Assembly (NCBI GenBank): GCA_964016885.1
Contig: OZ024742.1
Span: 202,120,001-202,184,000 of the forward strand
Origin: Eledone cirrhosa
Lineage: Eukaryota
DNA: 64,000 nucleotides
Direction: 5' to 3'
Made by a program: the position numbers and the translations under genes. The notes below the pieces were generated by a model. It ran no database searches and was not told the DNA's origin. It worked only from the letters and a program-made list of their open reading frames with translations. Positions 1 to 64,000 of the stretch are shown here, piece after piece (position 1 is the first letter of the stretch; each line of letters begins with the position of its first letter).

Positions 1-120
1 TAGCTTTGCCTTTCATCCTTACGTGGTCGATGAAATAAAGCACCAGTAATGCACTTGGGTCGATTTAATGGACTTTCGCCTCCCCAAAAATTGCTGGCAT
101 TGTACCTATAGTAGAAATCC
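1..120 (+). mobile_element. 3' part of tRNA-derived SINE (window-truncated)
   Basis: ctttgcctttcatccttacg..gtcgat.aaataa..accagtaatgcact...ttgctggc.ttgt.cct matches the other SINE copies in the window (10066, 13985, 28206). Confidence 0.85.
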
Positions 121-179
121 CTATTAGTTCTCTGTATTTACTCGAATGTATTAATGTATCTTTATATATATATATATAC

Positions 180-378
180 ATGTCAAGTTGAATTGAATAG
201 ACCTGTTATTTTTATCTAAAGACATTTTTTCCAATTTCACCCCATTTCCACTATTTCTACTGATGAAGGACTAGCGTCCAAAACGTTATGACCCTCTTCC
301 AGCTATTTCAAGCGTAAACCTACTACATCCCTTCCATATGCTGGACCGATTGTGTTGTTATTTCTGTTTACTTTTTAC
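180..378 (+). mobile_element. short TA-flanked element with degenerate hammerhead-like motif (Penelope pLTR-like remnant)
   Basis: Lies between (TA)n tracts. CTGATGA-A-GGAC-tagc-GTCC-AAAAC-GTTA at 260-288; the GAAA box reads AAAA. Confidence 0.4.
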
Positions 379-382
379 ATAC

Positions 383-422
<40 letters not shown>

Positions 423-2556
423 GGGGGGGGGGCTATATATATATGTATATATATATACATATATATGTATAGACACACACACTTTCTCCTTGCCGGATGC
501 CAACCAACCTCCCTATTTTAGTCTCTTGTTAGAAACATTAATTTCCTGATCCACGAAATTTTCAGGACGGAATGAAGAATTCTTGGAATGAAAAACAAGT
601 TCCTGCTATACACCCTCTGACCTGACCTAATTCTTCCGTGCAGACCATCGTTAGAGGGCGGGGCGGCGAAGCCGAACAATTGTTGTATAAAAGGAGGTTG
701 GGTTATTTATAGTGCCAGTTGTATTGTACTTGATAATTGTTGTTGTTATTGTGGTAGTGTTGGTGGGGATTGAGGTTGTACTGAGGTAATTATTTCTACT
801 CTCTATCCCACTCACTTTCTCTCTTTTTCTGGCATAAATCATCTGTGTCCAAACCTGGGAAGGGATTGGTTCAGCCAGGTTTAAATAATGTAGACGTATA
901 TATCGAAGGTACATCTACAATCTGTCAAGAATCTGAAGGCCAGCAAATGGCTGCAATGTATGGAGCTGTAGTAGATGCGTGTGTGTGAGGGGGGGGGGGG
1001 CTCATGACATGGGGCGTACTTTAGGCATTTAAGGTAGGTGGAGCCCATCCTTCTCCAGGTCAAACAGAGCCGATTTTTTTCAGAGAGAGAAAGAGAGAGC
1101 GAGTAGGGAAGAATCAAACTTAATACTACAATGGAAAAATGAAAGGCAGAGCTCACCGCATCTGGATTTGAACTTAGGACGCAGATAGCCGGAACTGTTG
1201 CCGCTAAACATTCTGACCTACGTTCTTACGACTCTGACATTTTGCTGACTTTTTGGATGGATTGATAAATATACAGACAATGAATTTGAAGAGGCGTTAA
1301 AGTCTAGGACAAAGTATGTTGTAGTAATCATTCTATTTTAAAAACTTCGTGTTACCACCCATCAATTTTAACTTGCCTACAGTGAGGGAATCTTTAATCG
1401 CATTCATATTAATCCCTGGTACCAGTTTGAAACTAATTTCAAGTTAACCCCATAACTTTTCACATTTCCTACCTCCTTGATTTAGCTGAAATCATATTCT
1501 AACGCTTACAACTATATATTTATTGCATAGAATACATGAAATATATAAAATTTGCAACATACAAAACATGGCCGAATTTTGAAGAATTTCACTTCGCAAT
1601 AGTTATGTTCCAGATTCGCTCCCATGTCGTAGCATCTTGGGAAAGTGGTCGTTATTAAAGCTTCGGCTTGGCCCCTGCCTTGAGAGTGAAATTGTGCAGA
1701 CAGAAACTGTTTGGAAGCCTGTCGGATGGAATGAACTGTACCTGGAATTCAAAGAGCCAGCCTTGTCCCACACTTTGTCACTCAAAAAGACGCACTAATA
1801 TGAACGAGATAAGGTCGGCCCGAGCTTCAGCGAACCAGGAAACGTACGATTTCATAGAGAACTGCATAACTAGTCAGTATGCTCTACAAATGACACAGAC
1901 ATCAAGAAACAATCATCATCTGTTTACCGTATATCATCATAGTTTCAACATCTTTGGACAGAAAATTTCGGTCGTGGTCAATAGAGATAAAAAGTAGATT
2001 TTATCAATGCTTTGTAATTATACATATGAATGTCTGAAAGACTCGTCAAATAATTGTATCAAATTAATTCTGTGTTAAATGTTCCGTGTATCAAATATGT
2101 TGACACAAGCAAAAGCATTGTCTATTAGCGTTTGGCAAAAAGAAACTGTATATTATGGTGTCCATATATTATAAAAGATTCTCCTTATTAGCTATCAGAC
2201 ATAAATAGCAGTCAATGCCAGAATTTATAAATGTTATGAGGTTTCAACTGACCGTCACATACAAGACCTATATTGTAGAGTGTATCACAATAGCTCTAAT
2301 TGATTAAGTTTCTCTCATTTACCTTCTCTAATTCAGTTAGTACTCTACCTTGTTGGCTTTGATTGTTGTTGTTGTTATTGTCATTTTTCTTTGTTGTTGT
2401 TGTCATTGTTTGATATTGTTTGGCATTGTTTTTGTTGTTGTTGTTGTTAATGTTCATGATGATTGCCGCTTATTTGATATTTTCGAAATTAATTCTTACA
2501 ACAATGGGGTGAAATTCTCACTCATTTCTCTTCTCTTCATTTCCAAATAAAATTAA

Positions 2557-2819
<263 letters not shown>

Positions 2820-2884
2820 ATATATATCCGTATGTGGTTGACGGCTGAGAAAAAAGAGTACTCAATACCGAAATAGAATTGTAA

Positions 2885-2968
2885 TATTCAGTTATATTAA
2901 AGCTAAAATCTGAGTCTTCTTACTCCGGAATAACAAGACTCACATTTTAGCCTTAATATAAATGAACA
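2885..2968. repeat. imperfect palindrome, ~42-bp arms centred on CCGG
   Basis: tattcagttatattaaagctaaaatctgagtcttcttactcc / ggaataacaagactcacattttagccttaatataaatgaaca. Confidence 0.8.
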
Positions 2969-3336
2969 TATATATCTATATATCTGTGTGTGTGCGCGTG
3001 TATGGACCTACGTATTTATGGACCTACGTATGTATGTATGTGTGTGCATGTGTGCTTGTGTGAGAGCGCTTTTGTGTGCGTGTGTGTGTGATTGTGTTTG
3101 CGTGGTTTGGTGTATGTGAATGTGTAATTGTGGGTCAGTCAGTGTCTATATGTGAATATGTCTATGTGGCAATGTGTGTGCGTGTATGTTTGTGTGTGAA
3201 TGTGTATATGTATGAAACGCTAGACACTTTAAATTCTTTAAATGTTCTGCCAAACTTTTGAAAAACCTGTGACTCGATTAGCAATACTAATATGTCATCT
3301 TTTATCAGACACATATGTATGTGTGTGTGAGAACGT

Positions 3337-3954
<618 letters not shown>

Positions 3955-4899
3955 ACAGAAACGGAGGGAGGGATAGAGAAAGATGCATATATGTATGTAC
4001 ATAGATACATACATGTGTATACATATACATATCTTTCTCTAAAACTAACAAGAAAACATTAATCACTCTTCACACTACAGATATTCACAAATGATACCCT
4101 ACAACCACATATCTTCCTACTGTTTCTCTATCTTACTCTCTCTCTCTCTCACTCTCTGTCTCTCTTTCTCTCTCCTGCTGTCTCTATGAACTTGTTTCTC
4201 AGTCACACAATATGTGTTGCCAGCAGCAGTATATATAGACTACATTCGTTCCAGAAAGACATTTAACCAGATAACAACAACTTTCACGAGAAGCCATCTT
4301 AAATCTTTAAGAATACTTTCCCTTTTTTTTCATTGAATTGAAGGAATTTTACGCTTAATATGAAATTAAAAAAACCCCGCGAGATGAAAATAATGATCAT
4401 TCTCATTTTATGAAGAACAATGAATGGAATAATGTTCTTCGTGACATTTCAGGATATATTCCTTTGTGATATTGTGTAGAATTTAAGGAGTCAAAGAAAA
4501 CGTGTGAAGCTAAGAACGTCAATTATTTTTGTCAATCATTTTTGTGTTTATTTGTAACCTAGTTAAAAAAAAGAAATTCCGTCCGATAAATAAATAAATA
4601 ATAAATACTTAGAAATGCTGATGAATAATTTTCAGAGTCCTTTTACGGTTAAATATATATATATTTTATTATTTTATGGATTGTTCATTATCACACTCAC
4701 ACAAATACACATACACTCATTTACTGAACTTGATGTACGCATACACACAAATATACAAACATACATTAATAGATACATACGCACAAATATATATATATAT
4801 ATACATATGTGTGTATATATAAATATATGTATATATATATATATACATATGTGTGTAAATATATGTACCCCATGTGCAACCACGCAGCACTCCATTTTT

Positions 4900-4957
<58 letters not shown>

Positions 4958-4965
<8 letters not shown>

Positions 4966-5130
4966 TAACAGATTAAAGTTTAAGCAAAGAATCGGTGCTT
5001 TCATCCTTGACGGGATCTTTGCTTAAACTTTAATCTGTTATTTTAATAAATATTTGCTCTAGAGGTTCTTATATATTTGATATACATTTATCCTTATGGA
5101 GCCCTCTTTGGATTTTAGTCTTCACATTTA

Positions 5131-5140
<10 letters not shown>
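4958..5140. mobile_element. TA-embedded short element starting with a perfect 33-bp-arm hairpin
   Basis: 4958-4990 is the reverse complement of 5016-5048; flanked by (TA)n on both sides. Confidence 0.6.
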
Positions 5141-5161
<21 letters not shown>

Positions 5162-5162
<1 letters not shown>

Positions 5163-5821
5163 ATATAACTTAGAGTTTACACTCAATGGGGTCATTTACA
5201 ATTATTTCAGCTCTAAGAATCACTTCTGAGCAGAATAAATTAATATTTGATAAACATTTACATGTTTTAGTTGCAATTGACTAATAAAATCGTTAGAAGC
5301 GATTCTTAGAGCTGAAATAATTTTAAATGACCCCATTGAGTGTAAACTCTAAGTTATATTATATTACTGCTCCCTCAGTCGAGCTGAATTTATAATCCCA
5401 TATAAACGGCTGTTATTTGTAGCACTATGTGTTAGAGGACTGGAATAAGTCGTGTGCAAAACCTCATGTATCTTCGCTACGTTAACCAGACCTTAGATAT
5501 TTTTCTGAGGTGAAGTTACTTAATTTATCTGGGTACCTATTGATAAACACAGAAAATTAATTAACTCACTACTAATTAATTATTTCACTATTATACCATC
5601 CTTTGTGAAACATGTTTAAAGTTTGAAGTTCTGACCGATCTGCGAAAAAAGTTTGTATTTTGAAATTTAAACGTGTCTAGGTACCAAGGCCTTTTGCCCA
5701 TATGGGTTTGTGAGTATTGATTTATTATTTTTTAGATCGTACAGGCAAACTATATGTATTTCATTCTAACGATTTTATTAGTCAATTGCAACTAAAACAT
5801 GTAAATGTTTATCAAATATTA

Positions 5822-5827
<6 letters not shown>
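5162..5827. mobile_element. TA-embedded element with two interleaved inverted repeats (A-B-A'-C-B')
   Basis: A 5162-5227 vs A' 5295-5360; B 5235-5298 vs B' 5764-5827; (TA)n on both sides. Confidence 0.65.
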
Positions 5828-5887
<60 letters not shown>

Positions 5888-6147
5888 TTCAAGAGTAACC
5901 AATCTTAAAGAGAGAGATGGAAAGAGGAGAGGAGAGATTGGTGAATTAGTTAGAAGCCAAAACGTAAAGGCATGTGCTCAATGTGCAATATGCAGTAGAA
6001 AGCAGCTAGGTGGCTGAGTTCATGCAGAAGTTAGGTGCGCAGAGCTGGAAATATTCATTAGTTAAGCAAAACAATACCACACATTTCACAAGGAAGACAT
6101 TATTAAAAGATTGTCAACATATTTTAGTTTGATGTAAGGAATGTAGA

Positions 6148-6148
<1 letters not shown>

Positions 6149-6208
<60 letters not shown>
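6149..6208. repeat. (AAT)n microsatellite, target of R4/Dong insertion
   Basis: Direct reading. Confidence 0.97.
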
Positions 6209-6210
<2 letters not shown>

Positions 6211-7322
6211 CACATATCTAAGGGAATCACATGATTGGATGATCAAACTCGTTTTGAAACACGAAAGCACCAAAAGATCATATTCCATTACAAAAGATGC
6301 ACAAAGATACAGTAATGGACTACAAATTTCAGAAGTCCCATTTTCTGCTGAAATGGAAAACACAGAAAAAGCAAAGCAGGTAAAAGTAACTGCAAAGAAA
6401 GAACTGCTACAGAAACTGGCTAAGAAATGGCAAGAAAAGCCTCTGTATGGAAAATACCCAGAGCGAGCTAACAATCCTGATGTTGACAAAACTTTAACCC
6501 ATCAGTGGTTGGCATCCTCTGGACTGAAATCGGAGACTGAAGGACTGATTATATCCGCACAAGATCAGTGTCTGCCAACAAAAAATTACCAAGCCAACAT
6601 AATAAAAAATGGGTGCAGCCGTGTATGCAAAAAACAACCAGAGACCATTGACCATATAATTTCAATGTGCAGTCCTATAGCTCCAACCGAATACCTAAAC
6701 AGGCATGACAGAGCTGCACAATACATACATTGGATAATGTGCAAGCATTTTGACCTGCCCCATCAAAAGAATTGGTGGGAGCATCAACCACCTCCCATAC
6801 TTGAAAAAGATCACATCTCAATCTTGTGGAACTTTAGCATCCAAACAGACCGAAAAATAGATGCAAATAGACCTGATATAATATTGAAGGACTTTCAAAG
6901 GAGGGTATGCCTGCTAATTGATATGTCTGTTCCAATAGACAAGAATGTATCTATAAAAACATTTGAAAAATTGAGCAAGTATAAGGACCTGGAGATAGAA
7001 ATTGGAAAAATGTGGAAATTGAGAACTAAAACAATACCAGTGGTTGTAGGCGCTCTGGGAATGATACCTAAGGGGTCTAACGACTACTTATCGCAAATCC
7101 CAGGAAACCCGCGTATAGGAGAAATACAATAGATAGTACTAATGGGAACTGCCCATATACTAAGGAAGATCCTGTCAATATAAGTACATCACAAGTCTAA
7201 ACACTAAGGATGCATGTGTGAATATGTGTGTTCTTTCTTGAACATGGCGGACCTTGTTGTCTCTTGAGGTCACTGGTTGTGACTTGGTGATAACTCGTAT
7301 AAACATAAAGCAAGATAAATGC
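6209..7322 (+). mobile_element. 5'-truncated R4/Dong-like non-LTR retrotransposon, family A (zinc knuckle + PD-(D/E)xK endonuclease + 3' UTR)
   Basis: ORF 6239-7132 contains AQDQCL, SRVCKKQPETIDHIISMC (CCHC-type), RHD, RPDII...LLIDMSVP...KLSKYKDL, IPVVVGALG. A premature TAG at 7130 precedes the natural ending IVLMGTAHILRKILSI*. (AAT)n on both sides. Confidence 0.9.
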
Positions 7323-7344
7323 AAATAATAATAATAATAATAAT

Positions 7345-9292
7345 CATCACATGTCTGTCCGTAATGTGGAAACTGTTGACGAGTATTGTGTCTGAGGAAA
7401 TCTACCATCACCTCCACACAAACAACTTGTTACCGGACGAACAGAAAGGATACCGAAAGAAGTCACGGGGTACAAAGGACCAGTTGCTTATTGATAAGAT
7501 GGTAATGGGGAATTGCAGGAGGAGACACACTGATCTTGCCATGGGATGGATAGACTACAGAAAGGCATTTGACATGGTGCCTCATTCCTGGATCACAAAA
7601 AGCCTGGAGATATTCAGGGTGGCAGATAACATCAGACAGTTGCTAGGCAGGAGTATGGGGTCCTGGGAGACAGAGTTGACATCAACTGGAGTATCCTTGG
7701 GAAGCGTGAAGATCAAGAGAGGTATCTTCCAGGGAGATAGCCTGTCCCCTCTGTTGTTTGTCCTTGCCCTGATGCCCTTGACCATTATGCTGCGAAAAGT
7801 GAGAGCAGGATACAAGTTGGGAAGGGGAGAGCTTACCATCAATCACCTCCTCTTCATGGACGATCTTAAGTTCTTCGGGAAAAGTGAGAAGGAGTTGGAT
7901 GTGCTTGTTGACACTGTTCGTATTTTCAGCAGTGATATATGTATGCAGTTTGGTATTGGTAAATGTGGAGTCATTGTGATGAAGAGGGGTAGGTTGAGCA
8001 GAAGTGACGGGATCCAGATAACAACAGGTGAGATGATAAAGGAAATTGACTCTGAGGAAGGATACAAGTATTTGGGCGTTCTGGAGGCTGATGGCATAAA
8101 GAACAAAGAAATGAAGGAATTGTTAAGAACTGAATACATTCGGAGAGTAAGGAGCGTATTGAAGTCACATCTGAACAGCAGAAATGCCATAAGCGCAGTA
8201 AATTCCCGAGCTGTGTCTATTATTAGGTACAGTGCGGGAATTCTGAGATGGAATGTTGCTGAACAAAAAGAAATGGATAGGAAGACTAGGAAGCTATTGA
8301 CTATCTACAACATGTTCCACAAGAGGAGTGATGTCGATAGACTCTACCTAAGGAGATCTGAGGGTGGAAGAGGTCTTATCAGCATAGAGGACTGTGTTCA
8401 GATGGAGAAAAACAACCTATACAAATACGTGACCTATAGTAAGGAGCCAATGCTCAGAACTGTACTGAAGGAGGGGACAGTAGGCCAGGGGATGTCCAAG
8501 GAGGAAATAACATGAAGGAGGAAGAGCAGCCTTAAGGGAAAATCCCTTCATAGTACCTTCTTTGAGAAAACTGAATTTAGAGATCCACAGACATGGAACT
8601 GGTTGAGAAGAGGAGACCTCAAAAAGGCTACAGAAGGAATGCTAATGGCTGCGCAGGAGCAGGCCCTCAAAACGAAGTGGTTGAAGCACCATATCTACAA
8701 GGAGAAGGCTAGCCCACTGTGCAGGATATGTGGAGAGAGAGAGGAGACTGTGGCTCACATTGTGTCCGAGTGTAAACACCTAGCCCAGACCCACTATAAG
8801 GGCTGGAGACACGATGTGATGGGCAGGGTGATCCACTGGCACCTATGCAAAGTAAACAATTTACCACATTCTGAGAAATGGTATGAGCATAGGCCAGAGG
8901 CGGTGATGGAGAACAATCAGGTGAAGGTGTTGTGGGATTTTAGGATACAGACGGACAAAAAACTGGAACACAATAGACCTGACCTGGTGGTTGTGGACAA
9001 AGAAAAAAGATCGTGTCTGATTGTGGATGTGGCCTGCCCGTTCGACACGAGAGTGCAAGAGAAGGAGAGGGAGAAAATTAACCGATACCAGGACCTAAAG
9101 TGGGAGGTGAAAAGGATTTGGAACTGCCATGAAGTCAAAGTGATCCCGATTGTCATAGGCGCACTGGGGACTATCTCCAAAAGTTTCCAGGGATGGTTAA
9201 AGAAAATCGGCCCCTTCACGCTTTTTGGAACGCTTCAAAAGGCATGCTTGCTTGGAACAGCAAGAACCCTCCGATACGTCCTGAATATCTGA
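7345..9292 (+). pseudogene. RT-RLE polyprotein fragment with single nonsense codon (TGA 8513-8515)
   Basis: The frame continues after the stop (RRKSSLKGKSLHSTFFEKTEFRDPQTWNWLRRGDLK); 5' end starts at the ITCL motif. Confidence 0.85.
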
Positions 9293-9367
9293 GGCTGAAG
9301 GTAGTGGCTTGATATTCAATCCAACGGACTTTCCAGTTAACCAACATCAATGACTGAGATTCAAGGA
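7345..9367 (+). mobile_element. 5'-truncated R4/Dong-like non-LTR retrotransposon, family B (RT + CCHC + RLE)
   Basis: RT motifs [42 protein letters not shown]; then CRICGEREETVAHIVSEC, RHD, RPDLVVVD..IVDVACP. ORFs 7319-8515 and 8603-9292 are in the same frame, split by one TGA. Ends in an AAC/AAT tail. Confidence 0.93.
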
Positions 9368-9378
9368 ATAACAACAAC

Positions 9379-9410
<32 letters not shown>

Positions 9411-9415
<5 letters not shown>

Positions 9416-10052
9416 TCCGTTTACAATTGTTTCGCTACTCCATATAATATTTCTGGATCAGATGACTATATATCATAATTGATCTGGTTCAGTTGAAAAT
9501 AATTAACATATTTAAAAGACAGAGCGGCTCATCGGAACTTCAAAGGAATATAAATTATACATTTTTACTTGTAGCTAATAAGTTAAATTGCTATGAACAA
9601 CTTAGACAATTATGAGTTACCTCCCCTACATTGTCTCTCAATTAAAAAATTTAAAAATTAGCACTTAACTATAAATACCCACAATTTCTAATGTCTCGAG
9701 GAGTTACTTCCCCTGATACACCGTCTAATTAGTAAGATAAATATGTCCTTTGGCAGCCATCTTGTTACCCATAGGCAGATCTCACACAATGAAGCCTCGA
9801 CAGATGAATACTGCTTGATTATGGCTGACAACTGATGCAACCAAGACACCCTAGTAAAAAACCAAGATATGGAACATTATATTATGTAACATTCTCTCAT
9901 CATTTTAATTTATATTCCTTTGAAGTTCCGATGAGCCGCTCTGTCTTTTAAATATGTTAATTATTTTCAACTGAACCAGATCAATTATGATATATAATCA
10001 TCTGATCCAGAAATATTATATGGAGTAGCGAAACAATTGTAAACGGACATTA
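9411..10052. mobile_element. non-coding element with ~147-bp terminal inverted repeats, each a hammerhead-like fold (Penelope-like pLTR remnant)
   Basis: 9411-9557 is the reverse complement of 9906-10052 (one mismatch seen); flanked by (AAT)n and (ATT)n. Confidence 0.8.
9925..10044 (+). ncRNA. putative type I hammerhead ribozyme, U4C core variant, long stem II (mirror copy on - strand at ~9419-9538)
   Basis: GTT-CCGATGA-GCCGCTC...GAGTAGC-GAAAC-AATT-GTA-AAC: stem I GTT/AAC, short stem III with palindromic loop, GUA cleavage triplet. Confidence 0.6.
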
Positions 10053-10065
10053 TTATTATTAATAT

Positions 10066-10259
10066 AAGGGCGGTGGATTGGCAGTATCAGTAGAGAGTCG
10101 GACTCCCTGCTTTGACGCAGAGAGTTACAGCCCTTTACAATCTGAGTTCAAATCACGCCGAGGTTAACTTTGCATTTTATCCTTACGGGGTCGATAAAAT
10201 AAAGTACCAGTAATGTACTGGATTTTTGCTGGCCTTGTGCCAAAAGTAGAAACAATTAT
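10066..10259 (+). mobile_element. tRNA-derived SINE
   Basis: ggcggtggattggcagtatc (A-box-like), gagttcaaatc (B-box-like), conserved core ctttgc..tt.atccttacggggtcgataaaataaagtaccag, ATT tail. Confidence 0.85.
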
Positions 10260-10394
10260 TATTATTAATATTATTATTAGTATTATTATTCTCTACATTC
10301 CTTACATCAAACTAAAATATGTCGACAATCATCTTTTAATAATGTCTTCCTTGTGAAATGTGTGGTCATGCTTAACTAATGAATATATATATAT

Positions 10395-10442
<48 letters not shown>

Positions 10443-10607
10443 GTGCGTTTGTGTGTGTATATATATATATATGTGTGTGTATATATATATATAAATGTAT
10501 ATACATATATACATTCATACATACATTTATATATATTGGAAAATGTGTAAATGTCCGAGCAGTCCGCTCATACGTGGGCCCTTAATGTACAGTCAAGGAG
10601 ATTCAGT

Positions 10608-11012
10608 GTACAGTCCATCTGACTCGGCAGGCTTCTATACAAGTTTCCATTTATCCAATTCTCCTCACAAGTTTGACCCGACACTATGGTAACTTAGAAA
10701 TGCCACAAATACAACGAAGAAGGATCGATCCTGGAGCCTAAAGATTAAGAAGCAAATTTCATAACCTTTCTGTCACGCTTCGTTTACTTATGCATATTCA
10801 TATACACGTACAGTCCATCTCATTCGACGGGCATCCAAACAAACATCAATCTATAGAATTCCAATCACAAGTTTGACCATATACTATGGTAAAATGAACT
10901 TGCTGTAGATGCCAGGAAGAAGGATCAAGCCTGAAACCTAAGGATTACGAAGCCAACTTCTTCTTAATCTTTCTTTCACGCGTCGTTTAGTTATACATAT
11001 TCATATACACGT
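10608..11012. repeat. old diverged tandem duplication of a ~200-bp SINE-like unit
   Basis: Both units run from tacagtccatct...tcacaagtttgacc..actatggtaa...gaaggatc..cct..a.cctaa.gatta.gaagc to catattcatatacacgta. Confidence 0.7.
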
Positions 11013-11305
11013 AAAGATACACATACACAAGCACATACAGGCTCCGACGTAAAAATATAACAAATAATTGCAGCACGAACTTGTGTTGCGCTCATTTCAA
11101 TAAATTTATATTAGTTTTTCCATTAGTCGTTGTTGGGTTTCACACAAATTTCAAAACTTCCTTCCCGTTAATTAATATATATTCATTAATTCCAATCAGT
11201 AGTCATTACCATAATTCTCCCTTCTTTATATAGAACCATAACCTACTGCTTTCTCTCTCTGGCTCCCCTACTTTGTATCTATCTATATGTCCGTCTGACT
11301 CACCT

Positions 11306-11307
<2 letters not shown>

Positions 11308-11368
<61 letters not shown>

Positions 11369-11442
11369 TCTCTCTCCCCTCTCTCTCTCCCTCACTCTAT
11401 GTCTCTCTCTCTCTACGTATGTATGAATACACACGCACACAC

Positions 11443-11481
<39 letters not shown>

Positions 11482-11548
11482 TATATGTATATATATATTT
11501 CTGAATCTATCTATCTATCAGCCTATCTATCTATCTATCTATCTATCT
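11308..11548. repeat. (CT)n, (TA)n, (CTAT)n microsatellites
   Basis: Direct reading. Confidence 0.95.
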
Positions 11549-11909
11549 GCCTATCAATCTAACAATCTATGGATCTCTCTGTTTATCAATTTATTTTATT
11601 ATCCATCTTAGTTTTTTTCAAACATATATTTCTTCTGATTCTATATGAAACGTGTTCCATTTAGTATAATACAATTGGCCGCATTTCATGTAATTGATAT
11701 ATTTATTATATAAATTTGCACGCATTTATTAGTCTATATATGCTTGAATATATGGTTATATGTATGTAGGTATGTATGCATGATTGCATGAATCTGTATA
11801 TGTATATATATACTGTAAATAGTGATGTAATTTAATTTAAGAACTCAACGAAAATGTATCCACATTAAAGGACTTTAACATCTAAACTACTTTGTATTTC
11901 CTTATTCTA

Positions 11910-11944
<35 letters not shown>

Positions 11945-12244
11945 CTAGTTTCCACCTGTTGTTGATGGGGTCGATAACGTTGGTAGAAATCAAAGTGATA
12001 TTGAAAAGACGGTTCCAGCGACACACACACGTACATACATCATATATGCTGAAGGACCCTTCCACTGATTTAGACATGCGAATCCGAAAAGTCTATTTAG
12101 TTTGAATGTTTATATCGGCCATGAGATTTTAAGTCTGACAAGGAATTGCAAGCAAGTTCACAGATCGTGCAATGGTCAGATTTATTGGCTAATGTTGCTG
12201 GTATGATAGATAAGGCTATCTGTCCTCCTTTTTTTATTATATCC

Positions 12245-12650
12245 TATGGAGACAACCAGACACGAAGTTCCTGAACCCGTTATAACACGCACATCACCAG
12301 TTCTTCCCCTACAAGGCCAATAGCTCAAATGTCTCATATGGTATAATAGTTGCTGAAGGATTACTCTTCAGCTTGTCTTTGTACCTGAGCCCTAGCAAGC
12401 CAATATTTTTATATCCACAATCAAGCTGGCTGTACATGAGGAGTTTTGGTATTCTTTTGTCACTCATTCTGATGACATTACCAGCCCAGCCCAGCCCAGC
12501 CCTAAGAAAAGTTTCAATGCCTCCAATCTTGCGCTTAGCGATGAGGTCAGCCTTAGATATTTTGTCTTCGATTGTGTAATTACAGATTGCACGAAGACAA
12601 ATTTTAGGAAAGACTTCTAATTAGTTGATGTATATCCTATATGGAGGCCA
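12245..12650 (-). mobile_element. degenerate RTE-clade LINE ORF C-terminal remnant
   Basis: Manual minus-strand translation gives FCLRAICN..EDKISK..., GWAGNVIRMSDKRIPKLLMYSQL, LRYKDKLKSN, resembling the RTE pattern RWAGHVxRMxxxRIPKxxLYGEL...RYKDxLK. Confidence 0.7.
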
Positions 12651-13067
12651 ATATTCTGTTTATACATTTATAAACACAACCATTATGAATAACATAATGT
12701 AAGCAATCTGTGACATCTTTGCATATATATCGAAATCATATACTGTGTATCGTTAACATGACATCCTAAGCACTTCACTATGTCTCTTTATCACATACAT
12801 CGTATAACTCATACTTACTCTATGTTGAAGAATGATTTGTTGCCCAAATGTTAATAATTGATAATCTAACTTTGGTTGCAGGAAATTACAAATGAAGGGA
12901 GCCCTAAGCAACGTTCACTGAATAACACATACATAATTCAATACATGGAAAACCTTTGAAAAAGAAATTCTCTGAGCTCATGCAAATGAAATGTAACAGG
13001 AAAATTGACTCCTATTCACACATGCCCACACATATATACATCAACTCCTGGATACATGTATGTCTGC

Positions 13068-13522
<455 letters not shown>

Positions 13523-13716
13523 ATGCGAGTCAGTGTGATATTGGATGTTAGCTATATAATTATTATCGAACAATTGTGGCCATATTTGATGACAGTTGCA
13601 GGTAGATAAGTCATGTAAGACTAATAACTATATTTCACATATATAACGCTGTCAGTGAATATCACTGGCGAGTTACTGCAAGTGGTTTAATACCATAGAG
13701 CAATACACCAGGTTGA

Positions 13717-13744
13717 AGTAGTAGTAGTAGTAGTAGTAGTAGCA

Positions 13745-13823
<79 letters not shown>

Positions 13824-13862
13824 GAGTAGGAGTAGTAGTAGTAGTAGTAATATAGTAGTAGT
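13717..13862. repeat. (AGT)n microsatellite
   Basis: Direct reading; source of the poly-Leu ORF. Confidence 0.97.
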
Positions 13863-13984
13863 ATATCTTAGAAATCCGCCGGTTTCCATGACGAGTGTTT
13901 TATTATGGAACACCTAAACAACCACTCTGCTCATGCAAGTAATATACAAGTGACTAAGCATTCAACGGACATGCGCATCCTCGA

Positions 13985-14168
13985 CCCAATTGGCAGTATC
14001 GGTAGAGAGTCGGACGCCATGCTTTCCAGCATAGTTACGTCCCTTTACAGTCTGAGTTCAAATCCCGTCAAGGTTAACTTTGCCTTTCATCCTTACGGGG
14101 TCGATAAAATAAAGTACCAGTAATGCACTGGGTGATTGCTGGCCTTGTGCCTAAATTAGAAACAATTA
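13985..14168 (+). mobile_element. tRNA-derived SINE
   Basis: Same head/core/tail as the copy at 10066. Confidence 0.85.
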
Positions 14169-14445
14169 CATATATAAATCGTTTGTGGACATAAATGTGA
14201 CTGTATAAATGTGTATTTCATAGACACCTGTAGTTCTATCTTAAACATTGCTTGCTAACCATAATGTCCGTGTTTGAATCTTCGTTGTCGTATATTGGTC
14301 ATGTAATTTTATCAGTCTCGTGGTAACCCATGCCTTTCGAGTGAAATTTGGTAGACGGAAACTGTGTGAAAGCCCGTCGAATCGATTGTGTCTGTAAAGC
14401 AGAAGTCCAGCTTTGTCACATTAGTCACTCTCATATGGCTTGGTA

Positions 14446-14863
14446 ATAATTGTTTCTACTTTTGGTACAAGGCCAGCAATTATTCCAGTGCATTACTAGT
14501 ACTTTATTTGATCGACCTCGTAAGGCTGAAAGGCAAAGTTAACCTCGGTGCGATTTGAACTCAGATCGTAAAGGGCCGTAGCTTGATGCTGCAAAGCATG
14601 GCATCCTACCCTCTACCAATACTGCCAATCCAACGCTTGGTAGTAATTGTTTCTACTTTAGGCACAAGGCCAGCAATTTTGGGGAGAGGAAAGTCGATTA
14701 AATCAATCCCAGTGCATTACTGGTGCTTTACTTTATTGACCCCGTAAGGATGAAAGGCAAAGTTAACCTCGGCGGGATTTGAAATCAGATCGTAAAGGGC
14801 CGTAACTCAATGCTGCACAGCATAGCGTCCGTCCCTCTACCAATACTGCCAATCCACCGCTTG
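14446..14863 (-). mobile_element. two head-to-tail tRNA-derived SINE copies (~14446-14640 and ~14645-14863)
   Basis: Reverse complement of the SINE consensus twice (gaaaggcaaagttaacctcgg..gatttgaa.tcagatcgtaaagggccgta). Confidence 0.88.
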
Positions 14864-15557
14864 GTAATAATGTTAAGGTTATTTATTATTGAAGCTGATG
14901 TATCAACTGAGTGATCATCTTTGAAACTGACGAAGCATCGAACATATACATACATGGATACATACACACCTACGCACCTACGTGAGCGCATGCTTATATG
15001 CGTGTGTTTGTTATTTGTTTGCATGCTTGTTTCTTTGTTTGTTGCTTGTTTGTATGTTTGTTTGTTTCTCTGAATATGCAATCAAAAACCTTTCAATTCG
15101 CTTTCAGCTGGTTAATTATTCATGTTTCGCAGCCTATCATTTCTCATCTCTACTCTCTCATTCATTTCTCCCCCCCCCCTTTCCCCTATCTCATTCTCTT
15201 TCCTCTACTTGATCATGATATAATCTGCTCTTACAACGAAGATTAATGATAATTTTATAATTTTTCCCCTCTGTTTCGTTGTTATTCGTTAACCTATTTC
15301 TATAATCTGTTTAGTTTCTGCTCTAATTAACTACATCCAAATCAGATACAGATAGCTAGAGAAAATGGTCTCCAAATGCAAAACATACAGCTTTATACAG
15401 AAATATATAATAGTATCTACTCATTTACTAGGCTTATGATGTCTTCGTTAACATTATCATAGTTTACATTGTTGTTTAAGCAAAGCCGTTTAATGAAAGA
15501 TGTTCTAGTAACAATCATCTTGGTTTGTTTTGTTTTTCGTTGTAATTGTCAACCAAA

Positions 15558-15690
15558 GCGCGGTGAATAGGCAGAGCCATTAAGTCGTCAGGTTACATAC
15601 CTAGTTACTTGTTCCAGCTCACTGTTAAAGTCAATTTTACTTTTCTTATTTTCGATGTAGATAAATAAAGTACCAGCGAATACTGGGAGT
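15558..15690 (+). mobile_element. old degenerate SINE copy
   Basis: gcgcggtgaataggcag...gtcaattttacttttc...gataaataaagtaccag. Confidence 0.55.
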
Positions 15691-16638
15691 TGATGCTTCT
15701 TCTATATCTCTATCGCTTTCTCTTGCTCTCTTTTCTTCTCTGGAAGAAAATGAGTGTTCAGACATGGAGAGGGTTGGCCCCCGAGCAGGTTATAAAATAA
15801 TATTTTGGAAGTTAACTGTCCTTTCCTAACATTTTTCTTTCCATAACGTGTCCAGATCTTCGTTATCCAAAGCGTTTTTAGTATATTTTAAGCTCATAAT
15901 TTTATGCTCTACTGGTTTGATGCGAAACTGTGGATTCTCTTTCCAGAGTATTAAGTGATCATATAGGTGTTACTTCCTTCACCTGTTGGCTCAATTTTGT
16001 GTGTACAGCTTGCTGTGCACGTGTGAATTAGAATTACTTTAAATGTCACGGAGAGAATGTAAATCGTGAACCTAACGTTCCAGGCAAGAAGGAACTTGTA
16101 TGTTAAATAATTAAACACAGTTTTGGAAGAATCTAGCATAGCTTTCGTAGAATGTAGAATGGTGTTTAGATTAGTTAAACAGTTTCCGTCTTGAAATATT
16201 TACTCAAAATCACTAGTTAGGACGTGTCTATAATACTAGATGCTTGGCCAAATTTCTGCAAAGTAGAACTTAACTCAAAACCACGTAGTTCTGAGGCGAA
16301 ATCCTTAATCATAGAGACATGCCATGTTTACCATCTGTGTCCATCTTTTGGTATACCTTTTCTAAACCCTAAATTTAGGTACGTCACGAAATGTAATTAA
16401 GCCATTCATAACATATAGAGATCAACAAAATAATTGAGTAAAATAAGTCGTTCAGGGAACGATATGCTCAGCTAAGGTCCTTGATGACATTTCCTCCAGC
16501 ATGGAGGGAGCTTAATATATGAAACCATTTAAGCATTCAAATATGAATTTTAAAAACCTAAGTATAGCCATAAATATATCCTTAAAGATAGTTCTGAAAA
16601 TATACTTACTAATAGAAAACATAATCTACAATACATAC

Positions 16639-16706
<68 letters not shown>

Positions 16707-16740
16707 AGATCAAAAGATGGTTAAAGGAGTTCCATATATT

Positions 16741-16803
16741 CTATTATGCGCATTTCAAAAACAAACATCATCAAGCAATAATATTTGTGTTTTCATCAGA
16801 TAA
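16741..16803 (-). ncRNA. putative minimal type I hammerhead ribozyme with canonical core
   Basis: Minus strand TTAT-CTGATGA-AAAC-ACAAATATTATT-GCTT-GATGATGTTTGT-TTTT-GAAAT-GCGC-ATA-ATAG; stems I, II and III all pair; inside a ~190-bp element between (TA)n tracts. Confidence 0.72.
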
Positions 16804-16917
16804 AACAGGAGAACATGATATGAAGGCTAAAAAACACTTGTGGATAGTGCAGTTTTAATGCTTTATTGTACTACAATAAAACTCACCTCCTACATATATA
16901 TATATATATATATATAT

Positions 16918-17550
16918 GACCTGACATAACGACCTGACCTTATGTCAGGTCACCAGTTGGTGCTACTGATAACATGTATCCCAGTACAACCTGTCCCATG
17001 GTCGGGTCGTTGGCGACTAAACTGGCAACCCCACCAACGTTTCTTGGTGAGGGGGGTGACTTTAGACATCCTGCAGGACTAAAAACAACACCTGTCAAAG
17101 GGCAAAGGAGCTCTTAAGAGTCAATGGCCATCCAAAATTACCAGGAGAGATGACCCCTTAGCCTTTGTCAAGGCAAAATTCTAGGAGAAAGAAAACTCTG
17201 ATATAACACCTGCAACCCTGATGGTATTCAATGATGTTGACTTGTTCTTCTTTTTGGTAAATATCATCTTGATTAAGAGAGTGGGACTGGCTTTGTGCAG
17301 TGCCTTTACTCACTATAAAAGTTTCACGGCACAGGCATTGCTTTATATCTGGAGATCTCGCTGCACTTGTCATCACATGGTACCATGGGCCCAGCACTAT
17401 GTGTCAATAATTGTCACAAGTGTAGTGTTTGTACCAGAGTTTTCAAGTCGCTGGCTGGACTAAAAAGTCACACTTGTTCAGCGCATCGGTAGGGGTTCTC
17501 CTACATGGTTATAAAGTAGTGGCCGTACTCGAAAACGAGTTGGCAGCCAC

Positions 17551-17553
<3 letters not shown>
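16918..17553 (+). mobile_element. probable internally deleted RTE-derived element (5'UTR-like part + C-terminal zinc finger + 3' end)
   Basis: 17415-17492 encodes HKCSVCTRVFKSLAGLKSHTCSAHR* (RTE-type terminal C2H2-like finger); 3' end actcgaaaacgagt hairpin then (GA)n; 12-bp inverted repeat at the 5' end. Confidence 0.55.
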
Positions 17554-17616
<63 letters not shown>

Positions 17617-17627
17617 TAATAATAATT

Positions 17628-18662
17628 GCAACATTTGGATTATCTACATATCTAAGGGAGGCATATGATTGGAAGATCAAACTCGTTTTGAAACATGGAA
17701 GCATCAAAAGATGCACAAAGATACAGTAATGAACTACAAATTTCAGAAGTTCCATTTACTGCTGAAATGAAAAATACAGAAAAAGCAAAGCAGGTAAAAG
17801 TAACTGCAAAGAATGAACTGCTACAGAAATTGGCTAAGAAATGGCAAGAAAAGCCTCTGAATGGAAAATACTCAGAAAGAGCTAGCAATCCTGATGTTGA
17901 CAAAATTTAACCCATCAGTGGTTGGCATCTTCTGGATTGAAATCGGAGACTGAAGCACTGATTATATCAGCACAACAAAATATGATCAAGCCAAGATTAT
18001 AAAAAATGGATCGAACCCATTATGTTGTGTGTAAAAAAAACAACTAGAGACCATTGATCATATAATTTCAATGTGCAGTCCTATAGCTACATATATTAGG
18101 TAATGTGTAAGCATTTTAACTTGCCCCATCAAAAGAATTGGTGGGAGCATCAACCACCCCGTGAAAAAGATCACATCTCAATCTCGGGGAACTTTAGCAT
18201 CCAAACAGACCGAAAAATAAATTCAAATAGACCTGATATAATACTGAGGGACTTTAAAAAGAGGGTATGCCTGCTAATTGATATGTCCGTTCCAATAGTC
18301 AAGAATGTATCTATAAAAACCTTTTGAAAAAGACCAGGAGATAGAGATTGGAAAAATGTGGAAGTTGAGAACTAAAACAATACCAGTGGTTGTAAGCGCT
18401 CTAGGAATGATACCTAAAGGGTCTAATGATTACTTATCCCAAATCCCACGAAAGCTCCATATAGAAGAAACACAAACGATAGTACTAAGGGGAACTGCCC
18501 ATATACTAAGGAAGATTCTGTCAATATAAGTACATCACAAGTATAAACACCAAAAGATGCATCTGTGTGTATGTATATTCTTTCTTGCACATGGCGGACC
18601 TTGTTGTCTCTTGAGGTCACTGGTTGTGACTGGGTCATAACTCGTATGAACATAAAACAAGA
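17628..18662 (+). mobile_element. second, more decayed copy of R4/Dong family A
   Basis: Colinear with 6209-7322 (KDAQRYSN.LQISEVPF, PHQKNWWEHQPP, same 3' UTR); frameshifts and deletions; (AAT)n on both sides. Confidence 0.92.
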
Positions 18663-18680
18663 TAAAAGAAATAATAATAA

Positions 18681-18859
18681 TTGTTTCTACATTAGGCACA
18701 AAGCCAGCAATTACCCAGTGCATTACTGGTACTTTATTTTATCGACCCCGTAAGGATGAAAGGCAAAGTCAACCTCGGCGGGATTTGAACTCAGATCGAA
18801 AAGGGACGTAACTCGATCTGAGTTCAAATCCCGCCGAGGTTGACTTTGCCTTTCATCCC
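18681..18859 (-). mobile_element. SINE with 5' fold-back inversion and ~19-bp target-site duplication
   Basis: Inverted arms ~18754-18798 / ~18814-18858; taaaagaaataataataat at 18663-18681 and 18860-18878. Confidence 0.85.
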
Positions 18860-18922
18860 TAAAAGAAATAATAATAATAATAATGAGGACGATCTGTTAT
18901 GTCTTCAATACGTCTATTGAGT

Positions 18923-19007
18923 AGTGACACGCGTTTCTTTATTGATCAGCTCAAGATTCGATCTGTATCGATCTAGCCCGATTCGGGAATAAAAAGCTCG
19001 TCAGACT
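18923..19007 (-). ncRNA. putative type I hammerhead ribozyme (stem II base appears damaged)
   Basis: Minus strand AGT-CTGACGA-GCTTTTTATT...AATAAA-GAAAC-GCGT-GTC-ACT; element lies between (AAT)n and (TA)n. Confidence 0.6.
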
Positions 19008-19100
19008 TCATCTGTGGTAATGACAGAAGGAACCTGTTGGGTGTATATTATAATTACACTCTGCTTAGTTCTACATCTCTATAGCTACTGGAAACTACGC

Positions 19101-19191
<91 letters not shown>

Positions 19192-19457
19192 GTTTAAATT
19201 TGGTGGTTTAGCACTGGGTAGAATTGGTCATTCATTCTGCAATGTTAACCATTACGTAATATGAGAAAAGCACTCGAAGTTATGCAACTCATCCATCTTC
19301 GATGTTGAATCATGTTGGTGGTACGTAAACGAGGTAAATGTATTATAAAGTGAAATGGCGGGTTCTTGCGCAACCTGGCTACTGAAATGTGCATAGTGTT
19401 TGCAGGAATAAAAAATTAAATAAATTCAACATATTTGGCTCCTGTCATTTCACTTTG

Positions 19458-19550
<93 letters not shown>

Positions 19551-20151
19551 GGATACTATTTATAGTTATGTATATTTTAAACTATAAACAGGGAAGGTCA
19601 GTAATTTATTACTACCTTATTACCAGTAAGATAAATAGCTCAATGTAATAACATCAGTTGTTCTACAGAGCAGTTATATAGAATTCACAAGAATCAAAGT
19701 TATGTTCAAAACATTTATTCACTTACAATTGTTTCATCCAAACCTAGGCTTGGAGTATTCGGAGCATTTTTTAATGCTTGTACATATAATTGACCTCCTA
19801 TCCAACGCAGGAGACATACAGATACATATATATATATTGATGTACAGTGGAGTGACATATATTATACTATACTATATTTGTACAGCATTTCAAATTTAAA
19901 ATCAAAATCAAAATTAAAATTAAAATTAAAATACATGGGGCAGATAACAAAGATAATTTAAGAGGATAGTTTGATAATCAGATCTAGTAGATTGTGCATG
20001 CGATAGTCACATATGGAGTATGCAAGTGTGTCTCATTTATACGATTATTGTGTGGCAAGGTGTTACATGTAATGCAAGCACTTTAAGCAAGAGCATTATG
20101 GTGGTTGTAGTGGTAGGGTATGTTTTATATAGATAAAAAAAGTATGTGTGC

Positions 20152-20198
20152 AGAAAAAGAAAAAGAAAAAGAAAAAGAAAAAGAAAAAGAAAAAGAAA
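20152..20198. repeat. (GAAAAA)n inside Penelope 3' region
   Basis: Direct reading. Confidence 0.95.
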
Positions 20199-21246
20199 GT
20201 TATAGTTTTCGCATCCACCACCATTTTCACATCAGAAAAAGGAAGAAATAGTGTCTACATCCATCACATAAGTTACGATTATTTCGTATTGAATGTTTGA
20301 TGCATTAAATTATTGTAGCGTATTGAGTCTCAATGTTATTTAATCCATATTTATAGAATAGGTTCTTTCTGCTGCGAGAATTTACAGTGGTTTATTACCC
20401 GGAAGTAGGTGTGTAATTAAGGGGAGTTAATGCGTAAGGGGAGGTAACTAGCTGATTCTCATAACTAAATTCATTGTTCTAACATACATTATATGGTGCC
20501 TCAATTGAGTCCCTTACATAAAAGGTTATATATTTATATCTAATTTTCAATTTTAAATACAGTCTACTCTATCATAATGTATTAAAGGTATCTATAGGAA
20601 GTTGATTACTCTTTATTATATAGCGCTATAATTGAATTTCCCACACAAAATGCTATATCTTTATATCAAAATTAACTGTAAATACAGTCTACTCTCAAAA
20701 ACATATCAGAGGACCAATTAGAATTTTGTCTACATAACCCCTGGTAAGCTATGGAGCAGCGTACGGCTGTTTGCATGATAAAATCAAATACATCTCTTGG
20801 GTAGACAAATACATCCCTCATTTACAATGTCATTAATCTATCCATCAAGTTATACATGCATATATAATTCATATATAATTCATTGCACCACTCCACATAT
20901 AAGTTAGACAGATCCCTTATGTTTATAAATTAATCCTATATATATCTAATGTTATTATTCCATACATTTAATTACAAATGCATATATAATTCACTGCCGT
21001 ATCTAGTATTTAAAGTTTATATAGACTGTATTATATTTCTATCCCTATATAATTATAAGTAATTGAAAGTAATTATATTAAAAGTTGGTGTTTATGGGGA
21101 TATTTCTAGGGTATAAAGTAGATAGAATGATTTGTGTCGAGGGAAGGGTGGATCAGAGAGTGTGGTGTAGTGGTGTAAGACATGCCCTTGAGGTGTGGTG
21201 TTAGAAGCGGTGATGGGTTCAAGTCTGACATTGTTATATATTGGGT

Positions 21247-22221
21247 TTAAAGTTTTGGAAGGAGTGTCGGAAGCGGTGTTGGCACGACGCAAACACTTCC
21301 GATTTTTTTATTAAGGAGGTTAAGGTTCGAAAAGATTATAGTATGGGTCTCTAGTAGACAGAGGTTACAGAATTTATTAGGTGGTCTGTACGATGCCGCC
21401 TTACCTTTCACTTCCCATTGAAGTGTATATGATCTATTTCTAGTTTTCAGATAGTGTATGTAGCTAGATAGTGAAGTGGAGTTGGCTAGACTGTGGTTTT
21501 TGAAAGAATGGAGATGTGAATTGTATCTAGTTTTGAAGCAGTTCGAAGTAGAGCCTATATAGGTTTCAGAAGAGTTGCTAGTTCTGACCGTGTATGAGTA
21601 GATGATGTCCTTGATTAAGCAGTTTTTACCTAACGGGCAGGTTCTATTATGTCTACAGTTACAATTATTTTGGATGTTAACCTGTCGGTTATTATGTTGT
21701 GTCGAAGTCTGGTTGCTAGGTATTGCATTATGGCTATGGGGGTTGTCGCTCCCAATGTTATTGATTTCATTAGTGTTATTACTATTACTACTATTGATAT
21801 CAGGGTTTCCAGATATTACGTTGTTTTGAAAGTTTACCCCCTGCTGTGTTTTAGTTTGTTGAAAGTAAGTATTAATCTTTCTTTTATTGCTACTAGCTAT
21901 GTGGTATGCTATGTTAGGCGTGGTAGAGTAGGAGATTTTAATGGTGTTAATATTTATAACACTATGGTACTTGTGGCCAGATGGGAAGTTTTTATCTAGG
22001 AGTGGGAAGAAAACCTTAGGTAGGTTGGTACAGACGTTTAGATTGAAAGGGGGTTTGAAAAATGTATTAGTTCTTCTTCTATTTTTGTTTTTTATATGTG
22101 TTGAGGTGTTTCCGTTTATGGTATTTTGGTGTCTTCTCTGGTGTGAGTTACGTTTGTTGCTACCCTTCGTATTAGTGTGTGTGGGGTTATTACTCTTATT
22201 ACTATTTTTCCTCATGGACAT
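21247..22221 (-). pseudogene. Penelope-like linker/Cys motif + GIY-YIG endonuclease domain
   Basis: GIY-YIG signature IIYSY...TYIGSTSNCFKTRY; C-terminal frameshift near LNKK; start is not genuine (RT continues upstream). Confidence 0.85.
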
Positions 22222-22863
22222 ATTGTGAGAAATAATGTTGTAACTATGTGCTTTTATAGGTAGGAACTCGATCTCATTATTATGGCCTGATCTAGCTAAT
22301 GCCTGATTATAGTATTGTGAGTTTTTGCTAAATATGCTTTCGTCATAAAATAGATTAGAGATTCTATTGGATATTCCTTTAGAGATAGAGTTTAATATTT
22401 ATCTAGGGTGGTTAGACTTGGTATCTACGTAAATTAGTTTTTCGTTAGGTTTATGGAATGGTGTATATATTTTAGAGTCTAGCTAAAGGGTAGTATCAAG
22501 GAAGTTAACGTTTTTAGTATTTTTGTCTATGGTGATACTTAGGTTATAATTTTTGAAATTTTATGCAATAGTTTCCTAGTTCTTTCTATATTAAATGTTT
22601 TATAGTCTATAAGGAGTAGTGCATCATCGCGGTACAAACCACCGTTGGGGTATGGTAGGTCCTTATGGATTTCGTTTAGTAGGTATAGGCCCACCAACTC
22701 AATTAATCAATTAATTTTAATTTTGATTTTGATTTTAAATTTGTATTGCTGTACAAATATACTATAGTATAATATATGTCACTCCACTGTACATCAATAT
22801 ATATGTATCTGTATGTCTCCTGCGTTGGATAGGAGGTCAATTATATGTACAAGCATTGAAAAA

Positions 22864-22910
22864 TGCTCCGAATACTCCAAGCCTAGGTTTGGATGAAACA
22901 ATTGTAAGTG
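22864..22910 (+). ncRNA. hammerhead-like fold in Penelope pLTR, non-canonical core (mirror copy 19720-19766 on -)
   Basis: TGCT-CCGAATA-C-TCCAAGC-CTAG-GTTTGGA-T-GAAAC-AATT-GTA-AGTG; core deviates from CUGAnGA at two positions. Confidence 0.45.
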
Positions 22911-22945
22911 AATAAATGCTTTGAACATAGCTTTGATTCTTGTGA

Positions 22946-23021
<76 letters not shown>

Positions 23022-23532
23022 GAGAGAGAGAGGGGGGAGAGAGAGAGAGAGACGCATATGCATGTGTATGTATGAGTGCGTGTGGGGTGTATGTATGTGT
23101 GTCTGTGTGTGTGCGCGCGCGCGCGCGTGTGTGTGCGTGATAATTCACATCTTTTTCCTCCAAGGAAATAGCAAACAAAATAATGGCGGACGATTTATCG
23201 CCGCGTCCGACCGTTTTTCTCTGACGTCATATGGATAGCTAATATGTCAAGCAGGCCGTTCTAGGAGACAAACGCCTGCTGCTCTTGAAGTACAATCAAC
23301 ACGGCAGTTTATGTTGAAAGTTGATTGTGAATTATGATTGGTGGAATAGTGGAAATAATCAGTGAATTATTATCAGTGAATTATGACAGCAATGAAGAAA
23401 AATTGTCTGCCCATAATAAAGTCGAACGGACGAGATTTTTATTATATTTCTATTGATATTATTCTCAGACAGATATACACTACATACCAAGATATCATTA
23501 ATACACTCACACACTCTTCACACTCGTGAACA

Positions 23533-23658
23533 CACATACACATACATACGTACACATACACATACATAGATACATACATACATACATACATACATACATA
23601 CATACATACATACATACATACATACATACATACATACATACATACATACATACATACA
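23533..23658. repeat. (CATA)n microsatellite
   Basis: Direct reading. Confidence 0.96.
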
Positions 23659-23875
23659 TTCAGACAGACAGACCCGCAGACAGATAGACCAACAATGTCT
23701 TTATAGCTCTCCTATTTTATTTCCTTGTTTACTTTCTTTGGTCATTCATCTAGCGAATCTCGTTTGTTTACGTGAAATGGCTGAACTTAATTACGTTGAA
23801 GCTGCAGCACGGTCCTTGAACACAATTCAAGGAGTAGCTATACACCTCATTGTCTCAAACCAGCTAACAACGGAC

Positions 23876-23942
<67 letters not shown>

Positions 23943-24599
23943 TATTGAAATATATTTTGTCCAGCTTCACTGAAGTATACATGATGACTAAGTTGAACTG
24001 CACTGAATAACTGCGAAAATGAGAAAACCTTATTGTGATGTCTATACTTCAAATACATTCTTTCTTTTGTGTTTTCATAGTCCGAAGATCGACTAACATG
24101 TAAACAAGCTAACCCTTTCCATACTAAGTCGTCTGATCAGGCCGTCGCTTCAATCAAGACCAAGTAAGCAGCCGCCTACGGCGCAGACCTCAGACATCAG
24201 CATAACTGAATTTGAACGACTCACATTTTTATACAAATTTGTATAATTAATTTAAATATAAACATCTTTGCAGCAAAACAACGTTGTGGAACTATCCAAA
24301 ACGTGGGAGAGGGCCGTATAATGATACTACCTGTTACGTGATTTGGCGTGGATATGTGTAGTTGAAAGTGTGTCAAATATATTATATTCGGGAGAATGGG
24401 ACGCCTAAATGGACACACATTGTACGGCCAGTCTAGGGCTCTAAATATTCACGTGCCGCTCCTCCGCAAGGATAAACTAGCCGTGCTTACACCATACATT
24501 ATTTTCTTCCTTTTACATGGAGTGTACTTAACAGAAAGCGTCACATCATAATTGTCAGTACGTATCATTCGTTATAATGGAAACATTGTGATAATAATC

Positions 24600-24968
24600 A
24601 TTTTTAATCTAGTCACAAGGCCAGCAGTTTTGAAGAGAAGGGGGAATGTTGATTAAATCGTCCCCAGTGTGTTACTGGTACTTTATTTTATCGACCTCGT
24701 AAGGAGGAAAGGCAAAGCTTAATCTCAGCGGGTTTTGAATTTAGAACGTAGAAAAACCATCATAATGATTTTCTCAAGATCAGAAAGAGGAAGGGGAAAT
24801 GTCGATTATATCAAGCCCAGCACGTGAATGTTACTTCATATAAATGACCACAGAAGAATGAAATGCAATGTTGACCTCGGTGGGATTTTAAATCAGAACA
24901 TCGAATGTCATGACTAAATACTGCAAAGGATTTCGTCAACGCACTATTAATACTCTCAATCCACCACC
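24600..24968 (-). mobile_element. two degenerate SINE copies
   Basis: cacaaggccagca..ctggtactttattttatcgacc..gaaaggcaaag..ttgaa; second older copy ~24790-24968. Confidence 0.75.
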
Positions 24969-24989
24969 TCTTATAATAATAATAATAAT

Positions 24990-26120
24990 GAAATTATTGT
25001 GTACAGTGCTCAGGTGCACTACAACTCATCAAAGGTGCATGTATAGTACATAGAATAATGTACAAATGTCAGGAAAATAAACAGTGTATGAGTCATGATA
25101 TAATAACAATAACGAAATATTGTGCACAGTGCCCAGGTGCACCACAACTCATCAAAAAAGTGCATGTACAGTAGATAGGGCAATGCACAAACATCAGTAA
25201 AATGAACAGTGCACGAGTCATGATACACACATGTGTGCATGTGTATGGAAGGGGTACATCAGGTGTAGTTTTGGCGTATTTTGGGAAGCATGAGTGTCTT
25301 AAAGGATGCAGTGTCTCGGCAGCTAACAATTGACGCAGGCAGTTTGTTCCATGCTTCAGCAACTCTGAGCGTGAAAAAATGTCTGCGAAAGTCATGGGAG
25401 CTGTGCTGTTTTCTTATCTTGTAGGCATGTCCACGTGTGTTAGACACATGGAGATCAAAGAGGCGCTCAGGGTTGCAGTTGGCGAGATGGTTAAAAACTT
25501 TGTGGGTATTCACCAAGTCGATTGCCAGTCGTCGGAGCTTCAATGAATCCATGCCCAGGGAAGCAAGGCGTTCAGAGTATGGTAGGTGTCTGATGGAGGG
25601 TATGCGCTTGGTTGCACGTCTCTGAAAAGTTTCCAGGAGGAGCAAGATAGGGGTTCCAGACTGATGATGCGAATTCCAAGTGTGGTCGCACCATAGCTGT
25701 ATACAGTTTTAAATAGATGGCTGGAGTGCGGCTAACAAAGGTCTTGCTGAGTGATGCCAAGACACCCTCGGCCTTCTTGACAATCTTAGAGACATGCTTT
25801 GTCCAACGCAAATCGTTGCTGACAGTAATGCCCAGGTCACGTTCACAAGAGGACTTTTTGATGTCAGTGTTGTGGAGGGAGTATGTGGACGCTGGATTTT
25901 TCCTTCCAAAATGCATGGTGGTACACTTGTCCACAGCCAGCTTCAGTTGCCAGTCTGTGATCCATTGCTGCATTGTGTCCAGGTCTGATTGTAGGAAAGA
26001 GTTGTAAATTTCAGGATCAGTCCTTTTGATTTCAAGGTACAGCTTGATGTCATCTGCATATTTTAGTACCGTGGCATTCTGTAAGTTGGCATCTATGTCA
26101 TTAATATATGCCACAAACAA
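24990..26120 (-). mobile_element. 5'-truncated CR1-clade LINE (RT C-terminus + 3' UTR)
   Basis: FVAYINDI..LKYADDIKLY, ERDLGITVS.DLRW..HV, LYTAMVRPHLEFASSVWNPY, then frameshift/deletion, LETFQRRATK..LPYSERL, TRGH.YK, RHFFTLRV.EAWNKLP. Confidence 0.92.
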
Positions 26121-26149
26121 ACAATAATCGTTGCTAGATTTTACAATTT

Positions 26150-26545
26150 GAAGGGCATGGTAGAGCCGACTATATCTATCCCAGTGCGTTACAAGTACTT
26201 TATTTTATCCACCTCCTAAGGATGAATGACAAAGCTAATCTCAGCAGGTTTTGAACTTAGAACGTAAAGTGTCGTAACTCTATGCCAGAAAACATGTTGG
26301 CCGATCTCTATTGATACTGCCAATCCAGCACCCCTGTTAATAGTAGTTTCTGATTTAGGCAAAAGGCCAGCAATTTTGGGGGAGGGGAATTAAATCGAAC
26401 CCAGTGCGTTACTGGTACTTTATTTTATTGACACCCACAAGCTAACCTTGGCGGCGGGATTTGAACTTAGAACTTAAAGGACCGTAATTCTATGCCAAAA
26501 AGCATGTTGTCTGACGCTTTATTGATACTGCCAATCCAGTGCTCC
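26150..26545 (-). mobile_element. two head-to-tail SINE copies
   Basis: Reverse complement of SINE consensus twice, each ending gatactgccaatccag. Confidence 0.82.
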
Positions 26546-26764
26546 TAATAATAATGACAATTACATTTCTTTGTTGCTGTTGCTGTTGATTTACTGTTTA
26601 ATCAGGGAAAGAATTCCAATGGTCAACGCAATTATGAAGGTCTTTGAAGCTGTTGTAATGGTAGGACGAAGAGACCCTGAAACCCAACAACTGGTCCGAA
26701 TAGTTGCAACTGTTTTTTGGGGGGGTCAGCTAGAGTGGGTGGCAATTTGTATGTTTTGGTAGAC

Positions 26765-26948
26765 TGAGAGTACAAGACTCCCCTCTGGACAGGACACCAA
26801 TCCATCGCAGGGTTAAACCCCAACTATTGCTGGTACTCATTTTCATCTGAGTATACTGGAGCAACGTGGTATGAAGTGTTTTACTCAAGAACACAAGACG
26901 CAACCCAGGAATCGAACCCACGGCATTATGATCGTAAATCCAACACAC

Positions 26949-26950
<2 letters not shown>
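26765..26950 (-). mobile_element. second SINE family, CORE-SINE-like
   Basis: Minus strand B box ggttcgattcc, then gttcttgagtaaaacacttcataccacgttgctccagt..aaatgagtacc (CORE-like) and cctgcgatggattggtgtcctgtccag. Confidence 0.72.
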
Positions 26951-27018
<68 letters not shown>

Positions 27019-27650
27019 TGTGTGTGTGTGTGTGTGCGTGTGTATGTGTGTGTGGGTCTGTGTGTGTCTGTGTGTCTGTTTGGGTTATGAATATATTTGT
27101 GTCTGTGTTTGTTGTGTCCTATAATTTAGCGTTATGGCAAAAAGAGGGATACATAGAATAAGTAGCAAACATGTAAATCGGTACTGGGGTTGATATGATA
27201 CACTAGATTAAGGCAGTGTTCCAGCTTAACCACAGTAAAGTGAGTTTTTGTAACTAAACATTTTTTGAGGCGTCATGGTGGGACACGGAGCATAAATATA
27301 TGATTTAAAAAAAGCTATTTTAGCTACATAACGAAAACAGCATTGATTTAGATTATCGGAAAAGAGAGGGGAAGAGAGAATGAGGGAAATAGAGAGAATT
27401 GACGACTAAGAGAAAATAGAAATAAGTAGTTCAATCAAATGCTAAGACATTATCTAATTAAGCTTTTAATTAATTTTATAATTACATAATTCTTTATAGA
27501 AATCAAACATGGGGGATAAAAAGTATGACTGTATGGTTAAGTAGTTCGCTGCGCAACCAGGTGTTTTCGTTTTCCGACTGAAAGTGTGTCATGTACATTC
27601 GTATGTATGTATGTAGTTTTTATGTGCATATTCAAAAACATACGTTCACG

Positions 27651-28126
<476 letters not shown>

Positions 28127-28205
28127 ATACAGATGTAGAACAGTAGAACAATAAAAACAAGAAAAACAGACACGGACAACAAATTCTAATGAATGGTATT
28201 ATTTT

Positions 28206-28600
28206 AAAGGGCGGTGGATTGGGAGTATTGGTAGAGGGTCGGACGCCATGCTTTGTAGCAACGAGTTACGGCCCTTTATGGTCTGAGTTCAAGTCCCGCC
28301 CAGGTTAACTTTGCCTTTCATACTTACGGAGTCGATAAAATAAAGTACCAGTAATGCACTGAGTAATTGCTGGCCTTGTGCCAAAAAGTAGAAACAATTA
28401 TTTTAAAGGCCGGTGGATTGGCAGTAATCGGTAGAGGGTCGGACGGCATGCTTTGACGCATAGAGTTACGGCCCTTGCCATTCTGAGTTAAAATTCCGTC
28501 GAGGTTAACTTTGCCTTTCATCATTACGGGGTCGATAAAATAAAGTACCAGTAATGTACTGGTTATTTGCTGGCCCTGTGCCAAAAGTAGAAACAATTAT
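28206..28600 (+). mobile_element. two head-to-tail SINE copies (~28206-28400, ~28404-28600)
   Basis: Each starts aaagg.cggtggattgg.agta and ends ccaaaagtagaaacaattattttaaa. Confidence 0.9.
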
Positions 28601-29044
28601 TTTAAAACTCAGATGAAAGGCAAATAAAAGGGATGACTGATATTTCGGGCCTTAGTCCTTCTTTAGAAGAGAGAAAATAGGTTCACTGTAAGAGAGGAGA
28701 GAGAAGTCAGGGAAAGGGGTTAGAAACGTTTAGGAGAGCTGAACAGCAGAAGGTCTTCAGAGAAGAAACCTCCCCAAAGCAAATGTTTCGGCCCTCTATG
28801 TATACATGTTTACAAACATATATACATACAAACACACATACATACAGACAGGCAGACACACATTTCTCTCTCTTTCTCTCCGTCTGTCTCTCCCTTCCAT
28901 ATATTCTCCCACCCTCCCTTGCTACCTCTCTCTCTATATATATACATATATATATATGGTGGGTGAGCATAAACGTTACCATGGAACCGAATCGAAAGAA
29001 ATTCTCGTCCAATAGTAATCACCCATTATGTTAGTTCTGGTTAG

Positions 29045-29045
29045 T

Positions 29046-29087
<42 letters not shown>

Positions 29088-29145
29088 GGACGAGGAGGAG
29101 GAGGAGGAGGATAATGAGGATGATGATGATGACGATGACGATGAT
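29045..29145. repeat. (GAT)n/(GAG)n microsatellite
   Basis: Direct reading. Confidence 0.95.
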
Positions 29146-29479
29146 AAGATAATGTAATTTACTGAGAGTACATCTAAAAACTTGAACATAACAGAACTGA
29201 AATATTGCCGAGTTTTATGGTAGTGAAACACAGTTTTAAAATATATTTTTGGAAAGTTTCCAGTAACTTATTGAATCATAAGAAATAGTCTTAGGACACG
29301 AACTCAAATCAATTATGAATAAAGATGGTTGTTGCAATTGTTGTTTTGGTGATGGTGTTGGTGGTGGTGCTGGCGTTGGTGATCATGGTTTCGATTTAGC
29401 ACCTAGTCAAACATGTTCATATAGGGATATGATCAAAGAGATTTCCAACATGACCTTCCTCCCCTTTTTTGTTAGTGTA

Positions 29480-29825
29480 CCTAAGACCATGTTTTACCCC
29501 GTGCATTTAGAACCACGTTTGAGAGTATAGTTAGGAATATATTTCATTCACAGAGTGTAATTGGATAATGGATTCGGAGTGTGTATTGAAGCATCTTTTT
29601 CAATGTACGTAGGAACCCATTTCATATGTAGCTAGGTGCAGATCTCACGGAATAATTGAGGGCATATTTAACAATGCACCCATGACCACATTTCTGAGGT
29701 CTCAAAGGATCACATTTCATAGTGCACAAAGGAACACATTTCACCTACTGCCTAAGACAATATTTCACAATATGTCAAAGACCACAATTCAGAATGTACT
29801 TAAGACCAAATATCACAGTGTACCT
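29480..29825. repeat. degenerate 24-bp tandem repeat, left flank of satellite
   Basis: e.g. aagacaatatttcacaatatgtca, aagaccacaattcagaatgtactt, aagaccaaatatcacagtgtacct (24 nt each); clear from ~29658, very decayed further left. Confidence 0.8.
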
Positions 29826-32800
29826 ATGACTACATTTCACACAGTCTACATATGACCACACTTAACACAGTCTACCTATGACCACACTTAACACAGTCTA
29901 CCTAAGACCACACTTCACACAGTCTACCTATGACCACACTTCACACAGTCTACCTATAACCACACTTCACACAGTCTACCTATGACCACACTTCACGCAG
30001 TCTACCTATGACCACACTTCACACAGTCTACCTATCACCACACTTCACACAGTCTACCTATGACCGCACTTCACACAGTCTACCTATGACCACACTTCAC
30101 ACAGTGTACCTAAGACCACACATCACACAGTCTACCTATCACCACACTTCACACAGTCTACCTATGACCACACTTAACACAGTCTACCTATGACCACACT
30201 TCACACAGTCTACCTATGACCACACTTCACACAGTCTACCTATGACCACACTTCACACAGTCTACCTATGACCACACTTCACACAGTCTACCTATGACCA
30301 CACTTCACACAGTCTACCTATGACCACACTTCACACAGTCTACCTATGACCACACTTCACACAGTCTACCTATGACCACACTTAACACAGTCTACCTATC
30401 ACCACACTTCACACAGTCTACCTATCACAACACTTCACACAGTCTACCTATCACCACACTTCACACAGTCTACCTATCACCACACTTCACGCAGTCTACC
30501 TATGACCACACTTCACACAGTCTACCTATCACCACACTTCACACAGTCTACCTATGACCGCACTTCACACAGTCTACCTATGACCACACTTCACACAGTG
30601 TACCTAAGACCACACATCACACAGTCTACCTATCACCACACTTCACACAGTCTACCTATCACCACACTTCACACAGTCTACCTTTGACCACACTTCACAC
30701 AGTCTACCTATGACCACACTTCACACAGTGTACCTATGACCACACTTCACACAGTGTACCTATGACCACACTTCACACAGTCTACCTATGACCACACTTC
30801 ACACAGTGTACCTATGACCACACTTCACACAGTGTACCTATGACCACACTTCACACAGTGTACCTAAGACCACACTTCACACAGTGTACCTATGACCACA
30901 CTTCACACAGTGTACCTAAGACCACACTTCACACAGTGTACCTAAGACCACACTTCACACAGTCTACCTATGACCACACTTAACACAGTCTACCTATGAC
31001 CACACTTCACACAGTCTAACTATCACCACACTTCACACAGTCTACCTATGACCACACTTCACACAGTCTACCTATGACCACACTTCACACAGTGTACCTA
31101 TGACTACACTTCACACAGTCTACCTATGACCACACTTCACACAGTGTACCTAAGACCACACTTCACACAGTCTACCTATGACCACACTTAACACAGTATA
31201 CCTATCACCACACTTCACACAGTCTACCTAAGACCACACTTCACACAGTGTTCCTATGACTACACTTCACACAGTATTCCTATGACTACACTTCACACAG
31301 TCTACCTATCACCACACTTCACACAGTCTACCTATGACCACACTTCACACAGTCTACCTATGACCACACTTCACACAGTCTACCTATCACCACACTTCAC
31401 ACAGTCTACCTATCACCACACTTCACACAGTCTACCTTTGACCACACTTCACACAGTCTACCTATGACCACACTTCACACAGTCTACCTATCACCACACT
31501 TCACACAGTCTACCTATGACCACACTTAACACAGTCTACCTATCACCACACTTCACACAGTCTACCTATCACCACACTTCACACAGTCTACCTATGACCA
31601 CACTTCACACAGTCTACCTATGACCACACTTCACACAGTCTACCTATGACCACACTTCACACAGTCTACCTATGACCACACTTCACACAGTCTACCTATC
31701 ACCACACTTCATACAGTCTACCTATGACCACACTTCACACAGTCTACCTATGACCACACTTCACACAGTCTACCTATGACCACACTTAACACAGTCTACC
31801 TTTGACCACACTTCACACAGTCTACCTATGACCATACTTCACACAGTGTACCTATGACCACACTTCACACAGTGTACCTATGACCACACTTCACACAGTC
31901 TACCTATGACCACACTTCACACAGTGTATCTATGACCACACTTCACACAGTCTACCTATGACCACACTTCACACAGTGTTCCTATGACTACACTTCACAC
32001 AGTGTACCTAACACCACACATCACACAGTGTACCTATGACCACACTTCACACAGTGTACCTAAGACCACACTTCACACAGTGTACCTAAGACCACACTTC
32101 ACACAGTGTACCTAAGACCACACTTCACGCAGTCTACCTATGACCACACTTAACACAGTCTACCTATGACCACACTTCACACAGTCTACCTATGACCACA
32201 CTTCACACTGTCTACCTATGACCACACTTCACACAGTGTACCTATGACTACACTTCACACAGTCTACCTATGACCACACTTCACACAGTGTACCTAAGAC
32301 CACACATCACACAGTCTACCTATCACCACACTTCACACAGTCTACCTATGACCACACTTCACACAGTCTACCTATGACCACACTTCACACAGTCTACCTA
32401 TCACCACACTTCACACAGTCTACCTATCACCACACTTCACATAGTCTACCTATCACCACATTTCACACAGTCTACATATGACCACACTTCACACAGTCTA
32501 CCTATCACCACACTTCACACAGCCTACCTATGACCACACTTCACACAGTCTACCTATGACCACACTTCACACAGTCTACCTATGACCACACTTCACACAG
32601 TCTACCTATGACCACACTTTACACAGTCTACCTATGACCACACTTAACACAGTCTACCTATCACCACACTTCACACAGTCTACCTATCACCACACTTCAC
32701 ACAGTCTACCTATCACCACACTTCACACAGTCTACCTATGACCACACTTCACACAGTCTACCTATGACCACACTTCACACAGTCTACCTATGACCACACT

Positions 32801-35800
32801 TCACACAGTCTGCCTATCACCACACTTCACACAGTCTACCTATGACCACACTTAACACAGTCTACCTTTGACCACACTTCACACAGTCTACCTATGACCA
32901 CACTTCACACAGGGTACCCATGACCACACTTCACACAGTGTACCTATGACCACACTTCACACAGTCTACCTATGACCACACTTCACACAGTGTACCTATG
33001 ACCACACTTCACACAGTGTACCTATGACCACACTTAACACAGTCTACCTAAGACCACACTTCACACAGTGTACCTAAGACCACACTTCACACAGTCTACC
33101 TATGACCACACTTAACACAGTCTACCTATGACCACACTTCACACAGTCTAACTATCACCACACTTCACACAGTCTACCTATGACCACACTTCACACAGTC
33201 TACCTATGACCACACTTCACACAGTGTACCTATGACTACACTTCACACAGTCTACCTATGACCACACTTCACACAGTGTACCTAAGACCACACTTCACAC
33301 AGTGTACCTAAGACCACACTTCACACAGTCTACCTATGACCACACTTAACACAGTCTACCTATGACCATACTTCACACAGTCTACCTATGACCACACTTC
33401 ACACTGTCTACCTATGACCACACTTCACACAGTGTACCTATGACTACACTTCACACAGTCTACCTATGACCACACTTCACACAGTGTACCTAAGACCACA
33501 CATCACACAGTCTACCTATCACCACACTTCACACAGTCTACCTATGACCACACTTCACACAGTCTACCTATGACCACACTTCACACAGTCTACCTATCAC
33601 CACACTTCACACAGTCTACCTATCACCACATTTCACACAGTCTACATATGACCACACTTCACACAGTCTACCTATCACCACACTTCACACAGTCTACCTA
33701 TGACCACACTTCACACAGTCTACCTATGACCACACTTCACACAGTCTACCTATGACCACACTTCACACAGTCTACCTATCACCACACTTCACACAGTCTA
33801 CCTATGACCACACTTCACACAGTCTACCTATGACCACACTTCACACAGTCTACTTATGACCACACTTCACACAGTCTGCCTATCACCACACTTCACACAG
33901 TCTACCTATGACCACACTTAACACAGTCTACCTTTGACCACACTTCACACAGTCTACCTATGACCACACTTCACACAGTCTACCTATGACCACACTTCAC
34001 ACAGTCTACCTATCACCACACTTCATACAGTCTACCTATGACCACACTTCACACAGTCTACCTATGACCACACTTCACACAGTCTACCTATGACCACACT
34101 TAACACAGTCTACCTTTGACCACACTTCACACAGTCTACCTATGACCATACTTCACACAGTGTACCTATGACCACACTTCACACAGTGTACCTATGACCA
34201 CACTTCACACAGTCTACCTATGACCACACTTCACACAGTGTATCTATGACCACACTTCACACAGTCTACCTATGACCACACTTCACACAGTGTTCCTATG
34301 ACTACACTTCACACAGTGTACCTAACACCACACATCACACAGTGTACCTATGACCACACTTCACACAGTGTACCTAAGACCACACTTCACACAGTGTACC
34401 TAAGACCACACTTCACACAGTGTACCTAAGACCACACTTCACACAGTCTACCTATGACCACACTTAACACAGTCTACCTATGACCACACTTCACACAGTC
34501 TACCTATGACCACACTTCACACTGTCTACCTATGACCACACTTCACACAGTGTACCTATGACTACACTTCACACAGTCTACCTATGACCACACTTCACAC
34601 AGTGTACCTAAGACCACACATCACACAGTCTACCTATCACCACACTTCACACAGTCTACCTATGACCACACTTCACACAGTCTACCTATGACCACACTTC
34701 ACACAGTCTACCTATCACCACACTTCACACAGTCTACCTATCACCACACTTCACATAGTCTACCTATCACCACATTTCACACAGTCTACATATGACCACA
34801 CTTCACACAGTCTACCTATCACCACACTTCACACAGCCTACCTATGACCACACTTCACACAGTCTACCTATGACCACACTTCACACAGTCTACCTATGAC
34901 CACACTTCACACAGTCTACCTATGACCACACTTCACACAGTCTACCTATGACCACACTTAACACAGTCTACCTATCACCACACTTCACACAGTCTACCTA
35001 TCACCACACTTCACACAGTCTACCTATCACCACACTTCACACAGTCTACCTATGACCACACTTCACACAGTCTACCTATGACCACACTTCACACAGTCTA
35101 CCTATGACCACACTTCACACAGTCTGCCTATCACCACACTTCACACAGTCTACCTATGACCACACTTAACACAGTCTACCTTTGACCACACTTCACACAG
35201 TCTACCTATGACCACACTTCACACAGGGTACCCATGACCACACTTCACACAGTGTACCTATGACCACACTTCACACAGTCTACCTATGACCACACTTCAC
35301 ACAGTGTACCTATGACCACACTTCACACAGTGTACCTATGACCACACTTAACACAGTCTACCTAAGACCACACTTCACACAGTGTACCTAAGACCACACT
35401 TCACACAGTCTACCTATGACCACACTTAACACAGTCTACCTATGACCACACTTCACACAGTCTAACTATCACCACACTTCACACAGTCTACCTATGACCA
35501 CACTTCACACAGTCTACCTATGACCACACTTCACACAGTGTACCTATGACTACACTTCACACAGTCTACCTATGACCACACTTCACACAGTGTACCTAAG
35601 ACCACACTTCACACAGTGTACCTAAGACCACACTTCACACAGTCTACCTATGACCACACTTAACACAGTCTACCTATGACCATACTTCACACAGTCTACC
35701 TATGACCACACTTCACACTGTCTACCTATGACCACACTTCACACAGTGTACCTATGACTACACTTCACACAGTCTACCTATGACCACACTTCACACAGTG

Positions 35801-38800
35801 TACCTAAGACCACACATCACACAGTCTACCTATCACCACACTTCACACAGTCTACCTATGACCACACTTCACACAGTCTACCTATGACCACACTTCACAC
35901 AGTCTACCTATCACCACACTTCACACAGTCTACCTATCACCACACTTCACATAGTCTACCTATCACCACATTTCACACAGTCTACATATGACCACACTTC
36001 ACACAGTCTACCTATCACCACACTTCACACAGTCTACCTATGACCACACTTCACACAGTCTACCTATGACCACACTTCACACAGTCTACCTATGACCACA
36101 CTTCACACAGTCTACCTATCACCACACTTCACACAGTCTACCTATGACCACACTTCACACAGTCTACCTATGACCACACTTCACACAGTCTACCTATGAC
36201 CACACTTCACACAGTCTGCCTATCACCACACTTCACACAGTCTACCTATGACCACACTTAACACAGTCTACCTTTGACCACACTTCACACAGTCTACCTA
36301 TGACCACACTTCACACAGGGTACCCATGACCACACTTCACACAGTGTACCTATGACCACACTTCACACAGTCTACCTATGACCACACTTCACACAGTGTA
36401 CCTATGACCACACTTCACACAGTGTACCTATGACCACACTTAACACAGTCTACCTAAGACCACACTTCACACAGTGTACCTAAGACCACACTTCACACAG
36501 TCTACCTATGACCACACTTAACACAGTCTACCTATGACCACACTTAACACAGTCTACCTATGACCACACTTCACACAGTCTAGCTATGACCACACTTCAC
36601 ACAGTCTACCTATGACCACACTTCACACAGTGTACCTATGACTACACTTCACACAGTCTACCTATGACCACACTTCACACAGTGTACCTAAGACCACACT
36701 TCACACAGTCTACCTATGACCACACTTCACACAGTCTAACTATCACCACACTTCACACAGTCTACCTATGACCACACTTCACACAGTCTAACTATCACCA
36801 CACTTCACACAGTCTACCTATGACCACACTTCACACAGTCTACATATGACCACACTTAACACAGTCTACCTATGACCACACTTAACACAGTCTACCTTTG
36901 ACCACACTTCACACAGTCAATCTATGACCACACTTCACACAGTCTACCTATGACCACACTTCACACAGTGTACCTATGACCACACTTCACACAGTCTACC
37001 TATCACCACACTTCACACAGTCTACCTATGACCACACTTCACACAGTCTACCTATCACCACACTTCAGACAGTCTACCTATGACCACACTTCACACAGTC
37101 TACCTATGACCACACTTCACACAGTCTACCTATGACCACACTTCACACAGTCTACCTATGACCACACTTCACACAGTCTACCTATGACCACACTTCACAC
37201 AGTCTACCTATGACCACACTTAACACAGTCTACCTATCACCACACTTCACACAGTCTACCTATCACCACACTTCACACAGTCTACCTATCACCACACTTC
37301 ACACAGTCTACCTATGACCACACTTCACGCATTCTACCTATGACCACACTTCACACAGTCTACCTATCACCACACTTCACACAGTCTACCTATGACCGCA
37401 CTTCACACAGTCTACCTATGACCACACTTCACACAGTGTACCTAAGACCACACATCACACAGTCTACCTATCACCACACTTCACACAGTCTACCTATGAC
37501 CACACTTCACACAGTCTACCTATCACCACACTTCACACAGTGTACCTATGACCACACTTCACACAGTCTACCTATGACCACACTTCACACAGTGTACCTA
37601 TGACCACACTTCACACAGTGTACCTATGACCACACTTCACACAGTGTACCTAAGACCACACTTCACACAGTCTACCTATGACCACACTTAACACAGTATA
37701 CCTATCACCACACTTCACACAGTCTACCTAAGACCACACTTCACACAGTGTTCCTATGACTACACTTCACACAGTATTCCTATGACTACACTTCACACAG
37801 TCTACCTATCACCACACTTCACACAGTCTACCTATGACCACACTTCACACAGTCTACCTATGACCACACTTCACACAGTCTACCTATCACCACACTTCAC
37901 ACAGTCTACCTATCACCACACTTCACACAGTCTACCTTTGACCACACTTCACACAGTCTACCTATGACCACACTTCACACAGTCTACCTATCACCACACT
38001 TCACACAGTCTACCTATGACCACACTTAACACAGTCTACCTATCACCACACTTCACACAGTCTACCTATGACCACACTTCACACAGTGTACCTATGACCA
38101 CACTTCACACAGTCTACCTATGACCACACTTCACACAGTCTACCTATGACCACACTTCACACAGTGTACCTATGACCACACTTCACACAGTGTACCTATG
38201 ACCACACTTAACACAGTCTACCTAAGACCACACTTCACACAGTGTACCTAAGACCACACTTCACACAGTCTACCTATGACCACACTTAACACAGTCTACC
38301 TATGACCACACTTCACACGGTCTAACTATCACCACACTTCACACAGTCTACCTATGACCACACTTCACACAGTCTACCTATGACCACACTTCACACAGTG
38401 TACCTATGACTACACTTCACACAGTCTACCTATGACCACACTTCACACAGTGTACCTAAGACCACACTTCACACAGTCTACCTATGACCACACTTCACAC
38501 AGTCTAACTATCACCACACTTCACACAGTCTACCTATGACCACACTTCACACAGTCTAACTATCACCACACTTCACACAGTCTACCTATGACCACACTTC
38601 ACACAGTCTACATATGACCACACTTAACACAGTCTACCTATGACCACACTTAACACAGTCTACCTTTGACCACACTTCACACAGTCAATCTATGACCACA
38701 CTTCACACAGTCTACCTATGACCACACTTCACACAGTGTACCTATGACCACACTTCACACAGTCTACCTATCACCACACTTCACACAGTCTACCTATGAC

Positions 38801-41800
38801 CACACTTCACACAGTCTACCTATCACCACACTTCACACAGTCTACCTATGACCACACTTCACACAGTCTACCTATGACCACACTTCACACAGTCTACCTA
38901 TGACCACACTTCACACAGTCTACCTATGACCACACTTCACGCAGTCTACCTATGACCACACTTCACACAGTCTACCTATCACCACACTTCACACAGTCTA
39001 CCTATGACCGCACTTCACACAGTCTACCTATGACCACACTTCACACAGTGTACCTAAGACCACACATCACACAGTCTACCTATCACCACACTTCACACAG
39101 TCTACCTATGACCACACTTAACACAGTCTACCTATGACCACACTTCACACAGTCTACCTATGACCACACTTCACACAGTCTACCTATGACCACACTTCAC
39201 ACAGTCTACCTATGACCACACTTCACACAGTCTACCTATGACCACACTTCACACAGTCTACCTATGACCACACTTCACACAGTCTACCTATGACCACACT
39301 TAACACAGTCTACCTATCACCACACTTCACACAGTCTACCTATCACCACACTTCACACAATCTACCTATCACCACACTTCACACAGTCTACCTATGACCA
39401 CACTTCACGCAGTCTACCTATGACCACACTTCACACAGTCTACCTATCACCACACTTCACACAGTCTACCTATGACCGCACTTCACACAGTCTACCTATG
39501 ACCACACTTCACACAGTGTACCTAAGACCACACATCACACAGTCTACCTATCACCACACTTCACACAGTCTACCTATGACCACACTTCACACAGTCTACC
39601 TATCACCACACTTCACACAGTGTACCTATGACCACACTTCACACAGTCTACCTATGACCACACTTCACACAGTGTACCTATGACCACACTTCACACAGTG
39701 TACCTATGACCACACTTCACACAGTGTACCTAAGACCACACTTCTCACAGTGTACCTATGACCACACTTCACACAGTGTACCTAAGACCACACTTCACAC
39801 AGTGTACCTAAGACCACACTTCACACAGTCTACCTATGACCACACTTAACACAGTCTACCTATGACCACACTTCACACAGTCTAACTATCACCACACTTC
39901 ACACAGTCAACCTATGACCACACTTCACACAGTCTACCTATGACCACACTTCACACAGTGTACCTATGACTACACTTCACACAGTCTACCTATGACCACA
40001 CTTCACACAGTGTACCTAAGACCACACTTCACACAGTCTACCTATGACCACACTTAACACAGTATACCTATCACCACACTTCACACAGTCTACCTAAGAC
40101 CACACTTCACACAGTGTTCCTATGACTACACTTCACACAGTATTCCTATGACTACACTTCACACAGTCTACCTATCACCACACTTCACACAGTCTACCTA
40201 TGACCACACTTCACACAGTCTACCTATGACCACACTTCACACAGTCTACCTATCACCACACTTCACACAGTCTACCTATCACCACACTTCACACAGTCTA
40301 CCTTTGACCACACTTCACACGGTCTACCTATGACCACACTTCACACAGTCTACCTATCACCACACTTCACACAGTCTACCTATGACCACACTTAACACAG
40401 TCTACCTATCACCACACTTCACACAGTCTACCTATCACCACACTTCACACAGTCTACCTATGACCACACTTCACACAGTCTACCTATGACCACACTTCAC
40501 ACAGTCTACCTATGACCACACTTCACACAGTCTACCTATGACCACACTTCACACAGTCTACCTATCACCACACTTCACACAGTCTACCTATGACCACACT
40601 TCACACAGTCTACCTATGACCACACTTAACACAGTCTACCTATCACCACACTTCACACAGTCTACCTATCACCACACTTCACACAGTCTACCTATGACCA
40701 CACTTCACACAGTCTACCTATGACCACACTTCACACAGTCTACCTATCACCACACTTCACACAGTCTACCTATGACCACACTTCACACAGTCTACCTATC
40801 ACCACACTTCACACAGTCTACCTATGATCACACTTAACACAGTCTACCTTTGACCACACTTCACACAGTCTACCTATGACCATACTTCACACAGTGTACC
40901 TATGACCACACTTCACACAGTGTACCTATGACCACACTTCACACAGTCTACCTATGACCACACTTCACACAGTGTACCTATGACCACACTTCACACAGTC
41001 TACCTATGACCACACTTCACACAGTGTTCCTATGACTACACTTCACACAGTGTACCTAAGACCACACATCACACAGTGTACCTATGACCACACTTCACAC
41101 AGTGTACCTAAGACCACACTTCACACAGTGTACCTAAGACCACACTTCACACAGTCTACCTATGACCACACTTCACACAGTCTACCTATGACCACACTTC
41201 ACACAGTCTACCTATGACCACACTTCACACAGTCTACCTATGACCACACTTCACACAGTCTACCTATGACCACACTTAACACAGTCTACCTATCACCACA
41301 CTTCACACAGTCTACCTATCACCACACTTCACACAGTCTACCTATCACCACACTTCACACAGTCTACCTATCACCACACTTCACACAGTCTACCTATGAC
41401 CACACTTCACACAGTCTACCTATCACCACACTTCACACAGTCTACCTATGACCACACTTCACACAGTCTACCTATGACCACACTTCACACAGTCTACCTA
41501 TGACCACACTTCACACAGTCTACCTATGACCACACTTCACACAGTCTACATATGACCACACTTAACACAGTCTACCTATCACCACACTTCACACAGTCTA
41601 CCTATCACCACACTTCACACAGTCTACCTATCACCACACTTCACACAGTCTACCTATGACCACACTTCACACAGTCTACCTATCACCCCACTTCACACAG
41701 TCTACCTATGACCACACTTCACACAGTCTGCCTATCACCACACTTCACACAGTCTACCTATGACCACACTTAACACAGTCTACCTTTGACCACACTTCAC

Positions 41801-44800
41801 ACAGTCTACCTATGACCACACTTCACACAGTGTACCCATGACCACACTTCACACAGTGTACCTATGACCACACTTCACACAGTCTACCTATGACCACACT
41901 TCACACAGTGTACCTATGACCACACTTCACACAGTGTACCTATGACCACACTTAACACAGTCTACCTAAGACCACACTTCACACAGTGTACCTAAGACCA
42001 CACTTCACACAGTCTACCTATGACCACACTTAACACAGTCTACCTATGACCACACTTCACACAGTCTAACTATCACCACACTTCACACAGTCTACCTATG
42101 ACCACACTTCACACAGTCTACCTATGACCACACTTCACACAGTGTACCTATGACTACACTTCACACAGTCTACCTATGACCACACTTCACACAGTGTACC
42201 TAAGACCACACTTCACACAGTCTACCTATGACCACACTTCACACAGTCTAACTATCACCACACTTCACACAGTCTACCTATGACCACACTTCACACAGTC
42301 TACCTATGACCACACTTCACACAGTCTACCTATCACCACACTTCACACAGTCTACCTATGACCACACTTCACACAGTCTACCTATGACCACACTTCACAC
42401 AGTCTACCTATGACCACACTTCACACAGTCTACCTATGACCACACTTCACACAGTCTACCTATCACCACACTTCACACAGTCTACCTATCACCACACTTC
42501 ACACAGTCTACCTATCACCACACTTCACACAGTCTACCTATGACCACACTTCACACAGTCTACCTATCACCACACTTCACACAGTCTACCTATCACCACA
42601 CTTCACACAGTCTACCTATCACCACACTTCACACAGTCTACCTATGACCACACTTAACACAGTCTACCTTTGACCACACTTCACACAGTCAATCTATGAC
42701 CACACTTCACACAGTCTACCTATGACCACACTTCACACAGTGTACCTATGACCACACTTCACACAGTCTACCTATCACCACACTTCACACAGTCTACCTA
42801 TGACCACACTTCACACAGTCTACCTATCACCACACTTCACACAGTCTACCTATGACCACACTTCACACAGTCTACCTATGACCACACTTCACACAGTCTA
42901 CCTATGACCACACTTCACACAGTCTACCTATGACCACACTTCACACAGTCTACCTATTACCACACTTAACACAGTCTACCTATCACCACACTTCACACAG
43001 TCTACCTATCACCACACTTCACACAGTCTACCTATCACCACACTTCACACAGTCTACCTATCACCACACTTCACACAGTCTACCTATGACCACACTTCAC
43101 ACAGTCTACCTATGACCACACTTCACACAGTCTACCTATGACCACACTTAACACAGTCTACCTATGACCACACTTCACACAGTCTACCTATGACCACACT
43201 TCACACAGTCTACCTATCACCACACTTCACACAGTCTACCTATGACCACACTTAACACAGTCTACCTTTGACCACACTTCACACAGTCTACCTATGACCA
43301 CACTTCACACAGTGTACCCATGACCACACTTCACACAGTGTACCTATGACCACACTTCACACAGTCTACCTATGACCACACTTCACACAGTGTACCTATG
43401 ACCACACTTCACACAGTGTACCTATGACCATACTTCACACAGTGTACCTAAGACCACACTTCACACAGTGTACCTAAGACCACACTTCACACAGTCTACC
43501 TATGACCACACTTAACACAGTATACCTATCACCACAATTCACACAGTCTACCTAAGACCACATTTCACACAGTGTTCCTATGACTACACTTCACACAGTG
43601 TACCTAAGACCACACTTCACACAGTCTACCTATCACCACACTTAACACAGTCTACCTATGACCACACTTCACACAGTCTAACTATCACCACACTTCACAC
43701 AGTCTACCTATGACCACACTTCACACAGTCTACCTATGACCACACTTCACAGAGTGTACCTATGACTACACTTCACACAGTCTACCTATGACCACACTTC
43801 ACACAGTGTACCTAAGACCACACTTCACACAGTCTACCTATGACCACACTTAACACAGTATACCTATCACCACAATTCACACAGTCTACCTAAGACCACA
43901 TTTCACACAGTGTTCCTATGACTACACTTCACACAGTGTTCCTATGACTACACTTCACACAGTCTACCTATCACCACACTTCACACAGTCTACCTATGAC
44001 CACACTTCACACAGTCTACCTATGACCACACTTCACACAGTCTACCTATCACCACACTTCACACAGTCTACCTATGACCACACTTCACACAGTGTTCCTA
44101 TGACTACACTTCACACAATGTACCTAAGACCACACATCACACAGTGTACCTATGACCACACTTCACACAGTGTACCTAAGACCACACTTCACACGGTGTA
44201 CCTAAGACCACACTTCACACAGTCTACCTATGACCACACTTAACACAGTCTACCTATGACCACACTTCACACAGTCTACCTATGACCACACTTCACACAG
44301 TCTACCTATGACCACACTTCACACAGTCTACCTATGACTACACTTCACACAGTCTACCTATGACCACACTTAACACAGTCTACCTTTGACCACACTTAAC
44401 ACAGTCTACCTATGACCACACTTCACACAGTGTACCTATGACCACACTTCACACAGTCTACCTAAGACCACACTTCACACAGTGTTCCTATGACTACACT
44501 TCACACAGTGTACCTAAGACCACACATCACACAGTGTACCTATGACCACACTTCACACAGTGTACCTAAGACCACACTTCACATAGTGTACCTAAGACCA
44601 CACTTCACACAGTCTACCTATGACCACACTTAACACAGTCTACCTATGACCACACTTCACACAGTCTACCTATGACCACACTTCACACAGTCTACCTATG
44701 ACCACACTTCACACAGTCTACCTATGACCACACTTAACACAGTGTACCTATCACCACACTTCACACAGTCTACCTATCACCACACTTCACACAGTCTACC

Positions 44801-47800
44801 TATCACCACACTTCACACAGTCTACCTATGACCACACTTCACACAGTCTACCTATGACCACACTTCACACAGTCTACCTATCACCACACTTCACACAGTC
44901 TACCTATGACCACACTTCACACAGTCTACCTATCACCACACTTCACACAGTCTACCTATGACCACACTTAACACAGTCTACCTTTGACCACACTTCACAC
45001 AGTCTACCTATGACCACACTTCACACAGTGTACCTATGACCACACTTCACACAGTGTACCTATGACCACACTTCACACAGTCTACCTATGACCACACTTC
45101 ACACAGTGTACCTATGACCACACTTCACACAGTGTACCTATGACCACACTTCACACAGTGTACCTAAGACCACACTTCACACAGTGTACCTAAGACCACA
45201 CTTCACACAGTCTACCTATGACCACACTTAACACAGTCTACCTATGACCACACTTCACACAGTCTAACTATCACCACACTTCACACAGTCTACCTATGAC
45301 CACACTTCACACAGTCTACCTATGACCACACTTCACACAGTGTACCTATGACCACACTTCACACAGTCTACCTATCACCACACTTCACACAGTCTACCTA
45401 TGACCACACTTCACACAGTCTACCTATCACCACACTTCACACAGTCTACCTATGACCACACTTAACACAGTCTACCTTTGACCACACTTAACACAGTCTA
45501 CCTATGACCACACTTCACACAGTGTACCTATGACCACACTTCACACAGTGTACCTATGACCACACTTCACACAGTCTACCTATGACCACACTTCACACAG
45601 TCTACCTATCACCACACTTCACACAGTTTACCTATGACCACACTTCACACAGTGTACCTATGACCACACTTCACACAGTCGACCTATGACCACACTTCAC
45701 ACAGTGTACCTATGACCACACTTCACACAGTCTACCTAAGACCACACTTCACACAGTGTTCCTATGACTACACTTCACACAGTGTACCTAAGACCACACA
45801 TCACACAGTGTACCTATGACCACACTTCACACAGTGTACCTAAGACCACACTTCACATAGTGTACCTAAGACCACACTTCACACAGTCTACCTATGACCA
45901 CACTTAACACAGTCTACCTATGACCACACTTCACACAGTCTACCTATGACCACACTTCACACAGTCTACCTATGACCACACTTCACACAGTGTACCTATG
46001 ACTACACTTCACACAGTCTACCTATGACCACACTTCACACAGTGTACCTAAGACCACACTTCACACAGTCTACCTATGACCACACTTAACACAGTCTACC
46101 TATGACCACACTTCACACCGTCTACCTAAGACCACACTTCACACAGTGTTCCTATGACTACACTTCACACAGTGTTCCTATGACTACACTTCACACAGTC
46201 TACCTATCACCACACTTCACACAGTCTACCTATGACCACACTTCACACAGTCTACCTATGACCACACTTCACACAGTCTACCTATGACCACACTTCACAC
46301 AGTGTACCTATGACCACACTTCACACAGTCTACCTATGACCACACTTCACACAGTCTACCTATGACCACACTTCACACAGTCTACCTATCACCACACTTC
46401 ACACAGTCTACCTATGACCACACTTCACACGGTCTACCTATCACCACACTTCACACAGTCTACCTATGACCACACTTAACACAGTCTACCTTTGACCACA
46501 CTTAACACAGTCTACCTATGACCACACTTCACACAGTGTACCTATGACCACACTTCACACAGTGTACCTATGACCACACTTCACACAGTCTACCTATGAC
46601 CACACTTCACACAGTCTACCTATCACCACACTTCACACAGTCTACCTATCACCACACTTCACACAGTCTACCTATCACCACACTTCACACAGTCTACCTA
46701 TGACCACACTTCACACAGTCTACCTATCACCACACTTCACACAGTGTACCTATGACCACAATTCACACAGTCTACCTATCACCACACTTCACACAGTCTA
46801 CCTATGACCACACTTAACACAGTCTACCTTTGACCACACTTCACACAGTCTACCTATGACCACACTTCACACAGTTTACCTATGACCACACTTCACACAG
46901 TGTACCTATGACCACACTTCACACAGTCTACCTATGACCACACTTCACACAGTGTACCTATGACCACACTTCACACAGTCTACCTAAGACCACACTTCAC
47001 ACAGTGTTCCTATGACTACACTTCACACAGTGTACCTAAGACCACACATCACACAGTGTACCTATGACCACACTTCACACAGTGTACCTAAGACCACACT
47101 TCACATAGTGTACCTAAGACCACACTTCACACAGTCTACCTATGACCACACTTTACACAGTCTACCTATGACCACACTTCACACAGTCTAGCTATGACCA
47201 CACTTCACACAGTCTACCTATGACCACACTTCACACAGTGTACCTATGACTACACTTCACACAGTCTACCTATGACCACACTTCACACAGTGTACCTAAG
47301 ACCAGACTTCACACAGTCTACCTATGACCACACTTAACACAGTCTACCTATGACCACACTTCACACCGTCTACCTAAGACCACACTTCACACAGTGTTCC
47401 TATGACTACACTTCACACAGTGTTCCTATGACTACACTTCACACAGTCTACCTATTACCACACTTCACACAGTCTACCTATCACCACACTTCACACAGTC
47501 TACCTATGACCACACTTCACACGGTCTACCTATCACCACACTTCACACAGTCTACCTATCACCACACTTCACACAGTCTACCTATCACCACACTTCACAC
47601 AGTCTACCTATCACCACACTTCACACAGTTTACCTATGACCACACTTCACACAGTGTACCTATGACCACACTTCACACAGTCTACCTATGACCACACTTC
47701 ACACAGTGTACCTATGACCACACTTCACACAGTCTACCTAAGACCACACTTCACACAGTGTTCCTATGACTACACTTCACACAGTGTTCCTATGACTACA

Positions 47801-50800
47801 CTTCACACAGTCTACCTATCACCACACTTCACACAGTCTACCTATCACCACACTTCACACAGTCTACCTATGACCACACTTCACACAGTCTACCTATCAC
47901 CACACTTCACACAGTCTACCTATGACCACACTTAACACAGTCTACCTATGACCACACTTAACACAGTCTACCTATGACCACACTTCACACAGTCTAACTA
48001 TCACCACACTTCACACAGTCTACCTATGACCACACTTCACACAGTCTACCTATGACCACACTTCACACAGTGTACCTATGACCACACTTCACACAGTCTA
48101 CCTATCACCACACTTCACACAGTCTACCTATGACCACACTTCACACAGTCTACCTATCACCACACTTCACACAGTCTACCTATGACCACACTTAACACAG
48201 TCTACCTTTGACCACACTTAACACAGTCTACCTATGACCACACTTCACACAGTGTACCTATGACCACACTTCACACAGTGTACCTTTGACCACACTTCAC
48301 ACAGTCTACCTATGACCACACTTCACACAGTCTACCTATCACCACACTTCACACAGTTTACCTATGACCACACTTCACACAGTGTACCTATGACCACACT
48401 TCACACAGTCGACCTATGACCACACTTCACACAGTGTACCTATGACCACACTTCACACAGTCTACCTAAGACCACACTTCACACAGTGTTCCTATGACTA
48501 CACTTCACACAGTGTACCTAAGACCACACATCACACAGTGTACCTATGACCACACTTCACACAGTGTACCTAAGACCACACTTCACATAGTGTACCTAAG
48601 ACCACACTTCACACAGTCTACCTATGACCACACTTAACACAGTCTACCTATGACCACACTTCACACAGTCTACCTATGACCACACTTCACACAGTCTACC
48701 TATGACCACACTTCACACAGTCTACCTATGACCACACTTAACACAGTGTACCTATCACCACACTTCACACAGTCTACCTATCACCACACTTCACACAGTC
48801 TACCTATCACCACACTTCACACAGTCTACCTATGACCACACTTCACACAGTCTACCTATGACCACACTTCACACAGTCTACCTATCACCACACTTCACAC
48901 AGTCTACCTATGACCACACTTCACACAGTCTACCTATCACCACACTTCACACAGTCTACCTATGACCACACTTAACACAGTCTACCTTTGACCACACTTC
49001 ACACAGTCTACCTATGACCACACTTCACACAGTGTACCTATGACCACACTTCACACAGTCTACCTATCACCACACTTCACACAGTCTACCTATGACCACA
49101 CTTCACACAGTCTACCTATGACCACACTTCACACAGTCTACCTATGACCACACTTCACACAGTCTACCTATGACCACACTTCACACAGTCTACCTATAAC
49201 CACACTTCACACAGTCTACCTAAGACCACACTTCACACAGTGTTCCTATGACTACACTTCACACAGTGTTCCTATGACTACACTTCACACAGTCTACCTA
49301 TCACCACACTTCACACAGTCTACCTATGACCACACTTCACACAGTCTACCTATGACCACACTTCACACAGTCTACCTATCACCACACTTCACACAGTCTA
49401 CCTATGACCACACATAACACGGTCTACCTATCACCACACTTCACACAGTCTACCTATCACCACACTTCACACAGTCTACCTATGACCACACTTAACACAG
49501 TCTACCTATCACCACACTTCACACAGTCTACCTATCGCCACACTTCACACAGTCTACCTTTGACCACACTTCACACAGTCTACCTATGACCACACTTCAC
49601 GCAGTCTACCTATCACCACACTTCACACAGTCTACCTATGACCACACTTAACACAGTCTACCTATCACCACACTTCACACAGTCTACCTATCGCCACACT
49701 TCACACAGTCTACCTATCACCACACTTCACACAGTCTACCTATGACCACACTTCACACAGTCTACCTATGACCACACTTCACACAGTCTACCTATGACCA
49801 CACTTCACACAGTCTACCTATGACCACACTTCACACAGTCTACCTATGACCACACTTCACACAGTCTACCTATGACCACACTTCACACAGTCTACCTATC
49901 ACCACACTTAACACAGTCTACCTATCACCACACTTCACACAGTCTACCTATCACCACACTTCACACAGTCTACCTATGACCACACTTCACACAGTGTACC
50001 TATGACCACACTTCACACAGTCTACCTATGACCACACTTCACACAGTCTACCTATCACCACACTTCACACAGTCTACCTATGACCACACTTAACACAGTC
50101 TACCTTTGACCACACTTCAGACAGTCTACCTATGACCACACTTCACACATTGTACCTATGACCACACTTCACACAGTCTACCTATCACCACACTTCACAC
50201 AGTCTACCTATCACCACACTTCACACAGTCTACCTATGACCACACTTAACACAGTCTACCTTTGACCACACTTCACACAGTCTACCTATGACCACACTTC
50301 ACACAGTGTACCTATGACCACACTTCACACAGTGTACCTATGACCACACTTCACACAGTCTACCTATGACCACACTTCACACAGTGTACCTATGACCACA
50401 CTTCACACAGTGTACCTATGACCACACTTCACACAGTGTACCTAAGACCACACTTCACACAGTGTACCTAAGACCACACTTCACACAGTCTACCTATGAC
50501 CACACTTAACACAGTCTACCTATCACCACACTTCACACAGTCTAACTATCACCACACTTCACACAGTCTACCTATGACCACACTTCACACAGTCTACCTA
50601 TGACCACACTTCACACAGTGTACCTATGACCACACTTCACACAGTCTACCTATCACCACACTTCACACAGTCTACCTATGACCACACTTCACACAGTCTA
50701 CCTATCACCACACTTCACACAGTCTACCTATGACCACACTTAACACAGTCTACCTTTGACCACACTTAACACAGTCTACCTATGACCACACTTCACACAG

Positions 50801-53800
50801 TGTACCTATGACCACACTTCACACAGTGTACCTATGACCACACTTCACACAGTCTACCTATGACCACACTTCACACAGTCTACCTATCACCACACTTCAC
50901 ACAGTTTACCTATGACCACACTTCACACAGTGTACCTATGACCACACTTCACACAGTCGACCTATGACCACACTTCACACAGTGTACCTATGACCACACT
51001 TCACACAGTCTACCTAAGACCACACTTCACACAGTGTTCCTATGACTACACTTCACACAGTGTACCTAAGACCACACATCAAACAGTGTACCTATGACCA
51101 CACTTCACACAGTGTACCTAAGACCACACTTCACATAGTGTACCTAAGACCACACTTCACACAGTCTACCTATGACCACACTTAACACAGTCTACCTATG
51201 ACCACACTTCACACAGTCTACCTATGACCACACTTCACACAGTCTACCTATGACCACACTTCACACAGTGTACCTATGACTACACTTCACACAGTCTACC
51301 TATGACCACACTTCACACAGTGTACCTAAGACCACACTTCACACAGTCTACCTATGACCACACTTAACACAGTCTACCTATGACCACACTTCACACCGTC
51401 TACCTAAGACCACACTTCACACAGTGTTCCTATGACTACACTTCACACAGTGTTCCTATGACTACACTTCACACAGTCTACCTATCGCCACACTTCACAC
51501 AGTCTACCTATCACCACACTTCACACAGTCTACCTATGACCACACTTCACACAGTCTACCTATGACCACACTTCACACAGTCTACCTATGACCACACTTC
51601 ACACAGTCTACCTATGACCACACTTAACACAGTCTACCTTTGACCACACTTCAGACAGTCTACCTATGACCACACTTCACACAGTCTACCTATGACCACA
51701 CTTCACACAGTCTACCTATGACCACACTTCACACAGTCTACCTATCACCACACTTCACACAGTCTACCTATGACCACACTTAACACAGTCTACCTATCAC
51801 CACACTTCACACAGTCTAACTATCACCACACTTCACACAGTCTACCTATGACCACACTTCACACAGTCTACCTATGACCACACTTCACACAGTGTACCTA
51901 TGACCACACTTCACACAGTCTACCTATCACCACACTTCACACAGTCTACCTATGACCACACTTCACACAGTCTACCTATCACCACACTTCACACAGTCTA
52001 CCTATGACCACACTTAACACAGTCTACCTTTGACCACACTTAACACAGTCTACCTATGACCACACTTCACACAGTGTACCTATGACCACACTTCACACAG
52101 TCTACCTATGACCACACTTCACACAGTCTACCTATCACCACACTTCACACAGTCTACCTATGACCACACTTAACACAGTCTACCTTTGACCACACTTCAG
52201 ACAGTCTACCTATGACCACACTTCACACAGTGTACCTATGACCACACTTCACACAGTCTACCTATCACCACACTTCACACAGTCTACCTATCACCACACT
52301 TCACACAGTCTACCTATGACCACACTTAACACAGTCTACCTTTGACCACACTTCACACAGTCTACCTATGACCACACTTCACACAGTGTACCTATGACCA
52401 CACTTCACACAGTGTACCTATGACCACACTTCACACAGTCTACCTATGACCACACTTCACACAGTGTACCTATGACCACACTTCACACAGTGTACCTATG
52501 ACCACACTTCACACAGTGTACCTAAGACCACACTTCACACAGTGTACCTAAGACCACACTTCACACAGTCTACCTATGACCACACTTAACACAGTCTACC
52601 TATCACCACACTTCACACAGTCTAACTATCACCACACTTCACACAGTCTACCTATGACCACACTTCACACAGTCTACCTATGACCACACTTCACACAGTG
52701 TACCTATGACCACACTTCACACAGTCTACCTATCACCACACTTCACACAGTCTACCTATGACCACACTTCACACAGTCTACCTATCACCACACTTCACAC
52801 AGTCTACCTATGACCACACTTAACACAGTCTACCTTTGACCACACTTAACACAGTCTACCTATGACCACACTTCACACAGTGTACCTATGACCACACTTC
52901 ACACAGTGTACCTATGACCACACTTCACACAGTCTACCTATGACCACACTTCACACAGTCTACCTATCACCACACTTCACACAGTTTACCTATGACCACA
53001 CTTCACACAGTGTACCTATGACCACACTTCACACAGTCGACCTATGACCACACTTCACACAGTGTACCTATGACCACACTTCACACAGTCTACCTAAGAC
53101 CACACTTCACACAGTGTTCCTATGACTACACTTCACACAGTGTACCTAAGACCACACATCAAACAGTGTACCTATGACCACACTTCACACAGTGTACCTA
53201 AGACCACACTTCACATAGTGTACCTAAGACCACACTTCACACAGTCTACCTATGACCACACTTAACACAGTCTACCTATGACCACACTTCACACAGTCTA
53301 CCTATGACCACACTTCACACAGTCTACCTATGACCACACTTCACACAGTGTACCTATGACTACACTTCACACAGTCTACCTATGACCACACTTCACACAG
53401 TGTACCTAAGACCACACTTCACACAGTCTACCTATGACCACACTTAACACAGTCTACCTATGACCACACTTCACACCGTCTACCTAAGACCACACTTCAC
53501 ACAGTGTTCCTATGACTACACTTCACACAGTGTTCCTATGACTACACTTCACACAGTCTACCTATCGCCACACTTCACACAGTCTACCTATCACCACACT
53601 TCACACAGTCTACCTATGACCACACTTCACACAGTCTACCTATGACCACACTTCACACAGTCTACCTATGACCACACTTCACACAGTCTACCTATGACCA
53701 CACTTAACACAGTCTACCTTTGACCACACTTCAGACAGTCTACCTATGACCACACTTCACACAGTCTACCTATGACCACACTTCACACAGTCTACCTATG

Positions 53801-56800
53801 ACCACACTTCACACAGTCTACCTATCACCACACTTCACACAGTCTACCTATGACCACACTTAACACAGTCTACCTATCACCACACTTCACACAGTCTAAC
53901 TATCACCACACTTCACACAGTCTACCTATGACCACACTTCACACAGTCTACCTATGACCACACTTCACACAGTGTACCTATGACCACACTTCACACAGTC
54001 TACCTATCACCACACTTCACACAGTCTACCTATGACCACACTTCACACAGTCTACCTATCACCACACTTCACACAGTCTACCTATGACCACACTTAACAC
54101 AGTCTACCTTTGACCACACTTAACACAGTCTACCTATGACCACACTTCACACAGTGTACCTATGACCACACTTCACACAGTGTACCTATGACCACACTTC
54201 ACACAGTCTACCTATGACCACACTTCACACAGTCTACCTATCACCACACTTCACACAGTTTACCTATGACCACACTTCACACAGTGTACCTATGACCACA
54301 CTTCACACAGTCGACCTATGACCACACTTCACACAGTGTACCTATGACCACACTTCACACAGTCTACCTAAGACCACACTTCACACAGTGTTCCTATGAC
54401 TACACTTCACACAGTGTACCTAAGACCACACATCAAACAGTGTACCTATGACCACACTTCACACAGTGTACCTAAGACCACACTTCACATAGTGTACCTA
54501 AGACCACACTTCACACAGTCTACCTATGACCACACTTAACACAGTCTACCTATGACCACACTTCACACAGTCTACCTATGACCACACTTCACACAGTCTA
54601 CCTATGACCACACTTCACACAGTGTACCTATGACTACACTTCACACAGTCTACCTATGACCACACTTCACACAGTGTACCTAAGACCACACTTCACACAG
54701 TCTACCTATGACCACACTTAACACAGTCTACCTATGACCACACTTCACACCGTCTACCTAAGACCACACTTCACACAGTGTTCCTATGACTACACTTCAC
54801 ACAGTGTTCCTATGACTACACTTCACACAGTCTACCTATCGCCACACTTCACACAGTCTACCTATCACCACACTTCACACAGTCTACCTATGACCACACT
54901 TCACACAGTCTACCTATGACCACACTTCACACAGTCTACCTATGACCACACTTCACACAGTCTACCTATGACCACACTTAACACAGTCTACCTTTGACCA
55001 CACTTCAGACAGTCTACCTATGACCACACTTCACACAGTCTACCTATGACCACACTTCACACAGTCTACCTATCACCACACTTAACACAGTCTACCTATG
55101 ACCACACTTCACACAGTGTACCTATGACCACACTTCACACAGTCTACCTATCACCACACTTCACACAGTCTACCTATCACCACACTTCACACAGTCTACC
55201 TATGACCACACTTCACACAGTCTACCTATCACCACACTTCACACAGTCTACCTATGACCACACTTAACACAGTCTACCTATGACCACACTTAACACAGTC
55301 TACCTATGACCACACTTCACACAGTCTAACTATCACCACACTTCACACAGTCTACCTATGACCACACTTCACACAGTCTACCTATGACCACACTTCACAC
55401 AGTGTACCTATGACCACACTTCACACAGTCTACCTATCACCACACTTCACACAGTCTACCTATGACCACACTTCACACAGTCTACCTATCACCACACTTC
55501 ACACAGTCTACCTATGACCACACTTAACACAGTCTACCTTTGACCACACTTAACACAGTCTACCTATGACCACACTTCACACAGTGTACCTATGACCACA
55601 CTTCACACAGTGTACCTATGACCACACTTCACACAGTCTACCTATGACCACACTTCACACAGTCTACCTATCACCACACTTCACACAGTTTACCTATGAC
55701 CACACTTCACACAGTGTACCTATGACCACACTTCACACAGTCGACCTATGACCACACTTCACACAGTGTACCTATGACCACACTTCACACAGTCTACCTA
55801 AGACCACACTTCACACAGTGTTCCTATGACTACACTTCACACAGTGTACCTAAGACCACACATCACACAGTGTACCTATGACCACACTTCACACAGTGTA
55901 CCTAAGACCACACTTCACATAGTGTACCTAAGACCACACTTCACACAGTCTACCTATGACCACACTTAACACAGTCTACCTATGACCACACTTCACACAG
56001 TCTACCTATGACCACACTTCACACAGTCTACCTATGACCACACTTCACACAGTCTACCTATGACCACACTTAACACAGTGTACCTATCACCACACTTCAC
56101 ACAGTCTACCTATCACCACACTTCACACAGTCTACCTATCACCACACTTCACACAGTCTACCTATGACCACACTTCACACAGTCTACCTATGACCACACT
56201 TCACACAGTCTACCTATCACCACACTTCACACAGTCTACCTATGACCACACTTCACACAGTCTACCTATCACCACACTTAACACAGTCTACCTATGACCA
56301 CACTTAACACAGTCTACCTTTGACCACACTTCACACAGTCTACCTATGACCACACTTCACACAGTGTACCTATGACCACACTTCACACCGTCTACCTAAG
56401 ACCACACTTCACACAGTGTTCCTATGACTACACTTCACACAGTGTTCCTATGACTACACTTCACACAGTCTACCTATTACCACACTTCACACAGTCTACC
56501 TATCACCACACTTCACACAGTCTACCTATGACCACACTTCACACGGTCTACCTATCACCACACTTCACACAGTCTACCTATCACCACACTTCACACAGTC
56601 TACCTATCACCACACTTCACACAGTCTACCTATCATCACACTTCACACAGTCTACCTATCACCACACTTCACACAGTTTACCTATGACCACACTTCACAC
56701 AGTGTACCTATGACCACACTTCACACAGTCTACCTATGACCACACTTCACACAGTGTACCTATGACCACACTTCACACAGTCTACCTAAGACCACACTTC

Positions 56801-59800
56801 ACACAGTGTTCCTATGACTACACTTCACACAGTGTTCCTATGACTACACTTCACACAGTCTACCTATCACCACACTTCACACAGTCTACCTATCACCACA
56901 CTTCAGACAGTCTACCTATGACCACACTTCACACAGTCTACCTATGACCACACTTCACACAGTCTACCTATGACCACACTTAACACAGTCTACCTATCAC
57001 CACACTTCACACAGTCTACCTATCACCACACTTCACACAGTCTACCTATCACCACACTTCACACAGTCTACCTATGACCACACTTCACACAGTCTACCTA
57101 TGACCACACTTCACACAGTCTACCTATGACCACACTTCACACAGTCTACCTATGACCACACTTCACACAGTCTACCTATGACCACACTTAACACAGTGTA
57201 CCTATCACCACACTTCACACAGTCTACCTATCACCACACTTCACACAGTCTACCTATCACCACACTTCACACAGTCTACCTATGACCACACTTCACACAG
57301 TCTACCTATGACCACACTTCACACAGTCTACCTATCACCACACTTCACACAGTCTACCTATGACCACACTTCACACAGTCTACCTATCACCACACTTCAC
57401 ACAGTCTACCTATGACCACACTTAACACAGTCTACCTTTGACCACACTTCACACAGTCTACCTATGACCACACTTCACACAGTGTACCTATGACCACACT
57501 TCACACAGTGTACCTATGACCACACTTCACACAGTCTACCTATGACCACACTTCACACAGTGTACCTATGACCACACTTCACACAGTGTACCTATGACCA
57601 CACTTCACACAGTGTACCTAAGACCACACTTCACACAGTGTACCTAAGACCACACTTCACACAGTCTACCTATGACCACACTTAACACAGTCTACCTATG
57701 ACCACACTTCACACAGTCTAACTATCACCACACTTCACACAGTCTACCTATGACCACACTTCACACAGTCTACCTATGACCACACTTCACACAGTGTACC
57801 TATGACTACACTTCACACAGTCTACCTATGACCACACTTCACACAGTGTACCTAAGACCACACTTCACACAGTCTACCTATGACCACACTTAACACAGTA
57901 TACCTATCACCACACTTCACACAGTCTACCTAAGACCACACTTCACACAGTGTTCCTATGACTACACTTCACACAGTGTTCCTATGACTACACTTCACAC
58001 AGTCTACCTATCACCACACTTCACACAGTCTACCTATGACCACACTTCACACAGTCTACCTATGACCACACTTCACACAGTCTACCTATCACCACACTTC
58101 ACACAGTCTACCTATGACCACACATAACACGGTCTACCTATCACCACACTTCACACAGTCTACCTATCACCACACTTCACACAGTCTACCTTTGACCACA
58201 CTTCACACAGTCTACCTATGACCACACTTCACACAGTCTACCTATCACCACACTTCACACAGTCTACCTATGACCACACTTAATACAGTCTACCTATCAC
58301 CACACTTCACACAGTCTACCTATCGCCACACTTCACACAGTCTACCTATCACCACACTTCACACAGTCTACCTATGACCACACTTCACACAGTCTACCTA
58401 TGACCACACTTCACACAGTCTACCTATGACCACACTTCACACAGTCTACCTATGACCACACTTCACACAGTCTACCTATGACCACACTTCACACAGTCTA
58501 CCTATGACCACACTTCACACAGTCTACCTATCACCACACTTAACACAGTCTACCTATCACCACACTTCACACAGTCTACCTATCACCACACTTCAAACAG
58601 TCTACCTATGACCACACTTCACACAGTCTACCTATCACCACACTTCACACAGTCTACCTATGACCACACTTCACACAGTCTACCTATCACCACACTTCAC
58701 ACAGTCTACCTATGACCACACTTAACACAGTCTACCTTTGACCACACTTCAGACAGTCTACCTATGACCACACTTCACACAGTGTACCTATGACCACACT
58801 TCACACAGTGTACCTATGACCACACTTCACACAGTCTACCTATGACCACACTTCACACAGTGTACCTATGACCACACTTCACACAGTCTACCTATGACCA
58901 CACTTCACACAGTGTTCCTATGACTACACTTCACACAGTGTACCTAAGACCACACATCACACAGTGTACCTATGACCACACTTCACACAGTGTACCTAAG
59001 ACCACACTTCACACAGTGTACCTAAGACCACACTTTACAGAGTCTACCTATGACCACACTTAACACAGTCTACCTATGACCACACTTCCCACAGTCTACC
59101 TATGACCACACTTCACACAGTCTACCTATGACCACACTTCACACAGTGTACCTATGACTACACTTCACACAGTCTACCTATGACCACACTTCACACAGTG
59201 TACCTAAGACCACACTTCACACAGTCTACCTATGACCACACTTAACACAGTCTACCTATGACCACACTTCACACCGTCTACCTAAGACCACACTTCACAC
59301 AGTGTTCCTATGACTACACCTCACACAGTGTTCCTATGACTACACTTCACACAGTCTACCTATCACCACACTTCACACAGTCTACCTATGACCACACTTC
59401 ACACAGTCTACCTATGACCACACTTCACACAGTCTACCTATGACCACACTTCACACAGTGTACCTATGACCACACTTCACACAGTCTACCTATGACCACA
59501 CTTCACACAGTCTACCTATGACCACACTTCACACAGTCTACCTATCACCACACTTCACACAGTCTACCTATGACCACACTTCACACGGTCTACCTATCAC
59601 CACACTTCACACAGTCTACCTATGACCACACTTAACACAGTCTACCTTTGACCACACTTAACACAGTCTACCTATGACCACACTTCACACAGTGTACCTA
59701 TGACCACACTTCACACAGTGTACCTATGACCACACTTCACACAGTCTACCTATGACCACACTTCACACAGTCTACCTATCACCACACTTCACACAGTCTA

Positions 59801-62800
59801 CCTATCACCACACTTCACACAGTCTACCTATCACCACACTTCACACAGTCTACCTATGACCACACTTCACACAGTCTACCTATCACCACACTTCACACAG
59901 TGTACCTATGACCACAATTCACACAGTCTACCTATCACCACACTTCACACAGTCTACCTATGACCACACTTAACACAGTCTACCTTTGACCACACTTCAC
60001 ACAGTCTACCTATGACCACACTTCACACAGTTTACCTATGACCACACTTCACACAGTGTACCTATGACCACACTTCACACAGTCTACCTATGACCACACT
60101 TCACACAGTGTACCTATGACCACACTTCACACAGTCTACCTAAGACCACACTTCACACAGTGTTCCTATGCCTACACTTCACACAGTGTACCTAAGACCA
60201 CACATCACACAGTGTACCTATGACCACACTTCACACAGTGTACCTAAGACCACACTTCACATAGTGTACCTAAGACCACACTTCACACAGTCTACCTATG
60301 ACCACACTTAACACAGTCTACCTATGACCACACTTCACACAGTCTAGCTATGACCACACTTCACACAGTCTACCTATGACCACACTTCACACAGTGTACC
60401 TATGACTACACTTCACACAGTCTACCTATGACCACACTTCACACAGTGTACCTAAGACCACACTTCACACAGTGTACCTATGACCACACTTAACACAGTC
60501 TACCTATGACCACACTTCACACCGTCTACCTAAGACCACACTTCACACAGTGTTCCTATGACTACACTTCACACAGTGTTCCTATGACTACACTTCACAC
60601 AGTCTACCTATTACCACACTTCACACAGTCTACCTATCACCACACTTCACACAGTCTACCTATGACCACACTTCACACGGTCTACCTATCACCACACTTC
60701 ACACAGTCTACCTATCACCACACTTCACACAGTCTACCTATCATCACACTTCACACAGTCTACCTATCACCACACTTCACACAGTTTACCTATGACCACA
60801 CTTCACACAGTGTACCTATGACCACACTTCACACAGTCTACCTATGACCACACTTCACACAGTGTACCTATGACCACACTTCACACAGTCTACCTAAGAC
60901 CACACTTCACACAGTGTTCCTATGACTACACTTCACACAGTGTTCCTATGACTACACTTCACACAGTCTACCTATCACCACACTTCACACAGTCTACCTA
61001 TCACCACACTTCACACAGTCTACCTATGACCACACTTCACACAGTCTACCTATGACCACACTTCACACAGTCTACCTATGACCACACTTCACACAGTCTA
61101 CCTATCACCACACTTCACACAGTGTACCTATCACCACACTTCACACAGTGTACCTATGACCACACTTCACACAGTCTACCTATGACCACACATCACACAG
61201 TGTACCTATGACCACACTTCACACAGTCTACCTAAGACCACACTTCACACAGTGTTCCTATGACTACACTTCACACAGTGTTCCTATGACTACACTTCAC
61301 ACAGTCTACCTATCACCACACTTCACACAGTCTACCTATCACCGCACTTCACGCAGTCTACCTATGACCACACTTCACACAGTCTACCTATGACCACACT
61401 TCACACAGTCTACCTATGACTACACTTCACACAGTCTACCTATCACCACACTTCACACAGTCTACCTATCACCACACTTCACACAGTCTACCTATCACCA
61501 CACTTCACACAGTCTACCTATCATCACACTTCACACAGTCTACCTATGACCACACTTCACACAGTTTACCTATGACCACACTTCACACAGTGTACCTATG
61601 ACCACACTTCACACAGTCTACCTATGACCACACTTCACACAGTGTACCTATGACCACACTTCACACAGTCTACCTAAGACCACACTTCACACAGTGTTCC
61701 TATGACTACACTTCACACAGTGTACCTAAGACCACACATCACACAGTGTACCTATGACCACACTTCACACAGCGTACCTAAGACCACACTTCACATAGTG
61801 TACCTAAGACCACACTTCACACAGTCTACCTATGACCACACTTAACACAGTCTACCTATGACCACACTTCACACAGTCTAGCTATGACCACACTTCACAC
61901 AGTCTACCTATGACCACACTTCACACAGTGTACCTATGACTACACTTCACACAGTCTACCTATGACCACACTTCACACAGTGTACCTAAGACCACACTTC
62001 ACACAGTCTACCTATGACCACACTTAACACAGTCTACCTATGACCACACTTCACACCGTCTACCTAAGACCACACTTCACACAGTGTTCCTATGACTACA
62101 CTTCACACAGTGTTGCTATGACTACACTTCACACAGTCTACCTATTACCACACTTCACACAGTCTACCTATCACCACACTTCACACAGTCTACCTATGAC
62201 CACACTTCACACGGTCTACCTATCACCACACTTCACACAGTCTACCTATCACCACACTTCACACAGTCTACCTATCATCACACTTCACACAGTCTACCTA
62301 TCACCACACTTCACACAGTTTACCTATGACCACACTTCACACAGTGTACCTATGACCACACTTCACACAGTCTACCTATGACCACACTTCACACAGTGTA
62401 CCTATGACCACACTTCACACAGTCTACCTAAGACCACACTTCACACAGTGTTCCTATGACTACACTTCACACAGTGTTCCTATGACTACACTTCACACAG
62501 TCTACCTATCACCACACTTCACACAGTCTACCTATCACCACACTTCACACAGTCTACCTATGACCACACTTCACACAGTCTACCTATGACCACACTTCAC
62601 ACAGTCTACCTATGACCACACTTCACACAGTCTACCTATCACCACACTTCACACAGTGTACCTATCACCACACTTCACACAGTGTACCTATGACCACACT
62701 TCACACAGTCTACCTATGACCACACTTCACACAGTGTACCTATGACCACACTTCACACAGTCTACCTAAGACCACACTTCACACAGTGTTCCTATGACTA

Positions 62801-63926
62801 CACTTTACACAGTGTTCCTATGACTACACTTCACACAGTCTACCTATCACCACACTTCACACAGTCTACCTATCACCACACTTCACGCAGTCTACCTATG
62901 ACCACACTTCACACAGTCTGCCTATGACCACACTTCACACAGTCTACCTATGACTACACTTCATACAGTCTACCTATCACCACACTTCACACAGTCTACC
63001 TATCACCACACTTCACACAGTCTACCTATCACCACACTTCACACAGTCTATCTATCATCACACTTCACACAGTCTACCTATGACCACACTTCACACAGTT
63101 TACCTATGACCACACTTCACACAGTGTACCTATGACCACACTTCACACAGTCTACCTATGACCACACTTCACACAGTGTACCTATGACCACACTTCACAC
63201 AGTCTACCTAAGACCACACTTCACACAGTGTTCCTATGACTACACTTCACACAGTGTACCTAAGACCACACATCACACAGTGTACCTATGACCACACTTC
63301 ACACAGTGTACCCAAGACCACACTTCACATAGTGTACCTAAGACCACACTTTACACAGTCTACCTATGACCACACTTAACACAGTCTACCTATGACCACA
63401 CTTCACACAGTCTAGCTATGACCACACTTCACACAGTCTACCTATGACCACACTTCACACAGTGTACCTATGACTACACTTCACACAGTCTACCTATGAC
63501 CACACTTCACACAGTGTACCTAAGACCACACTTCACACAGTCTACCTATGACCACACTTAACACAGTCTACCTATGACCACACTTCACACCGTCTACCTA
63601 AGACCACACTTCACACAGTGTTCCTATGACTACACTTCACACAGTGTTCCTATGACTACACTTCACACAGTCTACCTATCACCACACTTCACACAGTCTA
63701 CCTATCACCACACTTCACACAGTCTACCTATGACCACACTTCACACAGTCTACCTATCACCACACTTCACACAGTCTACCTATCACCACACTTCACACAG
63801 TCTACCTATCACCACACTTCACACAGTCTACCTATCATCACACTTCACACAGTCTACCTATCACCACACTTCACACAGTCTACCTATCACCACACTTCAC
63901 ACAGTGTACCTATGACCACACTTCAC
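29826..63926. repeat. 26-bp satellite DNA array, ~34.1 kb, ~1,310 monomers
   Basis: Consensus CTATGACCACACTTCACACAGTCTAC, head-to-tail, single orientation, no interrupting insertion seen. Confidence 0.99.
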
Positions 63927-64000
63927 GATGTATTACAACTATATTTCCTAGTGTACATAGTACCACATTTTACAACGTACTTAAGACTACATTCAACACT
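63912..64000. repeat. degenerate ~24-bp tandem repeat, right flank of satellite
   Basis: acaactatatttcctagtgtacat, agtaccacattttacaacgtactt, aagactacattcaacact... Confidence 0.75.

What the first reader, a model, noticed from the sequence alone, without database searches (positions are those of the whole stretch)
29480..64000. Satellite birth preserved in place: a 26-mer array expanded inside an older 24-mer repeat
Seen: both edges of the homogeneous 26-bp array grade into diverged monomers 24 bp long (approximately AAGACCACATTTCACAGTGTACCT), i.e. the 26-mer minus one CA of TTCACACAG. Edge-like states (TAAG, GTGTAC, GACTAC, CATTTC) recur as minority variants inside the array. Inference: one monomer of an old short 24-bp repeat gained CA by slippage and then amplified ~1,300-fold, pushing the ancestral monomers apart. 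A complete array with both ancestral flanks is an unusually clean record of satellite origin.
Basis: partly seen in the sequence, partly recalled or inferred. Interest (0 to 1): 0.72.

Follow-up and report, generated by a model that had tools for sequence, protein, structure and literature searches.

The report
Young satellite nested in older repeat
A 34,000-base block of 1,311 copies of a 26-base unit, found nowhere else in this genome, sits in exact register inside a decayed older repeat within a predicted huge intron of an acetylcholine-receptor-like gene; it likely grew on the spot from a few old units that already had the 26-base form, a clean but ordinary example of how satellites expand.

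Summary
Observation largely confirmed, interpretation partly. The array is 1,311 units, all exactly 26 bp (29826-63911), and private to this locus (1,301 of 1,301 genome-wide motif hits). Both sides carry a decayed repeat of the same family (15 units left, 42 right, about 25% diverged, mode 24 bp), joined in register. Corrections: the boundary is a step, not a grade; 12 of 57 old units already fit the 26-bp form, so the +2 was probably not a fresh slip just before growth; left-edge haplotypes recur inside the array, so more than one unit fed it; and it grew by block duplication and exchange, not one burst. No orthologue or unexpanded allele could be obtained, so direction (24 older than 26) stays inferred. 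The whole window lies in a predicted 192.8-kb intron of a nicotinic-receptor alpha-like gene, 69% filled by this array and a private 98.8-kb 21-mer array. Such arrays are common here (3 of 40 sampled stretches), and the scan found private intronic satellites before on other DNA of this genome. Closest known: layered expansion of alpha satellite, and the CACNA1C 30-mer VNTR.

The parts
29461..29825 (+). Old decayed repeat, left part: 15 units, 11 exactly 24 bp, two 26-type; 28% diverged from the flank consensus
29802..29851 (+). Left junction: last 24-bp unit (2 differences from the 24-mer motif) and first 26-bp unit, whose 5' half keeps the old state T10 and whose 3' half has the array state C21; a 21-base word across this junction recurs 21 times inside the array
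29826..63911 (+). Young array: 1,311 units of exactly 26 bp, 90 unit types, mean 1.03 differences from consensus, 56% of units inside exact block duplicates of 15 or more units (longest 74 units, 1,924 bp)
63912..63934 (+). Right junction unit: 5' part identical to the array consensus (0 of 13 differences; the only old unit with C10), 3' part decayed
63912..64000 (+). Old decayed repeat, right part; it continues about 930 bases past the window end (L009 412-1431 in all): 42 units, 27 24-type, 10 26-type (9 of them in one block, L009 614-1034), 5 undecided; 24% diverged. An unrelated private 98.8-kb array of a 21-bp unit starts 2.5 kb past the window end
1..64000 (-). Whole window lies inside one predicted 192,816-bp phase-0 GT-AG intron (G000:C3:202,094,063-202,286,878) of a nicotinic acetylcholine receptor alpha-like gene; the rest of the window is microsatellites and retroelement fragments

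Best explanation
This is a locus-private 26-bp minisatellite of 34 kb lying in register inside a much more diverged 24/26-bp repeat in a predicted giant intron, and it likely grew in place by layered expansion as neutral filler. Shown: array size and purity, privacy, in-register junctions, mixed 24/26 old layer, recombinant haplotypes, exact block duplicates, surrounding exons. Inferred steps: (1) an ancient burst made at least 57 copies of a 24-bp unit that then decayed like neutral DNA, some copies carrying two extra bases at one slippage-prone spot; (2) between old units 15 and 16 a 26-bp segment made of the 3' half of one unit and the 5' half of the next was duplicated, giving two near-identical neighbours; (3) unequal exchange or replication-based copying of blocks of tens of units enlarged the array, while gene conversion carried left-edge sequence into it; (4) the flanks, about 25% diverged, were too different to take part and were pushed 34 kb apart.
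For: Privacy: exact unit 400 in genome = 400 in window; motif with up to 2 mismatches 1,301 = 1,301; both flanks single-copy by DNA search. Junctions: 5' half of 63912 identical to array, 3' half of 29802 one difference; the smallest clade holding all 16 array types adds only 3 of 55 old units, two of them the junction units (support 29). Old layer star-like: neighbours 0.416 vs others 0.409, variance no larger than binomial, C/G columns 0.38/0.33 vs A/T 0.17. Several founders or conversion: G21 precedes 80 of 86 T6 units and 102 of 142 A2 units, the left-junction word recurs 21 times, the first unit's 20-base word 4 times; 15 of 36 pairs of common sites show all four gametes. Block growth: seven exact duplicates of 27-74 units against at most 6 units in 5 shuffles. 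Ordinary setting: 3 of 40 spaced 10-kb stretches of the same contig hold arrays of 5 kb or more.
Against: No orthologue or unexpanded allele was seen, so the order of events has no outgroup. The array is closer to the old consensus (13%) than the average old unit (25%), which a random decayed founder would give only about 1 time in 8 (P 0.12 for 3 or fewer differences). Old 26-type units share no derived substitutions (p 0.87), so their +2 may have arisen several times and the founder's own +2 could still be recent. Four-gamete pairs can also come from recurrent mutation (48 of 78 possible alleles are seen). The tree has almost no support. The intron rests on exon homology and splice signals, not on a transcript.
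Confidence: 0.65

Rival explanations
1. Never-dead array: the centre of a long-lived mixed 24/26 array has been homogenised continuously and the flanks are edge relics, so this records maintenance and drift, not a birth; the 26-bp form may be as old as the 24-bp form.
For: Array types lie 13% from the old consensus, 25 units only one difference away; old states persist as polymorphisms; 12 of 57 old units are 26-type; eight variants at 2% or more against eight singletons, far from a pure-birth spectrum; homogeneous centres with diverged ends are a known pattern.
Against: No intermediate layer: step from 4% to 25% and no right-side gradient; old units are star-like; the apparent youth of old 26-type units (0.185 vs 0.261) is explained by alignment freedom (simulation p 0.17).
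Confidence: 0.2
2. One reading: one 24-bp unit gained CA by a fresh slip and that single unit amplified in one burst.
For: All 1,311 units are 26 bp and C10 is nearly fixed (1,300 of 1,311); the old units next to both junctions are 23-24 bp; old 26-type units are not a clade.
Against: 9 of 10 two-base insertions in old units sit at the same spot; linked old-state haplotypes match the edge; spectrum and block duplicates do not fit one burst.
Confidence: 0.09
3. The unit came from a transposon or from another array and was seeded here.
For: The 24-mer motif matches the core of a 140-bp dispersed repeat (16 of 19; 18 of 5,000 shuffles as good) and three Penelope-like copies at 21 of 24; earlier scan notes describe several transposon-born satellites in this genome (unchecked).
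Against: Shuffled units score as well against 87 kb of real DNA (median 23, observed 23); no remnant of either element beside the old repeat; the Penelope family majority matches only 19 of 24 and the anchored flank test gives p 0.13; no second array of the 26-mer.
Confidence: 0.04
4. Assembly artefact inflating a short repeat.
For: Array length was not measured independently; the best holder runs may be the assembly's own sample.
Against: 90 unit types in structured order, no N in the window; summed contig depth 20,166 on the last array units against 4.03 on the flank (not a copy number); a 56-base array contig in a second sample.
Confidence: 0.02

Closest known systems
Layered expansion of human alpha satellite, intra-array seeding (10.1101/2021.07.12.452052; passages read)
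   Same: A new variant expands inside an older array and displaces older, more diverged repeats symmetrically.
   Different: Unit 24-26 bp, 34 kb, one locus, two layers only, step boundary, intronic; no evidence of centromere function.
TRACT, the 30-bp VNTR in CACNA1C intron 3 (10.1101/311795, passages; PMC13131567, abstract and section 12)
   Same: Single-locus array of about 30-bp units, 3-30 kb, in an intron of a neuronal ion-channel gene, a few common one-base variants.
   Different: TRACT grew from a single ancestral copy shown in apes and has measured enhancer activity; here the seed lay in a decayed repeat, and neither an outgroup nor a function is shown.
Homogenised centres with diverged ends, e.g. 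Drosophila Responder (PMC5411766, passages; review PMC5615363, passages)
   Same: High-copy variants in the middle, unique variants at both ends, higher-order blocks.
   Different: Here the ends differ in modal unit length and the transition takes one unit.
Satellite-filled giant introns of Drosophila kl-3 and kl-5 (PMC6508621, abstract and outline)
   Same: Most of an intron is tandem repeat.
   Different: 193 kb rather than megabases, minisatellites rather than simple repeats, transcription through it not shown.

Membership tests
Locus-specific minisatellite/VNTR expansion (TRACT-like) | Head-to-tail units of 10-100 bp in a multi-kilobase array | tested here: met
   1,311 x 26 bp
Locus-specific minisatellite/VNTR expansion (TRACT-like) | Unit confined to one locus | tested here: met
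   400 of 400 and 1,301 of 1,301
Locus-specific minisatellite/VNTR expansion (TRACT-like) | Length varies between alleles; outgroup unexpanded | tested here: inconclusive
   No relative covers the flanks; RAD runs do not sample the array
Layered expansion | Older, more diverged repeats of the same family on both sides | tested here: met
Layered expansion | Progressive age gradient of several layers | tested here: not met
   Two layers, step boundary, rho 0.48 (p 0.07) and 0.07 (p 0.67); so it works like layered expansion but is not filed with the centromeric cases
Layered expansion | Seed from within the array, not from elsewhere | tested here: met
   No donor; in-register half-unit junctions
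Centromeric satellite | Family shared across chromosomes or megabase size | tested here: not met
   34 kb, single locus
Centromeric satellite | CENP-A binding | not testable with these tools
   No chromatin data
Transposon-derived satellite | Array embedded in register in a recognisable element | tested here: not met
Protein-coding repeat | Open frame kept across units | tested here: not met
   25 of 57 old units are not 24 bp; 80-aa left ORF has no Pfam hit; the most variable column class (0.35 vs 0.21, 0.23) is third-codon only in frames with a stop in each consensus unit
Recursive-splice (ratchet) sites (features recalled) | Pyrimidine tract, then YAG followed at once by a strong donor | tested here: not met
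   1,154 YAG-GT on the gene's strand, but 0 pyrimidine tracts and 0 consensus donors

The most novel reading that the evidence does not exclude
The two private arrays that fill 69% of this receptor intron are not inert: their length and the 1,154 AG-GT joints and UG-rich units on the pre-mRNA strand would tune transcription time or splicing of a neuronal nicotinic receptor gene that has a pair of candidate mutually exclusive exons, making a satellite whose ancestral state is still readable in place a lineage-specific regulator of a neural gene.
Probability: 0.05. Interest if true: 0.65.

Novelty: new member of a known kind. Interest (0 to 1): 0.33.

Why it matters
Arrays with abrupt edges, like the neighbouring 21-mer, have lost their seeds. 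Here both halves of the parent repeat survive, which predicts exactly what an unexpanded orthologue should look like (about 58 decayed units, 1.4 kb, mixed 24/26). One PCR or genome look-up in a related species would test layered expansion at a locus with no sign of a centromere, where kinetochore selection is an unlikely driver. The principle itself is known.

Tried and rejected
Orthologue search: one run search listed 10 runs; 3 high-share holders are one sample that may be the assembly's source; no RNA holder listed. Runs X4-X6 (other organism labels) covered almost only dispersed repeats, X4 also the array end at trace depth in about the same ratio as those repeats: not used as evidence. 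RAD runs X8-X10 gave no array reads; X8's four flank reads stop near AATT sites and the array holds only 4 such sites, so the blank is uninformative. The X1 flank contig enters only 30 array-type bases, short of the tool's bridging rule. Paralogues of the old repeat: 9 hits at up to 3 mismatches, 1 in this flank and 8 isolated; all 9 lie on three contigs, so that scan may be incomplete; also 3 isolated hits. Origin from a 140-bp dispersed repeat or a Penelope-like element: not significant. Old 26-type units as a younger layer or clade: not supported. Coding role: rejected. Rfam: 30 sub-threshold miRNA-like hits, on (TA)n runs and one long palindrome by their coordinates, none counted. Strong DNA hairpins: none (-0.4 and -1.6 kcal/mol for four units). 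Absolute dating: no usable rate found. Literature searches for octopus satellite arrays listed no paper on this; the library is partial and only listings were seen.

Full report
Setting. The window is G000:C3:202,120,001-202,184,000 of a 3.0-Gb, 1,796-contig genome. 'Octopus-like' comes from earlier scan notes and my recall of the repeat types; no call of mine named the organism. Positions above 64000 continue the window numbering into fetched neighbours.

The array. TRF reports one 26-bp array of 1,312 copies with no indels. A fixed-phase parse gives 1,311 units from 29826 to 63911, every one 26 bp, in 90 types, with a mean of 1.03 differences from consensus and diversity 0.067 per site. It is private: the exact unit occurs 400 times in the genome and 400 times in the window; a motif with up to two mismatches 1,301 and 1,301 times.

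The old layer. Both sides are 24-periodic beyond chance (0 of 2,000 shuffles each; adjacent controls not significant). A profile parse gives 15 units on the left and 42 on the right, the right part running about 930 bases past the window end (fragments under 17 bases were dropped: 1 left, 2 right). The 55 near-complete units are 24.9% from their consensus (0.30 corrected, against 0.04 for the array), with no structure among them and with C and G columns decaying twice as fast as A and T columns, as expected of dead, neutral DNA. Both flanks are single-copy by DNA search, a search that skips common words.

The old repeat is not purely 24 bp: 32 of 57 units are 24 bp, 9 are 26 bp, and by fit 12 are 26-type, 9 of them in one block at 64114-64534. 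Nine of ten two-base insertions lie at the spot where the array has its extra two bases. These units are about as decayed as the rest once alignment freedom is allowed for (p 0.17) and share no derived changes (p 0.87). So the +2 state is old or recurrent, and need not be the trigger. The boundary is a step.

Junctions and founders. The first array unit has the old T10 in its 5' half and the array's C21 in its 3' half; the unit at 63912 has an array-identical 5' half and a decayed 3' half. That is what an in-register amplification of a segment spanning two neighbouring units leaves behind (inference). Old-consensus states persist inside: G21 in 339 units, A2 in 142, T10 in 7. G21 precedes 80 of 86 T6 units, the combination found across the left junction, and that 21-base word recurs 21 times inside. 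Either several adjacent units founded the array or edge sequence was converted into it. In a tree of 16 array types and 55 old units the array clade takes in both junction units and one old 26-type unit, with support of only 29.

Growth. Fifty-six percent of units lie in exact duplicates of 15 or more units, the longest 74 units (1,924 bp), against at most 6 in shuffled order; shared words split the array into a left and a right domain. Eight of 48 variants exceed 2% and only eight are singletons; a pure-birth process would give about 4% and 50% of variants in these classes, though allele saturation blurs this. Fifteen of 36 pairs of common sites show four gametes. Repeated block copying with exchange fits; one burst does not.

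Origin of the old unit. Resemblances to a 140-bp dispersed repeat and to a Penelope-like element did not survive controls. The seed is unidentified.

Gene context. A 380-aa frame about 166 kb left of the array matches neuronal nicotinic receptor alpha-4 at 1.5e-98. The missing N-terminal exons lie on the same strand at C3:202,045,5xx or 202,034,4xx, 202,094,0xx and 202,286,9xx, in order, with GT-AG signals and matching phases, covering Pfam PF02931 positions 2-40, 56-92 and 92-216 (the 15-aa exon was too short to scan). The intron between the last two is 192,816 bp and holds the whole window; this array and a private 21-bp array of 98.8 kb (251 of 251 dimer hits local) make up 69% of it. This is a prediction from homology; no transcript was seen. 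On the gene's strand 1,154 units carry YAG-GT, without pyrimidine tract or consensus donor.

How ordinary. Three of 40 spaced 10-kb stretches of the same contig hold arrays of 5 kb or more, and the eight earlier notes listed all describe satellite-filled introns in this genome (unchecked). The surviving parent layer on both sides is the distinctive part; the two other arrays whose edges I looked at (the 21-mer at both ends, L182 at one end) end abruptly, too few to call it rare.

Independent data. One sample covers the right flank without a difference and shows very high summed depth on array units, but may be the assembly's source. A second sample has one 56-base array contig. No relative covered the flanks, so the decisive orthologue test is open.

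Comparison. The pattern matches intra-array layered expansion described for alpha satellite (passages) and homogenised centres with diverged ends (passages). In size and setting it resembles the CACNA1C 30-mer VNTR (abstract, passages, one section) and, loosely, satellite-filled introns of fly fertility genes (abstract and outline). No supplements were read.

Verdict. Real, clean, mechanistically readable, and a new member of a known kind. Interest 0.33.

Noticed in passing
G000:C3:202,045,5xx (L122 5489-5599, -) and 202,034,4xx (L121 4319-4429, -): Two look-alike 110-base exons of the nicotinic receptor gene, both matching PF02931 positions 56-92 with the same splice phases; using both would shift the frame, so they are candidate mutually exclusive exons. 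Insect alpha-6 has such sets at exons 3 and 8 (PMC5111602, passages); an insect alpha-4 pair at this exon is my recall only.
   Followed up: partly
G000:C3:202,186,476-202,285,274 (beyond the window; L009-L035): Private 98.8-kb array of a 21-bp unit (about 4,790 copies), 2.5 kb from the 26-mer array and ending 1.6 kb from an exon; abrupt edges.
   Followed up: partly
L009 about 2200-2460: A long near-perfect inverted repeat (two arms of about 130 bases, read by eye; source of the top Rfam miRNA-like hits) between the two arrays.
   Followed up: no
L041-L070; window 13529-13632, 17145-17281: A dispersed repeat with a unit of about 140 bp that also forms short tandem runs; 1,339 first-look candidates.
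   Followed up: partly
L075, L077, L078, L080-L109: A young Penelope-like family (copies 93-95% alike to the query, 2,405 first-look candidates); the Penelope and GIY-YIG labels are from recalled motifs.
   Followed up: partly
L182 1-7037: A 62-bp array ending about 140 bases before what looks like a coding exon (ubiquitin-ligase-like by my recall, untested).
   Followed up: no
window 6128-9292, 21247-22398, 25572-26204: Retroelement fragments: reverse transcriptase (two), zf-RVT and a weak GIY-YIG match.
   Followed up: no
L131, L141-L142, L160, L172: Highly homogeneous 310-bp tandem arrays (99-100% matches) at several places on the contig; earlier notes describe a 311-bp ribozyme repeat in this genome, identity not checked.
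   Followed up: no
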